Virus record (IMG/VR): IMGVR_UViG_3300047499_000113 | Location: 124,001 to 188,000 of that record | DNA length: 64,000 nucleotides | Reading direction: 5' to 3' (one strand) | Shown: positions 1 to 64,000 of the stretch, piece after piece | How the letters are laid out: each line of letters begins with the position of its first letter | Position numbering within the stretch: the first letter of the stretch is position 1 | Translations under genes and position numbers: made by a program | The notes under the pieces: model-generated | Seen by the model: only the letters and a program-made list of their open reading frames with translations | What the model was told of the DNA's origin: nothing | The model's database searches: none

Positions 1-3000
1 CTCCCGGAGAGCCTTGTGGTCCGATCGGACCCGTAGGTCCGGTTGCACCCGTGACCCCAGGAGAGCCTTGCGACCCGACCGGGCCGGTAGCACCTGTTGG
101 TCCTATGTCACCAGTCGGTCCTTGAGGACCCGTGGCCCCTGTGACGCCAGGTGAGCCCTGCTCACCTTGGGGTCCAGTTGGACCCGTGGCTCCAGTGACT
201 CCATCAGCACCGGTAGCCCCTTGCGGACCGGTTGCACCCGTCGGCCCGATATCGCCAGTCGGACCTTGAGGACCTGTAGCGCCAGTAACTCCAGGAGATC
301 CCTGATCGCCTTGCGGACCGGTTGCACCCGTGACGCCGGGAGAACCTTGCGGCCCGATGGGGCCTGTAGCACCGGTGACGCCAGGTGAGCCCTGCGGTCC
401 TGTGGCGCCGGTTGCTCCGTCAGCTCCCGTTGCTCCTTGCGGCCCAGTTGCCCCGGTAACACCCGGTGAGCCTTGAGGACCTGTTGCTCCTGTAACGCCA
501 TCTACTCCGGTGGCTCCTTGAGGCCCGGTAGCACCGGTTGGGCCAATTTCTCCAGTTGGACCCTGCGGCCCAGTGGCGCCAGTCACCCCCGGTGAGCCCT
601 GATCGCCTTGCGGACCTGTCGGTCCAGTGGTGCCTGTCACACCATCGGCGCCAGTGGCTCCTTGTGGTCCGGTAGCGCCCGTGACTCCAGGAGACCCTTG
701 TTCACCTTGCGGGCCGGTCGCGCCCGTAGCACCGTCCGCTCCGGTCGCTCCTCGAGGACCGGTGGCGCCAGTCACACCATCAAAGCCAGTAGCACCCTGC
801 GGACCAGTCGCTCCGGTAACTCCCGGGCTGCCCTGATCGCCTTGCGTACCAGTTGCTCCCGTGGGCCCAATGTCTCCCGTGGGCCCTTGCGGTCCAGTCG
901 CTCCTGTAACGCCCGGCGAACCCTGCGGACCGAAGTCTCCAGTCGGGCCCTGAGGCCCGGTGGCTCCAGTTACACCATCTGCACCGGTCGGGCCCTGCGG
1001 ACCTGTGGCGCCCGTGGGACCGATATCGCCAGTTGGACCTTGTGGGCCGGTGGCTCCAGTGACTCCGGGTGACCCCTGCTCCCCTTGAGGCCCTGTCGCG
1101 CCCGTGACTCCATCAGCGCCCGTAGGACCCTGAGGACCAGTTGCTCCAGTCGGTCCAACATCACCAGTAGGACCCTGGGGACCTGTCGCGCCCGTAACTC
1201 CGGGTGAACCCTGATCACCTTGTGGACCCGTAGCACCCGTGACGCCATCAACTCCGGTAGCCCCTTGAGGTCCGGTGGCGCCGGTAACTCCATCGACACC
1301 TGTCGCGCCCTGAGGGCCTGTCGCCCCGGTAACGCCCGGCGAGCCTTGGTCTCCTTGCGGGCCGGTGGCTCCAGTAACTCCTGGGCTACCTTGATCGCCC
1401 TGCGGGCCCGTGGGACCGGTCGCGCCTGTGACACCGTCATTGCCCTGTGGTCCAGTGGCGCCCGTGGGTCCGATGTCACCAGTAGGCCCTTGAGGTCCTG
1501 TCGCGCCCGTAACTCCAGGAGATCCCTGGTCTCCCTGAGGACCCGTAGCGCCGGTCGCGCCATCAGGTCCAGTTGCACCCGTAAAGCCATCGGCACCAGT
1601 CGGTCCCTGTGGGCCAGTAGCTCCGGTGACTCCATCGGCACCCGTAGCCCCTTGTGGGCCGGTGGCTCCGGTGATACCCGGCGAGCCTTGATCACCTTGA
1701 GGCCCAGTTGGACCGGTGGCACCCGTGGCTCCGTCTGGACCCGTGGCTCCTGTGACTCCTGGAGATCCTTGATCGCCCTGGGGTCCAGTCGCTCCCGTAA
1801 CTCCGGGGGAACCCTGCGGTCCAGTCGCTCCTGTGGGACCAATATCACCAGTTGGTCCTTGGGGTCCTGTGGAGCCAGTAACCCCATCAGCTCCCGTCGC
1901 ACCTTGCGGTCCAGTTGCTCCGGTGACTCCGGGTGAACCTTGATCGCCTTGCGGACCTGTCGGACCGGTTGCCCCATCAGGTCCTGTGGCTCCCGTCACT
2001 CCCGGAGATCCCTGCTCACCCTGAGGGCCGGTCGCTCCCGTGACGCCATCGTTCCCCTGTGGACCGGTCGCTCCGGTCACACCAGGAGAGCCCTGATCGC
2101 CATGAGGCCCGGTGGCGCCCGTGATGCCTGGCGAGCCTTGAGGTCCTGTAGCGCCAGTTGGCCCTATATCGCCTGTCGGGCCATGCGGTCCAGTTGCACC
2201 CGTAACCCCCGGACTACCCTGATCGCCTTGAGGCCCTGTCGGACCGGTCGCGCCTGTAACTCCATCGGGGCCAGTGGCTCCGGTTGGACCGATATCACCG
2301 GTTGGACCTTGAGGACCCGTAGCGCCGGTCACACCTGGCGAGCCCTGATCGCCCTGTGGACCCGTGGCACCGGTCACGCCGTCCGGACCGGTGGCGCCCG
2401 TGACTCCATCGGCACCCGTTGGGCCTTCAGGCCCTGTGGCGCCAGTAACGCCATCAACTCCGGTGGCGCCCGTGACTCCAGGCGATCCTTGATCACCCTG
2501 CGGCCCAGTCGCACCGGTGACTCCATCAACACCAGTTGCGCCTTGTGGGCCAGTAGCGCCGGTGGGCCCAATATCACCAGTCGGACCCTGCGGTCCAGTT
2601 GCACCCGTAACACCATCGGCACCCGTGGAGCCCTGAGGTCCTGTAGAGCCGGTGACTCCATCTGCTCCTGTCGGACCTTGGGGTCCAGTTGCACCTGTGA
2701 GCCCAGGGCTGCCTTGGTCCCCCTGCGGCCCGGTCGGTCCCGTGGCTCCAGTCGGACCGACATCACCGGTTGGTCCTTGAGGTCCGGTTGCGCCCGTGAC
2801 TCCTGGCGAACCCTGATCACCTTGTGGGCCGGTGGCTCCGGTAACACCGTCAGCTCCAGTTGCACCTTGAGGTCCGGTAGCGCCCGTGACTCCGTCAACA
2901 CCAGTCGGTCCCTGCGGACCTGTTGCACCAGTAACCCCAGGAGAGCCCTGATCACCTTGTGGGCCAGTCGGTCCAGTGGCGCCTGTGACTCCGTCCGATC

Positions 3001-5935
3001 CTGTCGGACCTTGTGGACCAGTTGCACCAGTGACACCATCATTGCCTTGAGGTCCAGTAGCGCCCGTGACGCCCGGCGATCCCTGATCTCCTTGCGGACC
3101 CGTGGGGCCGGTGGCTCCGGTAACACCGTCATTTCCTTGCGGCCCGGTGGCGCCAGTAACGCCGGGGCTGCCCTGATCTCCTTGCGGACCCGTTGCACCA
3201 GTAACCCCGGGAGAGCCCTGATCGCCTTGAGGCCCGGTGGCTCCAGTCGGACCTACGTCGCCGGTCGGTCCCTGCGGTCCGGTAGCCCCTGTGACACCGT
3301 CCGCACCAGTTACTCCTGGGGAACCTTGGTCACCTTGTGGGCCCGTTGCGCCAGTGACGCCAGGAGAACCCTGATCGCCTTGAGGCCCGGTGGCTCCAGT
3401 CGGACCTTGCGGGCCCGTAGATCCTGTGACCCCACCTTGCCCTGTGGCGCCTTGAGGTCCAGTGGCGCCTGTAACGCCAGGAGAACCCTGAGGTCCGGTC
3501 GCTCCGGTGACCCCAGGAGACCCCTGATCCCCTTGAGGCCCGGTCGGTCCGGTGGAACCTTCTGGACCAGTTGCACCAGTGACTCCGTCAGCTCCCGTAG
3601 CCCCTTGAGGTCCGGTCGCGCCGGTAGGCCCGATACCACCCGTAGGACCTTGAGGCCCGGTTGCACCTTCAGGACCAGTGGCCCCGGTGACTCCATCCGG
3701 ACCTGTGGCTCCAGTGACTCCAGGACTGCCTTGGTCGCCTTGCGGACCTGTGGAGCCGGTAACACCATCAGGACCTGTCGCTCCTGTGGCTCCGTCAGCT
3801 CCCGTGGCGCCTTGAGGACCTGTCGCTCCAGTGACCCCAGGCGATCCCAGATCACCTTGGGGGCCAGTAGGACCGGTGGCGCCCTGTGGCCCAGTGGCGC
3901 CCGTTACGCCATCCGCGCCCGTAACTCCTTGCGGTCCGGTAGCGCCGGTGACACCTGGACTTCCCTGATCTCCCTGAGGTCCGGTCGGCCCTGTAAATCC
4001 AATTTCTCCGGTTGGTCCTTGGGGACCAGTAGCTCCAGTGACACCCGGTGAGCCTTGTGGACCGGTCGTGCCAGTAACACCATCAGGACCCGTGGCGCCT
4101 TGTGGGCCCGTCGCTCCAATAGGACCGATGGCGCCCGTAGGACCCTGAGGCCCTGTCGCTCCGGTCACTCCAGGTGAACCCTGTTCGCCTTGAGGCCCAG
4201 TGGCTCCGGTCTCTCCTTGTGGACCAGTTGCACCTTGAGGCCCAGTCGGACCCGTGGCGCCAGTAACGGTTTGGCCTTGGGGTCCTGTCGCTCCGGTAAC
4301 TCCCGGCGATCCTTGCTCGCCTGCAGGACCAGTCGGGCCAGTTGCACCCGTAACACCGTCTGCGCCCGTGGCACCTTGAGGACCAGTAGGACCGGTGGCG
4401 CCCTGAGGACCGGTTGCACCGGTGACTCCCGGGGATCCCTGCGCACCGATAGGACCAGTCGGGCCAGTTTCACCCTGAGGCCCAGTCGGGCCAGTTTCAC
4501 CCTGAGGCCCAGTAGCTCCCGTGCTTCCAATCGGACCGGTCGCTCCCTGCGGACCAGTGGACCCCGTCACGCCAGGAGAGCCCTGAGGCCCAGTGGCGCC
4601 CGTGGGTCCGGTCGCACCCTGCGGACCGGTGGCTCCAGTTACTCCCGGGGATCCCTGTGGTCCGATTGCACCAGTTGGACCGGTGGACCCAGTGACTCCG
4701 GGAGAACCTTGAGGGCCAATCGGACCTGTAGGCCCGGTCTGTCCCTGAGAACCTGTGGGTCCGACAGATCCGGTGGGTCCAATGCTGCCAGTCGGACCCG
4801 TGGGGCCGGTGGCACCTTGAGGGCCAGTTTCACCTTGTGGACCCGTCGGTCCAGTGGGTCCCGTGTAACCGGGCCCAGTAGCGCCCTGCGGCCCAGTCGT
4901 CCCCTGCGGCCCAGTCGGACCCGTCGCGCCAGTAACTCCGTCCTGCCCAGTCGCGCCCTGAGGACCTGTCGCTCCTTGCGGACCGGTCTCTCCTTGCGCG
5001 CCAGTCGGTCCAGTGGGGCCAGTATAGCCAGGGCCCGTCGCGCCTTGCGGACCGGTCTCTCCTTGCGGTCCCGTGGGCCCGGTCGCGCCCGTGGTGCCGA
5101 CAGGTCCGGTCGGCCCAGTCGGTCCGATCTGACCTGTGGGACCTTGCGGTCCGGGAAGTCCAGTCGCGCCTCGAGGGCCAGGAGTGCCTTGGATGCCCTG
5201 CTGCCCCTGAGCGCCAGTCGCGCCGGCGGGACCCGTGGGTCCTGTTGCGCCTGTGACGCCGTCGATTCCCTGCGGCCCAGTCGAACCCTGCGGACCGGTA
5301 GACCCTTGGGATCCCGTGGGTCCAGCGACACCAGTTGGCCCGACCTGCCCAGTCGGACCCTGAGGACCCGTAGCGCCCTGCGGACCGGTCGCCCCTGTGA
5401 CCCCGGGCGAGCCCCGCGGCCCAGTCGAACCCGTGGGTCCTTGCGGACCAGTCGCTCCTTGCGGACCAGTTTCGCCCTGGGGACCGGTGGGCCCGACTGC
5501 TCCCGTGGGGCCGGTGGCACCTTGCGGGCCGGTCGTTCCGGTGACGCCGGCGGAGCCTTGCTCACCCGCCGGGCCAGTGGGACCAACTGCGCCCGTAGGA
5601 CCTTGCGGGCCGGTCGCTCCTTCAGGACCAGTCGCTCCCGTAGCACCTGGCTCACCAGCCGGACCAGTCGGTCCTGTCGCGCCAACGCCAGTCGGACCCG
5701 CAGGACCAGTTGCGCCCTGAGGACCGATGTCGCCTGTCGGACCAGCTTGTCCAGTAGGCCCTTGCGGACCGATTTGACCAGTGGGACCCGCGGGACCGGT
5801 CGCGCCCTGCGGACCGATAGGACCCGTCGCGCCAGTCCCTCCCTCGGGCCCAGTAGGACCCAACGGACCGGTGGCTCCCGTGGGGCCAGCCGGACCAGTC
5901 TGGAGGTGTCGGCCGCGAGGGTTCTCAATGCCCAT
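1..5935 (-). CDS. Giant collagen-like (Gly-X-Y) fibre protein, truncated by the left window edge (>1,978 aa)
   Basis: ATG at 5935 ([24 protein letters not shown]...), 4 nt after the stop of the upstream ORF. The same frame still reads GPQGSPG at positions 22-2. This frame is missing from the ORF track, consistent with no stop before the edge. Repeats include [17 protein letters not shown] and GPTGDIG. Confidence 0.93.
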
Positions 5936-5939
5936 CGGC

Positions 5940-7223
5940 CTACTCGCTTGATGCTGTGAGCGTAATCCCTATGGTCCCGGGTGCTCCCGGCACTCCACCT
6001 TCAGCCGCAACCAGCCTCACAGTCGTGGCGCCGCCTGGAACGACTGCCTCGATCATGAAGGTGATGGCCGCGCTCGAGGCAGGTATCGGTCCTTCTAGGT
6101 CCTGCAGGTACGTGTTTTGGAGTGAGAACGGCTGCTGCGGTGTGAAGTCCAGATCGATGAGCGTCGATTGAGCCTCGTCGGTCCCGTTGCCCCAGCGCAG
6201 CTGCAGCAGCGCGTAACCGCCCGGAGCGCCGTAAGAATAGGTCACATAGAAACAAATCTTCTTGATGCAGTCCGGGATGATGTATGGGGGCTGGTTGGTG
6301 AAGTTCCCGGACGGCGGCAAGCCCTGCGTCAGCAGGTGGATAGTGCGAGGCACCTCCACTTCGCAGCAGGACTTGGGCGGGCAGGGAGGCGTCGGCACAA
6401 CAGGAGGCGGAATAAATGGCGCACACGGAATCGGACTGCACCCGCCGCTGCCGCATGCTCCCGGACACGGCTCGCAGGTGGCAGCGTAGACGATCCTCGA
6501 GAAGAGTGGCCGAGTGGGCGTTGGGCAGTTCTGCAAGAACAGCGAGCTTTCGCACAGAACCGGCACGACGACCGAGTATGGAGCGCCAAGGTCCACGACG
6601 CTGAAACCAGCCCGCGCAGACTTCATCGGTGTCGATTGATCAGCCTGCCACTCCCACAAGCAGATGTAGTTGCCGCTGCAGAGCGAGACGAAGTATGGAG
6701 CGTAGTAGGCCCCCGTCGCGCTGCACATCGCCGGCGTGCGCGGATGGAGGCAGTTGCCGACAGTGTCGAGGATAGTGAAGAAAACCGCGAACGCGCTCTG
6801 CGGGAACCCGCTCTGGTTTTTCAGATAGAGCGTCAGGTCTTTCGGGCCGAGCGCTTGCCCGGACAGGAACGTGAACTGTCCTTGCGCCGGAATGTCGTTT
6901 GGTTGCAGTCGGCAGCGCTCATAGTCTGCCGGGTCAACGACGAAGATGAAATCCGTGTGGCATACGGTCGGGCCACCGAATTCCTGCATCACCTCCCAAA
7001 CGACTTTGTAGTTGCCGTTGGGGACGTTGGTGAACCAAGGAGCGTAGTAGCGACCAGTGCTTTGACGGATCGCCGGCAAACCGCGGCCAGAAACCTGCTG
7101 CCCGTCTCTTGCGTAGACGGTCCATTTGACTGAGGCGGCATCTTGAGCGTATCCGTTCGAGTTACTGAGGAATAACTGAAGATCGCCTCTCGACAGATTG
7201 CTTCGGACGAGAAAGGCCGCCAT
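5940..7223 (-). CDS. Probable virion/fibre-associated protein with two internal repeat domains and a Cys/Pro-rich linker
   Basis: 427-aa ORF. Duplicated unit DLxLxLxNxxG...TGxYYAPxF...GNYxxxWE, then linker CEPCPGACG...PPCPPKSCC. Directly upstream of the collagen gene. Confidence 0.6.
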
Positions 7224-7229
7224 TTACAC

Positions 7230-7619
7230 TCATGGTTGGGGGACGAAGGTGGCATTCAGTTCATTCGAAGCCGGCCCTGGCCTGGCCGGCGTCACATCGT
7301 AGGACAGAATGACCTCCTCCCCGAGAGTCGCCTCACGGAAGATGAGACGCCAGAAGCCAATGCGATCCGGGAAGAACCGCACAGAGTAGTAACCAGGTGA
7401 TCCGGCGATCTCGTTGAAATAGATCGTTCCCGCAGAGACGCCCGAGTCGGCAACATTGCTACCGTCCGCCAGAGGCCAGGGAATTGCTGTGTTGTCCGCG
7501 AAAACGGCGAGTCCGAGCGATGTGTAGCTCTCTCCCGTCACACGGTTGATGCTGCCATTGGGCATGTAGAGATCAATCTGATCACGGATCAGCTGACCTG
7601 CGGGCACTTGCCTGGCCAT
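7230..7619 (-). CDS. Probable structural protein (small beta-rich domain)
   Basis: 129 aa. GYYSVRFFPDRIGFWRL resembles the YYAP...GNY..W repeat of the downstream gene. Co-oriented in the fibre operon. Confidence 0.55.
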   Translation of the reverse strand: MARQVPAGQLIRDQIDLYMPNGSINRVTGESYTSLGLAVFADNTAIPWPLADGSNVADSGVSAGTIYFNEIAGSPGYYSVRFFPDRIGFWRLIFREATLGEEVILSYDVTPARPGPASNELNATFVPQP

Positions 7620-7669
7620 ACCTGGAGCAGGTATTGGAGCCCTAGAGTGCCTATGTTGTAGTCTCTGCG

Positions 7670-8059
7670 GTGGACCTCGAGAAGAAACTCGAAGCCCTAC
7701 GCTCTCAGTTGGCCCAGGCCGCGCAGGCTGTCGTTGACGAGTGGGAGCAGGACGAAGAGGGCATGGACGAAGAACTTGGAGGCGGTGGCGTTTGCGACCG
7801 TGTGTCCGAGGCCATGCAAGGAGTGGTGGCCGACCAGCTCGAGGGAGTGGAATTCACCGAGGGCGGCCAACCCGGCGACGACCACGCATACTTCATCGTG
7901 TACGACGAGGACGAAGCATTCGCTGTCGACATCCCGCCAAGCGTCTACGAGACTGGCGGAGGCTACAGCTGGAAGAAGCGGCAGGACGCGCAGATCGAAC
8001 CGTCAGACGTCGTCTTCTCCGAGGTCGAGCGAGATTTGGTCGCTGACTGGGAAGACTAG
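7670..8059 (+). CDS. Hypothetical acidic protein
   Basis: 129-aa ORF filling the gap. TAGTCT -10-like box 5 nt before the GTG. Confidence 0.7.
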   Translation: MDLEKKLEALRSQLAQAAQAVVDEWEQDEEGMDEELGGGGVCDRVSEAMQGVVADQLEGVEFTEGGQPGDDHAYFIVYDEDEAFAVDIPPSVYETGGGYSWKKRQDAQIEPSDVVFSEVERDLVADWED

Positions 8060-8298
8060 GGATCGAAGCAGAGCTGCTTCATGTCCATGACGTTCTTCGC
8101 GTATTCACTGGCTTTCACCAAAGCCTTGCCCGAGTAGTAGTCTTCCCTCAACTGTTTGAGGGAACCGCCCGGGTTGGTGAACACGAAGAAAACGCGAGCC
8201 CCCTGCTTGCGCCTATTCTGCATGTGGCATCCAGCCAGCTTCAGATACGCGGCCAAGTAGATGTCGTGGGTCTCAAACTTCTCTTCAAGTTCCGGCAT
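8056..8298 (-). CDS. DUF5659-like small phage protein
   Basis: N-terminal FETHDIYLAAYLKLAG and RVFFVF match the TxDxYLAAYL pattern recalled for DUF5659. Confidence 0.65.
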   Translation of the reverse strand: MPELEEKFETHDIYLAAYLKLAGCHMQNRRKQGARVFFVFTNPGGSLKQLREDYYSGKALVKASEYAKNVMDMKQLCFDP

Positions 8299-8363
8299 TT
8301 GGGTCTCAGTATGCGTCTGCGTTTCCGCACACTCTACTGAGTGAAGGGTCCCAAATGCACAGA

Positions 8364-8392
8364 CGCCCTCGCTGGAGGAGACAGCGAGGGCG
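8364..8392 (-). terminator. Stem-loop downstream of the 8404-9672 gene (putative terminator)
   Basis: 11-bp perfect inverted repeat cgccctcgctg/cagcgagggcg just after the stop. Only a weak U-tract on the minus strand. Confidence 0.5.
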
Positions 8393-8403
8393 CCGGATGC
8401 CGC

Positions 8404-9672
8404 TTACAGCGTGTAAGCGGTGTGCCCGTCGTCTTCGGTGATGAAGACCGCCGGACCTGCAGCGTAACCGAGGCGAGCCGTCGCGCCCTCGTTCGCGCCG
8501 AAGGGCGACTGGTACGGGGTTTGGGCCGGGTAACCGGGCTGGAAGTAGGACGCCGAGAGCAGCGAGAGCTTGCCCTTGGCGAACGACAGGAGCACCGGAC
8601 CCGTCTCGATGAGCTGCGGCGCGATGGCGTTCTGGATGGCCGTCGCGAGCGCGAGGAACGCACCGCTCGGCGTCGAGGCCGAGTAGCCCGTCATGTTCGC
8701 GAAGGTCGACAGGGCGCCGATCTGCGAATACGAGATGTTGAAGGACAGCGTCTCCTCGGTCCAGCCGAGCGCCGTATCCACCAGCGCCGCCGGGTTGTAG
8801 ATGACAACCGACGTTGGCGAGATGTACTGGACGATCTGCCACGTGCCGTCGTTGGAGGCGTGAGTGCCGCCCGTCAGCACCAGGTAGTGCAGCGTCGAGT
8901 TGGCCGTCATGCCCGTGAGGCCCGTGATGACCGCGGTGCCGTTGGTGCCGACCGAAGCCACGGCTGCAGCGGCGCCAGTTTGGCCCGCGATGGCCGTGAA
9001 CTGGTAGACGCCGGCGTTGGCCGAGGTGCCGATGAGCGACGAGGTGCCCGCCGCACCATTCGCCACGGGCAGACCGGACAGAGCCGACGTCGAAACGCCG
9101 AGAGCTGTCGCGAGCGTGCCGCCGAGGTGCATGTACGCGGTCGGACCCGAGTTGAGCGCGCTGACGAAGGGCGCCGGAGGCTGCGGCGACACACCCAGCG
9201 GCGGCTGAGGAACGCCGGCGTACGTCGAGGAGAACGACGCCGTCACGCTGGCGCCTGGCGCCACCGTGTTGATGCCGATCTGGCCCGAGTGCGGATCCGT
9301 GGAACCCTGCACGATCGCCGTCAGCGACTGCGCGAGCCCGTTGGCCGCGAACGCCGCGTTGAGGGCCACGGCCAGCTGCGCCGCCGTGTACGTCCCCGTC
9401 GCGATCGTCATGGTGATCGTGGGACCGCCAGACTGCACGATGGCCGTCAGGGTGTTGTTGGCACCCGTGAGCGTCAGCGGAAACGTGGCGCTGTTGCCCG
9501 GGTTGCTCAGGAACGCGTACTGATTCAGTACGCTGGTGAGCGTGGTGTTCGAGGGGAACTCGAAGTACCGGCTCTGTCCCGGCGGTTGCGAGGAGAAGTT
9601 CCTCTGCGAGGTATTCTCCACGTCGTCGAGGTAGATCCTCGAGAGGTCTTGGCGGATGAGTCCAACGCGCAT
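8404..9672 (-). CDS. Probable virion structural protein (Ala/Thr/Gly-rich, beta-rich)
   Basis: 422 aa, strong GC3 codon bias, GAGGAG RBS, composition typical of tail/fibre proteins. Confidence 0.6.
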   Translation of the reverse strand: MRVGLIRQDLSRIYLDDVENTSQRNFSSQPPGQSRYFEFPSNTTLTSVLNQYAFLSNPGNSATFPLTLTGANNTLTAIVQSGGPTITMTIATGTYTAAQLAVALNAAFAANGLAQSLTAIVQGSTDPHSGQIGINTVAPGASVTASFSSTYAGVPQPPLGVSPQPPAPFVSALNSGPTAYMHLGGTLATALGVSTSALSGLPVANGAAGTSSLIGTSANAGVYQFTAIAGQTGAAAAVASVGTNGTAVITGLTGMTANSTLHYLVLTGGTHASNDGTWQIVQYISPTSVVIYNPAALVDTALGWTEETLSFNISYSQIGALSTFANMTGYSASTPSGAFLALATAIQNAIAPQLIETGPVLLSFAKGKLSLLSASYFQPGYPAQTPYQSPFGANEGATARLGYAAGPAVFITEDDGHTAYTL

Positions 9673-9716
9673 TGTCTTCTCCTCAAACTCCTGTGCTCAT
9701 CAAAGCGTGAAGATGC

Positions 9717-10316
9717 TCAGGTCACCGTGAACACGTTGCTGAGCTTCGAATTGCTCTGGACCTGAACCATCCAGCCCGCCACGACTGGCCCACCCGTCAC
9801 CAGTGTGTTCGGCAGGACGATCGATGCGGCTGCGATGGTGCCGCCGCCTCCAGTGATGGCGGTGTCCTTGATCGTCTGCTTGGCACCGCTGAGGTTCGTC
9901 AGGATGACGTAGGTGTGGTCCGGCGTGAGCGACAGGAACGTCGCACCCGAGGCAGGACCCGAAATCGTGGTGTCGCCCACCGGCGTGTTGTGCACAGCGC
10001 CCGTGATCGAAGGACCGGCCGAAAGTCCGCCAGCGTGGGTGAAGAAGCTGACGTAGCCTTTCGCGGCGAGCTTGGTGATCACTCCGTGCGGAAGCTGCGA
10101 CTGGAGCCTGACCTCGTCCGATGGAACGAGGTCGAGATAGCCCGGCACAGTCGGATCGATGGGGTTGACGTACGGGACATAGACCGCCTGCTTCGGCGTC
10201 TGCGCGTACGTGAGATCGGTCTCGAACTGGCCCGAGGTCCGGTCGATCTTGTCGAGCAGGATGTCTCGCGGCAGCACCTGCGAGTTGATGACCCTGACGT
10301 ATGCCGGCGTTTGCAT
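9717..10316 (-). CDS. Probable virion structural protein
   Basis: 199 aa, AGGAG RBS, Thr/Gly/Val-rich C-terminal half, putative late motif upstream. Confidence 0.6.
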   Translation of the reverse strand: MQTPAYVRVINSQVLPRDILLDKIDRTSGQFETDLTYAQTPKQAVYVPYVNPIDPTVPGYLDLVPSDEVRLQSQLPHGVITKLAAKGYVSFFTHAGGLSAGPSITGAVHNTPVGDTTISGPASGATFLSLTPDHTYVILTNLSGAKQTIKDTAITGGGGTIAAASIVLPNTLVTGGPVVAGWMVQVQSNSKLSNVFTVT

Positions 10317-10354
10317 GCCTGTCTCCTACTTGACTGAAGTCGATAAAAGCTGCA

Positions 10355-11098
10355 TCAGTGCATCGGGTCGTTTCGCTGGGAGCCGATGAAGTTGAAGGGA
10401 ACCGAGGCGCCATTGCCACGAACGAAGAGTTGCGACACAGCCGGGTAAGTCGTCACCAGGTTCACGAAATCGCTCGAAAGTGTGGGGACTTGGAACTCCG
10501 GGCCCGTAGGCTCGAATGCCACGTACAGGATCGCACCGCCGTTGTTCTGGATCTGGACGTTGTTGACCTGGCAAGGCAGCTGGATCTCGAGTGAGCCGGA
10601 AAGAGCCCCCGCGTTCGGAGCACTTCCGCTGAGAAGGATCGGTCGATTGGGTGCAATTGGATACGGCAAGATAAGCATCCCGGACTCGGCCGTATTGGTC
10701 GTGCCGTCCAGATTGACCTGCTGAACGCGAAGCCAGAACGGCGTGGAGTCGCTCACACCCACGGTCGAGAAAACCGTGTTGACTTTGCCGCCTGTCATAT
10801 AGTCGGTCGGAGCGAACCTGAATCGCGTCAGATACGGCTGTCGACTCTGACTGAACTGCTCAGAGTCGCCCATGATGTTCTGCATGCCCTGCACGCTCGG
10901 CGAGGCATAGCCACCAGACACGGGCATGTTCTGGAACGTCGTGTATGCCCCATCGAAATTGGCAGCAACCTGAAAGTTGTACGAGGCCGCGTTCGCACGC
11001 GACTCCGGACTGGTCGGGGTCGTGGCATTCGGGCCCGACGTCAAGTTGATGTCGACCAGATTCGGGCGACGCCTATAGAGCGACAGATACCGTGCCAT
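10355..11098 (-). CDS. Probable virion structural protein
   Basis: 247 aa, co-oriented in the structural cluster, putative late motif upstream. Confidence 0.55.
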   Translation of the reverse strand: MARYLSLYRRRPNLVDINLTSGPNATTPTSPESRANAASYNFQVAANFDGAYTTFQNMPVSGGYASPSVQGMQNIMGDSEQFSQSRQPYLTRFRFAPTDYMTGGKVNTVFSTVGVSDSTPFWLRVQQVNLDGTTNTAESGMLILPYPIAPNRPILLSGSAPNAGALSGSLEIQLPCQVNNVQIQNNGGAILYVAFEPTGPEFQVPTLSSDFVNLVTTYPAVSQLFVRGNGASVPFNFIGSQRNDPMH

Positions 11099-11123
11099 CG
11101 CTCGGATGAGCGATAAAAAGCCG

Positions 11124-12176
11124 CTATGGAAGGTCGTACACGGTCATCACGATATATTCGTACGGATTGCTGCCAGAGTTGATGCTCACGGTAGCTGGGG
11201 TGACCGTCGTCTGCTGCCACTGGAGCTGGATCGTATGGGAGGTTCCAGGCGTGTTGGCGATCACTTGGGCCCCGCTCAAGCTCTGCGATACACCAGCGTA
11301 ATCGGTCGTGCCAGTCGCGAGGATCTTCGTCTGCGTGGCCCCGTCGAGCGAGAATCCCACCGTTGCACCGTTCTGCACGGCGTCGGAATCGTACGAATAA
11401 TCGACTTGCACCAAAATACGGGTCCCGTTGAAAGTCTGAGTCGTCGTCATCCCGCCCAGGTCCGCCAGGGGTGCATGGGACGCGAGTTGGTAGTCGAACC
11501 CGGTCGCGACCGTGTAAACGGCAAGTACCCCGCCACCATTCGTACCTGCGGGACCAGTCGGACCTTGCGGACCAGTCGGACCTTGCGGCCCACCAGAAGG
11601 ACCAGTCGGACCTTGCGGCCCTACCGGTCCTGTAGCTCCTTGAGGTCCTGTAGCTCCATTTATGCCCGCAGGACCCGTTGCGCCTTGGGGTCCAGTCAAG
11701 CCATCGACGCCAGCCGGTCCAGTCGAACCCTGGGGGCCGGTAGTGCCATCAGCACCAGTCGGTCCCTGAGGGCCTGTTGCACTAGGACCGGTTGCTCCCG
11801 CAGGACCCACAGGACCTTGGGGGCCGATGGGACCCTGAGGACCGAAACCAGGAGGTCCCTGAGGACCGGGCGGGCCTATAGGACCAATGGGTCCAGGCGG
11901 GCCCGGAACGAACTGCACAGGCGCGGCCGAGCCCTGGGCCACCAGCTGAGCGGTGAAGGAATAGGTGAATTGTCCCGGGCTCTGATTGGCACCCGTCAGA
12001 ACGATGTTTGTGATGAACGTATTCGGCGCGTTGAGCTGCGAGTAGACTGCAGCCGCATTCCCAAACACGAAACCCATCGGATCGGGCAGCGCCTGATCCG
12101 ACACCACAATGATGCCGGCCGATATGACGGCCGGATTCGAACTAGGAGTCCGATTGGCGCTGATCGTGGTGCTCAC
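11124..12176 (-). CDS. Collagen-like protein (N-domain, ~100-aa Gly-X-Y segment, beta-rich C-domain)
   Basis: [16 protein letters not shown]...[10 protein letters not shown] between non-repetitive domains. Confidence 0.85.
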
Positions 12177-12206
12177 ATCAGCACGCCGCCATAAACAGCT
12201 TGCCGC

Positions 12207-12641
12207 CTAGACGATGAGCTTGTCTTTCTTCGTCTCGGCGATCTTGGCGTCGAAGGTCGGAGCAGCCTCAAGGCCCCTGTCCTTGATGGCCTGAGACTTG
12301 GCTTCTTCCCAGGTGCCGGTCTCCTCGCCCTTGTAGTTGGGGAGTGCCTTCTTCGGCGGCCCGTACCTGTCGAGCTGGCGCTTTCCGGCGGCCTCGGCTG
12401 CCTTTTGGCGATACTGCTTGAATCTGTTGCCCTTGGACGGCCAGGAACCCGTGGGACCATCCTTCAGGACGATGTGCGGAGCGTACGGAACCCACTTGTA
12501 GTTGCAGGGGTCTCCGCACTGCACGCACGGAGGGTGCACGGCCCGCATGTCGTCCTTGATGGAGACCTCGACCTCGAAGACGGTTCGGTTTCCATCCGGG
12601 CCAAGGCACCCATCGTTGGTGCACTCGTACGTGTAGATCAT
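12207..12641 (-). CDS. FmdB-like zinc-ribbon protein
   Basis: MIYTYECTNDGC...FEV...PPCVQCG matches the Y-x-Y-x-C...C-x-x-C-G pattern of the FmdB (CxxC_CxxC_SSSS) family. Confidence 0.7.
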   Translation of the reverse strand: MIYTYECTNDGCLGPDGNRTVFEVEVSIKDDMRAVHPPCVQCGDPCNYKWVPYAPHIVLKDGPTGSWPSKGNRFKQYRQKAAEAAGKRQLDRYGPPKKALPNYKGEETGTWEEAKSQAIKDRGLEAAPTFDAKIAETKKDKLIV

Positions 12642-12649
12642 GGGCTACT

Positions 12650-14059
12650 CTACTGCTGCTCTTGCTGGCCCTGATCCTGGCCTTCCTCTTCCTCGGATTC
12701 CTCTTCCTCGGGCTCTTCCGGAGCCTCGTAGTCCGGGGTCTCCTCTTCCAGTTCGGAGAGGTCGACCTCGTACTCGGGCAATCCCTCTTCCTCCTCGAGA
12801 GCGTCCTTGACCGCCTCGTAATCCTCGGTCTCCTCCGGGATCTCGTAGTCGGGCTCCTCGGCGGGCGGCTCGTAGTCGGGCTCGAGTTCGGAAAGATCGA
12901 CTTCGTACTCCGGGAATTCCTCTTCCTCTTCGGCCTCGGGCTCTTCGGCGGCCTCCGGTTCGAGACCTCCCTCAGGCTCTTCCTCCCAATCGATTTCGAT
13001 CTCGGGGTCTTCCTCCTCGAGGTCCTCGATGGGAACTTCCGCTTCTCCCTCGAGCCTGTCCCAATCCTCGTCGACAACGTCGAGGATTTCGTCCGAATCC
13101 TTGTCCCAGTTCTCGTCGACGATCTCCTCCATGAAGTCGTCGAGTCGCTTGAGGACCGAGTATGCGTGCTTGCACAGGAAGTATTTCCTGTCGGGATCGC
13201 GAACGTCCGGCGGCGCGGCCGTGCCGAATGGCTGGCCGAGCATGTATGAGTTTTGCGATGCGTGGAACTCCGGGCCGTTGTAACGCCAGAACGGACAGTC
13301 ACATGAGAGCGCGACCTTGTCCACGTCCGACAGCGACGCTTGGACCACGCGAGCACCATGACCGCAGTTGACCGAGAACGTAAAGATCCGGCTCTTCTTG
13401 TCGTAGCTCGTGAGCGAAACGCGGCAGCTCTGCGCGTTGCGCTTGATCTTCTCGGGAACTCTCGGCTCGAGTTCTTCCGGCTTCATCGCCTGACGTCGTG
13501 CCCGCCAGGGAAGCTCCAGCAGGGCTACCAGCTGGATCGAGGAGTGCCGAATCGGCTTCTCCTTGGTCCTGTACGGATAGTCCCAATACTGGGTGATGTC
13601 GACATCTTCGACGAATGTCGTGTCGGTCGGGGTCTGGATGTTCTCGTCGTACTGATATTCCTGGTGGTGAGTGACCGAGTCGGCCTCGCCGTCCTTCGTG
13701 TCGAAGATCGATCCGGGTTCCGAGGACGGAATCGTGGGCTCGTTGTCCTCGTACTTGAACGTCTTGGTTCCGAACCAGTCGGCCTCGTTCTCGCCACCGT
13801 CACCGAGTGGAGTGGCACCGTCCGCAAAACGCCGGCGCGCAATCCGACTCGCCAGATGGCGTCGAGATGCAACCTGGATCGTCTCGACCTTGATCGGAAT
13901 GAGGAAGAGAGGCTTGAGATGATCCGGAATCGCCGCCGCGAACGAGATGATGTCGGGATACACCTCCTGGCAAAGGAACGCGTACTGCGCTGCCTCGCTC
14001 AGGATGAATCCGTGCGGGAAATCCTTCTTGTCGGACGCCTGCTGCGAGTTGCGGATCAT
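12650..14059 (-). CDS. SWIM zinc-finger protein with very acidic C-terminal tail (probable virion/internal protein)
   Basis: LSCDCPFW...LCKHAYSVL is a CxC...CxH SWIM motif. Glu-rich tail with repeated PEYEVDLSELE. Confidence 0.7.
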   Translation of the reverse strand: MIRNSQQASDKKDFPHGFILSEAAQYAFLCQEVYPDIISFAAAIPDHLKPLFLIPIKVETIQVASRRHLASRIARRRFADGATPLGDGGENEADWFGTKTFKYEDNEPTIPSSEPGSIFDTKDGEADSVTHHQEYQYDENIQTPTDTTFVEDVDITQYWDYPYRTKEKPIRHSSIQLVALLELPWRARRQAMKPEELEPRVPEKIKRNAQSCRVSLTSYDKKSRIFTFSVNCGHGARVVQASLSDVDKVALSCDCPFWRYNGPEFHASQNSYMLGQPFGTAAPPDVRDPDRKYFLCKHAYSVLKRLDDFMEEIVDENWDKDSDEILDVVDEDWDRLEGEAEVPIEDLEEEDPEIEIDWEEEPEGGLEPEAAEEPEAEEEEEFPEYEVDLSELEPDYEPPAEEPDYEIPEETEDYEAVKDALEEEEGLPEYEVDLSELEEETPDYEAPEEPEEEESEEEEGQDQGQQEQQ

Positions 14060-14454
14060 TTGTCGACCTCGTAGTCGTACTCCGGGGCCGATGCCCGCTG
14101 CTGAGGAGTAGGCTGTCGCCCGGTCCTGCGCGGAGTACGGAGCCGCACGTCCTCCAGGACGCGCTCCAACTCGTCAACCTTCTCCGGCCTCAGAACTTGT
14201 CGCAGTTCTTCGTAGTCGAACTTGTCGACTGCCATGGCAGCAGCCTGGAGAGCGCGCTCGAGCTTGAGCATGCACTCTGGCACGGCATGGATGATGTCGC
14301 CCGCCACAGCGTAGAAGTGATCTCGCTGTGGCGAGGCATGCACCAAATCCAACGCTCGGACTACGTAGCTCTTGAGTTCGTCCGCACGCAGGCGAGCATC
14401 GGATAGCTCCTCCTGAATGTAGAGACTCACATGAGCCGTACGTTTGGTGCTCAT
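14056..14454 (-). CDS. Hypothetical helical protein (probable head-associated)
   Basis: 132 aa, overlaps both neighbours by 4 nt, begins MSTKRTA. Confidence 0.65.
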   Translation of the reverse strand: MSTKRTAHVSLYIQEELSDARLRADELKSYVVRALDLVHASPQRDHFYAVAGDIIHAVPECMLKLERALQAAAMAVDKFDYEELRQVLRPEKVDELERVLEDVRLRTPRRTGRQPTPQQRASAPEYDYEVDK

Positions 14455-14963
14455 ATTTGTCTCGATGCTCGGAGCCTGAGAATGGCGTCAACTGCTGCCT
14501 GAGCCTCTTCAGGTGTCATCCAATCAGACTTCATTCGATTGCAAAAGCCGCAGCAAGAGACAACGTTTCCGATTACATATCCGACGTTGCTGTTGAGACG
14601 ATCGAGGCCACAACCTTTCTTCACCGGCTCACCAAGTTTGCCCTTGCAATAATAGCAAGGTTGACTCACCAGAATGATATATGACTCCAGAGAGAGAGTG
14701 AATTCAAGCCCACGATCTCGAGCTACCCATTTGGCTTTCTGGTATCTTCCACGAGCTGTACCGACATACTTGTGTCGACCAGCAATAGTCGCCGGTTTTT
14801 TATTGTGGCACTCGTAGCAGACATTGCTTCTTCCGTCCTTAAGACGCTTGTTTGGCCGGAAAAGCGCAAGCGGTTTGTCGAGACCACACTTGATGCAGTT
14901 TTTAGCTCTGACTTCCTCCTCGGGAGCCATAGGCATCAACTGATGAACAGTCGCCTCCGCCAT
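14451..14963 (-). CDS. HNH-type (His-Cys) homing endonuclease
   Basis: CIKCG...CYEC zinc motif, then PCYYC...GLDRLNSNVGYVIGNVVSCCGFCNRMKS. Visibly AT-richer than its flanks. Confidence 0.8.
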   Translation of the reverse strand: MAEATVHQLMPMAPEEEVRAKNCIKCGLDKPLALFRPNKRLKDGRSNVCYECHNKKPATIAGRHKYVGTARGRYQKAKWVARDRGLEFTLSLESYIILVSQPCYYCKGKLGEPVKKGCGLDRLNSNVGYVIGNVVSCCGFCNRMKSDWMTPEEAQAAVDAILRLRASRQI

Positions 14964-15003
14964 TTCGGTTTAGGCGGCCCATCAAAGTCTTGGGGCCGCC
15001 CAA

Positions 15004-16107
15004 TCAGGCGCCGAACTGCTTGGGATACGTCTTCTCGAGCATCTTGCGCATCTGGTCGCCCTCGGCGGCATAGAGAGCCTCGAGGAACTGCTGGGATGCG
15101 CCGTGCTTCTTGACGGCATCCATGCGGTCCTTGAGCTTGCCCGTGAAAGACCAATCCGCCGGGAAGTCCGGGTCGATGCGCCGGGCCATGCGGATCTTGG
15201 GCGGCAGCTTCGTGTCGATCTTGACGTCCTTGGACGTCGCCTTCACGGTCTTGCCGTTCTTGGCCGCGGCGCGCTCCGCACGGATGTTGCTTGTGTCGGC
15301 GACGCTCACGCCCTCGGCGTTGCCCATACCCCTCGAGGAATGGCGCACCTTGCCGACGACCGTGCCCTCGTTCTCGTCCCCGATCTCGACAGGGGCATTG
15401 CGGTTCATCCTGCTGGTCGTGCGGATGTTGATGCCCTCCTGCTCGGTCTCTTCGTACTGCTGACGAAGCGGAATGGCACCCGACCCGGCGATGTTGTCGA
15501 GCCGATGCTTGAGCTGCGATGCCCCAGCCGACGTCATGTCGATCTTGCCAGCATTGGCCGGCGTACGCAGGCGCGCGACAGGCGTGTAGTCCTGCTCCTC
15601 GATAGCGCCCGGATTGACGACCAGGCCGCTCGACTTCCAGCCGGTCTTCTTGGGCTGCGGCCGATTGGCGGAGGTGATCACGCGCGGTTGCGCCCGGATG
15701 TTGCGGCCACCGGGGTTGTGCATGTCGGCCCGAGCCTCGGGGCGCCTGTCGGACACGTGCATCACCGTGTCCTCGTCCATACTGTCGGTCTCCATCGAGT
15801 TGGCCTCGTGGCGCTGCACGCGTTGGAGATCCGTGTTCTTCGTCTGCGACTTGGCCACCTGGCGCGACGGCACCACCGCAGCCACGTGACCATCGATCTC
15901 GGCCTCGTCGTCGGTGAACCACCCTTGGTTGACGGACGACCGGAGGCTCGGGCCGATGGGGAGGTCCATCCCGGCGTATTTGAGCAGAGTCCCGTCGTAC
16001 TGGACCTGTTCACCCTTGTCGATGGTGACGCTGTGTGGGCCACCAAGACGAATCTTCATCTTGGCGTAAAGGGTGACGAAATCGTTGCGTTGCCAACGGA
16101 TGTCCAT
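15004..16107 (-). CDS. Hypothetical protein (probable late/virion protein)
   Basis: 367 aa with AAGGAG RBS and strong GC3 bias. Confidence 0.75.
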   Translation of the reverse strand: MDIRWQRNDFVTLYAKMKIRLGGPHSVTIDKGEQVQYDGTLLKYAGMDLPIGPSLRSSVNQGWFTDDEAEIDGHVAAVVPSRQVAKSQTKNTDLQRVQRHEANSMETDSMDEDTVMHVSDRRPEARADMHNPGGRNIRAQPRVITSANRPQPKKTGWKSSGLVVNPGAIEEQDYTPVARLRTPANAGKIDMTSAGASQLKHRLDNIAGSGAIPLRQQYEETEQEGINIRTTSRMNRNAPVEIGDENEGTVVGKVRHSSRGMGNAEGVSVADTSNIRAERAAAKNGKTVKATSKDVKIDTKLPPKIRMARRIDPDFPADWSFTGKLKDRMDAVKKHGASQQFLEALYAAEGDQMRKMLEKTYPKQFGA

Positions 16108-16170
16108 AGTGCAAACTCCTTCGGGCTTGCACTATTGTACCGAAAAATTGCGCCAGTTGTTATAAAAAGG

Positions 16171-16578
16171 CTACCGAATAACCCGGCGGGGCGGCGCGCT
16201 GGTCACCACGTCCTGGTCCGATTCCTGCGGCTTCTTCGTGCCTGGCTCGCGCCGAAGTTCCGTGATGAACTCATCGACATCATGCTTGAGGCTGCGCAGA
16301 GCGGGGACGAGCTTGTCGGGCTCCTCGGTCTTGCGCACGAACTTCATCGCTTCCTCGACGTCCTTGCCCTCGTCGGTGTCCCAAATCGACAGCTCGACGT
16401 CATCGGCGGCGATGGAAAGTATTTCTCGAGCGACGCGCTCGATGCGCTGCTGACGACACAGCGCCGAAGCGAGGAGCTTCAGGTCTTGGCGGACGAGGGT
16501 GTTGCTGGGCTGCTCACTGGCGTCGATCTTGGTTGCAATTCGACGCAGAATAGAGGCTACCTTGTCCGGCGCGAGCAT
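16171..16578 (-). CDS. Small probable internal-head protein with VAxILRxIA...PS...V..DL module
   Basis: Start chosen at ATG 16578 (MLAPDKVASILRRIA), just downstream of the putative late motif. Module shared with the 24274-25230 protein. Confidence 0.65.
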   Translation of the reverse strand: MLAPDKVASILRRIATKIDASEQPSNTLVRQDLKLLASALCRQQRIERVAREILSIAADDVELSIWDTDEGKDVEEAMKFVRKTEEPDKLVPALRSLKHDVDEFITELRREPGTKKPQESDQDVVTSAPPRRVIR

Positions 16579-16638
16579 ACTTCCCTGGGGCATAAAAACC
16601 TACGTAAATGTCTGTTCGAATAAGGTACGAGGCGGCCA

Positions 16639-18636
16639 ATGCGGAAGCGTTTCTTCAAGTTCACAATCGGGGCGGTTCTATTCGTGATGCTCCTGTTCGT
16701 GGGCTTGTGGTTGGTAGCCCCCGTTTTCGCCAAGAACAAGGCAATCGAGCGGGCCCAAGCGATGGGCCTGACAATGACTGTGAACTCCGTGAATCACTCG
16801 GACGGCGGTTACCTGTTCGAAGGGATTCACATCAGCTCCAAAGAGCTGCCCATCGAAGCCGACATCGATCAAGCGATGGCGATTGTCGATGGATCGAAGC
16901 TGCGCGCTCTGACCGTCCACGGTGGGAAGGTCGTCGTCCACGGGAGAGTGTCCGAAGTCCGCGGTCAGTGGCAATCGTGGCGAGACAAACACCACGGCAA
17001 TGGCAGTGGTGAGAAGGCCGTCATTATGGCCGACAAACTCCAGCTCACGTGGCAGGCACCATGTGGCGGAGACGATGCTTCTGCTACAGGCGTTTCGGTC
17101 AACAACACGGACCTGGTCGTGCAAGCGAGCGATGTAACCGCAAGTTGCCTCGGGTGGAAAGCCCACTCCACTGACGTGAAGGCATCTTTGCAGAGTGTGG
17201 AAATCGGCAAGCTCGAGATTACGCGTTCCGGAGCAACAGGGCCAGCAACCACGTCACCCAGGAACCTCGACACCAGAGAGTTCCCCGTGCAGGGGTCCAT
17301 TCCAAACCTGGTCGTCAGAGAGCTGAACGTCGACGACAAGCCCCACACGCTCCACGCGAAGAACCTTGTGTTCCGCGGCGATTCCGACTCTGGCGACACG
17401 GCGTACACGAAGTTCTCCTTCGACGAGATGGAGGCTGACCTTCCGAAGGTTCACAAAGTGAGTCTCGGGAAGACTGGGACCGAGGGCTGGCTGAGTGACT
17501 TGTCGTCCGGCGGATACGCGCTCTTCTCCTTCACCGTGAAGTCGGATGGAGCCCGCGGCAAAGTGCAAGGCGTCACAGGCAATCGGGTGACCCTAGGGAC
17601 AACGGAGTTGGTCCTCGCAGGAAGCCTGCCTCCGGATTCTACGTGGAAGTCACCGCATGTTCTCTTCGACGAGAGAACCCACGTGAAAGTGGAAGAGGTG
17701 CAGGTCAACTTCAAGGGTGAGTGGAAACCCGGTCGACTGCAAGCTGACGTAGAACTCCCCGACACGGACTGCCAGAAACTCCTTGACGCGGTTCCAGCGG
17801 GAATGAACCGAGCCATCATGGGTTTGAAGATGAAGGGCTCGGCGGAAATGCAGCTCCACGTCGAGAAAGACGACAACCTCGCCGAACCCGTCGTGAAGCT
17901 CCACCTGTTCGATCACTGCAAGGTCACGAGTCCGCCGGATGGGGCTGACCGAGCCACACTGCGATCGAGCTTCATGCGTGTAGTGCAAGGCCCGATGGGA
18001 GAGGGTGTCGAAATCCCTACGGGACCAAGCTCAGGCAAATGGATGCCGCTGGGCGATATGTCACCCTTCCTCGTCGATGCCATCCAAGTGACGGAGGACC
18101 CGGGCTTCTTCGGTCACTACGGATTCGAGCCGTCCGCCATCGAGAACTCGCTCAAGACGGACATTTCGCTCGGTAGGTTCGCACGGGGCGCGAGCACGGT
18201 CACCATGCAGCTCGCCAAAAACCTGTGGTTGTCGCGCGAGAAGACCATCGCCAGGAAGATCCAGGAAGCCTTCCTCACCATCTACCTCGAGCAGACGCTC
18301 TCCAAGCAAGAGATTCTGGAGACGTACTTCAACGTCGTCGAGTTTGGACCGATGGTGTACGGCATCACGGACGCGGCCAACTTCTACTTCAATACTATTC
18401 CGTCCAACCTCACACTCTCGCAGGCGCTCTTCCTGTGCTCGATTCTACCCAACCCCAAGCAGAATTGGTTCGGGGCAGACGGGCAGCTGCAACCAGGTCG
18501 GCTCAAGTGGCTACAGACGCTCATGGTCGCACTCGAGCACCGTCATCTCATCACGCAGACGCAGTATGAAGAGGGCGTGACCGAGATTCCCGTTCGAGGA
18601 ATGCCGAAGCCGGCGCGTGCACTAGCGCTTGAATGA
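16639..18636 (+). CDS. Membrane-anchored monofunctional peptidoglycan transglycosylase (GT51, MtgA-like C-terminal domain)
   Basis: N-terminal TM helix. GT51 motifs TEDPGFFGHYG, GASTVTMQLAKNL, RKIQE, KQEILETYFN and YGITDAANFYF. No transpeptidase domain. Confidence 0.92.
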   Translation: MRKRFFKFTIGAVLFVMLLFVGLWLVAPVFAKNKAIERAQAMGLTMTVNSVNHSDGGYLFEGIHISSKELPIEADIDQAMAIVDGSKLRALTVHGGKVVVHGRVSEVRGQWQSWRDKHHGNGSGEKAVIMADKLQLTWQAPCGGDDASATGVSVNNTDLVVQASDVTASCLGWKAHSTDVKASLQSVEIGKLEITRSGATGPATTSPRNLDTREFPVQGSIPNLVVRELNVDDKPHTLHAKNLVFRGDSDSGDTAYTKFSFDEMEADLPKVHKVSLGKTGTEGWLSDLSSGGYALFSFTVKSDGARGKVQGVTGNRVTLGTTELVLAGSLPPDSTWKSPHVLFDERTHVKVEEVQVNFKGEWKPGRLQADVELPDTDCQKLLDAVPAGMNRAIMGLKMKGSAEMQLHVEKDDNLAEPVVKLHLFDHCKVTSPPDGADRATLRSSFMRVVQGPMGEGVEIPTGPSSGKWMPLGDMSPFLVDAIQVTEDPGFFGHYGFEPSAIENSLKTDISLGRFARGASTVTMQLAKNLWLSREKTIARKIQEAFLTIYLEQTLSKQEILETYFNVVEFGPMVYGITDAANFYFNTIPSNLTLSQALFLCSILPNPKQNWFGADGQLQPGRLKWLQTLMVALEHRHLITQTQYEEGVTEIPVRGMPKPARALALE

Positions 18637-19317
18637 GATCTTGCTCGGCTCCTTCGCATCCTCGATGAGACTATCGAGGTATGGAAGAACGTCCTTGTTG
18701 GGCGCGAGCTTGAAGGGACCGAGCCACTTCACCTCGGCATCGTCGAGCTTCTGGATCGACTCGTCCAGATTCAGAGGGTCGACCTTCGAAATGTCGAGGA
18801 ATCCGACCTCCGTAGGGTCGGCGAGCCGCTGCCGTTCCGGCAGGAACATATTTTCGGGACCGCTCGTGAAATGGATGGCCCGGAAGACGAACGTCCAGCG
18901 AGTATTCTTCGGCACCGGATAACCAGTGCGCATCTGGAATGCAACGCTGTGGCGCGAGATCGACTTGTCGAAATCGGGCATCAGCGCGAACGCGTAGCGC
19001 TTGTTCTTCTGCCGCAGGTGAAAGTGGAACCACTCGGTGGGCTTACCCTCGGCCCACATTTTGAGGTGCTCGACGATGTTGTCCGCATCCTTCATCAGGA
19101 AGACGGGTCGCATCTCGTAGTCGGTGTCCGACTTGACGTTGTGCTTGAACCAGAGACAAGCCTCGGCGGCTCCGCTCGGAAGCTGATCGAGGCCCTCCAT
19201 CAGCTCCGCGGTCCGCTCGGGCGGGATGAGCTGCATTGGGTCTCCCACCAGCAAGGGAACGTAGCTGATGAGGACGATGGACATCCCGGGCGACTTCTCG
19301 TCCTTGGGCTTACTCAC
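18622..19317 (-). CDS. Hypothetical protein
   Basis: 231 aa. TACTTT -10-like box 5 nt before the GTG. Confidence 0.7.
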   Translation of the reverse strand: MSKPKDEKSPGMSIVLISYVPLLVGDPMQLIPPERTAELMEGLDQLPSGAAEACLWFKHNVKSDTDYEMRPVFLMKDADNIVEHLKMWAEGKPTEWFHFHLRQKNKRYAFALMPDFDKSISRHSVAFQMRTGYPVPKNTRWTFVFRAIHFTSGPENMFLPERQRLADPTEVGFLDISKVDPLNLDESIQKLDDAEVKWLGPFKLAPNKDVLPYLDSLIEDAKEPSKISFKR

Positions 19318-19355
19318 CGCGGAAAGTACGCCGCCCGGGATCTGGACTTACGCGG

Positions 19356-20471
19356 TCAGGCCGCTTCTTCGGACTTGTCCCAATCCGGCACCTCGTACAG
19401 GAGCCTCGTGCCGGCGACCAGGGAGCGATTGGCCGAGGTCGACTGAACGAAGACCGCGTACTTCTCGAAACTCACCGGCTTGAGCTTCACGTCCTCCCGG
19501 TCTTCACCCTTGCGCTCGCTCTGCGGAGGAAGCTCGAGCATTTCGCGCACTTTGGCGCCGTTGAAGATGTCGCCCGTGGACTTGTCCATGAGCACGATCT
19601 CCTTGAAGCCCTGAACGGTCTCGGCCTTCGTCAGCTCGTAAAATCCGCGACCCTTGCGGAACTCGACGCCCTGATCGCGGACGAAGTCGGCGATGCCCTG
19701 CTTCTTGTCGACGGGCAGGATTTGGAACCTGCCGGCCGGAACCGCATGCAGCGAGGCGTCGCCGGCGGCGAACGCGGGCTTGCGACCCAGCAAGATCGAG
19801 ATGATCTTGTCCAGGTTGCGGTTCATGCGCTTGTCTTCCTTCAGCTCCTTCTCGAAGCCCTGGAGCTGCTCGTCGCCACCCTGCTTGTAGCAGACGGCCA
19901 TGATGAGGTCGTTGATGGTCGCGAACTGGTCGAGCGTCAGGTAGAATCCGCCAGTCTTCTTGGCGATCTCCTCGTAGAAGCTCTTGGAGTGCTTGCGGCA
20001 GCCCGGCATCGCGTGGACGCCGTAGACGTTGATGCCCGCCTCGAGCAGGAGTCCCAGCTCGTTGCGCCAGTCGATCTTCTTCTTGTTGTCCGGATACGTC
20101 GGTCCGTGCGGGACGTCGTCGCCGATCATCACCAGGACCTTCGACTTGCCCGAGGTCCACTTGAGAGTGCGCGCCTGGTGGAGCACCAGCTCGTAGCACT
20201 CCGGGGAGTCCCCTCCGCCCGTGGGCTCCACCTTGTCGATGAAAGACGTGACCTTCTTCACGTCGTCCGTCAGATCGAGGATCTTGGTGACGTACGAACT
20301 TCCAGCGTCGCAGTAGTCACCGTGAGCGATGACTCCCATCCGGAGCCCTTCGATGTCTCCGAAAAGCCGCTTGGCGGTGTCTTTGCAGTTTCGCCTCACC
20401 TGAGTGAGGCATGGGTACATAGACCCCGTGGTGTCGAACGTCAGGACCACATCGATCGAGGATTTGCCCAT
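19356..20471 (-). CDS. von Willebrand factor A (MIDAS) domain protein
   Basis: DVVLTFDTTGSM MIDAS motif, GGGDSPECYE and VMIGDDVPH. Start at ATG 20471 has a GGGAG RBS. Confidence 0.88.
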   Translation of the reverse strand: MGKSSIDVVLTFDTTGSMYPCLTQVRRNCKDTAKRLFGDIEGLRMGVIAHGDYCDAGSSYVTKILDLTDDVKKVTSFIDKVEPTGGGDSPECYELVLHQARTLKWTSGKSKVLVMIGDDVPHGPTYPDNKKKIDWRNELGLLLEAGINVYGVHAMPGCRKHSKSFYEEIAKKTGGFYLTLDQFATINDLIMAVCYKQGGDEQLQGFEKELKEDKRMNRNLDKIISILLGRKPAFAAGDASLHAVPAGRFQILPVDKKQGIADFVRDQGVEFRKGRGFYELTKAETVQGFKEIVLMDKSTGDIFNGAKVREMLELPPQSERKGEDREDVKLKPVSFEKYAVFVQSTSANRSLVAGTRLLYEVPDWDKSEEAA

Positions 20472-20519
20472 GCGGATACTCCCTTCTTGAAAGGGAGTGT
20501 ACAGGCGCACGGTCGAGAT

Positions 20520-21290
20520 CTACGCATTCGGGGCGGCCTGGGGAGCGATGTAGGCGCTGATATCCACGCCCGAAGAGTGGGCTCCCGTGGCCAGCTGGAT
20601 GGCCGTCGAACGCGCCGTGTCAGGGTCCATGCCCTGCGTCCGAAGGAAAATATAGAGGTTGAGCCAAGCCCCGTCCGCGTGACCGAAGTAGTGGTGCGCG
20701 TAGATCCCCGGCGCCAGGCTATTGCATGGCGCGTACGGACCCATCACTAGGGTGTTGCCGTTCAGGCCGCGAAATGTGAGGGGAATAGTCAGGTTGGACG
20801 CCGGCGTCAGCATCCAGAGTACCAGCTTGAAAACTGACTCTGCTTGCTCCGGTGTAGGGACCAGGTACTTGCCGCCGGCTGCCCAAGGAGCGTTGGTGAT
20901 GATGTCCTTCCACGGACTATTCTTGGGAGCCAAGCTGGGTTCGTAAGGGTTGACAGTCTCTATTCCGACTGACGGGCCATTGTGCTGGCTCCCATGCCAC
21001 AGCTCATCGGTCAGCAAATCCCCGTGCTGGTAGATGGTGCCGTCGTAGTCGGCGATGAAGTGGACACCGAGCCCACGGCCGCCAGGATTCGACGGCGACG
21101 ACGGCATCAGGACTTGTACGGTCTCTTGCCAACTCGACGTAACAGTCTCGTGCACCACCGCTTCGGTCACGGGACCAGTACGTTTCTGGTTGACGAACCT
21201 GTAGACCGAGGGGTCGGTGAAGTTCTTCAGGCGCACACCATCGGGCCCCTCGAGCGCAACCCCGTTGACGATGACACCAGCAGCAACCAT
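20520..21290 (-). CDS. N-acetylmuramoyl-L-alanine amidase (Amidase_2-type; endolysin or virion lysin)
   Basis: AVVHET, GVHFIADYDGTIYQ, WHG...NGPSVGIE and YAHH. The ORF-track N-terminus is the antisense of the 2H gene, so the start was set at 21290. Confidence 0.82.
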   Translation of the reverse strand: MVAAGVIVNGVALEGPDGVRLKNFTDPSVYRFVNQKRTGPVTEAVVHETVTSSWQETVQVLMPSSPSNPGGRGLGVHFIADYDGTIYQHGDLLTDELWHGSQHNGPSVGIETVNPYEPSLAPKNSPWKDIITNAPWAAGGKYLVPTPEQAESVFKLVLWMLTPASNLTIPLTFRGLNGNTLVMGPYAPCNSLAPGIYAHHYFGHADGAWLNLYIFLRTQGMDPDTARSTAIQLATGAHSSGVDISAYIAPQAAPNA

Positions 21291-21332
21291 CACAGCCAAA
21301 ATGGGTATCGGACCTTTATCACGGGCGGAGAC

Positions 21333-21842
21333 GTGGCGTTCATAGGGATGCGGCTGCCATCGATCGCAGCGACCAATCTTTCGGAGATTCCCGTCCCCGG
21401 CGAAGCGACACCACTGCGTGAAATGCATGTGACGTTGGCTTTCTTGGGAAACCAAGTGCCGATGGAGCAGGTATTCCGGTCCCTCGCGTGCTGCTACCTG
21501 GTTGCGCAGGAGTACGCACCTCTCGAGCTGACTGCAGCACTGTTGATGAGCTTTCCGGCCGACCCGGAAGGGCGAATCCCGGTCATCGCTCGAATAGTGA
21601 CCCCGCAGCTCTTCGACATGAGAGCGCGTTTGGTCCAGTTGCTTGAAATGAATAAGGTGGAGTATTCCAAGCGCCACCCGCAGTACAAACCACATGTGAC
21701 GCTGTCGTACGCGCAGCAGGCAGTGCCACCGCAGAAGATCAAACCGCTACGCTGGCCGGCACAGTGGCTCACAGTGTGGGGCGGCGACGAAGCGGATCAG
21801 CTTTTCTCTGCGGAAATAGAACTCCGCGGGCAGAAACGCTGA
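21333..21842 (+). CDS. 2H phosphoesterase (LigT/ThpR or Acb1-like)
   Basis: Two HxT motifs, MHVTLAFLG and YKPHVTLSY, about 80 aa apart. Start uncertain (GTG 21333 or ATG 21348). Confidence 0.88.
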   Translation: MAFIGMRLPSIAATNLSEIPVPGEATPLREMHVTLAFLGNQVPMEQVFRSLACCYLVAQEYAPLELTAALLMSFPADPEGRIPVIARIVTPQLFDMRARLVQLLEMNKVEYSKRHPQYKPHVTLSYAQQAVPPQKIKPLRWPAQWLTVWGGDEADQLFSAEIELRGQKR

Positions 21843-21854
21843 CGCTCTTATCCC

Positions 21855-22097
21855 GTGTTGTGGCGAATGGCTGCAACAGCCAAACGCTCAGTTGCCAAGA
21901 CGATCGCCTCGATAGAGAGGCAAGGCGGCCTGCTCCTTCCGTGTGGGTGCGTGATAGGCGTGGAACTTGGCGGCATGCGAAGGCTCGTGGAAACCGTTGG
22001 ACCAGAGCCTGTGGTAGAAATCTTCCGCGACATCCAGTGCGCTATCCATCCACGTCGAATTCGCAGACGCGCGAAATCACGTCCGGCTAGTCCGTAA
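21855..22097 (+). CDS. Hypothetical small protein
   Basis: 80-aa ORF with LPCGC...C motif; start uncertain. Confidence 0.5.
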   Translation: MLWRMAATAKRSVAKTIASIERQGGLLLPCGCVIGVELGGMRRLVETVGPEPVVEIFRDIQCAIHPRRIRRRAKSRPASP

Positions 22098-22128
22098 GCT
22101 TCAGGCGTGTTGATGTAATGATCTGAAG

Positions 22129-22371
22129 ATGGGCGAGCTGAACGGGTGGACGAAACTCGGCGATAAGGTCGAGGGCAACGGCAAGTGGCGTCTTTTGAGG
22201 CACGGAGGCAAAACCTTCGATACCTTGAAGCCCAAGGGTGAGTGGCCGCCGGAGCAAGCCGAAAAGGCCACGCGCGAGTACCAGAAGCTGGCCGAAAACG
22301 TGAATATCGGCGGCTTGTGGCTTGTGGCTCCAGACGGCACAGTCGCCGCTCTCATCTTCCGCAATCGCTAG
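22129..22371 (+). CDS. Hypothetical small protein
   Basis: 80-aa ORF filling the gap with plausible codon use. Confidence 0.6.
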   Translation: MGELNGWTKLGDKVEGNGKWRLLRHGGKTFDTLKPKGEWPPEQAEKATREYQKLAENVNIGGLWLVAPDGTVAALIFRNR

Positions 22372-23081
22372 GCGTTCATCAGGTCTTCGACAAGGAATTC
22401 CTTCCAGGCTCGATGGAAGTCGTCCTCTTCGAGGAGTCCCGGAGGGATGTTCTTTTTGAGGAAAGCGACGAGTTCACCCGTGTACTTCATGCGGTGTTTC
22501 TCGCGGAACGCTTCGATGGCTTTGTCGAGCACGTGCTCGCGCTGAGCCTCCGTCCGAGCGTCGCGCACGGTCAGGTTAATGGAATCCTGCACCTTGTACA
22601 GGACTTCGTTGCTGACCATTTTGTTCAAGATCTCGAACGCCGCTTTCTTGCTCAGAAGCACCTGGATGGACACCTTGGACTTGAACGAGTCGAAGAGTCG
22701 ATCGACAACACCGGACGCGTAGTCTTGGAAGCTCTTGGCCTTGATGCGACCCTTGTGATGCGACGTCTTGATTATCGCGTAGACATGCAGGTCGGCGACG
22801 ATGCGCTTCTCCGAGTTCAAGCGCACGTCGGTCTGAACTGAAGGTGCCACGACCTGAGCGTCCGCAAGCTGACGAGCGAACACCGCAAAGTTGGGCTCGA
22901 GCTGCTCCATGTAAACGATCGATTCCGCGTCTTTGCACAGAGCTGGATAAATAAGCCGGTACGCTGTCTGCATGCGCTTGTCTGCTTGGAGAGCAAGCAC
23001 CTGCACGAGCTGCTGACGGAGATCGACCGCCGCGGCCAGGACATCAATGAACCTCTGGCGAGCGTAATCTAGTGTATGCAC
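22368..23081 (-). CDS. Hypothetical protein with C-terminal tag (AWKEFLVEDLMNA)
   Basis: 237 aa. The C-terminus matches the shared VxxVMES-type motif. Confidence 0.7.
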   Translation of the reverse strand: MHTLDYARQRFIDVLAAAVDLRQQLVQVLALQADKRMQTAYRLIYPALCKDAESIVYMEQLEPNFAVFARQLADAQVVAPSVQTDVRLNSEKRIVADLHVYAIIKTSHHKGRIKAKSFQDYASGVVDRLFDSFKSKVSIQVLLSKKAAFEILNKMVSNEVLYKVQDSINLTVRDARTEAQREHVLDKAIEAFREKHRMKYTGELVAFLKKNIPPGLLEEDDFHRAWKEFLVEDLMNA

Positions 23082-23642
23082 GATCTTCCCGAGAAGGAGT
23101 TACGCGAGACCCTACAGCAGCTACGTGATACTGAACAAGTCGTCCGGCTGGCAGTGGACGACGGCCTCGGAGAGAGCATGTTTCCTGGTCTCGTCAGTGC
23201 CATCGAGGGACGCCCAGCATCCGCCAAGGCCATTGCGAACGAGATAGGAACGGATTCTATCTTTCTCGGGATGATGCTCCAGGAGAAGACCAAGGCGCAG
23301 GTGCTCCAGATCGTGCAGCAGACTCTTGCGCGCGGGGAGAAGATCCTCGCTGACAAAGTGAAGCCCGACGACCGCGAAGAGGTCCTCGCCGGCGAGAACT
23401 TTGGCGTGGTGTTCATGCCACCAGAGCTGCTGCGCCAGCTATGGGGCCTCGGAGAGGCGGTTGTGCACTTTCAGGAAGGGAAGAGCGAATCCAAGCGCGT
23501 GGAGCCACGAGCCATCAACGTGATGATGCTCGCCGCGCAGTGGGTTCGCGACGCCAGAACACGTTGGGGACTCCCCGACAGAGTAGAGAAGGTAGAGGTG
23601 GCTCCCCTATTGAAAGAGCCGCCCATGGAGCCGCCGTTCTAG
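23076..23642 (+). CDS. Hypothetical protein
   Basis: 188 aa. TAATCT 5 nt before the ATG. Confidence 0.7.
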   Translation: MHDLPEKELRETLQQLRDTEQVVRLAVDDGLGESMFPGLVSAIEGRPASAKAIANEIGTDSIFLGMMLQEKTKAQVLQIVQQTLARGEKILADKVKPDDREEVLAGENFGVVFMPPELLRQLWGLGEAVVHFQEGKSESKRVEPRAINVMMLAAQWVRDARTRWGLPDRVEKVEVAPLLKEPPMEPPF

Positions 23643-23953
23643 TGGATCTGCATCCGAATGGGCCGCAGGTTCTGCTTGACCTGGTCCATCTTATCCTCAA
23701 GCAATTCCCGCCGATCAGTCACTTCCTCATGGTGCATAGTCACGAGCTTGAGGATGGTCTCGAGAGCAGAATATGCGCCCTCGAGGAGCTTCACGGCTCG
23801 TTGTGGGTTGTCGCGTGAGGCCGCCTGAGTGAGAAGGTCGAGCTGACGCTTCAACTGCGTAATGATTTCTTCGACTTTGTCCGACTCGATGGGCGTGTCC
23901 TCTTCGGGGTCACCAGCAGCTACACGCGCGGCGATTTGCAGGAACCGGCCCAT
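23639..23953 (-). CDS. Small helical protein with N-terminal IAARVAA motif (probable internal head protein)
   Basis: Begins MGRFLQIAARVAAGDPEED. Confidence 0.7.
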   Translation of the reverse strand: MGRFLQIAARVAAGDPEEDTPIESDKVEEIITQLKRQLDLLTQAASRDNPQRAVKLLEGAYSALETILKLVTMHHEEVTDRRELLEDKMDQVKQNLRPIRMQIH

Positions 23954-24017
23954 CGGGGTATACTACTCTTGGACACAAAGGGTCGGAAATACGACCAGGT
24001 GGATAGTATCGAGGGAC

Positions 24018-24287
24018 ATGCGCAAAATCCCCATGCTCAAGTCGGTGCCTCTGGCTCCGAAGGTGTCGGTCGGGGTGCGCCGGCTCGCCGAGGGTTTGTA
24101 CAGGGTCCTTCTCGAGGACCTGACTCAGCGCCAAGCCTCCTACTTCGAAGTTGGAACCCTGCGCGACGGCGCCCTGACAGTCGGCGCCAATCCGCGGGGC
24201 CAAGCGGCAGTCAAGATGCCGGAGTTTCCGGCGGCGATTCAGGAGCTTTCGGACTTCACGACCGTTGACACGGTCATGTCAGAATAG
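24018..24287 (+). CDS. Hypothetical protein with C-terminal tag (DFTTVDTVMSE)
   Basis: Start set at ATG 24018 (GAGG upstream) to avoid overlap with the 23953 gene. Confidence 0.6.
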   Translation: MRKIPMLKSVPLAPKVSVGVRRLAEGLYRVLLEDLTQRQASYFEVGTLRDGALTVGANPRGQAAVKMPEFPAAIQELSDFTTVDTVMSE

Positions 24288-25230
24288 CGATCACTGACTC
24301 GAGATCCGCAGTCACCGCGGCAATGGACGGGCGGGAAGCCTGCTCCACGTTGTTCGCGATGATACGCAGGATGTCGGCCACCGAAGACGGTCCAGCCGAC
24401 AGTTTCGTCTTCTTCGGGTCGAAGGTCATGCCCGTGTCTTTGAGCTGCTGCAGAAGCTCGCCCTTCTTCGAAGCTCGCTCAGCGGGCGACTTGAACATGC
24501 CCTTCGCGAGCATGTCGAGATCCGGCGGACCGAACACGCCGTCGTTCTCGTCGACCATGTGATCGTAGAACGATTCGATGGAGCTGTACGGCCCCGAAAG
24601 GTCCGCCTTCTCTTGCTCGAGCTGCTTCTCGCCCTTCTGGCGAACTTGCTGCTGCTCCTTGTACTTCTGGACCTTCTTCTGCACCGCCTTCGATTTGGAC
24701 TCGAAAGGCGGGTGAGCGACAATGTGCTGGACGAGGTCTTGGACGCCGGCGCCTACGCGTCCGAAGTCCTGCTCCTGCCCAGTGTCCTCGTCCTTGGTCC
24801 AGCTCGGATTGCCCTTCGCATCGAAGTTGATGTCGTAGGTACCGAGGTCGGTCTCCATCGAATACTTGCCCTCGCCAGACGCGCCGGGCAACTTGTGGTA
24901 ATATCCGACCTCAAGGTGGACAGTGTTGGCCTCTCCGGGCTTCGGATTGACGGCAAGGTTTCCCTTGACCAGCAGGCCACCGAGGATGCCGTTGTTGCTC
25001 AGCTCCGAGGGCTTCCCCGGGAAGGAGAAGTTCAGGCCGCTCCAGCCGAAGCCTGCAGACGGGTCTTCTCCGCGAGTGTCCCACTGCCAGTCGATGCCCG
25101 GCACGACTGCATCGACAAGTGGCCTCACGAGGTCTGAAATGGAGACCGCAGTCTCCTTGCTCATGGACACGATCTCGTCGGCCAGGCGCAGACGAGTATA
25201 CGTCGCGGCGAGTTTCTCCCAAACGGGCAT
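24274..25230 (-). CDS. Probable internal head protein with C-terminal VAxILRxIA...PS...V..DL module
   Basis: 318 aa. TAGGCTGTTTAT motif upstream. Module shared with 16171-16578. Confidence 0.7.
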   Translation of the reverse strand: MPVWEKLAATYTRLRLADEIVSMSKETAVSISDLVRPLVDAVVPGIDWQWDTRGEDPSAGFGWSGLNFSFPGKPSELSNNGILGGLLVKGNLAVNPKPGEANTVHLEVGYYHKLPGASGEGKYSMETDLGTYDINFDAKGNPSWTKDEDTGQEQDFGRVGAGVQDLVQHIVAHPPFESKSKAVQKKVQKYKEQQQVRQKGEKQLEQEKADLSGPYSSIESFYDHMVDENDGVFGPPDLDMLAKGMFKSPAERASKKGELLQQLKDTGMTFDPKKTKLSAGPSSVADILRIIANNVEQASRPSIAAVTADLESVIAILT

Positions 25231-25243
25231 ATCCCCGCAGGAG

Positions 25244-25255
25244 ATAAACAGCCTA
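25244..25255 (-). promoter_or_regulatory. Putative phage late-promoter motif TAGGCTGTTTAT (representative copy)
   Basis: Near-identical copies precede many virion genes (54643-54654, 55593-55604, 44162-44173, 12191-12202, 11113-11124 and others). Confidence 0.55.
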
Positions 25256-25789
25256 GGTCAGGTCGACGAGCTGGAAGTACCGAGACGGAACGTGGTCGGT
25301 GAGCCAGACTCCGTTGGTCGACAGGAAGAACTTGTAGCCGTCACGGAACATCTGGTCTGTCCAAATCTCGAGAACTATCGGGTTGCGACGACGCCGAGCC
25401 ACGATGAGGGCAGTCTTCACGTCCGGAGACATGTGGACGTGGTGACGCTGCATCTTCTTCAGGCCCTCTTGCTCGAGAACATCGAGGATGTCCTTCGACG
25501 TGCCGTGATACAGGCAATCCGGTGGTTCCTTCTCTTCGTACTCGAGGTCGACTTCCACCGAATGACCCTGGCAGGCACGAATGCGAGTCTTGTCCTCGTT
25601 GAATTCGAACCGCTTCTTGTTGTTGTCGCGAACGACCGCCTCGAGGTCGTCCATTGACCATTTCATCGCCGGCAGGAGCGCAGCGACTTCGACCCATCCA
25701 GCCGAATCGAGCGTGAGGCCGACGCTCTCGGGCTGATGGCGGAGCACCAGGCTCAGATGCTTGCTCTTGTGGACGAGAGGGTCTTTCAT
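25253..25789 (-). CDS. kptA: RNA 2'-phosphotransferase (KptA/Tpt1)
   Basis: SKHLSLVLRH, NNKKRF, RIRACQGHS, LYHGT, GLKKMQRHHVHMS and NGVWLTDHVP are the canonical Tpt1 motifs. Confidence 0.95.
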   Translation of the reverse strand: MKDPLVHKSKHLSLVLRHQPESVGLTLDSAGWVEVAALLPAMKWSMDDLEAVVRDNNKKRFEFNEDKTRIRACQGHSVEVDLEYEEKEPPDCLYHGTSKDILDVLEQEGLKKMQRHHVHMSPDVKTALIVARRRRNPIVLEIWTDQMFRDGYKFFLSTNGVWLTDHVPSRYFQLVDLT

Positions 25790-25825
25790 GGCGGAAAGTA
25801 CGCTCGAGCCGTTGTACCGTCGCGA
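25790..25825. promoter_or_regulatory. Back-to-back leaderless -10 promoters for kptA and the 25826 gene
   Basis: TACTTT (minus) and TACCGT (plus), each exactly 5 nt from its start codon, with no SD. Confidence 0.55.
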
Positions 25826-26149
25826 ATGACTCTCCCGCGCAAAGGCAGCCGCAGTGTCGCCGTCGATGGGCGCATGTTCCGTTGGATGCTATCGGACCCT
25901 CGTAAACGTGAGGTCGAGGGAGATCCGATGCGGACCCGATGCCTTGCCACTCTCACCGTCCAAGAAGACGTGGAGGAGCCGGGTCATGTCTTGCAGCACG
26001 AACTTTCCTGGCTCGAGCACAACTCGGTCACACCCGAAGTCGTCAGGACCGTTGTCCGGCGCGCGATGGATGCTGGTTGGAATCCGTCCTCCAAGAGCGC
26101 TTTCCGCCTCAACAATCAGCGCGTCATCGTCGAAAACATCATGACGTGA
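25826..26149 (+). CDS. Hypothetical protein with C-terminal tag (RVIVENIMT)
   Basis: Begins MTLPRKGSRSVAVDGRMFRW. TACCGT 5 nt before the ATG, divergent from kptA. Confidence 0.7.
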   Translation: MTLPRKGSRSVAVDGRMFRWMLSDPRKREVEGDPMRTRCLATLTVQEDVEEPGHVLQHELSWLEHNSVTPEVVRTVVRRAMDAGWNPSSKSAFRLNNQRVIVENIMT

Positions 26150-26170
26150 GTTTTTGTCCCGCATCTCTGT

Positions 26171-26854
26171 ATGCGGGCAAGATTCATCCAGCAGATCGGC
26201 ATTCGAGGTCAGCTACGGATCTTTTGGGACAGGGTCCGCGTCACGAAGCTCTACGAAGACGGGTACTACTCGCGCGAGCATCTCAACGACTGCCCGAAGT
26301 CGTACGGGCGTGAAGGCTCGGCAGGTATCCACAACGCCTATCACGAGCTGGGTGACAAAACCGGAACCGAAGACTACAACTGCTTCGGCAAGGTCGAAGA
26401 CTATCCGCCTGAGATGTGGCCAACAGCTTGTGCCTACTGCAACAAGCTCGTCCCGCCCAAGCAAATCCCCGTACGTGTCGGAGACGAAATCAACGACATC
26501 ACCCACCAAGTTTTCACGAGCCGGCTCTACAACAATGCCTCCGGCAGGCCCGAGCCTGGCGACGTGTATTGGGTCAGGTGGCACGAGCCCGGGAAGTGCC
26601 CGAATTGGGACAACTGCGATGGGATGCACCTTTACGGCGTGCTACCGACCGGATTCGATTGGGATATCGACGGTCGTGCGAGCAACTGCACACTGCCGAA
26701 CGACAGGCAACATCGGTGTTGGGTGCGGACGGGCTCTCCAGAAGCCGGAACGCTACACGTCGACAAGAATGGACACACCTGCGCCGCGGGCGCCGGTTCC
26801 ATCATGACGAAGGAGTGGCATGGTTTCTTGCACCACTTCGACTGGCACACATGA
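26171..26854 (+). CDS. Cys/His-rich conserved phage protein (possibly DUF6527-like)
   Basis: WDIDGRASNC...HRCWVRTG...VDKNGHTCAAGAGSI...WHGFL; probable metal binding. Confidence 0.6.
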   Translation: MRARFIQQIGIRGQLRIFWDRVRVTKLYEDGYYSREHLNDCPKSYGREGSAGIHNAYHELGDKTGTEDYNCFGKVEDYPPEMWPTACAYCNKLVPPKQIPVRVGDEINDITHQVFTSRLYNNASGRPEPGDVYWVRWHEPGKCPNWDNCDGMHLYGVLPTGFDWDIDGRASNCTLPNDRQHRCWVRTGSPEAGTLHVDKNGHTCAAGAGSIMTKEWHGFLHHFDWHT

Positions 26855-27401
26855 GACTCCGGAGTTTTCTCCGGAGGACGTTGTAGTCGGTGTGGTAGAG
26901 GAACTTTCGTCTGTTGCACCACTGGCTACCCAATCCGTGGACGGCCATCCACGCCAGCGTGGCCGCATGCTTTGAGCTTCCTTCATAGTGCCATCGTTCA
27001 TGTTTCTCGGGAACGGGATCAGGGAGAAATACCAGCCCCGCTAGGGACCACATCTTGGCGTGCTCGCTGTACCCGAGACACCGATACGTAAGAATGAAGA
27101 GCCCGCCGGCGCTCACGGCGGCGACTCTGTGACGGAACCACTTGTGGAATCCGACAGGGCTACTCGCGTCAAACCCGTGCTCGGTCACGATGGCTTTTGC
27201 GGGGCCCGTGTACATAGCTTTGTCGCCGAACTGGTGAATGTCGAGCGACTGGTGCACGACCCAATACTTCTTACCATCCGAAACGAACTTGTCGGAGACG
27301 TCCGCAATGCCCTGCAAGTCGGGCGGGCCCACGTAGGCGTATGGCGCCTCGTACACAGGGAGCGCCCCATCGGGCAGTGCTCGAAAGTAAAACCGAGGCA
27401 T
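26802..27401 (-). CDS. Hypothetical protein
   Basis: Likely start MPRFYFRALP at 27401, overlapping the upstream stop (TGATG). Confidence 0.55.
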   Translation of the reverse strand: MPRFYFRALPDGALPVYEAPYAYVGPPDLQGIADVSDKFVSDGKKYWVVHQSLDIHQFGDKAMYTGPAKAIVTEHGFDASSPVGFHKWFRHRVAAVSAGGLFILTYRCLGYSEHAKMWSLAGLVFLPDPVPEKHERWHYEGSSKHAATLAWMAVHGLGSQWCNRRKFLYHTDYNVLRRKLRSLMCASRSGARNHATPSS

Positions 27402-27790
27402 CAGTTCGGAGCACGCACCCCGAGAATCGTCGCCATGTTGCGGTATGCGAATGCAGTCGGACCGACATGCCGGGGAAAGGGCGACCGGAGACCGGCTTCG
27501 ACGAGAAACACGGCCATGTTGTTGCAGGTCCACTCGATCTGGAGTTCCACGTGACGGATCTTCCAGAATTCCGGCGTGGCGAGTTTGCCCTCATTCGCGC
27601 GACGGCGCGCGTCCTCGATGTTCCGTTGGGCCTCGTCCAGGAGCTTGAACAGCTCGTCGGGCGTCTTGTTGCGACATGACTCGAACCCCTGGATGGAGCC
27701 CTCGAGCTTGTGCGGCTGGTCTTTGTACGTCTTCTTGCACCCATCGATACCGCGACGGATCACGGCGTCGAGCGCGGCCAGATATTCCAT
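27401..27790 (-). CDS. Hypothetical protein
   Basis: ~129 aa. TAATCT 6 nt before the ATG at 27790. Confidence 0.65.
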   Translation of the reverse strand: MEYLAALDAVIRRGIDGCKKTYKDQPHKLEGSIQGFESCRNKTPDELFKLLDEAQRNIEDARRRANEGKLATPEFWKIRHVELQIEWTCNNMAVFLVEAGLRSPFPRHVGPTAFAYRNMATILGVRAPN

Positions 27791-27799
27791 CAAGAGAGA

Positions 27800-28090
27800 T
27801 TACAAGGCAGGGCCGGCGATTTCCCAACCCTTGTCGGCCTTGCGCAGGAAATGTAGCCCCTCGACGGGTACATCGTTCACGGATTCGATGCCGACCTCGA
27901 GGTCATCCTTGGTTTTGGGGATGTCGTTGGGGTAGGCGGGCTCTTTGAAGAGCTTGACTTTATGCTGACCGAGGAGACTGCGAACGTGATCGACGTTGTG
28001 CGCCTCGGCCAGAGCCTGATTGACCGTTTCGAATCCCGGCGACTGCGCGGCGACGCGAGATGCAATCGCAAAGAGCCGCTTCTGATTCAT
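27800..28090 (-). CDS. Small protein with N-terminal IASRVAA motif (probable internal head protein)
   Basis: Begins MNQKRLFAIASRVAAQ. GGGCTTCTAT motif and AGGA upstream. Confidence 0.7.
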   Translation of the reverse strand: MNQKRLFAIASRVAAQSPGFETVNQALAEAHNVDHVRSLLGQHKVKLFKEPAYPNDIPKTKDDLEVGIESVNDVPVEGLHFLRKADKGWEIAGPAL

Positions 28091-28131
28091 TTGTCCTGAT
28101 GAGGGATAGAAGCCCAAACGTAGGATCGAGA

Positions 28132-28584
28132 ATGGAACTGCTCTGCACGGCGAAATCGGCGGTGGATGGGGACAGCACGATTGAATGCCATGTCTTCATG
28201 CTCAGGGACTGGAGGATAGAGCCAGGCGCTACCCTCGAGCAACGGCGTGGTGATGAGGTCATCGCCACATGGGAACTCGTGGTGCAGACGGGCAAGAGCC
28301 TCATCCTCAAGAAGGGTACAACCCCGGCCGAGTCCATCGAGTTGGCGGATGAATTCTACGTGCAGCCGCCCGTTATCGAGCAACCGGTTACGATGCAAGC
28401 CACAATCCCTGTGCTGCTGTTCGGGGGCAAAAATTGGAAGCTCGCCTCACCCAAGAAGTGGGTGAAAGCAAACATCTCCGTCGAGGGATGTCCGCAAGTC
28501 GGCGAACTCAATATCGATGGGCAGGATTATGTAGTCATCAAGCTCGCTGAGGGCTTCGCTGCCCGTCCGCGAGCCGCCTCGTAA
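28132..28584 (+). CDS. Hypothetical protein
   Basis: Start at ATG 28132 (MELLCTAK), TAGGAT 5 nt upstream. Confidence 0.65.
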   Translation: MELLCTAKSAVDGDSTIECHVFMLRDWRIEPGATLEQRRGDEVIATWELVVQTGKSLILKKGTTPAESIELADEFYVQPPVIEQPVTMQATIPVLLFGGKNWKLASPKKWVKANISVEGCPQVGELNIDGQDYVVIKLAEGFAARPRAAS

Positions 28585-28614
28585 GTTGGGACCTATCCGG
28601 CGTACTCTTATCCC

Positions 28615-29808
28615 ATGGAGTTCTTTGCCGGCACCAGCGCGCAGCCCAGGGACTACCAGGGGCGAATCTGCAACAAGGTGCTGTCGATGCTCAACGGAAC
28701 GTGGACCGCGAAGGACGGTCACAGCCCAGGGCAGGCCAAGTCCGTCCTCATCGAGGCGCCTACCGGCTCGGGCAAGACCGTGATGGGCCTCGGGCTCGCG
28801 CAGTACGCCTTCCAGCACGGGCTGCGGGTGGGCTGGTGCGCGATGCGGCGCAACCTACTCCGGCAGGCGATCGACATGCGAGACCAGTTCGGCTTCCAGG
28901 TCCCGAACATGGCGCTGATCTCCATGTTCGAGCAGGACCCGCCGGATGATGTGGACTGGCTGTTCGTCGACGAGGCTCAGCACGACAGCACCGACAGCAT
29001 GGCGCACATCCACGCGCGTGTGAAGCCGGCGAAGGTCATCGGTCTGTCGGCTACGCCGTACCGCACGGACCGTGCGCAGCTCTCCTTCGAGCGCATCGTC
29101 AAGGACGTCGGTATCCACACCCTCATCCAAGAGGGATACCTGTCGCAGTACGACCACTACACCATCCCCAAGTATTCGCCCGAGTCGGTCGCCGAGCTGT
29201 TCCGGCGTCATCCGGACAAGTGGGGCAAGTCCGTGGCATTCTTCCTCACGATGGAGGAGTGTGAGCGTGCGCAGGCCGCTCTGAACGCAGTGGGAGTGCG
29301 CAACGAGGTGGTGTGGGGCGGTTCCAACAGGGAGGAGCAGATCGACGCCTTCCGCGAGGGAGACGTCCAGGTACTCGTCTCTATGAGCATCCTGTCCGAA
29401 GGCTTCGACGCCGAGGACATGCGGTCGGTGTTCATCCGGCCGTCGTCCCGCCTGCCGGCGGTGCAGATGGGCGGGAGGGTCCTGCGCATCTGCGAGCAGG
29501 AGCCCGTCAAGCAGATCATCCAGTGCCAGGACACCCACCACCCTTTCGTGAAGACGGCACGAGCCCGCCGGTCCTACATCCAGGTGGGGGAGAGTTTCCG
29601 GTCGCTCGCGCAGAACGAAAACGTAGACAGGATCGCCTCGGCCATGGCCCAGCAGGTTCTGCTGGCCGACGCCTCCCTGCCGCAGTTCATCTTGGACAAA
29701 TCCAAAAAGCTCCCGGGGCGTTTCGGAAGGGACGCCGAGCACGACAACGGCCGGTTCCCGGTCGCCGGCCGTAGATCTCGGAGACCCCGGCGTAGGCGTG
29801 GTGTATAA
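28615..29808 (+). CDS. Superfamily 2 (DEAD/DEAH-like) helicase
   Basis: Walker A APTGSGKT, motif II VDEAQH, motif III LSATP, motif V LSEGFD, motif VI QMGGRVLR. Confidence 0.93.
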   Translation: MEFFAGTSAQPRDYQGRICNKVLSMLNGTWTAKDGHSPGQAKSVLIEAPTGSGKTVMGLGLAQYAFQHGLRVGWCAMRRNLLRQAIDMRDQFGFQVPNMALISMFEQDPPDDVDWLFVDEAQHDSTDSMAHIHARVKPAKVIGLSATPYRTDRAQLSFERIVKDVGIHTLIQEGYLSQYDHYTIPKYSPESVAELFRRHPDKWGKSVAFFLTMEECERAQAALNAVGVRNEVVWGGSNREEQIDAFREGDVQVLVSMSILSEGFDAEDMRSVFIRPSSRLPAVQMGGRVLRICEQEPVKQIIQCQDTHHPFVKTARARRSYIQVGESFRSLAQNENVDRIASAMAQQVLLADASLPQFILDKSKKLPGRFGRDAEHDNGRFPVAGRRSRRPRRRRGV

Positions 29809-29850
29809 TCCCAGGAATTCCCCCTTCAGGGATACCCATCAGGAGGTCAC

Positions 29851-30873
29851 ATGGAAGCTTCGGTAATTCCCGAGCTGCAGTACAAGATCCTTCCCCTGGC
29901 AAAGGTGCAGGTGGAGAGCACCAACGACGAGAAGCGCCTGGCAGCCAAGGTGCGAGTCGGAACCAAGTGGTTCGCCACCACGCAGCGGTTCTGGACTTCG
30001 TTCTTCGCGAAGTTCGGGATCTCCGACTCCATCTTCAAGTATTACTCGCACCAGGAGGTCTTCGACCGCATCTGCCAGACCAAGGACGACGTGGAGCTGC
30101 GGTTCTGCACGGACGGCACGAAGGCGCTCGCCATCTCCAACCCGGCCAAGCCGCTGCTGCAGGTCGCCGAGTTCGACAAGATCGCCCGCAAGTTCCACGG
30201 CGAGAACCTGCAGTACGAGGACGGCATCATCACGAGCACGTACACGCCGAACTCCGGTGAGCACCAATTCAAGATCGGTGGCGACGCGTTCGCCAACCGC
30301 TACATGCTCGAGACCCCGATGGATGGGTACGGCAAGCCCTCCATCTACCTGTCGCTGCTGCGGCAGGTCTGCTCCAACGGCGCCGTCGCCTACGCCCCGG
30401 CCTTCCGGACAGACATCACGGTCGGCGACAACCCCAAGTACAACCTGAACCGCGCTCTGGAGTCCTTCGACTCGGACGAGGGCTACTCGGCCCTGCGGCA
30501 GCGCTTCGAGGTGGCGCAGCTCTCGCCGGCCTCCCTGTGGGAGTGCCTCAAGCTCTACAAGCGGCTGAAGGGTCTGCGCCACAAGGACGCGATGAAGGCG
30601 TTCGACAAGGTCGTTGGCGACATCTACAACCACTACGGAGTGGCGAATCTCGATGCCATTTCGGAGAAGAAGCTCCGCCTGCTGCCGGCCAAGTGCAGGG
30701 TCTACGACCTGCTGAACCTGGCGTCGGAGGTCTCCACACACCACTCGAAGGGCATGGAGGCCCGTCAGCTGGAGGCGTGGCTCGGCACGACCATCTCGGG
30801 CGAGTTCGATCTCGAAGGGACCGACACGAAGGCCATCGACTTCGAGGGCAAGCACTTGCCCGCGGCGAACTGA
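29851..30873 (+). CDS. DUF932-like phage protein
   Basis: LRQVCSNGAV motif, AGGAGG RBS, extended -10 (TGTATAAT) at ~29802-29809. Confidence 0.65.
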   Translation: MEASVIPELQYKILPLAKVQVESTNDEKRLAAKVRVGTKWFATTQRFWTSFFAKFGISDSIFKYYSHQEVFDRICQTKDDVELRFCTDGTKALAISNPAKPLLQVAEFDKIARKFHGENLQYEDGIITSTYTPNSGEHQFKIGGDAFANRYMLETPMDGYGKPSIYLSLLRQVCSNGAVAYAPAFRTDITVGDNPKYNLNRALESFDSDEGYSALRQRFEVAQLSPASLWECLKLYKRLKGLRHKDAMKAFDKVVGDIYNHYGVANLDAISEKKLRLLPAKCRVYDLLNLASEVSTHHSKGMEARQLEAWLGTTISGEFDLEGTDTKAIDFEGKHLPAAN

Positions 30874-30883
30874 CCTGGTACGG

Positions 30884-30917
30884 TGAGGGCGGGTTCCGGA
30901 AATCGGACCCGCCCTCA
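30884..30917. terminator. Strong stem-loop after the DUF932-like gene
   Basis: 11-bp perfect stem tgagggcgggt/acccgccctca, no clear U-tract. Confidence 0.5.
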
Positions 30918-31111
30918 GTGTATTCCCCTGTGCAGGAGGACTGCCATGATGATCGTCCTCTGCGCGTGACGTGTTCACGCGCGGATGAGCACGCCACGCT
31001 CTTGAGTAGGCTTCGCCAGCCTCTTCCTGTCCCGCGGGCGTATTCGAGCGGACCACGACCGCAAGGTCCGTCATCATATCGCCCGCTCCGCCGGACTCGT
31101 GTAGCGGCTGG

Positions 31112-31393
31112 GTGGCTGTCATGGCAGGTAGAGATAGGAAAGCGCGTGAGCGGAAGCTCCGGCGCTCGAAGAAGACTGATCGTAAGTTGGCCCAAAAGGC
31201 TTTGTACGAGCAGTGGAAGAAGGAAGGTCGGAACACCAAAAGCAAGCGCGTGAAACTCCGGGCGAAGATGCTGAAGAAAAAGCAGATTCGCACGAGGAAT
31301 CACGCGACTGGCCCGTGCGGAAACATCGGTTGCAAGCGCTGCAATCCGATCCCGCAAAACCTCGTCACCCCGACCTTTCTCCACTCCCACTGA
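31112..31393 (+). CDS. Small Arg/Lys-rich protein with C-terminal Cys cluster
   Basis: MAGRDRKARERKLRRSKK...H.TGPCGNIGCKRC; ATG alternative at 31121. Confidence 0.65.
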   Translation: MAVMAGRDRKARERKLRRSKKTDRKLAQKALYEQWKKEGRNTKSKRVKLRAKMLKKKQIRTRNHATGPCGNIGCKRCNPIPQNLVTPTFLHSH

Positions 31394-31398
31394 GGAGA

Positions 31399-31434
31399 GA
31401 CGGCCCCGCTGGTGGAAACGCTGGCGGGGCCGTC
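31399..31434. terminator. Stem-loop after the basic protein gene
   Basis: 11-bp stem gacggccccgc/gcggggccgtc. Confidence 0.5.
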
Positions 31435-31502
31435 GCATGTTCGGGCACAGATCTCGCAGCGCGCACCCGCGAGCGGCTGATCCGCTCGGAAAGGTGGCTA
31501 TC

Positions 31503-31790
31503 ATGGCAACGCAACAGACTCAGGAGAAAGCGGAAACGAGGCGTATGTCGCGCGGCGAAATCGTGTCGCAACTCGAGGACTTGGGTAAATCAGGGGACCA
31601 CGAGGATGTGATGAACGCCGCGAAGCGGGCGATCGAAGTGGCCGAGAAGCAGGGAGCGGACGATCCGTACGAGATCGCGGTATCCTTCCTCAACGCCGCT
31701 GCAGTCGTCGTGCCCGGGACCAAGACCATCTGGACGGAGCGTCGTCTCCGCGAGTTCGTCGATCTCGGTGTCAAGCGGCCGGGTCTCTAA
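31503..31790 (+). CDS. Hypothetical protein
   Basis: Begins MATQQTQEKAE with AAGGTGG upstream; followed by a hairpin. Confidence 0.6.
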   Translation: MATQQTQEKAETRRMSRGEIVSQLEDLGKSGDHEDVMNAAKRAIEVAEKQGADDPYEIAVSFLNAAAVVVPGTKTIWTERRLREFVDLGVKRPGL

Positions 31791-31903
31791 CCGTCCTGCT
31801 CCGCTCCGACCCGACCGGGATTGGGCCTGGTCGGGTCGGGCTGTGCGGGGAAACGTGCATCCGAGGCAGTTTTGCGATCAGACTACGGAGGAGATTCGGT
31901 TCT

Positions 31904-32122
31904 ATGACCTGCTGCCCCCGATGCGGCTTGGAAACGCCAGACCTCCATCATCTTCATGATGACTGCATTCGTGATTTACGCAGATGCCACGAGGTAGCCA
32001 AGCGCGCACTCCTGAAGATACACGCCATCGCCAAAAAACTTCATACAGAGCCCAGCAGTTTTGGCTCAAGTGAAAAACTCGTGGAGGATGCTCTGCACGA
32101 TTTGAACATCACATGTCCGTAA
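31904..32122 (+). CDS. Small hypothetical protein with CPRCG motif
   Basis: 72 aa, GGAGGAG RBS upstream. Confidence 0.5.
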   Translation: MTCCPRCGLETPDLHHLHDDCIRDLRRCHEVAKRALLKIHAIAKKLHTEPSSFGSSEKLVEDALHDLNITCP

Positions 32123-32134
32123 AGCCAAATACGA

Positions 32135-32170
32135 CTGAGCCCCGGTATCCCTTGCGGGGCCGGGGCTCAG
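32135..32170 (-). terminator. Rho-independent terminator of the capsid operon
   Basis: 11-bp stem ctgagccccgg/ccggggctcag, 20 nt after the capsid stop, followed on the minus strand by tcgtatttggcttt. Confidence 0.7.
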
Positions 32171-32190
32171 AAGGCCGTCAGGCGCTAAGG

Positions 32191-33081
32191 TCAGCGCGCG
32201 ACGATCAGGCGCACCAGGCCGCGGGGGTTGTACGCCCCGATGCCAAGGTTCTCGAACATTGAGAAACCTATTGTCCGCTCCTCGGGGTTGTCGGCCGAGA
32301 GAACCGTCAGCTCCGTGCGGACCGGGATGCGACCGAAGTGCTCCGGCTCACACGTGATGTAGACGACGCCGGCGGCGACGAGGCGGCTGACGATGAACTG
32401 GGCGTTCCAGCCCGTCGCCATCATGCCCGTCTTCCACAGCGTGGCCTGGCTCTCGATGTCGAGCACGTCGCGCCCGAACTTGCGGATGTCCGCGTAGTCG
32501 GTCGCGTTCATGTAGACGCGAGCGACGCGGAGGTCCTGCCGCTCGATCTCGGCGAACGCGTCCGCGAGAACGGCCGGAGAGATCGGAGCGATGACGGGGA
32601 CGTCGGGGTTGGTCTGCCCCGGCAGCTCGTCGAAGCCGTTGACGGCGAGCGCGTCCATGATGGAGAAGACGCGGTCGTCTTCTGCCGCCTGGACCTGCGC
32701 CTTGCCGAGGTCCTGCATACGCTTGAGGAGGTCGTACCGACGCTCCTTGATCTGCGTGAGCGGGGCCTTGGGCAGGGCGGCGATCTCGAAGAGCGGGAAG
32801 ATCACGCGCCGCGGCTTCATGACCGCGGTGATGCTCTCGCCCTCCTCACCGATGACGTACGCGGTGACATCCGGATCCTTGTCGTAGATCGGGAGAGCAC
32901 CGTCGGGCAGCTGCTCGACCAGGAAGGTCTTGCGACCCACGGACGAGTAGTCGCGCCGCTCGCGGAGCGGCTGGATCATGGACGCCGCGAGGCGCTTGCG
33001 ACCAGCCGAAGAGCCGATGAACTTGTCGACGACCTGCTCCTTGATCGTGTTGTCGACAACCTGAACGCCGAAGGGATTCAT
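32191..33081 (-). CDS. Major capsid protein (short HK97-fold type)
   Basis: 296 aa, extreme GC3 bias, terminator downstream, last in the protease-scaffold-decoration order. GRKRLAASMIQPLR...DY...GRK.FLVEQLPDGA.P.YD resembles, from memory, capsids of Bxz1/Myrna-like large myoviruses. Confidence 0.85.
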   Translation of the reverse strand: MNPFGVQVVDNTIKEQVVDKFIGSSAGRKRLAASMIQPLRERRDYSSVGRKTFLVEQLPDGALPIYDKDPDVTAYVIGEEGESITAVMKPRRVIFPLFEIAALPKAPLTQIKERRYDLLKRMQDLGKAQVQAAEDDRVFSIMDALAVNGFDELPGQTNPDVPVIAPISPAVLADAFAEIERQDLRVARVYMNATDYADIRKFGRDVLDIESQATLWKTGMMATGWNAQFIVSRLVAAGVVYITCEPEHFGRIPVRTELTVLSADNPEERTIGFSMFENLGIGAYNPRGLVRLIVAR

Positions 33082-33109
33082 GGTATTTGCCTTTCGTCCT
33101 TTCTTCGGC

Positions 33110-33808
33110 TCAGGCCACGTTCAGCTCGAGGAACATCTCGGAGCTGGTGGCATCGGGTTGAGCGAGCAGTGTGCCCAAGCGGGTCACATCCGGCTCCATG
33201 GGGGTTCCGGCCGTACCGCTTCCGAGCGCGGCAGCGTGGATCCACTGCGCCTCGTACGAATCGGTCCAGTCGTTGGTGAGGTAGCCGTTGACCGAAGCGT
33301 AGAGCTTCTGGCCGGGGCTGTAGACGAGGGCGGTGCCGACGACGCCACCCGAGGTGGACATGCCGGTTCCGGCGACGAACGAGTTCGTCGTCTGCTTCGC
33401 GGTCTCGTACAGCTTGTTGCCGCACGTACCGCCGCGCAGGAACGGTCCCTTGCCCGACGCCGGGCCCGGGGTGTTCTCGTACGCGTTGCCCGCCGCGTCG
33501 TTGATGAAGAGGCCCAGCGGCCTCGTATTCACGACGTAGGCGCTCGAAACGAGCACAGCGCCTCCGACCGTGTTCTCGCCAATGTCGGGCCGAACGAAAG
33601 CGACCGACCCACCGAGAACGCCCTTCTTGACGTTCACCGGAATGGTGGTCGAGACCGCGCCGGCCGTGGTGACGACATTGGGGTTGTTCTGCGTGAATCC
33701 GTCAGGGCTCAAGGACGGGATGGTGTCCTTGAACAGGCTGTACAGGATACGCAGCGCGCTGGTGCTCAGCTTGAAGTCACCAGATGCTTGGCCGCCAATC
33801 GATCCCAT
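33110..33808 (-). CDS. Capsid decoration/minor capsid protein
   Basis: 232 aa, Gly/Thr-rich, immediately upstream of the capsid gene. PLGLFINDA.GN.YEN.PG.ASGK...YET motif. Confidence 0.65.
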   Translation of the reverse strand: MGSIGGQASGDFKLSTSALRILYSLFKDTIPSLSPDGFTQNNPNVVTTAGAVSTTIPVNVKKGVLGGSVAFVRPDIGENTVGGAVLVSSAYVVNTRPLGLFINDAAGNAYENTPGPASGKGPFLRGGTCGNKLYETAKQTTNSFVAGTGMSTSGGVVGTALVYSPGQKLYASVNGYLTNDWTDSYEAQWIHAAALGSGTAGTPMEPDVTRLGTLLAQPDATSSEMFLELNVA

Positions 33809-34021
33809 GGTTGCTCCAGTCTCCGTTGACGCTCAGGTCCGACTAAGTACGCATCTCTCCGAAACCGTGGCTTCAGTCCGGTTGCCCGCGAAGCCGTCCA
33901 ATTTCTTCAATCTGCTTTCCTGTCTTTCCCTTTCGTCTCCAAAGATGCTGTGGTTTGTCTGCGTATCCTTTATTTGTATCTCTGCAATTAGGAGCTTATC
34001 GCTCCAATTGCTGAAATTGCA

Positions 34022-35488
34022 TCACGGACGGTCCCAGAGGTTCTCCAGGGCCTGGTCGACCGACGCGGGCTTGCCGCGCTGGACCTGACCGATCTTCTTG
34101 GCGCCCTTCACGGAAGCCGTGCGGCCGACCGAGAAGTTGCCCATCTCGCGAGCGTGCTGCTCCTGCTCCGCAGCCTTGATCTGGCGCTGAGCCTGAACTT
34201 CCTCGTTGTCGCCGAAGAGGTTGTCCAGCTCGTCGCCATGCGAGGCCACGGCAGCCGCCGTGACGCCAGCCGGAGTCGCCTGGAGTTCGTCCTCCTCGTC
34301 GAAGGAGATGTCGGGCTGCGCACCCGTCGCGGTCGCCATCACCGGAGCGACAGGAGCCGCCGGTGCGGGAGCCGCCTCGAAGAGGGCCTGGAGGTCGTCG
34401 CCCGCGGGCACGCCCTGCTGACCCATCTCCTCCTTCAGCATCTGATCGAGCATCTGAAGCTCGGCAGGCGGAAGGTCGCCGCCCATGTGCGGCATGCCCA
34501 TCTCCTGCTGCTCCTCCTGCTCCTGGCCCTGCTGTTGCTGCTGGCCCATCATCGGATGCTGTGCCTGCTGCTCCTGCTGGCCCATCATCTGCTGCTGACC
34601 CTGCTGTTGCTGCTGGCCACGTTGCTGCTGCTGGCCCTGCTGCTCCTGCTGGGACTGCTGCTGCTGACCCTGCTGTTGCTGCTGCTGGGAGGTCTTGCCC
34701 TGCTGCTGCTCCTCCTCTTCCTCTTGCTGCTGCGCGACGCGAGCCGCAGCAACCTGCTTGAGGACAGACTTGAGGGTCGGGTCGTCGATCGTCATGATCG
34801 TCGACGCCAGCTGCTCGAGGGCCCGGTCAGCCGCCGACTCGCCGATGAGGAGAGCCGCAAGCTTGGTGCACGCCATCGCGCGGCGCGTCTTGTTCTCCGG
34901 CGTCAGCGCGTCGGGAGACACGGCGTCGAGGGCGCGGAGGGTCGAGACGACGACGCGGTCGGGCATCCCCATGAAGCCCATCGCCACTTCCTCGACGATC
35001 TTGTCGTTCGAGGTGCGCAGCATGGCACGGGTGATGCGCTCGACTGCCTTGGCCTTCTGCTCGGCCATGGCGCGCGGGTCAGCCGCAGTGGCAGGACGAC
35101 CAGCCGCCTCGTAGGTGCGACCAGCCTTCTCGCCCTGGGACTTGCCGGACGTGTTGCCCGAGAACGTCCCGGTGCCGTCCGGCTTGACGTTGTCGTACGT
35201 CCCCTTGCCCGAGTGCCAGTTGTCGGAGTCCTTGTGCTTGAAGGTGTTGTCGCGGAACTCGGCGAAGTTCAGCTCGTTCCGCTTGACGTGACCGCCCTCG
35301 TACTCCGCCTCGACATCACCGTAGCCGTGCCAGGACTCGGCCCAGCTGTCCGGGTCGCCCGACTCGTAGTCGGTCGGCTTGGGATCCGGGTGCTCCTGGT
35401 TCATCTTGTAGATGTCGGCTTGGCGTTGCGTCGCCGCCTGACGCGAGGTCGCGGCACCGTTGCCCTGCCAGGTGGAACGCGTACGCAT
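34022..35488 (-). CDS. Probable scaffolding protein with poly-Gln/Glu tract
   Basis: Sits between protease and decoration/capsid genes. AGGAG RBS before ATG 35488. Helical, low-complexity, ends ALENLWDRP. Confidence 0.65.
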   Translation of the reverse strand: MRTRSTWQGNGAATSRQAATQRQADIYKMNQEHPDPKPTDYESGDPDSWAESWHGYGDVEAEYEGGHVKRNELNFAEFRDNTFKHKDSDNWHSGKGTYDNVKPDGTGTFSGNTSGKSQGEKAGRTYEAAGRPATAADPRAMAEQKAKAVERITRAMLRTSNDKIVEEVAMGFMGMPDRVVVSTLRALDAVSPDALTPENKTRRAMACTKLAALLIGESAADRALEQLASTIMTIDDPTLKSVLKQVAAARVAQQQEEEEEQQQGKTSQQQQQQGQQQQSQQEQQGQQQQRGQQQQQGQQQMMGQQEQQAQHPMMGQQQQQGQEQEEQQEMGMPHMGGDLPPAELQMLDQMLKEEMGQQGVPAGDDLQALFEAAPAPAAPVAPVMATATGAQPDISFDEEDELQATPAGVTAAAVASHGDELDNLFGDNEEVQAQRQIKAAEQEQHAREMGNFSVGRTASVKGAKKIGQVQRGKPASVDQALENLWDRP

Positions 35489-35525
35489 GTGGGAGTCTCC
35501 TGCTTCTTGGTCTTCTATCAAGGTC

Positions 35526-38330
35526 CTAAAAATTGACTGACGCGATCCGACCCTTCCACTCGAGGAACCTGCGCTCCTGAGCGGTCAGCTCCCTACCAAC
35601 CTTCATCTTGCACGCAGCAATGAATGAGTTGGTTGTCGGGTAGCTGCTGGAAGGACCGGCTTGCATCACTGCTTTGTAGAGACTCGGCGGGTAGTTCCGG
35701 TCTCGGCATCGATCCTCGATCCATGAAAGGATTATCAGTTCACGAGGCGTCATGTTGGCGCGACGAATCGCTGCGATCCCGCCTTCGTGAACGGTCTTGT
35801 AAGCTTTCTCTGCCCACTGCACGAGACGCGGCGAAGAGCCGAACTTCTTGCGCAGAATGCGAGTGAAGTCCTGGCTCGAACGCACGAGACTGTCGTTGCC
35901 AGCCTCGAGATTGGCAGGCATTGGAGTCGCAGTGCCGACGTCCTCGGGTTTGGGAGCGAGCTTCTCCTCGAGCTTGTTGGTGATGCTGGTGAGCAATTGC
36001 TCTGTAATTTTATCCAGCATCCCATCAATTTTATCGGGCTTTGCCTTTGCCGGCTTGCTCGGCTCCTTGCCGCCCTGGTCCTGCTCGCCCTGACCGCCCT
36101 GACCTTGGTCCTGACCGCCCTGCTCTTCGGCTTGGTCAGCGCCGCCGCCTTGTTGCGACTCGTCCGCACCGCCCTGCTGGCCGCCCTGTCCGCCCTGGTC
36201 CTGACCGCCGAACACGTCGTCGAACGACTGCTCTTCCTGGCCCTGCTGGGCGCGGCGCTGCACGGAGGCGGCCTTCTTGATGCCGTCCATCTCCGGGATT
36301 TGCTGCCGCAGTTCGTAGACGTACTTGGACGCTTGCATCTGCGACGAGACGGCGCTCGCGTCCGGGTTCAGGATGTTGCGCCGCACAGCTCCACGAAACG
36401 CCGGGTTGCGGACCCACGACGCCTCGATGAACTGGTTGGAGTTGGGAACTGAAACGTGACCGATGACTTCAGCGAGGATTTGCTCTCGCCCAGTCTCGTC
36501 GATGAACGTTGAGAGCTTGCCATCGTAGAGGACGCACGGGCAAAGCTGCGCATCGTCCGCGGCCACGTTGCCGCACTTCGTGCAAGCAGTGAACAGCGAA
36601 ATGCAATTCGAAACTCCGACGCCGTTGGCGACGTAAGAGTGATCCCCGTCGACTTGGAGGTCATATACGAATCCCTGGTACTCGGAACGGACGACCTTCT
36701 TGATCTCCGAGTAGACGTACTTGTCGGTGATCCAGCGGCTGTTGCGACCCGCTTGAGTAGACTTGATCCCGGCGAGCGCAGACCGCACCTTGACCGACGG
36801 AACTCGGACCACGTCCGAATTGCGAAGTTTGATCTGGTAGTCCACGCCGGCCGCACCATGGAGCAGCCTTGTCCCCGGTCTCTCCACGGCAGAGAAGGTC
36901 GGGACTATCCCGCAGCGAGCTGCAAGCTGCATGTACTGATGGGCGAGCTTCAGGTTGCGGGTGCTGAGGAAGACATTCTTTGTCCCACGCTTGCTCGTCG
37001 AAACGCACCCATCGGAGTCGATGAGGCCCGACAAGAACGCCATTTGGTGTTCCCGCGGCCAGCTCATGATAGTCTTGCCGATAAGTTTTTCGGACGAGTT
37101 CCTGCCGGAAACGTGGGAGTCCACGAGCCTGCGGAAGGCTCGAGAAGTGTTCGTAATATAAGCCGCACCTCGGCGACTCGAACGGGACGTGCTTTGGGGC
37201 TTGATGGGCGCACCTCCGACAGCCATATGATATTCGCGCGCAGCCCAAGCTACTTGGTCGAGTGAGCGAATAGCATCTTCGACGATCTCGGGGTGAGACT
37301 CGTCCAGGCAGAACCCAACGCCAACCGTGGAGTCGTGCGTGTACTCGAACTTCCAGCCATCCCCAACCCAAAGCCCGAGAAGACGAGCTTCGGTAAGGGA
37401 AACGTCCGCTTCCAGGGTGTCCTGGGAGATGGGGAAAGCGAGGAAGTCCCCGACGCGCGCAGTCCCGGCTTCGGCGTAGTCGAACGCGTAGTCCTTCTCC
37501 ACAACACGAGGCTTGGATTTGTGGCCGCAGCCGCTGCGAGTTCGGACCATATCCAACGTCTCGCGGCGGACGATGTAGTAGTTGTGATTATCGGTCGAGG
37601 TGACAGGAGGAAGCCCGACCGCCTTGATAGTCTGAACATTCCAACGATTCTCGCGGATCTGCAGGTTGTCGACGCGCCGGGAATTCCCCTTCTGCGTCAT
37701 GACCTCCATACCCGGGCGGACGTCCTCGATGTTTATCGGACTGCCGTCCGACAGGTAAACGAGGGTTCCAGGGACATGGCAGCCCATGCTCAGGCCCGTG
37801 ATGGCGCCCGAGAGGATGTCCGACACGAGCTGGTTGTGCTTGCGGTCGGTCGCGACGAGGATGTCGATGTAGCAGCTGTTGCCGAGATCACGCGCGATGG
37901 CGTCGACGATGAAGCCCTTCGACAGCTCGGGGAGCTGGATGTGCTCGAGGTAGTTGTGCGCGCCGATGAAGGTCCGGTAGGTCGCCAGAAGGAGCGAACG
38001 CTCCCACGCATCACCGTTGTTGTTGATGATGTTGTGGCACTCGGGCTTGATGCGGAACTCAGGCCACCGGACGTCGATCTGGCAGCCGCGGTTCATCAGC
38101 CGGCCGGTCTTGACACCCTTAGGGGCGTAGGTGTCGACCGAAGCGACGATGGTCGCATGCGACAGCAGGTACTGCTTCGGGTCGCACTTGCGCAGGATCG
38201 TCTTGGCCGTGCGGTGCACGAAGTCCTTCGGAACTGCGCCCTCGTGCTGGTCGCGCAGCTCTTCCATCCACTCGTCGAAGGCGATGTTCCGACGAGAAAC
38301 GATGGCGTGGGCGTACCTTCTCTTGGCCAT
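35526..38330 (-). CDS. Prohead maturation protease interrupted by an intein
   Basis: NNNGDAW...TFIG..NYLEH...KG.IVDA...ILVATD...LSMG|C, then a CTKCG zinc motif and FIEASWVRNPAF. Position fits the head operon. Confidence 0.8.
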   Translation of the reverse strand: MAKRRYAHAIVSRRNIAFDEWMEELRDQHEGAVPKDFVHRTAKTILRKCDPKQYLLSHATIVASVDTYAPKGVKTGRLMNRGCQIDVRWPEFRIKPECHNIINNNGDAWERSLLLATYRTFIGAHNYLEHIQLPELSKGFIVDAIARDLGNSCYIDILVATDRKHNQLVSDILSGAITGLSMGCHVPGTLVYLSDGSPINIEDVRPGMEVMTQKGNSRRVDNLQIRENRWNVQTIKAVGLPPVTSTDNHNYYIVRRETLDMVRTRSGCGHKSKPRVVEKDYAFDYAEAGTARVGDFLAFPISQDTLEADVSLTEARLLGLWVGDGWKFEYTHDSTVGVGFCLDESHPEIVEDAIRSLDQVAWAAREYHMAVGGAPIKPQSTSRSSRRGAAYITNTSRAFRRLVDSHVSGRNSSEKLIGKTIMSWPREHQMAFLSGLIDSDGCVSTSKRGTKNVFLSTRNLKLAHQYMQLAARCGIVPTFSAVERPGTRLLHGAAGVDYQIKLRNSDVVRVPSVKVRSALAGIKSTQAGRNSRWITDKYVYSEIKKVVRSEYQGFVYDLQVDGDHSYVANGVGVSNCISLFTACTKCGNVAADDAQLCPCVLYDGKLSTFIDETGREQILAEVIGHVSVPNSNQFIEASWVRNPAFRGAVRRNILNPDASAVSSQMQASKYVYELRQQIPEMDGIKKAASVQRRAQQGQEEQSFDDVFGGQDQGGQGGQQGGADESQQGGGADQAEEQGGQDQGQGGQGEQDQGGKEPSKPAKAKPDKIDGMLDKITEQLLTSITNKLEEKLAPKPEDVGTATPMPANLEAGNDSLVRSSQDFTRILRKKFGSSPRLVQWAEKAYKTVHEGGIAAIRRANMTPRELIILSWIEDRCRDRNYPPSLYKAVMQAGPSSSYPTTNSFIAACKMKVGRELTAQERRFLEWKGRIASVNF
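36606..37781 (-). mobile_element. Intein with LAGLIDADG homing endonuclease (392 aa)
   Basis: Starts CHVPGTLVYLSDG. Block B TSTDNHNYY. LAGLIDADG motifs LLGLWVGDG and FLSGLIDSDG. Ends VYDLQVDGDHSYVANGVGVSN, followed by +1 Cys. Confidence 0.93.
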
Positions 38331-38407
38331 AGGTCCTCGCCCAAGCTGGGCTATAGAAGCTCTGGCACGTTACCGTAAATTGGCCTCCCTCGAGCGTACC
38401 AAGTGGT

Positions 38408-38929
38408 ATGAATACCCCGGCTGCGATCGCTCTCATCGCCGACGTCGAGGTGGTGAAAGTAGAGGTGACGCTCTCCCTGAGCGGGATAGAGAAGAACACC
38501 CCGCTCATCGAGTGTCTCTGGCCACGCGTCACATTCTCGTGCCGGGGCAAGCAGAAGGTGCATCCCTTCACTTACTGGCGCGAGATGATGGAGACCAAAA
38601 AGGACGACCCGAACTTCAAGTACCACACGATGGATGACTTGGTCTTCCTCACAGCGGGTCTCCGGCCCGTCAAGAGGCCATACGTTCTGGCCGATGCCGC
38701 CGAGGCGAAGGCCAAGATGTGCTACAAGAAGATCCAGCAGAAGCTCGCGCAGGCCACGCAGAAGAAGTCCTTCCAGGAGAGGCACCGCAAGCTGATGCGC
38801 AAGATCGAGCGAGCCGCAGGCAAGAAGGCCATCCGAGACCTGCTGCTCAGTCTCCCGCACCGGCTCGAGAAGCGCGACGTCGTGGAAGCCTGGCACGAGG
38901 CGGTTGTCCACAAGGTGATGGAGAGCTAA
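38408..38929 (+). CDS. Hypothetical protein with C-terminal tag (AWHEAVVHKVMES)
   Basis: 173 aa, opposite-strand insertion in the head operon. Confidence 0.75.
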   Translation: MNTPAAIALIADVEVVKVEVTLSLSGIEKNTPLIECLWPRVTFSCRGKQKVHPFTYWREMMETKKDDPNFKYHTMDDLVFLTAGLRPVKRPYVLADAAEAKAKMCYKKIQQKLAQATQKKSFQERHRKLMRKIERAAGKKAIRDLLLSLPHRLEKRDVVEAWHEAVVHKVMES

Positions 38930-38943
38930 TTGTAAGCTCGAGC

Positions 38944-39138
38944 GTGCCGCTCTTCCGCAACTCGCTCGATTACATAGCGCCTGGACAGCTCGTGACGTTT
39001 GGAGGCGACGGGATCTACAAGGTGCTCAAGTGCGAGCCGGACGCGAGTAGACTAATCCCGGGCTTCAAACAGTGGCGGCTGCAGCTCGTCGCTCCGACCG
39101 AAGACGAGGTCGTCGTCTACGAGATCATGGAGAGCTGA
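38944..39138 (+). CDS. Small hypothetical protein with C-terminal tag (DEVVVYEIMES)
   Basis: GTG start 5 nt after TAAGCT; 64 aa, MPLFRNSLDYIAPGQ... Confidence 0.65.
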   Translation: MPLFRNSLDYIAPGQLVTFGGDGIYKVLKCEPDASRLIPGFKQWRLQLVAPTEDEVVVYEIMES

Positions 39139-40113
39139 TCAGCGGCCGGTCAGCTTGTAGATGACGGGCAGAAGCTTCGGCCGCAGAGCCGGACGAGCGT
39201 GTGCGTACCGGATGAAGATGCGCGCAGCCTTGATCTTGGCCGCGGCGAGTTCTGCCCGCTCCTCGTGAAGGAACGGCTTGACCTGGTTGAACAGCTCCTT
39301 GAGGAGCTTGACCGTCTTGCCCTCATCACCGGCGGCCTCCTGGAGGGACTCGCCGTACTGCGAGACGAGCATGCTGAGCTGCTCGGGAGAAGGCTTCTTG
39401 CCCTCCGGCTTCTTCTCCGGCTTCATCCCCTCTTCGGTGATCTCGATCTTTGGAGCCGGCTCGAGGAGATGCTCGCGGATGCCCTTCGCGAGGTTCTTGC
39501 CCTTGCGAATGAGGACTTCGACCTTCTTGAGGATGTCCTGGATGAGGCGCTTGTTCGGCTTGCGACGGGCCTCTTCCATCTCGGCCAGGATCTTCTCGAC
39601 GCCACCGAAATACGCGGCGTTCTCCTTGGCCTCCTCGTTGATGTAGTGCTCAGGATCCGCCCACTCACGCTTTCCCTCGATGAACTCGTCCATCGCGGAC
39701 TCGTCCATTTGGTACGACGGAGCGTTGGCCTTCATGTCTTCGGCCTGCTCCTCGAGCTTCTTCTGCGTGGGCTTGAAGACGTCCTTGAACTTCTTGAAGA
39801 AATCCTTGATGCCCGCGGTCGTCGAAACCTTCTTGAGCATCTGGCGGAGTTCTTCTTCCTCCGCCTCGGCCGCGTCCTCGAAGAACTTCGCGAATTCCTT
39901 CGCGTCCTCGGTGTCGAGCATCTTGAGCGCGTCTTCGAGTTCGTCCTTGAGGGACTCAAGGACAGTGATGCTGTTCTCGAGGCTCTGCTCCCACTTCTTG
40001 GCGCCCGGATTGATGACGGCAATCGCCTGGCGCTCCAGCTCGTAGCCGAGCAGAGGGTTGTACTGGCCAATTTGACGCGCCAGCTTCACCCGGCGCCATA
40101 CGGCGCGACTCAT
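39139..40113 (-). CDS. Probable internal head protein (helical, Glu/Lys-rich) with RxAHAxPxxRPxLLP module
   Basis: Start at ATG 40113 (MSRAVWRRVKLA), overlapping the upstream stop. Confidence 0.7.
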   Translation of the reverse strand: MSRAVWRRVKLARQIGQYNPLLGYELERQAIAVINPGAKKWEQSLENSITVLESLKDELEDALKMLDTEDAKEFAKFFEDAAEAEEEELRQMLKKVSTTAGIKDFFKKFKDVFKPTQKKLEEQAEDMKANAPSYQMDESAMDEFIEGKREWADPEHYINEEAKENAAYFGGVEKILAEMEEARRKPNKRLIQDILKKVEVLIRKGKNLAKGIREHLLEPAPKIEITEEGMKPEKKPEGKKPSPEQLSMLVSQYGESLQEAAGDEGKTVKLLKELFNQVKPFLHEERAELAAAKIKAARIFIRYAHARPALRPKLLPVIYKLTGR

Positions 40114-40823
40114 CGGCTGATGTCCTTGGGATGGATGGCGAACCCGCATCCCTTGCAGAGCATCACACGGCCACCGTGCCGGTAGACACGCGGCTTCAGG
40201 AGACCGTGGCAGCGCGGGCAAGAGAGCTTGCCGGTCTGCTTCTCCTTCTGCGTCGTCTTGTAACGGCGCTTCGGGTCCTTCCAGTACAGAGCGAGCCTGC
40301 GGCCCAGCTCGTACAGGTTGGCGATTGTGATACGTACAGCCTCTTGGCCATACTCCGGACCGAACACCTTCGCCATGCGCTGGAAGGCTTCGATCTCGGG
40401 AATCTCGCAGTGCCACGCCTCACACGCCGCGCGCCACAGAGGCAGGGTGTGCTGCTCGTACCGATCGACGATGCGAGCTGCCAGAGAAGTCGAGGCGGTG
40501 AGCGACTTGCGCCATTTCTCGTCCGCCTTGACCACTTCGGGCGAGTTGATGTTGCGCGCCATCTCGTGAGTCGAGTAGATCTGATCGGCCGACATGGGCG
40601 GCACGAACGAATCGCTCACGTCCTTGACCAGCTCGGTAGGCGAGATCTCTTCCTCGCCCCACGGCCACTGCACGTGGACTTTGCCCGAGTCCGGACTGGA
40701 GTAGATGACACGCCCAACGTAGGGAGAGAGGACGAAGTCGCGGTACCCGGCCTTCCGGACTATATCGCCGCTCTTGAACTCCCTAGCGATGAGTGAATCA
40801 TCTACGAATGCAGTCCTGAACAT
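40110..40823 (-). CDS. Head-region protein with C-terminal C4 zinc ribbon
   Basis: Begins MFRTAF; CPRCHG...LCKGCG. Confidence 0.7.
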   Translation of the reverse strand: MFRTAFVDDSLIAREFKSGDIVRKAGYRDFVLSPYVGRVIYSSPDSGKVHVQWPWGEEEISPTELVKDVSDSFVPPMSADQIYSTHEMARNINSPEVVKADEKWRKSLTASTSLAARIVDRYEQHTLPLWRAACEAWHCEIPEIEAFQRMAKVFGPEYGQEAVRITIANLYELGRRLALYWKDPKRRYKTTQKEKQTGKLSCPRCHGLLKPRVYRHGGRVMLCKGCGFAIHPKDISR

Positions 40824-40875
40824 GGCTCCCTCGCATTGGGCGCCTAGCCCGGAGAAGATTAGGCGCCGAGTGGCT

Positions 40876-41424
40876 TCAGGGAGCCCAGGTCTTGCCGGCC
40901 GTCTTTGCCGGTGCGGCCGGACGCGCGGGACCCGAGCCGATGGCGGTGCTCTTGCCAGCCGGACCCTTCTCCCACGACGGCTGCTTCTTCGTGCCGCCGG
41001 CGTACTCGTTCAGGTCGCGCACCTGGAACTCGTCGCGGTCGGCAACGCTCGAGGAGATGTCGGCGTCGTACGTCTCCATGTCCTTCGTCGAGTTGTAGCC
41101 GTGCGGAGCCTTGTGCATGTACGGCTCGTCGGTGTCCGTCGTGATCGGCTTGATCGGGTTCTCGAAGGTCTTCATGTACTCTTCGTCGGAGTCACGCTGG
41201 ACGACCTTGGCCTGGATCAGCCTCGACGCACGCTTCTGCAGGTTCTCCTTGCCGAAAACGGCAATCTCGAACTTGTCAGCGAACGTGTCGATGTCGCGGT
41301 TGATGGCGCTCGCGAGACGCGGATCGATCTTGCCGGCCTTGGCAAGACCGTCCAGCTGCTCGGCGGTCGAGTCCAGGGTGTGAAGAACCCTGTTGGCGAT
41401 CTGCTTTTGCTGAGGGGTCGGCAT
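40876..41424 (-). CDS. Probable internal head protein
   Basis: 182 aa, GGAG RBS, strong codon bias, KRAS motif. Confidence 0.7.
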   Translation of the reverse strand: MPTPQQKQIANRVLHTLDSTAEQLDGLAKAGKIDPRLASAINRDIDTFADKFEIAVFGKENLQKRASRLIQAKVVQRDSDEEYMKTFENPIKPITTDTDEPYMHKAPHGYNSTKDMETYDADISSSVADRDEFQVRDLNEYAGGTKKQPSWEKGPAGKSTAIGSGPARPAAPAKTAGKTWAP

Positions 41425-41475
41425 GTCTATCTCCGGGTCTGTTCTACAGAACTATGAAAACTGTATCAACCCAAC

Positions 41476-44139
41476 CTACCACTTGATGTCGGATGGGTCG
41501 ATGGTGACGGCTGCCTTCTTCTTGCCGAAGGGAGGCGCCTTCTTGCCGCCAAACGGCGGGGCCTTCTTGCCACCGAACGGGGGCTTCTTGCCGCCCTTGC
41601 CGCCCTTGGCCTTGTCGCCGCCCTTCGCGAAGGGATTGGGCTTGTCGCCCTTCTTGCCCTTCTTCTTGGCCTTGTCCTTCTTGCGCTGCTCCTTCTTCTT
41701 CTTTTTCTTGCCGGCGGCGAGGATGATCGGCAGGAGCACCGGGCGGGCCTCCGGGTTGGCATGCGCGAGGCGAACGAGCGTGCTCATCGCCACCACGACG
41801 CTGCCGGTCTTGACGCCCTTGGCAGCCTGCTCGGCCTCCGAGAAGAGCGCGTCCATGCCCTCCATGAACTTCTCGATGTCGTTCTCCTGGAAGAGCTTCT
41901 TGGCTTCCGCCTTCTGCTTGTCGAGGAACGCCTTGACCTGCTCCTCGTCCATATCCTCGAGCGGCTCGAGGTCCATGATGGCGCCGGTCTGCTGCTCCTG
42001 ACCCTGCTGTTGCTGCTGACCCTGCTGTTGCTGTTGCTCTTGGGCAACGCGGGCAGTGCGGCCGGACGCGGTCTTCTTCAGAAGTTCGTCCATCTCCGTC
42101 AGACCATCGACGAAGTCCTCGATAGACTGCGCGTCGACGACCTGCTTGAGGTGGTTCTTGAGATCCTTGATGTCGACCTTGCCCTCGACAAAGTCGTCCA
42201 TGTCTTTGTCGTGGATCTGGCTCTGCTGCTGTTGCTGGCCCTGGACAGGGCCGCCAGCGGCCGGCGGAGGAGGCGGAGGAGCCATGCCGGGCGGGCCAGC
42301 CTCGGGCATGCACTGCTCGCCCTGCTGTTGCTGCTGACCCTGCTGCTCCTGCGAGCACATCTCCTGCTGCGAGTGGTGGGAGCCTTCCTGCTGCTCCTCT
42401 TCCTGCTCTTCCTCCTGCTGGGAGGTCTTGCCCTGCTGCTCCTCTTCCTCCTGCTGTTGCTCTTGCTGCTGAGCAACCATGGAGCGAAGGTTCTTCACGA
42501 TCTCGAGCGCCGCACGAGGGTCCGTCTTCCGCAGGTTGCTCGCAACCCGCAGGATGTTTTGGTAGTGGACATTGCTCATGGCGGAAGCTCTCCTCGATTT
42601 CGTGCTGTCGTCGTTCGTGATCAGGGTCTCAGAAAACACGTCAACCTTGTCGCCCATCAGGCGAGCAAGCAGCATGTTGTACGTCTCGCCGTCGATCTTG
42701 CCCTGGTAGAGATTGCTGTCGGCCAGGTGGATCGACAGGTCAAGCGCGGCGCGGAACGGTGCATCTTTGGCACCTGACTCCCACTCGAACTTGAGCCAAT
42801 CCTCCTGAAGCAGGTCCTTGGCGTGGGCAACGATGGAGTCGTAGTGCTCCTTGCCGAAGTACCGCTTGTCGATCGACTGGTATCCCTTGTACGGCCCGTT
42901 GGTCGGGTCGCCCTGCTGACGGACACCGTGATAGGTTGCAGTCTTCTGGCCCATAGCCTTACCTCGGAGGGCTCCATAAGAAGTTGCTGCACTCCTGTAC
43001 CCCTCGACCATCTTCTTGAGGGGCTCCGGAGCTTTCTTGAAGTCGTCCCCGAAGAAGCTCTCTATCCCATCGACAAATTCCCCAGGGTCGAAGACAGGGT
43101 CATCATCGTCCTTGAAGAACGACTTGAGGCTCTTCTGGACCTCGTCGTAGTATTCGCTGGCAGTGATGGTCTCGGGGTCGTCGTCTCCCTTGGCGAACTC
43201 GTGAATGGCCTTCTCCCACGATTTCATGAAGGTGGAGACAGCCAGGAGCTTCTGCATCTCGCCGTAGACCCGCTCGGTCTCCTTGTCGATATCGGCGACA
43301 AGATCTGCGGCATCCACCCGGATGGGATTGTCAAGTAGGGATCTGTAGGCGGCAACGAGGGTGGCAAGCTCGGTCCTGTCCTCCAGACTCTCCTCGCTGA
43401 TCTTGCCTTCGCTGGCCTCCTTGAGAACGTCCTCGAGGAGATTGGCACCTTTCTTCTTGTTGCCGGCCTCTCGAAGAGCTGTGGCTTTGATCGATGCCGG
43501 AGCCTTGAGGCTCTTGACCGACTCTTGGAGGGCTGCCAGCACGCCCGCCCGAGTAGCCCAATTGTTGGGCTTGTCGTTCGGCCACAGTGCCGCCACTTCG
43601 GCAGCGATTTCAGCTGGAGTACCTTTGAACTTCGTGTTCGCGGTCTTCTCGTAAATGCCGATGAGTTTCTTCATCCGGCCGACGAGGTCTTTCTGCGCGT
43701 CGAGCATCACCTTGTGCTGGTTGCCCTTGCCCTTTCCGGGCTTGCCGACCTTCGCCAGAGCCACTTGCGCGTAGTTCTTGCGGGCAAAGTCGTCGAACGC
43801 GTCCTGCAATTTCATCGATTGCAGGCCCAAGAGATGACTGAACTTATTGATCAGGCGATGAGCTTCCTCGCCCGGACCCGCGGGAGGCTGATGGCCTTCT
43901 TCCTCCTCTGTATCTGCCGCGACACGGGCCGCGATGTAGAAGAGTCGCGACGCCTGCGTCTTGCGCGACAGGTCCTTGTCAGTGGTTTCCTTGTCCGTGT
44001 GGTCCTTCATCCGGCGCCGGCGATTGTCATGCTTCGGCGCCCCACGACCCTTCGGCTTCCTACTCGGAGCAGGTTCCTTGTCGATCAGGCGTTCAATTTG
44101 CCTGTCGTCCTTCTCGGCAGGGGTCAGATCCGTGGGCAT
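41476..44139 (-). CDS. Large probable internal head protein (IAARVAA, poly-Gln, RLAHANP module, Lys-rich KKxPPFG repeats)
   Basis: 887 aa directly after the portal; multiple (K/R)xA motifs. Confidence 0.75.
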   Translation of the reverse strand: MPTDLTPAEKDDRQIERLIDKEPAPSRKPKGRGAPKHDNRRRRMKDHTDKETTDKDLSRKTQASRLFYIAARVAADTEEEEGHQPPAGPGEEAHRLINKFSHLLGLQSMKLQDAFDDFARKNYAQVALAKVGKPGKGKGNQHKVMLDAQKDLVGRMKKLIGIYEKTANTKFKGTPAEIAAEVAALWPNDKPNNWATRAGVLAALQESVKSLKAPASIKATALREAGNKKKGANLLEDVLKEASEGKISEESLEDRTELATLVAAYRSLLDNPIRVDAADLVADIDKETERVYGEMQKLLAVSTFMKSWEKAIHEFAKGDDDPETITASEYYDEVQKSLKSFFKDDDDPVFDPGEFVDGIESFFGDDFKKAPEPLKKMVEGYRSAATSYGALRGKAMGQKTATYHGVRQQGDPTNGPYKGYQSIDKRYFGKEHYDSIVAHAKDLLQEDWLKFEWESGAKDAPFRAALDLSIHLADSNLYQGKIDGETYNMLLARLMGDKVDVFSETLITNDDSTKSRRASAMSNVHYQNILRVASNLRKTDPRAALEIVKNLRSMVAQQQEQQQEEEEQQGKTSQQEEEQEEEQQEGSHHSQQEMCSQEQQGQQQQQGEQCMPEAGPPGMAPPPPPPAAGGPVQGQQQQQSQIHDKDMDDFVEGKVDIKDLKNHLKQVVDAQSIEDFVDGLTEMDELLKKTASGRTARVAQEQQQQQGQQQQQGQEQQTGAIMDLEPLEDMDEEQVKAFLDKQKAEAKKLFQENDIEKFMEGMDALFSEAEQAAKGVKTGSVVVAMSTLVRLAHANPEARPVLLPIILAAGKKKKKKEQRKKDKAKKKGKKGDKPNPFAKGGDKAKGGKGGKKPPFGGKKAPPFGGKKAPPFGKKKAAVTIDPSDIKW

Positions 44140-44177
44140 GCAAGCTCTGCCTAGACGGCTTATGGAAAGCCTACCGA

Positions 44178-45971
44178 CTACTTCTCGCCCTCACCGCCGC
44201 CGAACCTGTCGCCCTTCTTCTTGGATAGTTTCAGTCCGGCAGCCGTGGCGACCTTCTCGAGGATATCAGTCTCCTCGAGGGCTTCCTCACCAGCCTTGGT
44301 CATGACGGTGCGCAGGAATTCATTGAAGTTGGCGTCATTCGGCGTGAACATATCGCGCTTGAGCTGCGCCAAAGTCTCGTCTGCGTCGATGTTGAGCAGC
44401 TCGAGGATGAACGAAATCGGCAACGACCCCTTGTTGTAGAGGTTGAACATGAAGTCCTGCAGCTCCGAGTTGTCACGCAGCGCAAGGCGCGTGAACTGGA
44501 GCTTGGGGTAAAGCAGGACTCGGTTGCCGTAGTCGTCCTCCTCCCAAAACCCCTTCTTCTCGGCGACCGGAGCAAACAAATAATCCTCGACGAATTGCGC
44601 GAGCGTCTCGCGATACAGCAGGTACATCGTGTTCATCACGTCGAGATGAATACGCTCGCCTGAATAAGTCGACTCTCCGGTGAGCATCGACTCGGTGATG
44701 CGCAGACCGATGAACAGAAGCTTGTTGGTGATTTCGTACTCGGTTCCGAGATCGAGGAGACGGTCGCGCGAGCCGACCTCGTCCCAGTGGACCTCGAAGT
44801 TCATGATGATGCTGAAGTCGGGGTCGATGAGCGCCTGGTCGATCTGGTCGCGCAGGTTCTCGACGTCCGGCTCCGACATCTTGTCGGCCCAAATGACGCG
44901 CTTGGGCGTCATCGCGCGCGATGCAATGGACGTCTGCGCCTGGCGCAGCTTGTCCTGATAGAGCAGAGTCCGCAGGCAGCGCTCGAGAATCGAGATGCCG
45001 CGGTCGTCGTAGGATGACTTCTTGTGCGTCAGGTGATAGCAGAAGGACGAGCACAGGAAGTCGTCATAGGGCGACGTGTTGAGCGGGATGGGCTGCCCGC
45101 TCAGGAGATTCTCACGGATCTGCTCCGGGATGTCCTCGGCAATCCGTGCAGACTCATCATCGTGCTGCTCTTGCGCCTTCATGACGACGATTCGGTCCTT
45201 CTCGGACGGAATCAGTTCCATCTTGGCGCGATTGGTATACTGGAAAACCTCGAGCTTGACCTGCTCCGGTGGAAGAATCTGGAGGCGCTCCCAGCCCCGG
45301 TAATTCTTGGCGACGTGCTCTCGAATGGCCTTGACTCGCTCGGTCTCGGGCTTGAGCGACTTCTTGCGTTCAATCTTGGTCTTCGCGCGGCCGGCGTAGT
45401 CAACCTCTCCAACTTCCTCTTCCTTGACGTCCGAGATCATCTCTTCGGTGATCTCTTCAGTCAGGTCGTGGTCCTCACAGAAGATGAAGACGTTGCCGTG
45501 CAGCCAGTATTCGTGCGTGGCATCGTAGAGCGTCTGGAACAGGCGAACCCGCTTGCACATCTGCTCGTAGAAGTGCAGGATGCGCTTGTTGCGGTCCAGA
45601 TCCTTGCCTTTCGGGAGCGAAAGACGGATCTTGGACATCGGCACATCGGTGTGAAAGTCGATGGCCGCGCCGACGATGGGGTGCGTGACGTACCAGAACC
45701 GAAACAGCTCGCGCTTTTCGCGCTCGGACTGCGGCAGCTCGAGGAAGTCGGTAGAAAGCTGCGGGCTGTAGAAGGCGGAGTCCGCGTTCGATATGGCTCC
45801 GCCGCCAGCATTGCCGAAGGTACCGCCGTACGCGGCGACACGGATGGACTGCGCCTGCTCCCGGCGAGCGAGCCTCTCGAGCTTCGTCAGCTTCTGTTTG
45901 GAGCCATTCTGCTGGTCAACAGAGTTGACCGGCATCGGGGGAGTGACTCCAACTTTCGGTTTCTTCGCCAT
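44178..45971 (-). CDS. Portal protein
   Basis: 597 aa after TerL. FWY..HPIVGAAIDFH...P, RG.SIL.R....L.Y.DKLR.AQ and YP.L.F..L.L.D are patterns of large-phage portals. Confidence 0.82.
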   Translation of the reverse strand: MAKKPKVGVTPPMPVNSVDQQNGSKQKLTKLERLARREQAQSIRVAAYGGTFGNAGGGAISNADSAFYSPQLSTDFLELPQSEREKRELFRFWYVTHPIVGAAIDFHTDVPMSKIRLSLPKGKDLDRNKRILHFYEQMCKRVRLFQTLYDATHEYWLHGNVFIFCEDHDLTEEITEEMISDVKEEEVGEVDYAGRAKTKIERKKSLKPETERVKAIREHVAKNYRGWERLQILPPEQVKLEVFQYTNRAKMELIPSEKDRIVVMKAQEQHDDESARIAEDIPEQIRENLLSGQPIPLNTSPYDDFLCSSFCYHLTHKKSSYDDRGISILERCLRTLLYQDKLRQAQTSIASRAMTPKRVIWADKMSEPDVENLRDQIDQALIDPDFSIIMNFEVHWDEVGSRDRLLDLGTEYEITNKLLFIGLRITESMLTGESTYSGERIHLDVMNTMYLLYRETLAQFVEDYLFAPVAEKKGFWEEDDYGNRVLLYPKLQFTRLALRDNSELQDFMFNLYNKGSLPISFILELLNIDADETLAQLKRDMFTPNDANFNEFLRTVMTKAGEEALEETDILEKVATAAGLKLSKKKGDRFGGGEGEK

Positions 45972-46005
45972 GAGGTCGCTCTCGCACAGCCTTCAAAAAG
46001 GCCAA

Positions 46006-46473
46006 CTACCCGGTCTTCCGCTTCCTGGCCTCTGCCGCCTTTGCCGCCTCCGCCATCTTCCTGAGCTGCTCTCGGACTTCGAGGGGATCCCGCGTGACGC
46101 CGGGAAGGTTGGGATCCAGAACTTCGCGCTTGGCCGCTTCGATGTGACGGACCGAGCGTTCTGATTGCTTTACCAGCTGCGACAGGAAGAACTTGACCCC
46201 AGCCACGCCCTTGAGAGATGCCTGAATGCCGATCCGGCGGCCGACGCGTAGGGACCGAAGCGGCTGACTAGTGTCCAGGTCGTGCAGAAGCTTGAGATGC
46301 TCCTGAATAATCTCATCGAGCGCCGGCGTCAGCTTAGCGATTTTCTCTCGGATGAGCGTATGACGCTTCGAAACCTGATCGACCTCTTGAAGACGGTCCT
46401 GCTGCTCCCGTTCCGAAAGCTCCGGAATGGGTATCACGGCAGGCGCCTGGCCGACCTTGGGCATACCTAACAC
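46006..46473 (-). CDS. Hypothetical coiled-coil protein
   Basis: 155 aa between TerL and portal. Confidence 0.6.
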   Translation of the reverse strand: MLGMPKVGQAPAVIPIPELSEREQQDRLQEVDQVSKRHTLIREKIAKLTPALDEIIQEHLKLLHDLDTSQPLRSLRVGRRIGIQASLKGVAGVKFFLSQLVKQSERSVRHIEAAKREVLDPNLPGVTRDPLEVREQLRKMAEAAKAAEARKRKTG

Positions 46474-46733
46474 TACTTGGCGCGTGCCACCCTGGAAGCG
46501 ATGCTAGCAAGGCGACGGTTGTTGACGAATGCGTCAATTGCATCCTCGATGATCTTGACGCATCCCATGTCGCCACCCATGAGACGTTCCCAGGAGCCTC
46601 CGCGGGCCGCGTAGTCGTGGAATATCTTGACGAAGTCCTCGTTGGAGAGTTTGGTATCCGGCCCGTACACGTGATCCGTGATCTGCCGCACGATCTTGTA
46701 GGCAGTCGTGTCCTTGACGCCGGGCTCTTTCAT
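46473..46733 (-). CDS. Small protein with C-terminal IASRVA motif
   Basis: Ends NRRLASIASRVARAK. Confidence 0.65.
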   Translation of the reverse strand: MKEPGVKDTTAYKIVRQITDHVYGPDTKLSNEDFVKIFHDYAARGGSWERLMGGDMGCVKIIEDAIDAFVNNRRLASIASRVARAK

Positions 46734-46757
46734 CTAGTCTAGTCGACGATTAGGGCT

Positions 46758-48707
46758 TCAGCGGGGTCTTGTCCGTGGGACACGTCGCATGGACGCTCCG
46801 CCTCCGTGCATGCGGTCCCGCATCCGGTGATAGTGATGATACCCGTACGTCGGCACCCGTGACGAAGGCGCCGGGGCGAGGATCGTTCCGGCCGTCAGGA
46901 GGGACGGGTTGTCCTTGACATACTCGTTGGCAAGTGCGACCGAACGGACGAGGGCGTCCGACTGGTCGTCGTGCTTGCCCGCGATCTTTGGCGCCTCGAC
47001 GATGATGATGTTCTTTCCACCCGACGTCGACTGCAGCTCAAGCAGCTCGGAGATGAGCGGGGAATGCTTGCTGCCGTCCCACAGTTTGGTCTCGTCAGCC
47101 TGAGGAATCGGGTAGTCGTACAAGGCGAGCTGTTTGTAGTACATGCTCATCTTGAACCCGTGATACATCTGCGACGAGTCCATAGTCGAGAAGTTGCGCT
47201 GCTCGAATTGGATGAGATGGCGCTTGTGCAGCACTTGTTCGAAGATGGGGCCCGCCCACTGGTCGAACACTCCCTTGATGATGTAGAACCTTCTCGAGAG
47301 TGCGAAGAACCAATCAGCAATGGCTTCGATGTCGAGCCTCGCCTGATCCTGGAGAGTCATGGCGTACGGCACCATCGGCGACGGCAAGTGAGGATTGCAC
47401 TCCGCCCATTTCTTCTTCGGATACCACACCTCGTGGTAAGCCAGCTCTATCCTGCCCGAGTTGACACGAGTCAGAGCGATGGCGGTGCCGTCGCCCGAGA
47501 GACCGAAGTCGACGCCCGCCCAGTGGGGCTCGCGCGGAATGCCAACTTGCTTGGGCCGCAGGTCGGGAACGATGCAAGCCTGAAGGTCCCGGGCGTCCTC
47601 GATGAAACCGCGGACGCGGTCCGAGAACTGAGCGCCGTGCTCCGTCATGAAGCCAGCGGGATCCTTGGCGTACTCCTCCTCGTAGTAGCTCTTGGGAAGG
47701 TCCGGGCGGATTTCCCACGTCGGCGCCTGGATCATGAGCATGTTGCGCGACTCGGGTCCGCCCGTCAGGCTCATCTCGTACTGCTTGTAGAAGAAACCCT
47801 CTCGCGCGTCGGGCGACGAGATGAGAATCATGCGGCCTTCGGTATCACCGACCGCCTTGCGGGTCTTCTTGTCCTTCTTGGCGAACTGCGCGATGGAGGG
47901 CTTGATGGCCTTGTACACGCGTTCGGCCGAGCTTTTGCCGTTGTCGACGAAGAATGCGATCTCGTCGAGAATTGCGCAAATGATACCACGACCGCGGAGA
48001 CCCTTGGCGATGGATGATTTGAACGTCGCCGTAATGGTGCCCTTGCCCTCAGGGCCGAACTTCTTGCGGTCATTTTCCGTTCGGAAGCGCAAGAACGTTT
48101 GCGTGTCGTGCGCCACTGACGACTTGAAGTAGTCGATGGCCTGGATGTGGCCCTGGATGTCGTTGTAGACGATCGACGCCTGCTCTTTGTCGTTCGCGAT
48201 GTCGAGGATACGAATTTCGGAGCCCGGCGGCATGCCGTAGTAAGCCTGCGGGTGCCCGCGCTTGAGGAGCTTGTACAGCTCGTACGCCGCGAAGACGGCC
48301 GAGAGCGCGCTCTTACCAGAACGGCGGCCGAGGATGAGGACCAGCTCGCGGCGCTCTCTCCCGTCCTGCTCGCGGATGTTGCATCGCTTGTTGTCGAACA
48401 GGTACTGAAGGTATTCCTTCTCGGTCAGTTCGAGCTTGATCGCGTCGCCGTACCTGTCGGTGATCTTGATGCACTTCTCGGTGTCGTCGAGCGGGATGTT
48501 GTAGTACAGCTTGATGATGAAGCGCTGCGCGGGGAAAAGCCCGTCCGGGAAGAGCTTGAACCGGTCGATGAATTCGAGAATATTGAGGAACTCAACATCG
48601 CCTTCAGTGTCCGACTTCTGCTGACTGCCTTGCTTCCGCTTCCTGGCGATGAAGCCAGACACCTCTGCAGTCAGCTCGCTCTTGAATACAGGCTCGCGCG
48701 TCGGCAT
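46758..48707 (-). CDS. terL: Terminase large subunit
   Basis: Walker A LGRRSGKS, Walker B ILDEIAFF, motif III ISSP, RNase H-like GVDFG...HDDQSDA. Confidence 0.93.
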   Translation of the reverse strand: MPTREPVFKSELTAEVSGFIARKRKQGSQQKSDTEGDVEFLNILEFIDRFKLFPDGLFPAQRFIIKLYYNIPLDDTEKCIKITDRYGDAIKLELTEKEYLQYLFDNKRCNIREQDGRERRELVLILGRRSGKSALSAVFAAYELYKLLKRGHPQAYYGMPPGSEIRILDIANDKEQASIVYNDIQGHIQAIDYFKSSVAHDTQTFLRFRTENDRKKFGPEGKGTITATFKSSIAKGLRGRGIICAILDEIAFFVDNGKSSAERVYKAIKPSIAQFAKKDKKTRKAVGDTEGRMILISSPDAREGFFYKQYEMSLTGGPESRNMLMIQAPTWEIRPDLPKSYYEEEYAKDPAGFMTEHGAQFSDRVRGFIEDARDLQACIVPDLRPKQVGIPREPHWAGVDFGLSGDGTAIALTRVNSGRIELAYHEVWYPKKKWAECNPHLPSPMVPYAMTLQDQARLDIEAIADWFFALSRRFYIIKGVFDQWAGPIFEQVLHKRHLIQFEQRNFSTMDSSQMYHGFKMSMYYKQLALYDYPIPQADETKLWDGSKHSPLISELLELQSTSGGKNIIIVEAPKIAGKHDDQSDALVRSVALANEYVKDNPSLLTAGTILAPAPSSRVPTYGYHHYHRMRDRMHGGGASMRRVPRTRPR

Positions 48708-48709
48708 GA

Positions 48710-49309
48710 TTACACCGCTTCCGAAATGCGCTTCTCCCACTCGGCCATGTCAGCCTCTATCTGTCGAAAGACCAGGTCGATGTCGTTGTCGGCAACGCCG
48801 GCTTTCTGCATGGCCTCGTGAATGAACTCGAGCCATTGGTGGATGACCTTCTTGAACTCCGGGCTCCTGAAGTCCATCCGCTCTTGGCGGTTGTTCTCCT
48901 GGCGCTTGAGAAGCACATCGGCCAGGTTCCGGAGCATGGAGATGCGGGCGATAGTGTGCTGGACGGTGGGCTTGCCCTCCTTGGTAGCCTTGCGACGTTC
49001 GAATTTGAGGTGGGCGAGTTCTTCAGTGATCTCCTGGATGGCCAGTTCGATCATCTCGCCAGTGGCGCCACGGCGCGTAGCCGCTTGCACCAGTTCCTGG
49101 CGCCTGACGTAGTCCTCGCGCTCCCGAAGCTCCTGCTCGGCTGCTTTCGGGTCGATGACTTCCGGGGTCGGAACGTTCCCGCTCGGGCCGACGATGACCC
49201 CGCTCATGCCGATTTCGCCGGTGTTGATCTTCTTCCCACCGGGGAGGACGAGAAGTTTGCCTTTAGGCTCGTCCTTCTTGTCTTTGTCCTTGTCCTCGGT
49301 GTCGTCCAT
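48710..49309 (-). CDS. Probable terminase small subunit
   Basis: 199-aa helical protein abutting TerL; assigned by position only. Confidence 0.5.
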   Translation of the reverse strand: MDDTEDKDKDKKDEPKGKLLVLPGGKKINTGEIGMSGVIVGPSGNVPTPEVIDPKAAEQELREREDYVRRQELVQAATRRGATGEMIELAIQEITEELAHLKFERRKATKEGKPTVQHTIARISMLRNLADVLLKRQENNRQERMDFRSPEFKKVIHQWLEFIHEAMQKAGVADNDIDLVFRQIEADMAEWEKRISEAV

Positions 49310-49323
49310 ACAGGAACTTTACT

Positions 49324-51369
49324 TCAGCCATCGAGCGACGGGCCACCAATTGTAATCTCGGGGCCCTTCGCGCGAACCTTCGGAGGCTCGACGACCAACT
49401 CGTTGGCCAGTTCGAACGTCTCGACGGGGTTTTCGACTGGAGCGGCCTGCACGACAGGGAGCTTGCGCTTGGCAGCAACTGCTGCCTGACGGACTTGAGT
49501 GGGAACCTGACGGATCAGGGACTTGGCGTACTTGGAGCACCATCCCGGGGCCGTCTGGAGCATGCACCCGGTGCACCCGTCCGAAGCCAGGACGTGCGGA
49601 GCGCCGCGCTTGCGGAACGCCTGGGACCCGACGTTGCACCCCTTGCCGTAGTCGCGGTAGGCGGTCGGGTCGATGAAGAAAACGCCCTGGACGCCGTCGT
49701 CCTTGGCCGCCCGACGTCCCACCTCCGGTACCTGGGTCAGGTCGTCTCGAGAGTACCGCTGGAGGATGGCCGCTTGCAGAGGCTTGCCCGACAGGCCCGT
49801 GTTCATCAGGTGCGAAATCGTGCGACGCACCTCCTCCGGATCCATCTGCGCGACCGCCACCTCAGCCCGACCGGGCTGGAGGGTCTTGATGGTGGCCTGG
49901 ACGCCGGAGTATTGATGCACCTGCTCGTCCGCCGGCGGAATCGGGTTGTGCAGGTTCACGTAAGCGACCGCAGTCGCCCAGCTCTTGATGGAGGCCGACC
50001 GCGCGTTGGCGTTCTGGACTTCTGTCGTCGTCAGTCGGTGCTGCAGAGCTGCACGCTGCAGTGCGAGCAGGAACGTCTCCTTACTGATGGGCTGCTTCTT
50101 GCTCACGATCTTCGTGTACTTGCAGATCTGAGCACATGCGCCGTCCGGAGCGCCCTTGCAGTGCGTGCACGTAGCCGAGCGCCGAATCACGTAGTCGAGA
50201 TGCAGGTCACGCGGATCGATGCCGAGACCGGCTTGGTTCGACTGTCCGTCAGCTGCCAGCTGATGCATCAGGTTCAGCGTGTTGTTGCACCCCTCGAGAG
50301 CGTCCATGTCGAGGTACGTCTTGCCGAGGATTCCGTACTCGGCAACGAGACCGGCGATCTCCGGGTCTTGAGAAGCGGCGAGAACCTGCAGGTCAGCGTC
50401 GCCCTTCATCATCCGCGCCGCGTACTTGAGGAAGCCCGGCGACGGCATCGACTCGACCGGAGCCGAGAACTTGCGGTGCCAGAAGGCATCGTAGTCGGCC
50501 TGCGTCGGCTGGGCCTTGGGCACCGGCTGCTGCGTCTGGACGGTGAGGACACCCTCCGCTCGAGCAGCGATCGGAGTCTTCAGAAACGCAGCACGCAGGA
50601 TTTCCTTGTACTCGCGTGCACTCGCAGGGAGTCCGTTGGCCATCCGGCCCACCGGAACGGGACCGTCCAGACGCTTCTCGCTGGCGAGCGTGGGTGCGTA
50701 GTGAGCCACGACCTTGGCCGTGTATGGAACTTCGGCCACGACGCGCTTGCCGCCGAACGTCTTGCAAATGCCCGTCTTCTGGCAATCGCATCCGCTCGAG
50801 TTGTCGCACCCTCCAAGCACGAACAGAGCGTTCCTGCTCACGGCACGAGCGAACTGGCGCTCCTTCGGATCCTTGCACGCTCGAGGGAAGTAAGAGGCGT
50901 TGATATAGACGTTGCCGAGAAGGCCGCGCTCCGCGATGACTTCGTTGATGGCGTCCTTGGCGCGGCGAATGTCGCCGATGCCGAACTCCGACTGCAGGCG
51001 ACCTGCAATCGTGTTGTTGTCCATCCCCATCATCACCATCTTGGCGACGCGATTCCGGATGGGGGCCGTCTGGTCAGTGGGGGCCGTCTGACCGTAGTCC
51101 TGGCTCAACGGATTGCGGTTGACGATGGTGTGTGGCTTGAGCGGAACGAGCTGCGGGACGTTGAGCGAGCCCTCTTTCGTGTCCGAAATGAGTGCCTTCT
51201 GGAACTCCGGAATGATGTCGAGGTTCTGCTTGGGAAGAGCCTCGGCTGCCCGATAGTCCGCTTCGTCGACCGCGAGCCAGCTCAGGTCAGACACACCCTG
51301 GTTGTGAAGGATCTTGGTCAGATCCCCAAGACCAGAGGTTCCACTGAGATCGGGCAGTTTCTTAGCCAT
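49324..51369 (-). CDS. Large hypothetical head-region protein with three Cys clusters
   Basis: 681 aa. Three repeated units of G..G...y.D/N followed by Cys clusters (CDC...C; CTHC...C; CTGC...WC). Confidence 0.7.
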   Translation of the reverse strand: MAKKLPDLSGTSGLGDLTKILHNQGVSDLSWLAVDEADYRAAEALPKQNLDIIPEFQKALISDTKEGSLNVPQLVPLKPHTIVNRNPLSQDYGQTAPTDQTAPIRNRVAKMVMMGMDNNTIAGRLQSEFGIGDIRRAKDAINEVIAERGLLGNVYINASYFPRACKDPKERQFARAVSRNALFVLGGCDNSSGCDCQKTGICKTFGGKRVVAEVPYTAKVVAHYAPTLASEKRLDGPVPVGRMANGLPASAREYKEILRAAFLKTPIAARAEGVLTVQTQQPVPKAQPTQADYDAFWHRKFSAPVESMPSPGFLKYAARMMKGDADLQVLAASQDPEIAGLVAEYGILGKTYLDMDALEGCNNTLNLMHQLAADGQSNQAGLGIDPRDLHLDYVIRRSATCTHCKGAPDGACAQICKYTKIVSKKQPISKETFLLALQRAALQHRLTTTEVQNANARSASIKSWATAVAYVNLHNPIPPADEQVHQYSGVQATIKTLQPGRAEVAVAQMDPEEVRRTISHLMNTGLSGKPLQAAILQRYSRDDLTQVPEVGRRAAKDDGVQGVFFIDPTAYRDYGKGCNVGSQAFRKRGAPHVLASDGCTGCMLQTAPGWCSKYAKSLIRQVPTQVRQAAVAAKRKLPVVQAAPVENPVETFELANELVVEPPKVRAKGPEITIGGPSLDG

Positions 51370-51378
51370 GACCGTTGA

Positions 51379-52986
51379 TTACTCCCGCTCTTTTACGGGC
51401 TCGGACTTCATTCCTTTGAGCCACTCGTCGTGAGACATGCAGGATTGGCCGCTCTCTCGACAGCTCTTACAGTAAGCTTCGTAGGCGGTCTTGGTCGACT
51501 CCTTCATGGCGTCGTCGTAGCATTTCTCGGCTTCCTTGACGCTACCGTCACTGGCGATCCGGTCCATGTCGATGAGAGCGCGAGTCAGATTCGCCGCGAG
51601 TCGGCGGAGGACGCCGGCGACTTCGGGCTGCAGCACGTATCGGCACTCGAGATCGATGAGCTTGTTGCGGACCCTGGCCACCGTGGTGTTGCCAGCCGTC
51701 GACGCCGCACGCGCCACCGGGAACTCGTCGAGCACGTCTTTGACGAAGACGTTGTGCGAGAGTTTGAGGCACCGGATGATGTCCGATGACAGATATTGCG
51801 GCAGACCACGCGACTGCAGGAATGCCAGCACATGCCGCTTGGTCAGACCCTTCTTGCCGGCTTCCTTGAGGAAGTCCTTCGTCAGGGCCACGACCTGGTT
51901 GATGTTGGTTGCCTGCCTCGAGTTCATCGAAAGTCCTCCGGACGCAAACATGGTAACCCTATCACCGGTCACATCGGCACCAGGGAGCTGGGTTCCACCG
52001 TCCTGGTTGTCACTCCTGTCAAAGTTTATGTTCTCATCAAAGTCTGTTGCAGGAAACCCGTACGGACCCGATACGTCCTCGATCTCCTTGCCGGAAAGCC
52101 AGTTGCCGAGACTCTGGAGAAAATCGTCCATCGTCTCTTCGTTCTTCATCACCGTGGGAAGCGCAGAATCGGAAACTTTTTCCTTTTGACTTGTGTAGGC
52201 GCCGCTGTCCTGGGTGGGCGCCACATAGTCAGTGAAAAGAGCCCGCCTGCTCGACCCGGTATGACCGGGGTGCATATAATCGTAGTAGTCAGTCCGCGCC
52301 GCAGGATTATCACCATCGACAGGAAGCTCCGAGTGCTCTTCGGAAACTTTCTTGCCTTTGGGCCTGATGGCGCCAGGATCACGACCGTCGACGCCCTGCT
52401 CCTGCGGAAGCGTCGTAGCTTCCGCTACGGTCTCCACTCGAGCGTCGTAGACGTCGGTCTTCGGATGGAAGTGCTGGATGTTGGCGTCCTGGTCGCCCGG
52501 AACGAGGCCCACAGCAATGAAGCCGCGGTGCATGAGGGTCCCGAGACGTCCATCGTCACCGTCCGGATAGATTAGACTCCGGTCTGGATTGAAGACGTTG
52601 GCCGGCTGAGCATCTCCAATGGGAGGCTCGTGCTCGCAGTCCTCGTCGCAGACGTGGTCCGGCGGCAGAACGCCATTCGGAAGAGGTCCGAGGCGCATTG
52701 TCATCTCGGACACTGGTGATGTGTCGACCGACACTGGATAGCTGACAGTGCGGCTCTCCGGCTCGTTCGGATACGAGAGCCACTCCTCATCACCGGCCCC
52801 GTTGCCGGGGACCTCGATCTGCGATGACTTGGTGGCGTCGTCTGGCAGCGTGCGGCCTGCAGGCTCGTGCGCCTCAGAGTTCTCCCCGTGATCCCCTTCT
52901 TCGTCTCGCTGGGAATCGTAGGTCCCGATGCCCCAAGTATCGACTTGCTTGGGGAGGGTGCTCTCTGTGGGGAGTGTAGACGGCAT
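51379..52986 (-). CDS. Acidic probable internal head protein
   Basis: ATG at 52986 overlaps the upstream TGA; RQA/RAAS/RIAS motifs. Confidence 0.7.
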   Translation of the reverse strand: MPSTLPTESTLPKQVDTWGIGTYDSQRDEEGDHGENSEAHEPAGRTLPDDATKSSQIEVPGNGAGDEEWLSYPNEPESRTVSYPVSVDTSPVSEMTMRLGPLPNGVLPPDHVCDEDCEHEPPIGDAQPANVFNPDRSLIYPDGDDGRLGTLMHRGFIAVGLVPGDQDANIQHFHPKTDVYDARVETVAEATTLPQEQGVDGRDPGAIRPKGKKVSEEHSELPVDGDNPAARTDYYDYMHPGHTGSSRRALFTDYVAPTQDSGAYTSQKEKVSDSALPTVMKNEETMDDFLQSLGNWLSGKEIEDVSGPYGFPATDFDENINFDRSDNQDGGTQLPGADVTGDRVTMFASGGLSMNSRQATNINQVVALTKDFLKEAGKKGLTKRHVLAFLQSRGLPQYLSSDIIRCLKLSHNVFVKDVLDEFPVARAASTAGNTTVARVRNKLIDLECRYVLQPEVAGVLRRLAANLTRALIDMDRIASDGSVKEAEKCYDDAMKESTKTAYEAYCKSCRESGQSCMSHDEWLKGMKSEPVKERE

Positions 52987-54338
52987 CAGAACTGCGTCTC
53001 CCACAGGTTCGGAATTTCGAGCTTCGGCTTCTTGGGATTCAGGCCCGGCGGCGGGTCAGGCTGCGAATGCTCGCGCAGCCACTTGAGGTCTTCCTCGTTC
53101 ATTCCAAGCGCGTAGTAATCGAGATTTTTGCTGTTGTCGGCGCCCGGGAGCCACGAGTAGGTCTGCGGGAGAGCGGCCACCTTCGTGGCTACCGAGTTCA
53201 GGTCGACGCTCTCTGCGCTCTCCGTGTACGGGTCGCCGAGTCCCGTAGTGCCATCGAGCATCGCATCGTAGCCTTCCGGGAGCTGCTTCTCGGTGTTGAC
53301 GCCGCTGTCGAGTGCTTCCCCAGTGGGATCGTCCGAACCGTATTGCTCGTCGCCATTGAAGCCACCCTCACCCGGACCGATGTGCTCGATGCGGGGACCA
53401 GGCAGGCTGTCCGGATCCACCGATGAGTCCGCGACGCGAGTCGACGCCGTACGCATCTCGTACGCGCGCATTAGATGGGCAATGGCCGAAGCGTAATTGC
53501 CCTGCTCCGGCGTCGTGGTGTGCATCACCATTTCGACGGGGCTTTGGCCCTCGTGCTGTTCGCCCGTACCGCCCGGGAGTTGCGAGCCCTGCTCGCCGGG
53601 CTCCTCGGACTTCTTCTTTTTCTCGAGGATCTTCTTGTCGCGCTTGGCCGTGTCAGCGTAGCTGGAGAGCTGCATCTGGCCGTCGCCGCTGGCGTCGTTG
53701 TCCTCGGACGAACCCTCGTCACCCCAGCCATCGTTGTCGCCGTTGTCGGTCTCGTCGCTCTCGACCTGCGGGTTCATCTCGTCGGCGTTCGGGTTCTCGA
53801 CAGGCTCGTCGAAGGTTTCCTCGGGGTTCTCCTCCTGGAATTCCTCCTCGACAAAGCCGGCCGGATTCTGCTTGACCTCTTCGGTCTGGTCCAGAATCTC
53901 CTCGGCGGGCCCGGACTCTCCGGCGCCCTGCCAATGCGGAGCGTTGATTTCGTCGTCGACAGTATCGGTGAAGGACGAAAGCACCTCCGCCGCCTGCGCG
54001 AGCGACTGGCGCATGTCCTTGATGTTCTGGATATAACCACGGCCACCGAGCAGTCCGTCCGGGCTGATCTGCGCGGACGGCATCTTGGAGAAGAGCCGGA
54101 AGGCCGCCATGGCGTAGCTCTGAGCACGCTGGCTGGCCCACAAGATCTTGGCAAGTTCTCGCAGCGCCTCGGGAGTCCACTGGAAGTCCTGAACGCGGAT
54201 GTCGCGCCGGATCGGACCGGTGTCCTTGACGAACTCGATCTTGCCGGCCGTCCTGACTTGCGGCTTGCCGCGCACTCCGGCCACACGCATGGCGTGGCGA
54301 ATGAGGACACCAGCGGCGATTCGAGAAAGGCGGTCCAT
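52986..54338 (-). CDS. Acidic probable internal head protein
   Basis: Begins MDRLSRIAA...MRVA...VRTA; also RTAS, RVA and KVA motifs. Confidence 0.72.
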   Translation of the reverse strand: MDRLSRIAAGVLIRHAMRVAGVRGKPQVRTAGKIEFVKDTGPIRRDIRVQDFQWTPEALRELAKILWASQRAQSYAMAAFRLFSKMPSAQISPDGLLGGRGYIQNIKDMRQSLAQAAEVLSSFTDTVDDEINAPHWQGAGESGPAEEILDQTEEVKQNPAGFVEEEFQEENPEETFDEPVENPNADEMNPQVESDETDNGDNDGWGDEGSSEDNDASGDGQMQLSSYADTAKRDKKILEKKKKSEEPGEQGSQLPGGTGEQHEGQSPVEMVMHTTTPEQGNYASAIAHLMRAYEMRTASTRVADSSVDPDSLPGPRIEHIGPGEGGFNGDEQYGSDDPTGEALDSGVNTEKQLPEGYDAMLDGTTGLGDPYTESAESVDLNSVATKVAALPQTYSWLPGADNSKNLDYYALGMNEEDLKWLREHSQPDPPPGLNPKKPKLEIPNLWETQF

Positions 54339-54347
54339 GGAGACCTC

Positions 54348-54617
54348 TCAGCCCTTCACAGGACCGTTGTCGTCGTCGACCAGGCGCTCGATGTAGAAGC
54401 CCTTGTCGTCCTTGCCCAGGTGCCAAAAGTCCTGTTGCGACAAGTGCACCAATTGGTCTTCGGCGACGAGTTGGAAACCGGCCAGCTGACCGGCATTGGC
54501 GATGCGAATCCTGCCGACAGGCGCCGCGCTCGCCTTCCGCACCACGGGCTTCGAGGTGAAGAAGTCGTCGATTGAGCTGGAGGAGAAACGCAGGTCTTCG
54601 ATCTTAGGCGCAGGCAT
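54348..54617 (-). CDS. Small head-region protein
   Basis: 89 aa. TAGGCTGTTCAT motif upstream. Confidence 0.7.
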   Translation of the reverse strand: MPAPKIEDLRFSSSSIDDFFTSKPVVRKASAAPVGRIRIANAGQLAGFQLVAEDQLVHLSQQDFWHLGKDDKGFYIERLVDDDNGPVKG

Positions 54618-54668
54618 GTCTCACCCTTTGCAAGGCATGCCAATGAACAGCCTAGGAGTGTCCGAGGG

Positions 54669-55577
54669 TCAGCTGACGACCAACTGCACCTGGACGTTGA
54701 CCGGAGTAACCGTGGGGTTCGGGGACGAGATTTGAAGTATCTCGAAGTAGGTTCCCGGCACCTGAGGTATCCCCGCCGACCAGAGCGAGAGAGTGACGAT
54801 AGTCGACTGGCCCCCAGCCAGGCCGCTGACGGTGGGCGGGTTGAAGGCGAGCCAGGGGCTGTTGTTCTGCACCTTGGCAACCGTCGCGTTCAGGATAGAC
54901 GACGTCGGCCCGGTGTTCGTGATCGTCAGCTGCTGCGATCCGCTGTTCGCGGCCGTCAGCAGGGTCCAGGTGAGCTGGATGACGGCAGGCTGGGCCGAGA
55001 TGACCGGCGGCGGAAGCACCGTGACGTTGACAGTCAGCGGAATGACCGTCGGCGTGGCGCGATTATCCTGCAGGTTGACCGTGCCGACGTAAGGCGCCTG
55101 CTGGGCGACCAGAATCGTCGGATCCAGAATGACAGAAAACTGTCCCGTCTGGTTCTGACCAATCCCCGGGATAGTCACCGGGGAGGCCGAAAGCCAAGGC
55201 ACTGTTGGGGTCGCCGTGGCAGTCATAAAAGACCCGAAGGCGCCGGCGTTGATGATATTGACCGCCCCAACGAGAGACGCCGCGTCGCCTTGCGTGACAG
55301 TGATATTGAACGATGTCTGCTGACCCGCGACGAGCGCCAGAAGAGGCGCGAGCTGCTGCTGCAGCTGCGTCATTGAACCGGCCATCTCTTGGACGACGTC
55401 GCCGGGGATCGGAACGTCGACGCCATCCGTGTAGCGGCCAAACGGCGTCTGGATGTCGCAGACGTAGTATTGCTGCGAAGCTCCTTGAACGTTGCTGGCC
55501 GAAACAGTCCAGTACCAAGTCCCGCCAACCGAGATCTTGCTGAACCGGAAGCCGCCCGAGGCTACGTTGGAGCCCAT
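54669..55577 (-). CDS. Virion surface protein with two BACON/Ig-like repeats
   Basis: Two units I.N.G...S.......PWL...P..v.Gl..gQ....tv......Y...l.i. TAGGCTTCCCAT motif upstream. Confidence 0.65.
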   Translation of the reverse strand: MGSNVASGGFRFSKISVGGTWYWTVSASNVQGASQQYYVCDIQTPFGRYTDGVDVPIPGDVVQEMAGSMTQLQQQLAPLLALVAGQQTSFNITVTQGDAASLVGAVNIINAGAFGSFMTATATPTVPWLSASPVTIPGIGQNQTGQFSVILDPTILVAQQAPYVGTVNLQDNRATPTVIPLTVNVTVLPPPVISAQPAVIQLTWTLLTAANSGSQQLTITNTGPTSSILNATVAKVQNNSPWLAFNPPTVSGLAGGQSTIVTLSLWSAGIPQVPGTYFEILQISSPNPTVTPVNVQVQLVVS

Positions 55578-55601
55578 CGCCAAGGAGCGACCATGGGAAG
55601 C

Positions 55602-55817
55602 CTACCAAATGTCTCGGCCGCTCATCGACGGAGCGTCGAACACCTCGGAATAGAAGCGCTCGAGGTCGTGAAGAAACCCTCGAGTGGCGCGGTTGAGAGA
55701 TCGCCGGTATCGGCGGTTGGCGATCCTTTTGTCTTGGCGTTTGGAAAGGATGCTGTAGTTCACCCAGCGACGAGCCCGTTTGCAGCTGTACTGCACAGCA
55801 GGTAGGACGGTGATCAT
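55602..55817 (-). CDS. Small Arg-rich protein
   Basis: 71 aa, AGGAGG RBS, SKRQDKRIANRRYRR, ends RDIW. Confidence 0.65.
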   Translation of the reverse strand: MITVLPAVQYSCKRARRWVNYSILSKRQDKRIANRRYRRSLNRATRGFLHDLERFYSEVFDAPSMSGRDIW

Positions 55818-55873
55818 GGTCAGAACCTCCTAAAGTCCTGACATGATCGCCTCCTTTCGCGCGTCGAAGTGCA

Positions 55874-56329
55874 TCAGCTCTCCATTACCTCAAAGACTTC
55901 TTCGTGAACTTGTCTCAAAAGAAGGCCCTTGCAGGCCCAGGTCCCGAACTTCTTCCACTTCGGCCGGTGCGTGTAGCCATGCATCCAGCGTTTCTTGGCG
56001 TTGAACGGAACCTCTATGCTCTTGACAGTAATGCAAAGATGTTTCGGACTCACCTCAACGGTCAACTTCCCGTGCCGATGGCTCGTGCCGCGGTTCACAG
56101 CTATCAGGTCGAATGTGATTTCGACGGCACCAGGCAAGTAATTGCTGCTGAGGGTGCCTGGCTGAACTTGGAAATATCGAGAAAGATAGAACGCCCCAAT
56201 CACAGACACGATGGATGGACGAGCCCACTCGCAAGCCGCAGGCAATTCCTTTGGTAGCAGGTCCGCAGGCTGGAGCACTTGCTCCGTCATCTGCTGAGCC
56301 TCATCCACTGTGAAAAGGTGGGTCTTCAC
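55874..56329 (-). CDS. Hypothetical protein with C-terminal tag (HEEVFEVMES)
   Basis: 151 aa, AT-richer than its flanks. Confidence 0.65.
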   Translation of the reverse strand: MKTHLFTVDEAQQMTEQVLQPADLLPKELPAACEWARPSIVSVIGAFYLSRYFQVQPGTLSSNYLPGAVEITFDLIAVNRGTSHRHGKLTVEVSPKHLCITVKSIEVPFNAKKRWMHGYTHRPKWKKFGTWACKGLLLRQVHEEVFEVMES

Positions 56330-56369
56330 GCCGCTATTCTTGGGGTCAAGTTGCCGCTATTCTTGGGGT
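56330..56369. repeat. 17-bp direct repeat gccgctattcttggggt x2
   Basis: Copies at 56330-56346 and 56353-56369, directly upstream of the 56329 start. Confidence 0.85.
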
Positions 56370-56510
56370 ATTAGGTCGCTCCCGCAGCCTGAGCCCGGGA
56401 ATAGAGAGTCGTAACGACTCTTAGCAACATCCCTTTGGATTGATGTCGTCATCGCGGCTTCACGTGCACGGTGCCTCGGGACAGTGAGATTACACCGTCG
56501 TCGGGCAGAC

Positions 56511-56702
56511 CTACGATTCGTGGACTTGGCGGGCGACGCGAACGATGTATTCTTCCGTAGGTGGCGGGCCTGCGAGTGGTCCCATCCTCGCACCGCACCT
56601 CTTGCAGACGCGGACGAGCGCGGCCATCGAAGGGTTGCCGGACTTGCGGCGCTCCGTTTTGGGGAGCTTCTGCCACTCGTGGCCAAAGTTACGCGCCGTC
56701 AC
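56511..56702 (-). CDS. Small zinc-finger-like protein with C-terminal tag (VRVARQVHES)
   Basis: GTG 56702 with GGGGAG RBS; 63 aa, HEW...CKRCG. Confidence 0.6.
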   Translation of the reverse strand: MTARNFGHEWQKLPKTERRKSGNPSMAALVRVCKRCGARMGPLAGPPPTEEYIVRVARQVHES

Positions 56703-57591
56703 TGGGTAGCTCCCCGGCAAGCACTCGTTCGAACCGTTCCCGATTGTAGTTGATGGCAATGAAAGTGCTCGAGTCGTCTGATAGGCGACTGCCCCACTCA
56801 CCCTTATCTCGGTAGAGCTGGACTCGAGCAAATTCGCAGATTCCGGGATCGATGGTGGACATGGCGGCGAGTGGGTCGTGGAACGCTTTGCCTTTCGGGT
56901 TTTTCCCAAGATATTTCGCCATCCCTTCTCGCATGAGAGCAAAGCCCGGGTTCGGATTCTCGACTCGCATCATGCGCTCGTGTGTCGCCGGATCGTAGAT
57001 GACGCCGTGGCACACGTTCTTGGAGACCAGGTGTCGCTTGAGCACAGACGGGCTCTCGAGCACGTGTTTGGCCGCCGGGACGTCGCCGTTGAGGTTGTAA
57101 GTCGCACACGTCTCTCGGCCACGGAACTTCTCGAGTCTGTACTGCTCAGGCACGACGCTATCGCCGGCGAAACCGCCTTGAATGAACATGCTCGGAATGA
57201 TGACGCCGGCGCCGAGCGCCGCCGAGATGTTGCTCAAAGCCGCTCCCGTGATGACTGTCGTGTTGGGGTGACTGTGGAAGACGTCCTGCAGCACGCAGGA
57301 TCCGGTCCCATCAGGAGACTTGGGAGGGATAGGCCCAAGCCAGTCGTAATGGAAGCTCGAGACGCAGTCCTTCGGATGGTTCGGGCGCGCGGAACCAATA
57401 GAGGTGTTCTTGTGATCGAGCCGGTCGAGAACGTACCGGACAAGTCCAACCTGCGCTCTCGAACCTGGAGTGACAGTCACCGCGCGCAGAATGACCCCGG
57501 GATGCGTGCACAGCAGGCACAGAGCCATCACATCATCAGGGTCACTTGTTTCCATATCAAAAGCTATGTTCAAGCGCATCGGAAACTCCAA
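56689..57591 (-). CDS. Nucleoside hydrolase (IU-NH family)
   Basis: N-terminal FDMETSDPDDVMAL (DxDxxxDD-like), TGAALSN, YNLNGD and FHDPLAA. Confidence 0.85.
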   Translation of the reverse strand: MEFPMRLNIAFDMETSDPDDVMALCLLCTHPGVILRAVTVTPGSRAQVGLVRYVLDRLDHKNTSIGSARPNHPKDCVSSFHYDWLGPIPPKSPDGTGSCVLQDVFHSHPNTTVITGAALSNISAALGAGVIIPSMFIQGGFAGDSVVPEQYRLEKFRGRETCATYNLNGDVPAAKHVLESPSVLKRHLVSKNVCHGVIYDPATHERMMRVENPNPGFALMREGMAKYLGKNPKGKAFHDPLAAMSTIDPGICEFARVQLYRDKGEWGSRLSDDSSTFIAINYNRERFERVLAGELPSDGA

Positions 57592-57614
57592 TAGTTCGAG
57601 CGTACAATACGTGC

Positions 57615-57866
57615 ATGCCCAACTACCAGATCGAAATGCTCTGGCGCTGCGTTTGCAACGCCAAACAAGTCAACAAGGGCTTGTCCCGGCATTGCAGTAG
57701 TTGTGGGCGTCCGAAGGGCCCCGACATGGAGGAGTTCTTCCCGGATGATATAAGTATCCGGGCTGCCCTCCGGCGTGGAAATCTTGCCGTAGTCACTCGA
57801 TGGGGACGATTGCAGCGTCGCCGCGGTCACGAAACTGCGGAAGTGACACTTCGTGCAGGATGTTGA
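57615..57866 (+). CDS. Short zinc-ribbon ORF, possibly a truncated gene remnant
   Basis: IEMLWRCVC...NKG..RHCSSCGRP. TACAAT 6 nt before the ATG. The 3' end overlaps the convergent sigma-like gene. Confidence 0.4.
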   Translation: MPNYQIEMLWRCVCNAKQVNKGLSRHCSSCGRPKGPDMEEFFPDDISIRAALRRGNLAVVTRWGRLQRRRGHETAEVTLRAGC

Positions 57867-58566
57867 AGTGCTTGTCCGAAATGGCGAAGAACACGGTCCA
57901 ATACTTGCCGTACTTGGAGTTCTTGACCGCGTCCTCGAGTTCGTGCTCGGCCGCTTCGACTTCGTCCTGAGAACGACCCTGCTTGCGCATCATCTGCACT
58001 TGGACCTGCTTCTCGCGAGCCTCCTCGGCGATGAGGTCCTTAATGCGTTGAAGAGCGCGGAAGAAACGATGACGGACCCGGCCTTGGGTCAGGTTCATCT
58101 GCTTGGCGATCTCTGACTGGCATGTAGTCTCGTACATGCGCCAGAGAATCTCCCTGTCCTGATCACAGAACTTGGGCCCAAGTTCCAGCTCGAACAGCTC
58201 CTCGTCCAACTCGGGAATGGTGCGGAGGAATTGAATGCGCTTGATGCCGCGGTGAAGACGATAACTCACGGCCGCCTGGGTGATGCGGAACAACTTGGCT
58301 ATCTGTTCCTGCTTCATCTTGTCGTGGTGATACAGACGGATGAGATCCGCCTCGCGCGGCGGGATCCTATCCAGGTACGGCGCCACGGCGGCGAAATCGA
58401 GTGACCGGCTCTCGGCTTTCAGCTCCTCTTCGGGCTCCGGCGCGAGTTGCGCTTCGATCAGCTCGTCGAGGTCTTGTTCGGTGTCGGCGTCGTAGCCGAG
58501 CCTATCTTTGGTGCTGTAGCGAGAAGAGAGATTACTCGGATCCTGGATCAGGATATGGGATGACAT
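57793..58566 (-). CDS. Sigma-70 region-4-like protein with tandem HTH domains
   Basis: PPREADLIRLY...KQEQIAKLFRITQAAVSYRLHRG and DQDREIL...CQSEIAKQMNLTQGRVRHRFFRA. Confidence 0.75.
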   Translation of the reverse strand: MSSHILIQDPSNLSSRYSTKDRLGYDADTEQDLDELIEAQLAPEPEEELKAESRSLDFAAVAPYLDRIPPREADLIRLYHHDKMKQEQIAKLFRITQAAVSYRLHRGIKRIQFLRTIPELDEELFELELGPKFCDQDREILWRMYETTCQSEIAKQMNLTQGRVRHRFFRALQRIKDLIAEEAREKQVQVQMMRKQGRSQDEVEAAEHELEDAVKNSKYGKYWTVFFAISDKHFNILHEVSLPQFRDRGDAAIVPIE

Positions 58567-58583
58567 TTGGCTCCGACCGTGGC

Positions 58584-58671
58584 GACCCGTGAGGATCGGC
58601 AGTTTCCCGAGTATGCGTATTTGTCTGAGGACCCGTGCGGGTCAACGGAGTATACGTATTGGTCTGCGTAT
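58584..58671. repeat. Imperfect tandem repeat upstream of the sigma-like gene
   Basis: gagtatgcgtatttgtctg (58609-58627) and gagtatacgtattggtctg (58648-58666), each preceded by gacccgtgMggRtc. Confidence 0.7.
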
Positions 58672-58736
58672 AACGGCGGAGCCGGTGCTTCCCGGCACGC
58701 TAATGACACACTACCAGATGAATCTTTTGTCTGGAA

Positions 58737-59774
58737 TCAGATACCTTCGAGCCAGCTCTCGAGAGGCACCTGACCATCGCCAACGGCTGCCGGCGGGCGG
58801 AAGGGACCGAAGTCCAGACCCGAGATAAGTAGGTCTTCCCGACAGATGTCGACTGCCAATTGGTAGTCCTTCTTACCGGGTTGGAGGCTCGAGGAGAGGT
58901 CCAGGTCGTCCTGGAGACCCACGAGCCTCCAGTTCATCTCTATACGGGCTCGGTGCTCGAGGGTCTTGGTCCGTTCGCCGTTGCTGAAGCTGGTCAGGCC
59001 CGAGGCGAACACATCTTCCACGGTGGGAAGATGGCACACAGTCATAGCTGTCTTCTTGCGCAGTAGCGGTACGCCGGGGATGCTGTCCGAGTTGTCGCCG
59101 CAAAGCGACTTGAACATCCGCACCTGGCCGCAAGGGACCTTGGGGTGTTTCCCCTTGAGGAGTCGACCCCACACCTCGGCGGACGCCGCGGCATCAACGA
59201 ACCGTTGCTCCTTCGAGCCCGGACGGAACATCACCACACGCGGATCTGTCAGGAGTTGGAAGAAGTCCTTGTCGTCCGACACGACGATGCGGACGGAGTC
59301 CGGATGCTGCTTGCAGAAGCTGGCGATGAGGTCGTCGGCTTCCTCCGCATGATTGTGGTAGACGTCGCACCCGAGGAGTTGCAAGATATGTGACAGGACG
59401 GCGATGTCACTCTCGGCCTCGAAACCGTCGCGGAGCCGGAGTGGGATCTTGACCGTCTCTTCACCGAAGAGCTTGAGATCGTGCTTGGTGTCCTCGCGCT
59501 TGATCTTGTACGTGGGATCGAGCGCTCGCCGGCGCACGGGTGCCCCGTCGAAGAAGATGGATACAGACGTGAACGGCTGCATCTCATAGAGCCAAGAACA
59601 CAGGAACGTAAGGAACCCGTAGATGATGCCGGTCGGATACCCTTTCGGGCCACTCATCAGCGGCCTGCCATCTTTGAGACGGCCTTCGACGAAGACGTAA
59701 AATGCTCGCTGCAGGACGTTATTCCCGTCCACCACGACGTGGCGTTTGGTCTCCGCTCCTCCGATGTGCCTCAC
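58737..59774 (-). CDS. 5'-3' exonuclease/flap endonuclease (PolI N-terminal-like)
   Basis: VVVDGNN...RAF, FFDG, YK..R, EEADDLIAS, VSDDKDFFQL and LCGDNSDSIPGV. Confidence 0.93.
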   Translation of the reverse strand: MRHIGGAETKRHVVVDGNNVLQRAFYVFVEGRLKDGRPLMSGPKGYPTGIIYGFLTFLCSWLYEMQPFTSVSIFFDGAPVRRRALDPTYKIKREDTKHDLKLFGEETVKIPLRLRDGFEAESDIAVLSHILQLLGCDVYHNHAEEADDLIASFCKQHPDSVRIVVSDDKDFFQLLTDPRVVMFRPGSKEQRFVDAAASAEVWGRLLKGKHPKVPCGQVRMFKSLCGDNSDSIPGVPLLRKKTAMTVCHLPTVEDVFASGLTSFSNGERTKTLEHRARIEMNWRLVGLQDDLDLSSSLQPGKKDYQLAVDICREDLLISGLDFGPFRPPAAVGDGQVPLESWLEGI

Positions 59775-60382
59775 GTGTCGTCCTTCTGCAAATACGAGGC
59801 TGGAAAGTCCATGAAGATGCCGCCTCCCTTGATGGAGCGCAGGTTCACGAATACCTGGACTTTCTCACCGTCGTCGTAGATCATCGCGACGCGACCGGGG
59901 AGTCCCTTGTAGCTACCCTTGGTGATTTTGACGCGCTGGTCTTCCTTGAACCTCGAGGCCGTAACTTTCAGGTCCTGCATGCCGTTGCGCATGTGAGACA
60001 GGTCCTTGTCGGTCAAGAGTGAATAGACTCGCTTCTTCTCACCATTGACCGAGCTGAGACTGCTCAGCACCATGTTGAAGTAGTTGGTCTCGGCGAGTTT
60101 GTGGTAACTGACGCCAGGTTCGTACTGCACGAAGACGTAGCCTTCGGAGTACCAGGTAGTCAGAGAGTCATCAATCCCCTTCTGGTTGATGGCCGGGACG
60201 AAGACGTCCAGATCGTTTCGAGCAAGGATCTGATGAGCAGATCGAATGATCAGCTGGATATTCTTCTCCCGCTCCCCAAGGGCCGTCAGCTGCACGACCA
60301 CCCACTGAGAGACGGGTGGCGGAGCAGCGGGCGGAATCGATGCTTTCTTATTCTTGACCTTTGATCCTTTGGAGGAAGCCAC
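59771..60382 (-). CDS. NusG-like transcription elongation/antitermination factor
   Basis: NGN-like WVVVQL...VFVP...GYVFV and KOW motif FKEDQRVKITKGSYKGLPGRV. GTG 60382 has an AAGGAG RBS. Confidence 0.8.
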   Translation of the reverse strand: MASSKGSKVKNKKASIPPAAPPPVSQWVVVQLTALGEREKNIQLIIRSAHQILARNDLDVFVPAINQKGIDDSLTTWYSEGYVFVQYEPGVSYHKLAETNYFNMVLSSLSSVNGEKKRVYSLLTDKDLSHMRNGMQDLKVTASRFKEDQRVKITKGSYKGLPGRVAMIYDDGEKVQVFVNLRSIKGGGIFMDFPASYLQKDDT

Positions 60383-61769
60383 GCGCGAACTCCTTTGGCG
60401 CCATCGGATGGAGATCCTTATCCAACCGTACGTCCGGAGCGCTGGTCGGACCCGTGGCAATCGGGGCCCCACGGCTTCCTTTCTCGAGCTTGTCGTCCAC
60501 TGAGGTGAGCTTTTCGGCCGGAGTGAAGCTCACTCCGTCGATTTCGAGTGCTTTCGGCTTGACGATACGACGTGGAGGCTCCGCCTTGACCTCCGGTTTG
60601 GGCTCGGGAGCCTTCGGAGCCGGTGCAGGCTGGGGAGGGGCCTGCTGGACGGGCGCTGCCTGCGGAGGGGCAGCCTGGGGCGCCGGCGTAGGCGGCGTTG
60701 GAGGCGTTGAGAGCCGCTTCTCCCAGTCGGCCGGCAGAGGAGTGGTAGCGGCAGGAAGATTGGGGATGGCCTCAAACAAGATGGCCTCGACGTCGGCGGC
60801 GCCGGGTTTGTCGAGCTGACCGAGGGCTTTCGCCACAGCGAGCCACGCCGGTCCACGCGTCGCGTACAGCGATGCGGGCACCATCAGGGTCGGCTTCGCC
60901 CCGACACTCGCCCGCACGGCGCTGGTGACCACTTGGATCGTGGTGTCGCGCACCCAGGACGGTCCTTCTGTGTCGAGAAGCTCAGAAATAGCGCTCAGCG
61001 CCACCTTCGGGTCGGACGATAGTCCTTCGAGCGCGGCGACCAGCTTCTCTGTCGCCCCGAGCCTGAAGTATGTCCTGACGTCGTCGACTGTGATAGGCCC
61101 CGCCGACGACAGCATCTCGAGGGCAGTTAGACACGTGCGCGGGCAGTTAGACTGCGCCTGCATGATCAGCTGAAGTGCGTCGTCAGGCGCTTGAATGGAC
61201 TCGGCCTCGCAGACACGATGCAGGTGTCCAAGCAAAACGTCCACGGGCGGCGCAGAGACGGGAAACTCCGTCATCCTGTCGCGCAACGGCCCCTGGATTT
61301 TGTGAGGCTCCGTAGTGCACAGGATGACGAGCATTCGCCGATCTTCGATGCTCTTGAGGAGAGCATCTTGGGCCTGCTTCGTCAGACGCTGCGCTTCGTC
61401 TAGGATGAAAACAGACGGCTTGCCGTTGAGATTCCCGTAGTCGAGTTCCGACACGATGGTACGCATATGCTCGACCGAGCCCTGCGTAGCGGCATCGAAT
61501 TCCTCGAAACTTTCCGCGCTTTCCTGACGCACGCCGAGACATGCGTTGCATACGCCGCAGGGCTCACCGTCCTGCAAATCGTTGCAGACTACAGCGCACG
61601 CCACAATGCGCGCGAGCGAGGTTTTGCCGCAGCCCTTCGGGCCCCCGAACATCAGTGACCGCTCGCCGAGCTTTCCGCCACGACTGAGCTGATGAAGGAG
61701 CTGTACGACAGCTTTGTTCCCCAAGATATCGGCGAACTTCTTGGGTCTGTACTTGAGGTCAAGAGCCAT
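60348..61769 (-). CDS. dnaX: DNA polymerase III gamma/tau-like clamp loader subunit
   Basis: LKYRPKKFADILG, GPKGCGKTSLARI, PCGVCNAC, EFDAA, FILDEAQRL...ALLK.IE, then a Pro-rich linker. Confidence 0.9.
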   Translation of the reverse strand: MALDLKYRPKKFADILGNKAVVQLLHQLSRGGKLGERSLMFGGPKGCGKTSLARIVACAVVCNDLQDGEPCGVCNACLGVRQESAESFEEFDAATQGSVEHMRTIVSELDYGNLNGKPSVFILDEAQRLTKQAQDALLKSIEDRRMLVILCTTEPHKIQGPLRDRMTEFPVSAPPVDVLLGHLHRVCEAESIQAPDDALQLIMQAQSNCPRTCLTALEMLSSAGPITVDDVRTYFRLGATEKLVAALEGLSSDPKVALSAISELLDTEGPSWVRDTTIQVVTSAVRASVGAKPTLMVPASLYATRGPAWLAVAKALGQLDKPGAADVEAILFEAIPNLPAATTPLPADWEKRLSTPPTPPTPAPQAAPPQAAPVQQAPPQPAPAPKAPEPKPEVKAEPPRRIVKPKALEIDGVSFTPAEKLTSVDDKLEKGSRGAPIATGPTSAPDVRLDKDLHPMAPKEFARGFLQRIKGQE

Positions 61770-61790
61770 CGCGCTTATATTACAGCGCGA

Positions 61791-61997
61791 CTAGTTCAAC
61801 CCGTGCGGCCTCGCAGTTTGCATCGTTATGGACTGGCGCCAATAGGCTTCCGCCTCGGCTCGCTCGTTCTCACATAAGTCAGCCCAGGCTTCTTTGAGCT
61901 GCTCGTCGATGCTGTTGACCTTCGCTTCGGCGGAAGAGGGAGACAAGCCCCGTAGTTGGTCTACGAGGTCCTTGTACCGGCGAAGAGCTTCGGACAC
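61791..61997 (-). CDS. Small hypothetical protein
   Basis: 68-aa helical ORF in the operon. Confidence 0.5.
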   Translation of the reverse strand: MSEALRRYKDLVDQLRGLSPSSAEAKVNSIDEQLKEAWADLCENERAEAEAYWRQSITMQTARPHGLN

Positions 61998-61998
61998 T

Positions 61999-62517
61999 TC
62001 ATTTGCCCTTTAGACTGTCGCCGAGTGCTGCCAGGTCTGTGTTCCACTTGCCGTGGCGTGCTGCAATTTCCGGGAATTCCTGCACTTGAGGTGGCCTCAA
62101 TCGGTACTTGTACTCGCCCGTGGTCTCGTCCTCGATGGCGACGCATCTGGCAAGCAGATGGTCGACCAGGGCAGTACGTTGATTCGGCTGCAAGCCGTTC
62201 CAGACATCGAGGGCGACCGTCAGTACGTAGTCAGCACCTTCATCTCCGGCCTTTTGAGCGAGGTGCTTTTCGGTGGGATTGGCCTTCCGGATAGTGCCCG
62301 GAACGGGAGTGCCTGCCGCTTTGGACGCACGATTGCGGCACAAGCAGAGGATGTGAGCGTTCACAAGCTCGTGGTAATACTTCGGCACGAGCTTTTGAAC
62401 TATCTCGAAGACCGACTCCGAGTCCGCGATGATGAGCGGTTCGGGGGCCGCCTTTTGCTTCTTGTCCCGTACGGCGTCGTTCTCATTGGATCGTTCTGCA
62501 GTTTGCACGGTCACCAT
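61999..62517 (-). CDS. Phage metallopeptidase-like protein with degenerate zincin motif
   Basis: DY.L....D.W..L...QR.ALVDHLLARC...PQVQEF.EI..RHG.W matches the putative phage metallopeptidase pattern, but HExxH reads HLLAR. Confidence 0.65.
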   Translation of the reverse strand: MVTVQTAERSNENDAVRDKKQKAAPEPLIIADSESVFEIVQKLVPKYYHELVNAHILCLCRNRASKAAGTPVPGTIRKANPTEKHLAQKAGDEGADYVLTVALDVWNGLQPNQRTALVDHLLARCVAIEDETTGEYKYRLRPPQVQEFPEIAARHGKWNTDLAALGDSLKGK

Positions 62518-63314
62518 CAGATCACTCCCGCGAGTGCCCGTTTGAAGTGAGCCCGGAACCGGTCGTCGCCGACTCGTTTCCAGTAGTCACCCGGGTCTTT
62601 GTCCTTGGGTTGTAGGCAGGGATATTTTACGTTTAAGACCTCGAATTCGTTGCTGAATCGCTCGGTGAAGCCAGTGACACCTTTCCTGCCTGCTTCATCC
62701 ATATCGAGAATGAGGACAATTCGACGGGCGAACCTCCGCAAGAAGCGCAATTGAGATTTGCTGACACCGCTGGTCGTAAGTCCAAGGATGTTCGGAGCGA
62801 TAAGTCGCTCGCAGATCTGATGGTCACCGGGCCCTTCCACAAGAATTGCAGTCCGCGTCGACCAAACCGCAGCTATGTTGGCGGGATTGCAGAAGAAGAA
62901 ACCCTCGGGTCTGCGATGCAGAGCGAACGTGTCGTATTCTTTGCGGTCCAAGTGGCGAATTTGGAAGCCAACATGGACACCCGAATACGAAGTCAGCGGG
63001 AAAACTACGCTGCCGCGAATGCGACGCCCTTGGAATTGCGTCTTCGGGCCGTTTTCTTCCACAGCCTCCCACGTCGAAGACCAGTTCCGGAAGTGGCACG
63101 AATCGCACCACAGGTGCTTCTTCTCGCGGTCAGAGCACTGCGCTCCATGGCCGCGATCTAATGACGAGTCCACCGCATAATCCTCGGCGGTGTAGCCGAG
63201 GCGATGCTCGAACATCTGCGCTTCCGAAATCCCGCGGCCCTGGAGATAGCTCTTGGCATCATCGGACTGCATCAATCCGTGGTATGCCCAGTCCAGAAAT
63301 GCGTCGACATCCAT
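62517..63314 (-). CDS. DnaG-like primase (TOPRIM)
   Basis: AKSYLQGRGI...RLGY, VVFPL...GFQIR, ILVEGPGD, LILDMDEAGRKG and KDPGDY. Confidence 0.88.
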   Translation of the reverse strand: MDVDAFLDWAYHGLMQSDDAKSYLQGRGISEAQMFEHRLGYTAEDYAVDSSLDRGHGAQCSDREKKHLWCDSCHFRNWSSTWEAVEENGPKTQFQGRRIRGSVVFPLTSYSGVHVGFQIRHLDRKEYDTFALHRRPEGFFFCNPANIAAVWSTRTAILVEGPGDHQICERLIAPNILGLTTSGVSKSQLRFLRRFARRIVLILDMDEAGRKGVTGFTERFSNEFEVLNVKYPCLQPKDKDPGDYWKRVGDDRFRAHFKRALAGVI

Positions 63315-63315
63315 C

Positions 63316-63915
63316 TCAGTCAGGCGGGCAGAAAGCCAACCCGTTCCGGACGTTATGTACCAGAATACTCGAGCGACCGCCCACGAACTGAGTGTACATG
63401 CCGACGAAGTCCGGCCGTGAGCAGAACACCGGAAACTCGACCTTGGACGGTGTCACGCGGCAGACTTTGCAGAACACGCCGTCCACCAGGTCCTTGCCGG
63501 CGGCCTTGTTGAAGGCCGTGACGGCTTTACCCTCAGGAGCTAGTACCATGTGCGGCTGGGACTTCATGCCTGATGCTTTCTGTACGTAGCTAAAAGCCGC
63601 ATGAAGTTGTTTCTTGCCGCGAAAGATGTTCGGCCAGTTCTCCTTGACGGCAAGCTCGTACGCCGACTTCATCAGGTCGCCGATGAGTTCGTCGATTCTA
63701 TCCGAGTCGTACTTGAAAACGCCGCTACGAAGCTTGCCGTCCTGCGTGAGCTTGCGCGACACGAGGAAGCGCTTCTCGGGCACATCCATGCCCGAGCCAC
63801 TGATGACTGCAGGCACAAATGCTGGCTTGGCTGGCGTCTCTATCCAAAGCGGGACTGCTTGGATGTTGGCGCGCGAGCGGTGCAGGTCATGGTCAAGAAG
63901 CCGGAGGAGAATCAT
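63316..63915 (-). CDS. Hypothetical protein
   Basis: 199 aa. TACGAT 7 nt before the ATG. First gene of the primase operon. Confidence 0.7.
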   Translation of the reverse strand: MILLRLLDHDLHRSRANIQAVPLWIETPAKPAFVPAVISGSGMDVPEKRFLVSRKLTQDGKLRSGVFKYDSDRIDELIGDLMKSAYELAVKENWPNIFRGKKQLHAAFSYVQKASGMKSQPHMVLAPEGKAVTAFNKAAGKDLVDGVFCKVCRVTPSKVEFPVFCSRPDFVGMYTQFVGGRSSILVHNVRNGLAFCPPD

Positions 63916-64000
63916 CTTTCTGATCGTACCACAAATTCGACGTCAACTCGGGCGGCGGGAGTTGCGGGAGAGCAGGAATTGGCTTCCAGAATTTGGACTG

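What the first reader, a model, noticed from the sequence alone, without database searches (positions are those of the whole stretch)
1..5935. Enormous collagen-like ORF (>1,978 aa, missed by the ORF track)
Seen: after a 13-residue leader the frame is essentially continuous Gly-X-Y to the window edge, with rare G-X-G breaks. It is built from cassettes ([25 protein letters not shown], GATGxDGVT) and is rich in Thr/Gln at Y. Established: triple helices rise ~0.29 nm per residue, vertebrate fibrillar collagen domains are ~1,000 residues, and Thr-rich bacterial collagens such as BclA are glycosylated. Inference: a filament of more than ~550 nm, probably a head or tail whisker for adsorption or matrix attachment, possibly glycosylated.
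Basis: partly seen in the sequence, partly recalled or inferred. Interest (0 to 1): 0.75.

Follow-up and report, generated by a model that had tools for sequence, protein, structure and literature searches.

The report
Giant collagen fibre of a huge phage
A very large bacterial virus from a moss metagenome carries an intact 2,295-residue gene that is almost entirely collagen-like, ends in a small trimer-forming knob, and sits beside a second giant collagen gene and a cluster of sugar-adding enzymes; it most likely makes a sugar-coated thread about 0.6 micrometres long on the virus particle.

Summary
On the minus strand an ATG at window 5935 opens a stop-free frame that leaves the window. In the 240-kb contig the ORF is 2,295 aa: a 13-aa leader, 2,155 aa of Gly-X-Y (716 triplets, 4 breaks, the last 537 triplets unbroken) and a 127-aa C-terminal domain.

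It is not an assembly artefact. The longest exact repeat is 53 bp. Contigs from two further samples tile it without mismatch at flank depth. An independent IMG/VR contig is identical over 20.4 kb.

The C-terminal domain has no Pfam family. It folds at pLDDT 97.9 as a TNF/C1q/BclA-type jelly roll and is predicted to trimerise.

The host genome is a contractile-tailed huge phage with terminase, portal, capsid, sheath and baseplate genes. CheckV rates it 56% complete.

A second collagen gene of 1,567 aa overlaps the stop codon (TAATG). Three glycosyltransferases and sugar-modifying enzymes follow downstream. Fibre 1, fibre 2 and the large transferase keep this order on two other contigs; a third keeps collagen gene and transferase.

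Thr fills 53% of Y positions. There are no Lys-Asp/Glu clamps, and no prolyl hydroxylase was found.

Best reading: a glycosylated accessory virion fibre with a distal adhesive knob. The attachment site, head/neck or tail, is unresolved. This is a new variant of a known kind.

The parts
1..5935 (-). Window part (residues 1-1978) of collagen fibre gene 1. The full ORF is genome 123048-129935 (L001:11048-17935, minus strand), 2,295 aa, and continues 953 nt beyond the window's left edge.
   Evidence: Stop-free translation. Pfam Collagen 911.5 bits. Identical in an independent IMG/VR contig.
5897..5935 (-). 13-residue non-collagen leader. It is the first start codon after an upstream stop, and only 11 open codons lie upstream of it.
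   Evidence: The open frame is 2,306 codons against an ORF of 2,295.
4264..5896 (-). N-terminal quarter of the collagen domain. It is more varied in sequence and carries all four Gly-X-Y breaks (near residues 86, 304, 357 and 557).
1..4261 (-). Start of the unbroken run of 537 triplets (residues 559-2169), built from 15- to 45-residue cassettes. The motif GSPG[VIL]TG occurs 52 times in the protein.
5940..7223 (-). Upstream 427-aa gene that ends 4 nt before the collagen ATG. It has no family match. Its two ends are conserved in a 295-aa protein of the related contig L026.
11124..12176 (-). Separate small collagen-like gene (350 aa, 117 aa of Gly-X-Y) with PHROG 'tail fiber' profile hits. The 362-aa ORF on the opposite strand is its shadow.
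32191..33081 (-). Major head protein (context). It shows that the record is a tailed phage of the phage-G-like huge-phage lineage.
   Evidence: phrog_2522, E 2.7e-46. 74.6% identical to LR745208.1 (485 kb), 45.7% to Tunturi_5 and 35.7% to Bacillus phage G.
44178..45971 (-). Portal protein (context).
   Evidence: phrog_16240, E 2e-26.
46758..48740 (-). Terminase large subunit (context).
   Evidence: phrog_2, E 3.3e-26. 44% identical to LR745208.1.

Best explanation
The ORF is an intact structural gene of a huge contractile-tailed phage.

Assembly (inferred by analogy with C1q, collagen X and BclA). Three chains are brought into register by the 127-residue C-terminal jelly-roll domain, which forms a TNF/C1q/BclA-type trimer. 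The Gly-X-Y region then zips from the C- to the N-terminus into one triple helix about 0.6 micrometres long, acidic (pI about 4) and almost free of lysine.

Stabilisation (inferred). The chain has no hydroxyproline system that I could find and no Lys-Asp/Glu clamps. Its stability most likely comes from Pro at X (38%) and from O-glycosylation of the Thr that fills 53% of Y positions. The glycosyltransferase and sugar-modification island just downstream would supply this.

Function (inferred). The product is an accessory fibre on the virion. The short leader and the break-rich first quarter would sit at the particle, and the knob would be the distal binding module. This widens the capture radius of a large, slowly diffusing particle, or lets it reach through host slime.

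The attachment site is most likely the head or neck rather than the baseplate. The overlapping downstream 1,567-aa collagen gene is a partner fibre of the same module.
For: Shown:
- Intact 2,295-aa ORF and Pfam Collagen at 911.5 bits.
- Purifying selection with scrambled synonymous sites.
- Sound assembly. The longest exact repeat is 53 bp. Logan contigs of X1 and X3 tile window 1-6000 with 0 mismatches at depths of 18.6 and 10.4 against 17.8 and 10.6 in the flank, and the X5 pieces also show 0 mismatches. An independent IMG/VR contig is identical over 20,381 bp.
- Knob: 2,546 homologues. The AlphaFold model has pLDDT 97.9. Foldseek and VIA matches include 4-1BBL (Z 9.2), the phage 7-7-1 tail fibre (Z 8.5), a chain of the cyanophage Pam1 capsid entry (Z 8.1), and F-BclA, BxpB, BclA and C1q-like domains (Z 7.3-7.8).
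- Closest viral folds are the C-termini of collagen-repeat proteins of giant viruses and uncultured tailed phages, TM 0.77-0.86.
- Predicted homotrimer: score 0.97, best of 3 controls 0.00. In calibration the mark was reached by 20 of 30 proteins solved as pairs of one chain and 1 of 23 solved as single chains. These counts hold only roughly, because my own alignment and three copies were used. The N-termini lie in the interface.
- Phage identity: terminase, portal and capsid, sheath and baseplate wedge.
- Glycosylation island: GT2+GT4/GT1 828 aa, GT1 792 aa, GT1 377 aa, FkbM methyltransferase, B12-radical-SAM enzyme and UDP-Glc/GDP-Man dehydrogenase.
- Conserved order. Knob fibre, then a second fibre with a conserved N-terminal domain, then the large GT: shown by sequence on L024 and L026. 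The P0152 contig has a collagen gene (different C-terminus) followed by an 829-aa GT of like Pfam architecture; no second fibre or sequence comparison there.
- On two of these contigs the fibre gene lies 3-6 kb after the capsid gene.
- In this phage the baseplate wedge gene lies about 77 kb away and has its own 541-aa collagen-like fibre gene beside it.

From the literature: Thr-containing triplets are over-represented in bacterial and viral collagens, and (Gly-Pro-Thr)10 folds only when galactosylated (PMC11923368).
Against: - There are no proteomic, EM or transcript data. The one RNA run laid on the gene gave nothing.
- A 13-residue leader is a very small anchor, and no anchoring partner was identified.
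- The upstream 427-aa protein and the other neighbours have no recognisable family.
- In a small phage fragment (L019) a stand-alone copy of the knob domain lies right after the baseplate genes. That favours a tail role for the family.
- The transferases could instead act on host polysaccharide or on another virion protein.
- Only 56% of the genome is held, so a hydroxylase or an anchor protein could lie in the missing part.
- The closest GenBank relative by capsid (74.6%) has no collagen gene at all, so the fibre is dispensable for that body plan.
Confidence: 0.55

Rival explanations
1. It is a true long tail fibre. It would be anchored at the baseplate or tail tip, perhaps through an adaptor, with the knob as the receptor-binding tip.
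For: - Collagen-like phage proteins are mostly filed as tail fibres in PHROGs.
- Knob-like folds occur at the ends of tail fibres: Agrobacterium phage 7-7-1 (Z 8.5) and the cyanophage A-1(L) short tail fibre (Z 8.0).
- In L019 a stand-alone homologue of the knob lies directly after the baseplate hub and wedge genes.
Against: - The gene lies between the capsid gene and the sheath gene, about 77 kb from the baseplate wedge gene. That wedge gene has its own collagen-like fibre gene next to it.
- On two related huge contigs the homologous fibre gene is 3-6 kb after the capsid gene.
- No baseplate-attachment domain is present; there is only a 13-residue leader.
Confidence: 0.25
2. It is not part of the virion. 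The phage would make it in the infected cell, together with the sugar enzymes, to remodel the host surface or build an extracellular matrix.
For: - The collagen genes are adjacent to a glycan-synthesis island of a kind often classed as auxiliary metabolic genes (PMC11924767 lists such transferases in related phages).
- There is no recognisable virion-attachment domain.
- The module is absent from the closest GenBank relative.
Against: - The N-terminus does not look like a secretion signal. This is my reading of the 13 residues, not a formal prediction.
- The gene sits inside the structural region, on the same strand as the capsid and sheath genes.
- The closest folds of the knob are virion or spore-surface fibre tips.
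Confidence: 0.1
3. It is an assembly artefact or a decayed repeat tract with no protein product.
For: The region is repetitive and was assembled from short reads. De Bruijn contigs break at three points inside the gene. The exact protein sequence is not in the 15-billion-protein collection.
Against: - There are no stops in 2,295 codons.
- The longest exact repeat, 53 bp, is shorter than a read.
- Depth equals that of the flank, and there are zero mismatches in three samples.
- An independent contig is identical over 20.4 kb.
- Identical peptides are encoded by fully diverged synonymous codons.
Confidence: 0.02

Closest known systems
BclA / F-BclA collagen-like filaments of Bacillus spores (exosporium nap, F-ENA tip fibrillum)
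   Same: - Short N-terminal anchoring peptide, then a Thr-rich Gly-X-Y stalk, then a C-terminal TNF/C1q-like jelly-roll trimer (fold matches 9h38, 3twi and 3tyj, Z 7.3-7.8).
- Glycosylation genes lie next to the structural gene. For bclA this rests on my own knowledge.
- The anchor proteins ExsFA/BxpB share the same fold.
   Different: - No detectable sequence relation, and no hit to any Pfam family, BclA or C1q families included.
- The stalk is many times longer (2,155 residues).
- It is encoded by a phage, not a spore former.
- The BclA N-terminal attachment motif was not recognised in the 13-residue leader.
Collagen-repeat proteins of giant viruses (Klosneuvirus, Edafosvirus, Solumvirus) and of uncultured tailed phages
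   Same: These give the best structural matches to the knob (TM 0.77-0.86, 20-34% identity). They share the collagen stalk plus C-terminal knob architecture.
   Different: The proteins matched there are 244-1,392 residues long, and their function is likewise untested. Here the host is a bacteriophage, and the gene has a tandem partner and a conserved transferase island.
SPP1 gp12, a collagen-like trimer that binds capsid hexamers; phi29 head fibres; T4 fibritin whiskers
   Same: These are accessory, dispensable fibres on the head or neck of tailed phages. gp12 uses a collagen-like motif (cited in PMC11923368; the rest is my own knowledge).
   Different: gp12 is a very short protein, whereas this one has 2,295 residues. 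No sequence or fold comparison with these proteins was made here.
Prophage collagen-like tail-fibre proteins of E. coli O157:H7 (EPclA and relatives)
   Same: They are phage-encoded collagen-like trimers with a C-terminal trimerising or fibre domain (PMC3368898).
   Different: Those are short. According to PMC11923368 they are stabilised by Pro at X and by about 22% charged residues, and are not Thr-rich. This protein has 1 Lys and no KGD or KGE.
Riftia cuticle collagen (glycosylated Thr at Y)
   Same: Thr, rather than hydroxyproline, dominates the Y position. Glycosylation of that Thr is the stabilising principle (Mann 1996 and the Gly-Pro-Thr peptide work, as cited in PMC11923368).
   Different: It is an animal extracellular collagen with no knob of this kind. 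Glycosylation here is only inferred from gene context.

Membership tests
Collagen triple-helix repeat proteins (Pfam PF01391) | Gly at every third residue over long runs, and a match to the family profile above its cut-off | tested here: met
   716 triplets with 4 breaks and a longest run of 1,611 residues. PF01391 scores 911.5 bits against a cut-off of 27.2.
Collagen triple-helix repeat proteins (Pfam PF01391) | The chains actually form a trimeric, right-handed triple helix | not testable with these tools
   This needs CD and thermal melt, collagenase or trypsin resistance, or EM of the protein.
TNF / C1q / BclA-C jelly-roll trimer superfamily | Compact jelly-roll beta-sandwich fold of about 120-150 residues | tested here: met
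   The model has pLDDT 97.9. Foldseek gives probability 1.00 to 4-1BBL, ExsFA, F-BclA, C1q-like proteins and cerebellin. VIA Z scores are 7.3-9.2. AFDB clusters named BclA C-terminal, BclB, TNF and C1q also match. Z values of 7-9 are only moderately above background for beta-sandwiches.
TNF / C1q / BclA-C jelly-roll trimer superfamily | Homotrimer about a three-fold axis, with the N-termini together | tested here: met
   This is a prediction only. Score 0.97, best of 3 controls 0.00; in calibration the mark was reached by 20 of 30 proteins solved as pairs of one chain and 1 of 23 solved as single chains, counts that hold only roughly here. Residues 1-7 lie in the interface.
TNF / C1q / BclA-C jelly-roll trimer superfamily | Sequence membership in a curated family (Pfam C1q, TNF, BclA C-terminal) | tested here: not met
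   None of the 61 aligned members matches these families at E <= 0.01. The PDB profile search gave only YomS at E 0.022. So it has the same fold class, but it is an undescribed sequence family with 2,546 representatives.
Phage tail fibre | Encoded in or next to the baseplate/tail-tip module, with an N-terminal baseplate-attachment domain | tested here: not met
   The gene lies between the capsid and sheath genes, about 77 kb from the baseplate wedge gene. Its N-terminus is 13 residues. PHROG 'tail fiber' hits of sister genes rest mostly on the collagen repeats.
Phage head or neck accessory fibre (SPP1 gp12, phi29 gp8.5, T4 Wac type) | Physically bound to the capsid or neck and dispensable for infectivity | not testable with these tools
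   Only gene position supports it. The gene is 3-6 kb after the capsid gene on two related contigs, and the closest GenBank relative has no collagen gene.
Glycosylated Thr-type collagens (BclA, Riftia cuticle) | Thr dominant at Y, with dedicated glycosyltransferases | tested here: met
   Thr fills 381 of 716 Y positions. Three transferase genes and sugar-modifying genes lie directly downstream, and the large transferase is syntenic on related contigs.
Glycosylated Thr-type collagens (BclA, Riftia cuticle) | Glycans actually attached to the collagen Thr | not testable with these tools
   This needs mass spectrometry or glycan staining of the protein.
Hydroxyproline-type (animal or Mimivirus-like) collagen | A prolyl or lysyl hydroxylase is present, and Pro is frequent at Y | tested here: not met
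   There is no PF13640 match in the 240 kb held. Pro fills only 55 of 716 Y positions. Caveat: the record is 56% complete.

The most novel reading that the evidence does not exclude
The two overlapping collagen genes would build one composite thread. The trimeric knob of the 2,295-aa fibre would dock onto the conserved N-terminal domain of the 1,567-aa fibre, giving an appendage of about 1 micrometre, several times the size of the particle.

Both stalks are Lys-free and hydroxyproline-free. They would fold only because phage-encoded enzymes glycosylate a repeated sequon (GSPG[VIL]TG, seen only in this group of contigs). That would be a virus-encoded collagen-stabilising system distinct from both the hydroxyproline code and the salt-bridge code.
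Probability: 0.12. Interest if true: 0.8.

Novelty: new variant of a known kind. Interest (0 to 1): 0.55.

Why it matters
Collagen-like fibres with a C1q/BclA-type knob are known in spores, giant viruses and phages. This one pushes the design to an extreme.

- It has 2,148 residues in Gly-X-Y runs and 1,611 without a break. Among the 120 best-scoring large collagen proteins in a 5.8-billion-protein collection, the maxima are 1,515 residues in total (fish type VII collagen) and 1,179 unbroken. That is a sample, not a census. PMC11923368 mentions prokaryotic chains of up to about 2,000 triplets.
- It lacks both known stabilising devices, hydroxyproline and Lys-Asp/Glu clamps.
- It sits next to a conserved glycosylation island.

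It is therefore a clean natural test case for Thr-glycosylation-driven collagen folding, and a candidate source of very long, hydroxylase-independent recombinant collagen. For phage biology, it suggests that some huge soil and peat phages carry micrometre-scale accessory fibres that metagenomic annotation currently misses or splits.

Tried and rejected
- Megablast of window 6000-16000 against GenBank phages gave no match.
- tblastn of the knob and of the fibre-2 N-terminal domain against 50,697 phage records gave no match.
- Pfam and PHROG scans of the immediate neighbours (427, 129, 422 and 247 aa) and of the knob gave nothing.
- The word-based search for giant proteins (1,262-4,016 aa) with this knob found none.
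- The search for related loci with the alignment failed because no column block was conserved enough. The single-sequence scan then found two loci.
- The single-sequence AlphaFold model was poor (pLDDT 54) and was replaced by the alignment-based model.
- The termini of fibre 2 gave no PDB sequence match. The Atlas gave only a weak RHS-repeat lead at 0.83.
- The Atlas search of the 427-aa neighbour was uninformative.
- No tRNA genes were found in the loci scanned: the window plus genome 1-120000 and 188001-240015, so about 4 kb (120001-124000) was not scanned.
- No sigma-70-like promoter, and no terminator excess over shuffles, lies around the two genes.
- Read-through or fusion with the upstream gene was rejected. 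The frames differ and a TAG stop lies 4 nt before the ATG.
- The many 'joints' are cross-matches between repeat cassettes of one contig, not rearrangements. The same contigs lie colinear with zero mismatches.
- The exact protein sequences are not in the 15-billion-protein collection.

Full report
**Observation.** The minus strand of window 1-5935 carries an ATG at 5935, followed by 1,978 codons without a stop up to the window edge. The ORF list omitted it only because it runs off the source. The long plus-strand ORFs it lists there (1940-4051, 4190-5959) are antisense shadows of a GGN-periodic frame.

The window is bases 124001-188000 of a single 240,015-bp contig. In that contig the ORF spans 123048-129935 and encodes 2,295 aa.

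**Anatomy.**
- A 13-residue leader comes first.
- Then come 2,155 residues of Gly-X-Y, that is 716 triplets.
- Four breaks occur near residues 86, 304, 357 and 557. Three are G1G type and one is G4G type.
- Residues 559-2169 form one unbroken run of 537 triplets.
- A 127-residue non-collagen C-terminus ends the protein.
- Pro fills 38% of X positions. At Y, Thr fills 53% and Gln 23%.
- There are 110 acidic against 11 basic residues, giving a pI of about 4.
- The protein has one Lys and no KGD or KGE triplet.
- Pfam Collagen scores 911.5 bits.
- At about 0.286 nm per residue the helix would be about 0.61 micrometres long.

**Is it real?**
- Tandem Repeats Finder sees only 65-80% identical DNA units. 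The longest exact repeat across both collagen genes is 53 bp, so ordinary reads bridge every repeat.
- Thirty-five copies of the peptide [13 protein letters not shown] are encoded by 35 different DNA strings. Third-position identity is 0.30, about what unconstrained four-fold sites give. This is strong evidence for a translated frame under purifying selection. It also means the DNA offers little substrate for slippage.
- Public runs from a moss metagenome hold the sequence.
- Logan contigs of two samples tile window 1-6000 with zero mismatches, at depths of 18.6 and 10.4 against 17.8 and 10.6 in the unique flank. A third, thin sample gives eight listed pieces, all mismatch-free.
- A different IMG/VR record of 111 kb is identical over 20,381 bp, including the whole gene.
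Long reads would still be the formal proof.

**What genome is this?** It is an IMG/VR virus record, linear, and CheckV rates it 56% complete. It encodes these hallmark proteins:
- terminase large subunit, portal, and a capsid-protease-like protein;
- a major head protein that is 74.6% identical to the 485-kb uncultured phage LR745208.1, 45.7% to the acidobacterial jumbo phage Tunturi_5, and 35.7% to Bacillus phage G;
- a 1,939-aa protein with a tail-sheath domain, and a baseplate wedge protein.

It is therefore a contractile-tailed huge phage, probably well over 240 kb. No tRNA genes were found in the window or in the nine loci scanned; about 4 kb of the contig (120001-124000) was not scanned.

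**The C-terminal domain.**
- A full HMMER scan of 1.84 billion representatives finds 2,546 homologues, yet no Pfam family matches.
- Homologues occur in two forms. Some are single copies at the end of proteins of 150-1,660 aa. Others are three tandem copies in proteins of about 400 aa.
- With a 61-sequence alignment, AlphaFold gives a model with pLDDT 97.9.
- Foldseek and VIA-align place it in the TNF/C1q jelly-roll class. Matches include 4-1BB ligand (Z 9.2), the Agrobacterium phage 7-7-1 tail fibre (Z 8.5), a chain of the cyanophage Pam1 capsid entry (Z 8.1), the F-BclA tip domain, BxpB/ExsFA, BclA and C1q-like proteins (Z 7.3-7.8). AFDB clusters named BclA or BclB C-terminal, TNF and C1q also match.
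- The closest viral models are the C-termini of collagen-repeat proteins of Klosneuvirus and other giant viruses and of uncultured tailed phages (TM 0.77-0.86).
- Three copies are predicted to form a trimer. The score is 0.97 and the best of 3 controls is 0.00. In calibration the mark was reached by 20 of 30 proteins solved as pairs of one chain and 1 of 23 solved as single chains. These counts hold only roughly here, because my own alignment and three copies were used.
- The N-terminal residues lie in the interface, which is where a triple helix would emerge.
- The architecture therefore matches C1q and BclA: a C-terminal trimerising knob that can nucleate and register the helix.

**Surroundings.**
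- The stop codon overlaps the start of a second collagen gene (TAATG). That gene encodes 1,567 aa: an N-terminal domain of about 105 aa, one unbroken run of 454 triplets, and a C-terminal domain of about 100 aa with YD-like hairpin repeats.
- Downstream, all on that strand except the methyltransferase (plus strand), come an endonuclease VII gene and four unknown genes.
- Then follows a sugar island: a GT2 + GT4/GT1 protein of 828 aa, GT1 proteins of 792 and 377 aa, an FkbM methyltransferase, a B12-binding radical-SAM enzyme, and a UDP-glucose/GDP-mannose dehydrogenase.
- No 2OG-Fe(II) prolyl-hydroxylase domain was found.

**Comparative context.**
- On L024, a 453-kb contig, a 1,166-aa protein has the same knob (50% identity) and the same collagen cassettes. 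It is followed by an overlapping 1,293-aa protein whose first 124 residues match fibre 2 at 53%. An 879-aa transferase, 45-50% identical to the 828-aa one, follows.
- The 99.7-kb contig L026 has the same order, but with a 595-aa knob protein that has almost no collagen. It also shares the five genes upstream of our fibre.
- A 472-kb JGI contig has a 2,349-aa collagen protein with a different C-terminus, followed by an 829-aa GT2+GT4 protein.
- On the 453-kb and 472-kb contigs the fibre gene lies 3-6 kb after the capsid gene.
- The motif GSPG[VIL]TG occurs 52 and 37 times in the two fibres here, and 25-36 times in five related metagenomic proteins (P0151, P0152, P0176, P0008, P0243). In 118 of 125 collagen-rich proteins examined it occurs 0-4 times, not at all in 106. 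It is absent from this phage's own 541-aa baseplate-side collagen fibre.
- LR745208.1, the nearest GenBank relative, has no collagen gene at all. The module is therefore accessory and variable in stalk length: 595, 1,166 and 2,295 aa.

**How unusual is the size?**
- Among the 120 best-scoring proteins of 1,262-4,016 aa in a 5.8-billion-protein collection, the largest total in Gly-X-Y runs is 1,515 residues (fish type VII collagen). The longest unbroken run is 1,179 residues.
- This protein has 2,148 and 1,611. That is a sample, not a census.
- PMC11923368 states that prokaryotic collagen-like chains reach about 2,000 triplets. I therefore claim only that it is extreme for a virus-encoded, almost purely collagenous protein.

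**Mechanism.**
- Shown: the ORF, its composition, the knob fold class, the gene context and the synteny.
- Predicted by model: trimerisation of the knob.
- Inferred: folding from C- to N-terminus nucleated by the knob; O-glycosylation of Thr, and perhaps Ser, by the neighbouring enzymes as the stabiliser.
- The glycosylation inference rests on three points. The chain has neither hydroxyproline machinery nor the Lys-Asp/Glu clamps that PMC11923368 finds dominant in viral collagens. The same paper recalls that (Gly-Pro-Thr)10 folds only when galactosylated. The transferase travels with the fibre genes.
- Also inferred: the fibre is virion-bound, with the knob distal and the break-rich first quarter acting as a hinge region near the particle.
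- Attachment at the head or neck is favoured by gene position, between capsid and sheath and about 77 kb from the baseplate, which has its own fibre. A stand-alone knob gene after the baseplate genes of L019, together with knob-like tail-fibre tips in the PDB, keeps a tail role alive.

**Verdict.** This is a real and striking gene. It is a new variant of the known 'collagen stalk plus C1q/BclA-type knob' fibre, embedded in a conserved fibre-pair-plus-glycosyltransferase module of huge phages. Virion location and function remain inference.

Noticed in passing
outside the window: genome 118345-123048 (L001:6345-11048, minus strand): A second giant collagen gene of 1,567 aa. It has one unbroken run of 454 triplets, and its start overlaps the stop of the first gene (TAATG). 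Its N-terminal domain of about 110 aa is conserved in the gene that follows the knob fibre on two other contigs (L024, L026).
   Followed up: partly
outside the window: genome 103142-114395 (L007:3142-14395): A glycan island: a GT2+GT4/GT1 protein of 828 aa, GT1 proteins of 792 and 377 aa, an FkbM methyltransferase, a B12-radical-SAM enzyme and a UDP-Glc/GDP-Man dehydrogenase. The 828-aa enzyme is 40-50% identical to, and syntenic with, transferases next to fibre genes on L024 and L026.
   Followed up: partly
window 35526-38330 (-): A 934-aa protein with weak head-maturation-protease and phrog_2774 hits carries LAGLIDADG homing-endonuclease, Hint and intein-splicing domains. This looks like an intein inserted in a head-module gene.
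   Followed up: no
window 11106-12194 (both strands): A 350-aa collagen-like gene on the minus strand (PHROG tail-fibre profiles, E 3.8e-42) is mirrored by a longer 362-aa ORF on the plus strand. A length- or GC3-based gene caller picks the wrong strand here, and also over the giant collagen genes.
   Followed up: partly
proteins P0007, P0012 and many others: Hundreds of proteins of about 400 aa consist of three tandem copies of the knob domain. They may be single-chain pseudo-trimers of a TNF-like fold. One has a weak Pfam hit to the cyanophage Pam3 baseplate plug gp18.
   Followed up: no
window 1-5935 and L001:6345-11048: The motif GSPG[VIL]TG occurs 52 and 37 times here and 25-36 times in five related metagenomic proteins. 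It occurs 0-4 times in the other 118 of 125 collagen-rich proteins checked. It is a candidate glycosylation sequon or a lineage signature.
   Followed up: partly
window 1-5935: Synonymous sites of repeated cassettes are fully scrambled: 35 identical peptides are encoded by 35 different DNA strings, with third-position identity 0.30. The cause could be great age under purifying selection or selection against recombinogenic repeats.
   Followed up: partly
outside the window: genome 86830-92649: The tail-sheath domain occupies only the last 345 or so residues of a 1,939-aa protein. Several other orphan proteins of 1,100-2,080 aa lie in the tail region (genome 8-70 kb).
   Followed up: no
window 4500-9000: Two metatranscriptome runs (X10, X11) hold about 8% of the sampled words of this stretch, but X10 laid nothing on window 1-6000. 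Any RNA or carried-over DNA signal therefore lies in 6000-9000, not in the collagen gene.
   Followed up: no
LR745208.1 (W01), whole 485-kb record: The closest GenBank relative (capsid 74.6%, terminase 44%) has no PF01391 match at all. It also has no homologue of the fibre or transferase module in the 48 kb next to its capsid gene.
   Followed up: yes

What the first reader, a model, noticed from the sequence alone, without database searches (positions are those of the whole stretch)
7625..55604. Putative phage late promoter TAGGCYNYYYAT upstream of virion genes, including isolated cargo genes
Seen on the minus strand, mostly ~13-30 nt upstream of starts: TAGGCTGTTTAT (25230), TAGGCTGTTCAT (54617), TAGGCTTCCCAT (55577), TAGGCTTTCCAT (44139), CAAGCTGTTTAT (12176), GCGGCTTTTTAT (11098), GCAGCTTTTAT (10316), TAGGTTTTTAT (16578), TAGCCTTTTTAT (16107, further upstream), GGGCTTCTAT (28090), GAGCTTCTAT (38330), TAGGGCTCCAAT (7619). 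It marks structural genes and several module-bearing genes (16578, 25230, 28090, 44139), and was not noticed before the VMES-tag genes. Inference: a single-box late promoter read by a phage factor, which independently supports the virion-cargo class.
Basis: partly seen in the sequence, partly recalled or inferred. Interest (0 to 1): 0.65.

Follow-up and report, generated by a model that had tools for sequence, protein, structure and literature searches.

The report
Conserved single-box promoter-like motif, huge phage
A 12-base, strand-specific DNA signal (TAG, then a pyrimidine-rich stretch, then AT) sits just upstream of many structural-region genes of an uncultured huge phage and is kept in place in relatives of very different base composition, so it is most likely a phage-specific (probably late) promoter, though no transcript data could be obtained to prove it.

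Summary
The strict consensus has 4 matches where 0.09 are expected. A blind MEME-like search of all intergenic DNA in the 240-kb contig returns the same motif as its top hit (log-likelihood 93 against 48±3 in shuffles).

In fixed register the motif reads T-11 A-10 G-9 R-8 N Y T Y Y N A-1 T0. It is strand-specific: 8 sites co-oriented with the downstream gene, 0 anti-oriented, 1.05 expected after shuffles that keep the TAG stop codons. It ends 11-29 nt before start codons. Only 4 of 11 window TAG sites reuse an upstream stop codon.

The motif is kept at the same distance before orthologous genes in two relatives with 43% GC (9 of 25 pairs against 1.7 expected). It is also enriched in the 485-kb relative LR745208.

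It heads the operon holding terminase and portal, and precedes tail and tail-fibre genes. A second, two-box leaderless-type class sits before helicase and transglycosylase-domain genes.

The best reading is a class-specific single-box promoter. "Late" and "read by the 57793-58566 protein" remain inferences: that protein is two sigma region-4 domains with no region 2. No sigma region 2 domain and no RNA polymerase gene was recognised. The virion-cargo inference is not independently supported.

The parts
7633..7644 (-). L-motif site TAGGGCTCCAAT, 13 nt before the start of gene 7230-7619. It lies back to back with the plus-strand site in a 50-nt divergent spacer.
   Evidence: The G2 orthologue has GTGACCTTCTAT at 14 nt.
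7643..7654 (+). L-motif site TAGAGTGCCTAT, 15 nt before the start of gene 7670-8059 (+).
10343..10354 (-). L-motif variant TGCAGCTTTTAT, 26 nt before the start of gene 9717-10316.
   Evidence: Conserved in place: G1 TGAAACTTTTAT at 27 nt and G2 TGAAGCTTTTAT at 26 nt.
11113..11124 (-). L-motif variant GCGGCTTTTTAT, 14 nt before the start of gene 10355-11098.
   Evidence: Relatives have TCCGCYTTTTGT at 16-18 nt.
12191..12202 (-). Weak L-motif variant CAAGCTGTTTAT, 14 nt before the GTG start of gene 11124-12176.
   Evidence: Conservation in relatives was not tested.
16162..16173 (-). L-motif site TAGCCTTTTTAT, 54 nt before gene 15004-16107. Its TAG is the stop codon of gene 16171-16578. The site follows a weak hairpin, so it may instead be a terminator tail.
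16592..16603 (-). L-motif variant GTAGGTTTTTAT, 13 nt before gene 16171-16578. It abuts the -35-like box of the divergent two-box promoter of gene 16639 (+).
25244..25255 (-). L-motif site TAGGCTGTTTAT, 13 nt before gene 24274-25230. Its TAG is the stop codon of gene 25253-25789.
   Evidence: The G1 orthologue has TAACCCTTTGAT at 29 nt.
28106..28117 (-). L-motif variant TTGGGCTTCTAT, 15 nt before gene 27800-28090, in a 41-nt divergent spacer.
33987..33998 (-). Possible weak variant TAAGCTCCTAAT at the 5' end of a roughly 180-nt conserved leader. The leader precedes gene 33110-33808 and the major head protein gene 32191-33081.
   Evidence: The aligned positions in G1 and G2 only partly fit the motif.
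35517..35528 (-). L-motif site TAGGACCTTGAT, 28 nt before gene 34022-35488. Its TAG is the stop codon of gene 35526-38330.
   Evidence: Conserved in place: G1 TAGGTTTCTCAT at 32 nt and G2 TAAATTTCTCAT at 29 nt.
38353..38364 (-). L-motif variant CAGAGCTTCTAT, 22 nt before gene 35526-38330 (934 aa, contains an intein). It lies in a 77-nt divergent spacer shared with the two-box promoter of gene 38408 (+).
40835..40846 (-). L-motif site TAGGCGCCCAAT, 11 nt before gene 40110-40823.
41454..41465 (-). L-motif variant TACAGTTTTCAT, 29 nt before gene 40876-41424.
   Evidence: Conserved in place: G1 and G2 have TGAACCTTTCAT at 31-32 nt.
44162..44173 (-). L-motif site TAGGCTTTCCAT, 22 nt before the 887-aa gene 41476-44139, which follows the portal gene.
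   Evidence: The G2 orthologue has a TAGACTTTCAT-type element about 22 nt upstream.
54643..54654 (-). L-motif site TAGGCTGTTCAT, 25 nt before gene 54348-54617. It heads the tightly packed run of co-directional genes that contains the large terminase (46758-48707) and the portal (44178-45935).
   Evidence: This is the best conserved site: G1 TAGGCCCTTCAT at 27 nt and G2 TAAGCCCTTCAT at 25 nt.
55593..55604 (-). L-motif site TAGGCTTCCCAT, 15 nt before gene 54669-55577. Its TAG is the stop codon of a weakly supported small ORF, 55602-55817.
57349..57360 (-). Uncertain variant TCGAGCTTCCAT, upstream of the nucleoside-hydrolase-like gene. It would lie inside the coding sequence if the longer ORF 56689-57591 is the real gene.
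57793..58566 (-). Candidate trans factor, unproven. A 257-aa protein with two tandem sigma-70 region-4 HTH domains and no region 2. It is 76-81% identical in the 43%-GC relatives, and both recognition helices are invariant.
59771..60382 (-). Candidate trans factor for the rival reading. A 203-aa KOW/NusG-like 'transcription antiterminator' located next to the clamp-loader gene.
   Evidence: The same gene cassette is present in LR745208.

Best explanation
The motif is the core of a phage-specific, single-box promoter class. It is about 12 bp long: TAG(R) at -11 to -8, a C/T-rich centre and AT at the 3' end. It lies on the coding strand 11-30 nt before the first codon.

The class drives the structural-region genes of this huge phage: the operon with terminase and portal, tail and tail-fibre genes, and many unknown small genes interspersed with them. 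It is therefore probably the late (or middle/late) class.

A trans factor conserved in the clade, rather than the host's ordinary two-box recognition, would read it. The factor is not identified. Candidates are the tandem sigma-4 protein (57793-58566), a divergent 510-aa protein with a weak sigma-4 match (contig 206982-208514), or something encoded on the unsequenced ~44% of the genome.

Shown: existence, enrichment, strandedness, position, conservation in place, and partition from a second promoter-like class.
For: Statistics:
- The strict consensus occurs 4 times against 0.09 expected.
- It is the top motif in a blind EM search, log-likelihood 93.4 against 48 +/- 2.7.
- It occurs 8 times co-oriented and 0 times anti-oriented, against 1.05 in shuffles that retain the stop codons.
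- 14 of 34 genome-wide pattern hits fall in co-oriented upstream non-coding DNA.

Position:
- The 3' end lies 11-29 nt before the start codon, and weak Shine-Dalgarno-like runs lie between the two.
- In the divergent spacers 7620-7669, 16579-16638, 28091-28131 and 38331-38407 (41-77 nt) it is the only conserved element for the minus-strand gene. It lies back to back with the other gene's promoter-like element.

Conservation:
- Of 25 orthologue pairs with two relatives of 43% GC (own genome 60%), 9 keep a PWM hit of at least 5 bits within +/-4 nt of the same distance. Shuffles give 1.7 +/- 1.2, with a maximum of 6 in 1000.
- An independent EM run on relative G1 gives TaAaccTTTnaT as the top motif.
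- In 50 kb of LR745208 the pattern falls 9 times co-oriented upstream, 2 times in other non-coding DNA and 11 times in coding DNA, with 7% non-coding.

Gene sets:
- Motif sites precede the terminase/portal operon, a 1616-aa tail protein and a collagen-like tail fibre.
- The two-box leaderless-type class precedes a transglycosylase-domain protein and a helicase, among others. A looser match of the same kind (deviating -35-like box) precedes Tpt1/KptA.
- 26 of the 27 sites I curated lie in the first 181 kb. Only one lies in the 56-kb DNA-metabolism end.

Canonical sigma-70 promoters are not enriched, so they do not explain expression of these genes.
Against:
- The motif is degenerate: about 16 strict sites and about 11 variants. 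A PWM trained on it is not specific genome-wide.
- In the AT-rich relatives the crude pattern is not enriched. Score-only comparison of orthologues is weak (Mann-Whitney p = 0.15 and 0.02). G1 and G2 are related to each other, so the 25 pairs are not independent.
- The major-capsid operon has only a weak variant far upstream.
- No sigma region 2 domain and no RNA polymerase gene was recognised in the contig or in the whole 485-kb relative.
- The named candidate has no sigma-2 domain.
- Gene starts come from my own codon-usage caller.
Confidence: 0.6

Rival explanations
1. The motif is an ops-like loading or pause site. [quoted passage not shown]
For: - The phage encodes a KOW-containing protein that matches the PHROG 'transcription antiterminator' family (phrog_6386, E 3.3e-7; KOW at 22.2 bits against a 22.3 cut-off).
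- That gene is conserved, next to the clamp loader, in LR745208.
- The motif is 12 nt long, strand-specific, and sits before long co-directional gene runs.
- Several sites have GG(C)TAG, which recalls the GGTAG core of ops (the ops sequence is from my own knowledge, see PMC2871177).
Against: - An ops site needs a promoter upstream. In four divergent spacers of 41-77 nt there is no room for one outside the neighbour's coding sequence.
- No sigma-70-type promoters are enriched.
- There are about 27 sites, often only a gene apart (44162, 41454, 40835), which is denser than ops usage.
- The sequence differs from GGCGGTAGnnTG.
Confidence: 0.12
2. The motif is an operator for a DNA-binding regulator, for example the tandem HTH protein 57793-58566 contacting two major grooves one helical turn apart. 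The regulator would activate or repress promoters whose core elements are too weak to be seen, so the motif itself would not be the core promoter.
For: - The two best-conserved blocks (TAGR and AT) are about 10 bp apart, which is the spacing two tandem HTH domains could reach.
- The HTH recognition helices are invariant across genomes of 60% and 43% GC.
Against: - Activator sites usually lie further upstream of a recognisable core promoter. Here there are only 11-15 nt to the start codon at many sites.
- The motif is asymmetric and strictly oriented with the gene, as core promoter elements are.
- The same protein could equally serve the -35-like box of the two-box class.
Confidence: 0.12
3. 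The motif acts at the RNA level, as an endonucleolytic processing site or a translational operator in polycistronic mRNAs.
For: It is strand-specific and lies upstream of start codons, often between co-directional genes.
Against: - The distance to the start codon varies from 11 to 64 nt, and the motif does not overlap the ribosome-binding region.
- It is present at the heads of divergent units, where a promoter is required.
- No structure is associated with it and Rfam gives no match.
Confidence: 0.08
4. The motif is a compositional artefact: TAG stop codons followed by T-rich intergenic DNA in a GC-rich genome.
For: - 4 of the 11 window TAG sites do reuse an upstream stop codon.
- TAG-containing words are generally enriched in non-coding DNA.
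Against: - Shuffles that keep stop codons and dinucleotides give 1.05 against 8 observed, and none occur on the opposite strand.
- 7 of the 11 TAG sites are not stop codons.
- Variants without TAG are conserved in place in relatives.
- The TGA-N7-AT control shows no enrichment.
Confidence: 0.03

Closest known systems
Phage T4 late promoters (TATAAATA) read by host RNA polymerase with gp55, gp33 and the gp45 sliding clamp (PMC2988020)
   Same: - It is a single short box with no -35 element, placed in front of structural genes.
- The phage brings no RNA polymerase of its own that I could recognise.
- Transcription-related genes (the tandem sigma-4 protein and the KOW protein) sit beside the clamp loader.
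- Jumbo phages without their own polymerase are reported to use minimal sigma-like HTH proteins and gp33-like HTH co-activators (PMC7824862).
   Different: - The sequence is unrelated: TAGR-N6-AT, pyrimidine-rich, not TATAAATA.
- No gp55-like or sigma region-2 protein was recognised.
- The candidate protein has two sigma-4 domains, unlike either gp55 or gp33.
- Clamp dependence is untested.
Late promoters of jumbo phage non-virion RNA polymerases: AR9 A(-11)ACA-6N-T(A/G)(+1) and phiKZ T(-3)ATG(+1) (PMC7598289, PMC9209446)
   Same: - It has the same 4 + 6N + 2 layout in 12 nt as the AR9 late promoter.
- It is a single short element lying close to where the mRNA must begin: the Shine-Dalgarno-like runs start only a few nt after the motif.
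   Different: - No multisubunit polymerase genes were found in the contig or in the 485-kb relative.
- The bases differ.
- The portal and capsid genes relate this phage to the phage G / Tunturi_5 side, not to the phiKZ or AR9 groups.
- The transcription start site is unknown.
RfaH ops element, a NusG-paralogue recruitment site (PMC2871177, PMC7593976)
   Same: - It is a 12-nt, strand-specific element ahead of long operons.
- A KOW/NusG-like protein is encoded.
   Different: - ops lies inside a transcribed leader, downstream of a promoter. Here the motif is the only element in very short divergent spacers.
- It is used far more densely than ops.
- The sequence differs.
Sigma-70/ECF-type two-box promoters
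   Same: The phage has such a class as well: cGTA(A/G)nn-N16-(G)TAnnnn, ending 4-7 nt before the start codon. The existence of this class shows that host-type holoenzyme recognition is used for other genes.
   Different: The finding's motif has no second box and no room for one. Canonical TTGACA/TATAAT matches are at chance level.

Membership tests
T4-type late transcription (gp55/gp33/gp45) | Single -10-like box without a -35 element | tested here: met
   No second conserved block is present. The motif ends 11-15 nt before the start codon at 8 sites.
T4-type late transcription (gp55/gp33/gp45) | Box sequence TATAAATA | tested here: not met
   The consensus is TAGRNYTYYNAT.
T4-type late transcription (gp55/gp33/gp45) | Phage-encoded gp55-like (sigma region 2-like) factor | tested here: inconclusive
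   PF04542 gives one sub-threshold hit in the contig, inside a tail gene on the opposite strand. It gives no hit in LR745208, G1 or G2. gp55 itself may escape this model, and the contig is only 56% complete.
T4-type late transcription (gp55/gp33/gp45) | Dependence on the sliding clamp and on replication | not testable with these tools
   A clamp loader is encoded at 60348-61769. Functional coupling needs an experiment.
AR9/phiKZ non-virion RNA polymerase promoters | Short single element abutting the transcription start (AR9: 4 nt + 6N + 2 nt) | tested here: inconclusive
   The geometry matches, but the start site is unknown.
AR9/phiKZ non-virion RNA polymerase promoters | Phage-encoded split beta/beta' RNA polymerase subunits | tested here: not met
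   PF00562 and PF00623 give no hit in the contig. PF00562 gives no hit in the whole of LR745208. PHROG scans of 8 of the large proteins outside the window and 17 window proteins of 300 aa or more show no polymerase. Caveat: such subunits are very divergent.
RfaH/ops-type antitermination | Specialised NusG paralogue encoded | tested here: inconclusive
   KOW scores 22.2 bits against a 22.3 cut-off. phrog_6386 'transcription antiterminator' matches at E 3.3e-7. The NGN domain was not shown.
RfaH/ops-type antitermination | Element lies in a transcribed leader, downstream of a promoter | tested here: not met
   At four divergent spacers of 41-77 nt no other promoter-like element is present for the minus-strand gene.
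Sigma-70-type two-box promoter | -35 and -10 hexamers 16-18 nt apart | tested here: not met
   The number of consensus matches equals that in shuffles. There is no second block beside the motif.

The most novel reading that the evidence does not exclude
Promoter recognition in this clade of huge phages may work without any sigma region-2 domain. In one version, a tandem sigma-4 protein (two HTH domains one helical turn apart) docks on the 12-bp TAGR-N6-AT box and hands host core polymerase to it. In the other, an unrecognised phage polymerase uses an AR9-like 4+6N+2 promoter that abuts the start site. Either way this class would run alongside a separate leaderless two-box class for non-structural genes.
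Probability: 0.12. Interest if true: 0.7.

Novelty: new member of a known kind. Interest (0 to 1): 0.4.

Why it matters
Almost nothing is known about how uncultured huge phages of the phage G / Tunturi_5 side programme transcription, and most of their genes are unannotated. A conserved, class-specific promoter signal offers three things:

- A sequence-only way to sort hundreds of unknown genes into expression classes.
- A way to delimit operons.
- A concrete DNA target for testing the clade's odd transcription proteins (the tandem sigma-4 protein and the KOW protein).

The signal survives a 17-point shift in GC content between relatives whose capsid proteins are 92% identical. That shows strong selection on the signal and presumably on its reader. 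It does not by itself show which proteins are packaged in the virion.

Tried and rejected
- Megablast of 12 kb against isolated phages: no match.
- Tunturi_5, the only cultured relative (portal 38% identical): too distant for orthologue footprints. Its first 50 kb lack the motif and show other upstream words.
- ZOOPS-EM PWMs drift to low-information versions (CTCGAG-like). Genome-wide they hit coding DNA as often as upstream DNA. A strict false-discovery-limited iteration kept only 10 sites. I therefore relied on register-fixed patterns, orientation, shuffles and orthologue conservation.
- The crude pattern is not enriched in the AT-rich relatives G1 and G2.
- Sigma-70 consensus and intrinsic-terminator scans: at chance level.
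- Rfam: nothing.
- Fold of the tandem sigma-4 protein: only sigma region-4 matches in PDB, none with E <= 0.001.
- Fold of the 510-aa protein with a weak sigma-4 match: pLDDT 43, so it was not searched. The profile against PDB was marginal (sigma-B region 4, E 0.015).
- exceeded the size limit and was resent smaller. Script 72 printed nothing.
- Complex prediction was not used, because no protein-protein claim is made.

Full report
**Context.** The window is bases 124001-188000 of a 240,015-bp linear viral contig with 60% GC. CheckV estimates it at 56% complete. Most genes lie on the minus strand.

Family scans identify the following:
- a portal (44178-45935) and a large terminase (46758-48707);
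- a major head protein (32191-33081; phrog_2522, E 2.7e-46);
- a clamp loader, an exonuclease and a primase;
- outside the window, a baseplate wedge protein, a tail protein and collagen-like tail fibres.

By portal protein, the nearest named phages are:
- the uncultured 485-kb phage LR745208 (47% identity);
- Tunturiibacter phage Tunturi_5 (38%);
- Bacillus phage G (28%).

Two IMG/VR contigs are closer: G1 (193 kb) and G2 (85 kb). Their terminase is about 64% identical, their portal 80% and their capsid protein 92%, yet they have only 43% GC. Gene coordinates come from my own codon-usage caller and are approximate at the starts.

- The strict consensus TAGGCYNYYYAT has four matches, all on the minus strand, against 0.09 expected.
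The best motif was TaGagctTTtaT, with log-likelihood 93.4. Twelve dinucleotide-preserving shuffles gave 48.1 +/- 2.7, maximum 51.6.

The consensus is T-11 A-10 G-9 R-8 N Y T Y Y N A-1 T0.

The motif survives it.
- I took unidirectional intergenic regions with the upstream stop codon included. TAGNNNYYYNAT occurs 8 times on the gene's strand and 0 times on the other strand. Shuffles give 1.05, with a maximum of 5 in 200.
- TAG-N7-AT occurs 15 times against 1, with 4.7 expected.
- Only 4 of the 11 window sites with TAG use it as the neighbour's stop codon.
- Genome-wide, TA[GA]-N7-AT with at least four of five central pyrimidines falls 14 times in co-oriented upstream non-coding DNA, 3 times in other non-coding DNA and 17 times in coding DNA. 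Only 7.4% of the contig is non-coding. A TGA-N7-AT control shows no such bias.

**Conservation.** I built a PWM from this genome's sites only and scored the upstream regions of orthologues in G1 and G2.
- In 9 of 25 pairs a hit of at least 5 bits lies within 4 nt of the same distance from the start codon. Shuffled upstream regions give 1.7 +/- 1.2 and never more than 6 in 1000 trials.
- Hits on the gene's strand outnumber those on the opposite strand 11 to 2.
- Examples:

| Gene (start) | This genome | G1 | G2 |
|---|---|---|---|
| 54617 | TAGGCTGTTCAT, 25 nt | TAGGCCCTTCAT, 27 nt | TAAGCCCTTCAT, 25 nt |
| 10316 | TGCAGCTTTTAT, 26 nt | TGAAACTTTTAT, 27 nt | TGAAGCTTTTAT, 26 nt |
| 41424 | TACAGTTTTCAT, 29 nt | TGAACCTTTCAT, 31-32 nt | TGAACCTTTCAT, 31-32 nt |
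| 35488 | TAGGACCTTGAT, 28 nt | TAGGTTTCTCAT, 32 nt | TAAATTTCTCAT, 29 nt |

- The flanks differ freely between the genomes.
- A blind EM run on G1 alone again gives TaAaccTTTnaT as the top motif, with modest significance (61 against 41-56).
- In 50 kb of LR745208 (54.5% GC, capsid 75% identical) the pattern falls 9 times co-oriented upstream, 2 times in other non-coding DNA and 11 times in coding DNA, with 7% non-coding. 'TAGCCT' recurs before genes there.
- Tunturi_5 does not share the motif in its first 50 kb.

Caveats: G1 and G2 are related to each other. Score-only tests are weak (p = 0.15 and 0.02). The crude pattern is not enriched in the AT-rich genomes.

**What it marks.**
- Sites at 55593 and 54643 head a tightly packed run of co-directional genes that contains the terminase and the portal. 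Further sites follow at 44162, 41454 and 40835.
- Outside the window, sites precede a 1616-aa tail protein and a collagen-like tail fibre.
- Of the 27 sites I curated, 26 lie in the first 181 kb and one lies in the 56-kb DNA-metabolism end.
- The major-capsid operon is an exception. It has only a weak variant (33987-33998) at the head of a conserved 180-nt leader.

**A second class gives contrast.** Nine genes of the contig carry cGTA(A/G)nn-N16-(G)TAnnnn ending 4-7 nt before the start codon. This is the geometry of a two-box promoter that produces leaderless mRNA.
- Shuffles give 1.7, maximum 4. G2 has 6 such genes against 0.8 expected.
- In the window these genes are 16639 (+; transglycosylase-domain protein), 18622-19317, 22129 (+), 28615 (+; helicase) and 38408 (+).
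- A looser match with a deviating -35-like box precedes 25253-25789 (Tpt1/KptA).
- In the 60-nt and 77-nt divergent spacers at 16579-16638 and 38331-38407, the two classes lie back to back.
- At 7620-7669, two copies of the finding's motif lie back to back, one on each strand.
- In these very short spacers the motif is the only candidate promoter for the minus-strand gene. This is the main argument for initiation rather than a downstream signal.
- Canonical sigma-70 promoters and intrinsic terminators are at chance level.

**Who reads it?** Unknown.
- The 57793-58566 protein has two tandem sigma-70 region-4 HTH domains (Pfam E 4.9e-15) and no region 2.
- Its model (pLDDT 72; residues 55-234 confident) matches only region-4 domains of ECF sigma factors in PDB, none with E <= 0.001.
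- It is 76-81% identical in the 43%-GC relatives, and both recognition helices are invariant. That fits a conserved DNA target, but the target could be either motif class.
- Next to it lie an exonuclease gene, then a KOW/NusG-like 'antiterminator' (59771-60382), then the clamp loader. A similar cassette (clamp loader, KOW protein, tandem sigma-4 protein) is found in LR745208.
- No Sigma70_r2 match passes threshold in the contig, and none appears in the whole of LR745208, G1 or G2.
- No RNA polymerase domain is found. The T7-type model has no positive control in that search.
- A conserved 510-aa protein (contig 206982-208514) has a weak region-4 match. It could not be folded with confidence.

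**Mechanism.** I commit to a class-specific single-box promoter (confidence 0.6). Its layout, TAGR-6N-AT, equals that of the AR9 late promoter AACA-6N-T(A/G), where the last base is +1 (PMC7598289). Weak Shine-Dalgarno-like runs begin a few bases after the motif at the closest sites. This suggests, but does not show, that the RNA starts at or just after the AT. A T4-like arrangement, with the start site 6-7 nt further on, would leave 5-8-nt leaders. That cannot be excluded in a phage that appears to use leaderless mRNAs.

The rivals are:
- an ops-like site for the KOW protein (0.12);
- an operator for the tandem HTH protein (0.12);
- an RNA-level signal (0.08);
- a compositional artefact (0.03).

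**Novelty and limits.** Single-box, class-specific phage promoters are a known kind (T4, AR9, phiKZ). This sequence, this clade and the lack of a recognisable reader are new, so I rate it a new member of a known kind. 'Late' is an inference from gene content. The 'virion-cargo' reading of genes 16578, 25230, 28090 and 44139 is not supported by co-regulation alone.

Noticed in passing
window 16604-16631 (+), 19323-19351 (-), 22094-22121 (+), 28581-28608 (+), 38375-38402 (+): A second promoter-like class: cGTA(A/G)nn-N16-(G)TAnnnn, ending 4-7 nt before the start codon (leaderless-type geometry). Nine genes in the contig carry it against 1.7 in shuffles. It is also enriched in relative G2 (6 against 0.8). 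It precedes a transglycosylase-domain protein, a helicase and unknown genes.
   Followed up: partly
window 2-5935 (-), continuing to contig 123048; also contig 118345-123048 (-): Two giant ORFs of 2295 and 1567 aa. Their codon-position GC is atypical (high at positions 1 and 2), and the one short stretch I read by eye has a Gly-X-Y collagen-like repeat. They are probably fibres, and they share short matches with the Tunturi_5 tail fibre.
   Followed up: partly
window 35526-38330 (-): The 934-aa protein carries a LAGLIDADG homing endonuclease and Hint/intein domains. The host protein's function is unknown (phrog_2774).
   Followed up: no
window 33863-33903 (-): A conserved hairpin lies in the roughly 180-nt leader upstream of the 232-aa gene and the major head protein gene. 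5 of its 15 pairs show compensatory changes across three genomes. Rfam gives no match.
   Followed up: partly
window 32191-33081 (-) compared with G1 39932-40819 and G2 16568-17458: The major head protein is 91-92% identical to relatives whose genomes have 43% GC, against 60% here. This is a large compositional shift at small protein distance.
   Followed up: no
window 58567-58660 (-), 8299-8330 (-); L005 about 2640-2726: A third upstream word, ACGCATAC(T). Four of its ten genomic 7-mer occurrences lie within 60 nt upstream of genes. It is conserved upstream of the tandem sigma-4 gene in relative G2. It may mark another expression class.
   Followed up: no
L019:8700-8830 (contig about 208700-208830, outside the window): Seven copies of a TCCACAG-type repeat (DnaA-box-like or iteron-like) lie in the 379-nt spacer upstream of the 510-aa gene with a weak sigma-4 match. 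This may be a replication origin.
   Followed up: no
window 38408-38929 (+) and ORF 55874-56329 (-): Both products end in ...VMES. The first has the two-box promoter-like element, not the finding's motif.
   Followed up: no
products of window genes 16171-16578, 24274-25230, 27800-28090, 41476-44139, 40876-41424: These products share a short amphipathic motif of the type (L/I)xxIAxRVA, at the N- or C-terminus. A strict regular expression finds it in only a few proteins.
   Followed up: partly
L022 (Tunturi_5, 1-50000): This cultured jumbo phage has its own recurrent upstream words: GGGTATTAGC, and GTAGGTTGA 3-6 nt before ATG. This suggests lineage-specific promoters, some of them leaderless-type.
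   Followed up: no

What the first reader, a model, noticed from the sequence alone, without database searches (positions are those of the whole stretch)
16171..25230. Portable ~37-aa module at the N-terminus of one protein and the C-terminus of another
Seen: PDKVASILRRIATKIDASEQPSNTLVRQDLKLLASAL (16578 gene) aligns without gaps to PSSVADILRIIANNVEQASRPSIAAVTADLESVIAIL (25230 gene); consensus P..VA.ILR.IA.......PS...V..DL.......L. The rest of the proteins is unrelated and both have the putative late motif. Inference: a helical-hairpin docking module for prohead incorporation or oligomerisation.
Basis: partly seen in the sequence, partly recalled or inferred. Interest (0 to 1): 0.6.

Follow-up and report, generated by a model that had tools for sequence, protein, structure and literature searches.

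The report
Portable terminal tag on huge-phage proteins
The ~40-residue helical hairpin shared by two unrelated phage proteins is real: it is a widespread, unannotated end-tag on hundreds of otherwise unrelated small proteins of uncultivated huge phages, and it most likely docks them into the assembling phage head.

Summary
The two segments (window 16444-16578 and 24277-24399, minus strand) align without gaps at 14/39 identity. That pair alone is borderline (E 0.025 against the phage's own proteome). Both gene families conserve the segment, and profile-profile comparison gives 93% probability, E 2.9e-7. A third copy lies outside the window.

A 45-position profile finds 877 protein clusters among 1.84 billion representatives. 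No Pfam, PHROGs, NCBIfam or PDB entry covers it. The module usually sits directly after the start Met, sometimes at the C-terminus or twice. It is fused to cargo that is almost never related between proteins, often in arrays of adjacent small genes.

A syntenic ortholog of the 318-aa protein carries the module at the opposite end. A shorter terminal peptide (IAARVA type) replaces the module in orthologs and marks head-operon proteins here. In close relatives, module genes lie between the portal and prohead protease genes.

Best reading (about 0.5): a position-independent docking tag for the prohead core, working like the T4 capsid-targeting sequence but not a member of it. Binding is not shown; module-module docking has only weak in-silico support.

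The parts
16171..16593 (-). Gene A, small all-helical protein (140 aa from the first ATG; likely start at 16578, 135 aa) with the module at its N-terminus
   Evidence: ORF. 16 homologs, none annotated. AF2 model all-helical, pLDDT 65. Conserved position next to a transglycosylase gene in relatives.
16444..16578 (-).
   Evidence: HMM match 85 bits, E 8e-25. Translation checked.
24274..25230 (-). Gene B, 318 aa: degenerate IAARVA-type N-terminal peptide, beta-rich body of unknown fold, K/Q/E-rich linker, module at the C-terminus
   Evidence: ORF. 4 family members. No Pfam or PHROG hit. Syntenic ortholog P0220 next to Tpt1 has the module at the N-terminus instead.
24277..24399 (-). Module copy 2 (last 41 residues of B)
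   Evidence: HMM match 57 bits, E 4e-16. Translation checked.
23639..23953 (-). 104-aa gene next to B that starts with the short IAARVA-type peptide (tag at 23912-23944)
   Evidence: Tag HMM hit at residues 4-14. Sequence.
27800..28090 (-). 96-aa gene starting with an IAARVA-type peptide (tag at 28046-28078)
   Evidence: Homolog with the same N-terminus in a related phage.
46473..46733 (-). 86-aa gene between terminase and portal that ends with an IAARVA-type peptide (tag at 46482-46514)
   Evidence: Neighbours identified as TerL and portal.
41476..44139 (-). 887-aa protein just downstream of the portal gene: IAARVA peptide at aa 66-75 (43915-43944), Q/E-rich acidic runs, very basic C-terminal tail. 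Candidate prohead-core or ejection protein.
   Evidence: Homolog in the same position in relative L104.
34022..35521 (-). 499-aa Q/E-rich protein between protease and major head protein (scaffold position) with an internal AARVAQQQ motif
   Evidence: Position relative to protease and MCP.
35526..38330 (-). Prohead protease gene interrupted by an intein (context)
   Evidence: PHROG head maturation protease, weak. Pfam LAGLIDADG_3 at E 1.4e-13 plus Hint hits. 61-76% identical homologs in head operons of relatives.
32191..33081 (-). Major head protein (context)
   Evidence: tblastn: 36% identity to Bacillus phage G major head protein at E 3e-55; 46% to Tunturiibacter phage Tunturi_5 major head protein.
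44178..45971 (-). Portal protein (context)
   Evidence: PHROG portal, E 2e-26.
46758..48740 (-). Terminase large subunit (context)
   Evidence: PHROG TerL, E 3e-26.
25244..25255 (-). Promoter-like motif (TAGGCTTTTTAT type) upstream of gene B
   Evidence: 5 matches in the window against 0.71 expected, all on the minus strand just upstream of gene starts.

Best explanation
The segment is a self-contained helix-turn-helix tag of about 40 residues. Its pattern is P-x2-[VI]-[AS]-x2-L-R-x-I-A-x2-I-[DE]-x-S-x2-P-x4-V-x2-D-[LI]. It works at either end of a protein and brings otherwise unrelated proteins to one common partner. That partner is most likely the scaffold/internal core of the assembling prohead, so tagged proteins would be packed into the capsid. 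A shorter terminal peptide (hh-x-IAARVA), which resembles helix 1 of the module, would do the same job.

Shown:
- the homology of the copies;
- the helix-loop-helix prediction;
- the terminal and position-independent placement;
- the exchange with the IAARVA peptide in orthologs;
- the conserved-tag, variable-cargo architecture in gene arrays;
- the location of tagged genes in head operons.

Inferred: that it binds anything, what it binds, and that the result is encapsidation.
For: 1. Real, conserved module: family-to-family hhalign 93%, E 2.9e-7; three copies in this genome; 877 clusters.

2. Tag-like placement:
- Of the 144 best hits, 110 carry it only at residues 1-40, 11 at both ends and 9 at the N-terminus plus inside.
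- In 70 metagenome loci, 120 of 136 copies are N-terminal and 8 C-terminal.

3. Position independence within one orthologous family:
- B has it at the C-terminus.
- The syntenic ortholog P0220, whose body aligns at E 2e-13, has it at the N-terminus.
- B relatives P0003 and P0004 have an IAARVA peptide at the N-terminus and the module at the C-terminus.

4. Interchange with the IAARVA peptide: the genome gene at 73426-74463 has two IAARVA peptides, while its homologs P0085 and P0216 carry full modules. Mixed arrays of module-led and IAARVA-led small genes occur in L016.

5. Conserved tag, unrelated cargo: median module identity is 50%, but only 28 of 5151 cargo pairs are similar. Of 44 pairs with >=80% identical modules, only 1 has related cargo. 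Arrays reach 5 consecutive tagged genes. This is the architecture described for T4 internal proteins: diverse proteins that share only a capsid-targeting sequence (PMC3012670).

6. Link to the head:
- IAARVA peptides are terminal in 9 of 12 credible cases (binomial 9e-6).
- They sit on the small protein between TerL and portal, the 887-aa protein after the portal, and the Q/E-rich protein in the scaffold position.
- In relatives with 91-92% identical major head protein, module genes lie between the portal and the intein-bearing prohead protease (L104, L085, L083). T4 prohead-core genes 67 and 68 occupy the same position (own knowledge).

7. Co-variation: LR745208.1 is a 485-kb relative that shares the virion shell genes (MCP 75% identical). 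It lacks the module, the IAARVA peptide and all the Q/E-rich head-operon proteins together. This points to the variable core, not the shell, as the partner.
Against: - No binding partner is identified and no virion proteomics exists for any carrier. No cultured or deposited phage in the 50,697-record collection has the module.
- No conserved protease site follows the module, unlike the T4 sequence.
- Genes A and B themselves lie 7-16 kb from the head operon, among RNA-repair and cell-wall genes.
- Many arrays in relatives sit beside the tail-sheath and actin-like gene block rather than the head operon.
- Proteins made only of two modules and a linker carry no cargo.
- The one complex prediction (A 1-66 with B 268-318) gave only weak support, ipSAE 0.33 against a best control of 0.00. 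Such low passes are more often wrong than right: the mark was reached by 58 of 80 solved complexes and 2 of 110 mismatched pairs, but at 0.60 or under by only 7 of those 80 solved complexes and by both mismatches that passed. The runs agree in >=98% of contacts and the partner's pLDDT is >=64. It tested tag-tag contact, not tag-capsid contact.
Confidence: 0.5

Rival explanations
1. A generic self-association module. The hairpins pair with each other into four-helix bundles, so tagged proteins dimerise or form networks, with no specific link to the capsid.
For: - 20 of the 144 best hits carry two copies, and some proteins are only module-linker-module.
- AF2 of such a protein gives four confident helices with pTM 0.54 despite a disordered linker.
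- Complex prediction of the A module with the B module gave weak support: 0.33 against a best control of 0.00. The mark was reached by 58 of 80 solved complexes and 2 of 110 mismatches; at 0.60 or under, only 7 of those 80 solved complexes and both mismatches that passed reached it. Runs agree in >=98% of contacts and partner pLDDT is >=64.
- The Ala-rich amphipathic helix 1 suits tight helix packing (inference).
Against: - The support is weak and the model coordinates could not be inspected.
- Fold searches gave only generic helical matches, Z <= 6.2.
- Simple dimerisation does not explain the strong preference for the extreme N-terminus, the arrays of hypervariable cargo, or the head-operon positions.
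- This rival is compatible with the best explanation if the core co-assembles through tag-tag contacts.
Confidence: 0.2
2. A docking tag for a non-capsid structure that the phage builds in the cell, for example filaments of its actin-like (Volactin-family) protein or another compartment.
For: - The phage encodes a Volactin-family actin homolog, Pfam E 2.6e-73.
- Protein C and several module arrays in relatives lie in the same gene block.
- Tandem modules joined by flexible linkers recall multivalent filament binders (inference).
Against: - LR745208.1 keeps the actin-like gene (52% identical) but has no module.
- Module genes also lie inside head operons.
- There is no evidence of any contact.
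Confidence: 0.1
3. A nucleic-acid-binding helix-turn-helix (SAP/HeH-like) that tethers proteins to phage DNA.
For: - The consensus module is strongly basic (about +6), with a helix, a short loop and a second helix.
- Internal head proteins often bind DNA (own knowledge).
Against: - The charge is not conserved: the B copy is net acidic (sequence).
- No Pfam HTH, SAP or HeH match appears even at E 10.
- The conserved positions are mostly the hydrophobic faces and the turn.
Confidence: 0.07
4. A leader or recognition peptide for processing, export or turnover (RiPP-type leader, secretion signal, or chaperone or protease recognition).
For: - A conserved N-terminal ~40 aa with hypervariable downstream parts in gene arrays is also the RiPP-precursor architecture.
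- A radical SAM gene lies near protein C.
Against: - The cargo is 50-300 aa and mostly looks like folded domains.
- There is no conserved cleavage motif after the module.
- The module also occurs at C-termini, internally and on large structural-operon proteins.
- The radical SAM gene sits among sugar-modification genes.
- There is no hydrophobic signal-peptide core.
Confidence: 0.07
5. Chance similarity between two helical segments.
For: The raw pair is only E 0.025 against the phage's own proteome and ranks about 59th in the all-against-all.
Against: - Conservation in both families and the profile-profile match.
- A third copy.
- 877 clusters.
Confidence: 0.01

Closest known systems
Capsid targeting sequence (CTS) of phage T4 internal proteins (IPI, IPII, IPIII, Alt)
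   Same: A conserved tag joined to a highly diverse set of small proteins, encoded in variable gene arrays. The tag alone suffices to load proteins into the prohead scaffolding core (PMC3012670). The architecture here is the same, and the tagged genes sit at comparable positions in head operons.
   Different: - The T4 sequence is about 10 residues, strictly N-terminal, and removed by the prohead protease at a Glu site (own knowledge).
- This module is a 40-residue helix-turn-helix. It occurs at either end, internally or twice, and has no conserved cleavage site after it.
- There is no sequence relation, and encapsidation is not shown here.
C-terminal helix-turn-helix coat-binding domain of the phage P22 scaffolding protein
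   Same: A small, mostly basic helical hairpin of similar size at a protein terminus that docks onto a capsid-assembly partner (own knowledge). The predicted structure here is likewise helix-loop-helix.
   Different: - There is no sequence match to any solved structure.
- Here the module is mostly N-terminal, on hundreds of non-scaffold proteins, and its charge is not conserved.
Encapsulin cargo-loading peptides
   Same: A terminal tag that directs varied cargo to the inside of an HK97-fold shell (own knowledge).
   Different: Encapsulin peptides are short, unstructured and usually C-terminal with a Gly/Ser/Leu motif. None of these features is seen here.
Conserved N-terminal trafficking domains of polymorphic toxins (including phage-head MuF-domain fusions)
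   Same: A conserved N-terminal delivery domain recombined with many unrelated C-terminal domains (own knowledge; compare).
   Different: No toxin domains were recognised among the cargo. The module is far smaller than MuF, and there are no adjacent immunity-gene pairs.
TPR_12-type tetratricopeptide repeat unit
   Same: A TPR protein (P0109) matches the second half of the profile in 5-6 repeats ('...KIDEAS.GPDHP.VARDLNNLA...'). This shows a similar helix-turn-helix sequence pattern.
   Different: Each stretch scores only 7-13 bits. No Pfam TPR model hits the module. The module occurs singly or twice with disordered linkers, not as a repeat solenoid.

Membership tests
T4-type capsid targeting sequence | Conserved tag shared by otherwise unrelated small proteins encoded in variable arrays | tested here: met
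   28 of 5151 cargo pairs are related against a median 50% module identity. Arrays of up to 5 tagged genes.
T4-type capsid targeting sequence | Short (~10 aa) peptide, strictly N-terminal | tested here: not met
   The profile is 40-45 positions with two helices. C-terminal, internal and double copies occur.
T4-type capsid targeting sequence | Removed by the prohead protease at a conserved Glu site at the end of the tag | tested here: not met
   No conserved residue in the columns after the module. Actual cleavage cannot be tested with these tools.
T4-type capsid targeting sequence | Directs the protein into the prohead core | not testable with these tools
   Only gene context is available: head-operon position in relatives.
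P22-type scaffolding coat-binding helix-turn-helix | Helix-turn-helix of about 35-40 residues at a terminus | tested here: met
   AF2: H9-25, loop, H31 onward in A. H3-19/H25-41 and H66-82/H88-102 in the tandem protein.
P22-type scaffolding coat-binding helix-turn-helix | Sequence or fold match to the solved domain; located at the C-terminus of the scaffolding protein | tested here: not met
   No PDB sequence hit better than E 0.08. Fold searches gave only generic helical matches. The module is mostly N-terminal on non-scaffold proteins.
Any curated protein family (Pfam-A, PHROGs v4, NCBIfam 20) | A model that matches the module in most carriers | tested here: not met
   Among 144 carriers, no family matches more than 3 members. 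Isolated modules give only scattered hits at E > 0.004.
TPR repeat | Tandem array of three or more 34-42-residue helix-turn-helix units; match to TPR models | tested here: not met
   One or two copies per protein, separated by disordered linkers. No TPR model hit. Similarity to one TPR protein is 7-13 bits per repeat.
RiPP precursor leader peptide | Short modified core peptide, conserved cleavage motif, adjacent maturase | tested here: not met
   Cargo has a median total length of 134 aa and reaches several hundred. No conserved junction motif. Module also found at C-termini.
Encapsulin cargo-loading peptide | Short unstructured C-terminal peptide with a conserved Gly/Ser/Leu motif | tested here: not met
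   Helical, 40 aa, mostly N-terminal.

The most novel reading that the evidence does not exclude
The hairpin and the shorter IAARVA peptide together form a general cargo-loading code. With it, a clade of uncultivated huge phages (about 240-450 kb) packs a large, fast-changing repertoire of small proteins into the capsid and delivers them into the host with the DNA. The more than 800 tagged clusters would then be a ready-made catalogue of ejected effectors, such as anti-defence or host-takeover proteins, recognisable from sequence alone.
Probability: 0.3. Interest if true: 0.85.

Novelty: new variant of a known kind. Interest (0 to 1): 0.65.

Why it matters
If the tag does load proteins into the head, several things follow.
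- Packaged and ejected proteins could be predicted in huge phages that cannot be cultured, simply by scanning for a 40-residue profile.
- It would show that the T4 logic (a shared address label on a diverse arsenal) has been reinvented with a different, structured label that works at either end.
- It would provide a candidate packaging handle for loading foreign proteins into large capsids.

Even without a known function, the module is a widespread protein family (877 clusters at 50% identity) that Pfam, PHROGs, NCBIfam and the PDB all lack. It organises much of the dark proteome of this phage clade into tag plus cargo.

Tried and rejected
- **Fold searches.** Protein A and the two-module mini-protein gave nothing above generic helical matches (Foldseek E > 0.7; VIA Z <= 6.2).
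- **ESM Atlas.** Nothing usable for B or for the module. B's body remains of unknown fold.
- **GenBank phage collection.** tblastn of A, B, C and a consensus-like module gave no match.
- **Profile scans of related records.** Virus Rctr197k, LR745208.1 and Tunturiibacter phage Tunturi_5 have no module.
- **Locus searches.** The search for related loci with the broad module alignment failed for lack of a conserved stretch. With the A family it found only this contig's own twin in IMG/VR and nothing in species genomes.
- **Possible fourth copy.** A degenerate copy in genome gene 47363-48184 (P-x4-V-x3-IA...RP-x4-V-x2-DL) is hit weakly by both A and B, but not by the large profile. It is treated as unproven.
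- **Tunturi_5 head-operon proteins.** The 887-aa and 499-aa proteins show no detectable similarity to the 'DNA ejection protein' or the scaffold-position protein of Tunturi_5. Their roles rest on position and composition only.
- **'SQ[QE]E' linkers as protease sites.** This could not be tested. The motif is concentrated in the head-operon proteins and the C family, but it may simply be low-complexity linker.
- **Tool limits.** Only one complex prediction was allowed, so tag against major head protein, portal or scaffold was not tried.


Full report
**What the window is.**
The window is bases 124001-188000 of a single 240,015-bp viral contig. CheckV rates the contig about 56% complete. It is a tailed phage, as the following genes show:
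- terminase large subunit at 46758-48740 and portal at 44178-45971;
- a prohead protease interrupted by an intein at 35526-38330;
- a major head protein at 32191-33081, 36% identical to that of Bacillus phage G at E 3e-55;
- outside the window, a 1939-aa tail sheath.

Most other genes match nothing in Pfam or PHROGs. The nearest deposited records are Virus Rctr197k and an unannotated 485-kb uncultured phage, LR745208.1, whose major head protein is 75% identical.

**The observation.**
Gene A (16171-16593, minus strand) and gene B (24274-25230, minus strand) are as described. Residues 8-46 of A align without gaps to the last 39 residues of B: 14 identities, 26.9 bits, E 1e-4 for the pair. Nothing else in the two proteins aligns.

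By itself this is not compelling. Against the 220 genes I called on the contig, the two are reciprocal best hits at only E 0.025 and 0.056. One in 2000 shuffles reaches the observed score. What settles the matter is conservation:
- 16 A-family and 4 B-family proteins from metagenomes all keep the segment.
- A profile-profile comparison of the two families matches that segment alone, at 93% probability and E 2.9e-7.
- An HMM made from the two copies finds a third, full-length, ungapped copy in a 227-aa protein outside the window. This is protein C, genome 101783-102463 minus, with the module at 102044-102166.

A's true start is probably the second ATG at 16578. That places the module two residues after the Met, as in its homologs.

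**How widespread it is.**
A 45-position profile of 20 copies was scored against 1.84 billion representative proteins. It found 877 clusters at E <= 1e-3 and 33 at E <= 1e-10. Near-invariant positions are P4, L11, R12, I14, A15, I18, S21, P24, V29, D32 and L/I33.

Placement among the best 144 hits:

| Placement of the module | Proteins |
|---|---|
| Residues 1-40 only | 110 |
| Both ends | 11 |
| N-terminus plus an internal copy | 9 |
| Internal only | 10 |

The carriers are small, with a median length of 134 aa. No Pfam-A, PHROGs or NCBIfam model matches more than 3 of the 144 carriers. Isolated modules match nothing consistent even at E 10. No solved structure is related by sequence. No record among 50,697 deposited phage genomes has the module by tblastn.

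**Structure.**
AlphaFold2 predicts A as all-helical: helix 9-25, a five-residue turn at the conserved D-x-S-x-x-P, and a second helix from residue 31 (pLDDT 65). A natural mini-protein made of two modules and an Ala/Pro linker is predicted as two helix-loop-helix units, with pLDDT about 80 in the helices and pTM 0.54. Fold searches return only generic helical bundles.

**It behaves as a tag, not as part of a fold.**
1. *Position independence within one orthologous family.* B has the module at the C-terminus. The gene in the same place (next to the Tpt1 RNA 2'-phosphotransferase) in a related ~445-kb phage encodes a protein whose body aligns to B residues 20-270 at E 2e-13, yet it has the module at residues 2-36 and none at the C-terminus.
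2. *Conserved tag, unrelated cargo.* Among 102 proteins with a single N-terminal module, median module identity is 50%, but only 28 of 5151 pairs of downstream parts are detectably similar. Of 44 pairs with >=80% identical modules, one has related cargo.
3. *Gene arrays.* In 70 metagenome loci (500 kb) fetched with a narrow module alignment, I count 136 copies, 120 of them N-terminal. Thirty-eight loci hold two or more, and arrays reach five consecutive same-strand small genes that each begin with the module. One 202-kb contig yields at least four separate loci.

**A second, shorter tag.**
Protein C and most of its 50-odd relatives begin with a peptide of the type M-x-L-L-x-I-A-A-R-V-A. Helix 1 of the module in C reads IRLVAARLANS, the same pattern.

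On this contig the peptide is found at the following places:
- at the N-terminus of at least seven proteins, including the 104-aa gene next to B (23639-23953) and the 96-aa gene at 27800-28090;
- at the C-terminus of two proteins, including the 86-aa gene between terminase and portal (46473-46733);
- near the start of the 887-aa protein just after the portal gene.

Nine of twelve credible cases are terminal, with binomial P about 9e-6. The peptide and the module replace each other in orthologs:
- B relatives P0003 and P0004 have the peptide at the N-terminus where the syntenic ortholog has the module.
- The gene at genome 73426-74463 has two peptides where its homologs P0085 and P0216 have full modules.
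- A 1.8-kb contig carries four consecutive small genes led by module, module, peptide, peptide.

**Link to the head.**
Within the window, the IAARVA peptide marks products of the head operon (see the parts list). Those proteins also share Q/E-rich runs with the C family.

The strongest context comes from relatives whose major head protein is 91-92% identical to this one:
- In L104 the order is terminase, portal, homolog of the 887-aa protein, homolog of the 182-aa protein, a zinc-ribbon protein, a 151-aa protein that starts with the module, a homolog of the 425-aa protein that starts with an IAARVA-type peptide, the intein-bearing protease, and then the major head protein.
- In L085 and L083, a protein with an internal module and a repeat protein with a module at each end directly precede the protease.

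In T4, prohead-core genes lie between the portal and protease genes (own knowledge). T4 internal proteins are described as a highly diverse set that shares only a capsid-targeting sequence loading them into the scaffolding core (PMC3012670).

LR745208.1 provides a contrast. It shares 45 of 220 genes with this contig, mostly the virion shell, protease, portal, terminase and tail. It has no module, no IAARVA peptide and no homolog of the Q/E-rich head-operon proteins or of A, B and C. The tags therefore travel with the variable internal proteins, not with the shell.

**What is not shown.**
Nothing here demonstrates binding or encapsidation.
- A and B lie 7-16 kb from the head operon, among a transglycosylase, a vWA protein, an amidase-like gene and Tpt1.
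- Many arrays in relatives lie next to the tail-sheath and actin-like gene block.
- No conserved cleavage site follows the module.
- The single complex prediction allowed (A 1-66 with B 268-318) gave weak support: ipSAE 0.33 against a best control of 0.00. That mark was reached by 58 of 80 solved complexes and 2 of 110 mismatched pairs. At 0.60 or under, only 7 of those 80 solved complexes and both mismatches that passed reached it. The runs agree in >=98% of contacts and the partner's pLDDT is >=64. This leaves tag-tag pairing possible but unproven.

**Verdict.**
The segment is a new, widespread protein module that behaves as a portable terminal tag. The best-supported mechanism (about 0.5) is docking to the prohead core. 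It works like the T4 capsid-targeting sequence, but it fails the membership tests for that sequence in length, strict N-terminal position and cleavage site. It also fails the tests for the P22 scaffold hairpin, TPR repeats, encapsulin peptides and RiPP leaders. Rivals are plain self-association (0.2), docking to another phage-built structure such as the actin-like filament (0.1), nucleic-acid binding (0.07) and a processing or export leader (0.07).

Noticed in passing
window 35526-38330 (-): The prohead protease gene is split by an intein: Hint domains plus a LAGLIDADG homing endonuclease (Pfam LAGLIDADG_3, E 1.4e-13). A second intein-like region is shared with the 1361-aa gene at genome 199219-203304 (BLAST E 9e-7). 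The intein is kept in relatives L085 and L104.
   Followed up: partly
genome 95654-96688 (-), outside the window (L010:15654-16688): A phage-encoded actin homolog of the Volactin family (Pfam PF25216, E 2.6e-73). It lies between protein C's gene block and the tail sheath. It is conserved in relatives, one of which carries an intein in it (L021).
   Followed up: partly
window 39139-40416 (-) and 41476-44139 (-): The 425-aa and 887-aa head-operon proteins share a C-terminal motif (h-x-R-h-A-H-x-x-P-x-x-R-x-x-L-L-P-h-I; BLAST E 0.008). It is also kept in relative L104. The 887-aa protein ends in a very basic tail with GGKKAPPF repeats.
   Followed up: no
window 11113-11124, 16162-16173, 25244-25255, 44162-44173, 54643-54654 (all -): Promoter-like motif TAGGCTTTTTAT (up to 2 mismatches): 5 matches against 0.71 expected, all on the minus strand 14-55 nt upstream of gene starts.
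   Followed up: partly
window 103-5928 and genome 118407-129928 (-): A family of about 12 paralogous genes (BLAST E down to 3e-9) in a stretch with raised G+C (0.67-0.69, against about 0.60 elsewhere).
   Followed up: no
genome 101783-102463 (-) and its relatives P0023-P0074: Protein C belongs to a mosaic family built from short swappable pieces joined by Q/E-rich 'SQQE'-type linkers:
- the IAARVA peptide;
- a ~45-aa core with two Cys (KGKGYCVKS...WSGGCY...RLxQVExFKH);
- the module (optional);
- an 'APPGW...NPFALAWYMKNKG' tail;
- a 'GDKRSYGSF...DLGIPHYYAG' domain;
- DUF5661.
   Followed up: partly
window 12650-14059 (-): A 469-aa protein with an internal IAARVA-like stretch (LASRIARR, around aa 70), a SWIM zinc finger (Pfam E 6e-4) and a ~120-residue extremely acidic tail. 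It lies in a gene block conserved next to gene A in relatives.
   Followed up: no
window 25253-25789 (-): Tpt1/KptA RNA 2'-phosphotransferase (Pfam E 4e-50) directly upstream of gene B. The pairing is conserved in a related phage. Relatives also carry 2',5'-RNA ligase (Acb1-like) and PTH2 genes nearby, which suggests an RNA-repair or counter-defence set.
   Followed up: no
P0109 (metagenome protein, not in the window): A TPR_12-type repeat protein matches the second half of the module profile in each of 5-6 repeats (7-13 bits each). The module's sequence pattern resembles a single TPR unit. Common origin or convergence is undecided.
   Followed up: partly
genome 86830-92649 (-), outside the window: The tail sheath protein is 1939 aa, and only its last ~340 residues match a sheath family (PHROG E 2e-25). 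It shares a ~370-aa region with the 2080-aa gene at genome 31874-38116.
   Followed up: no
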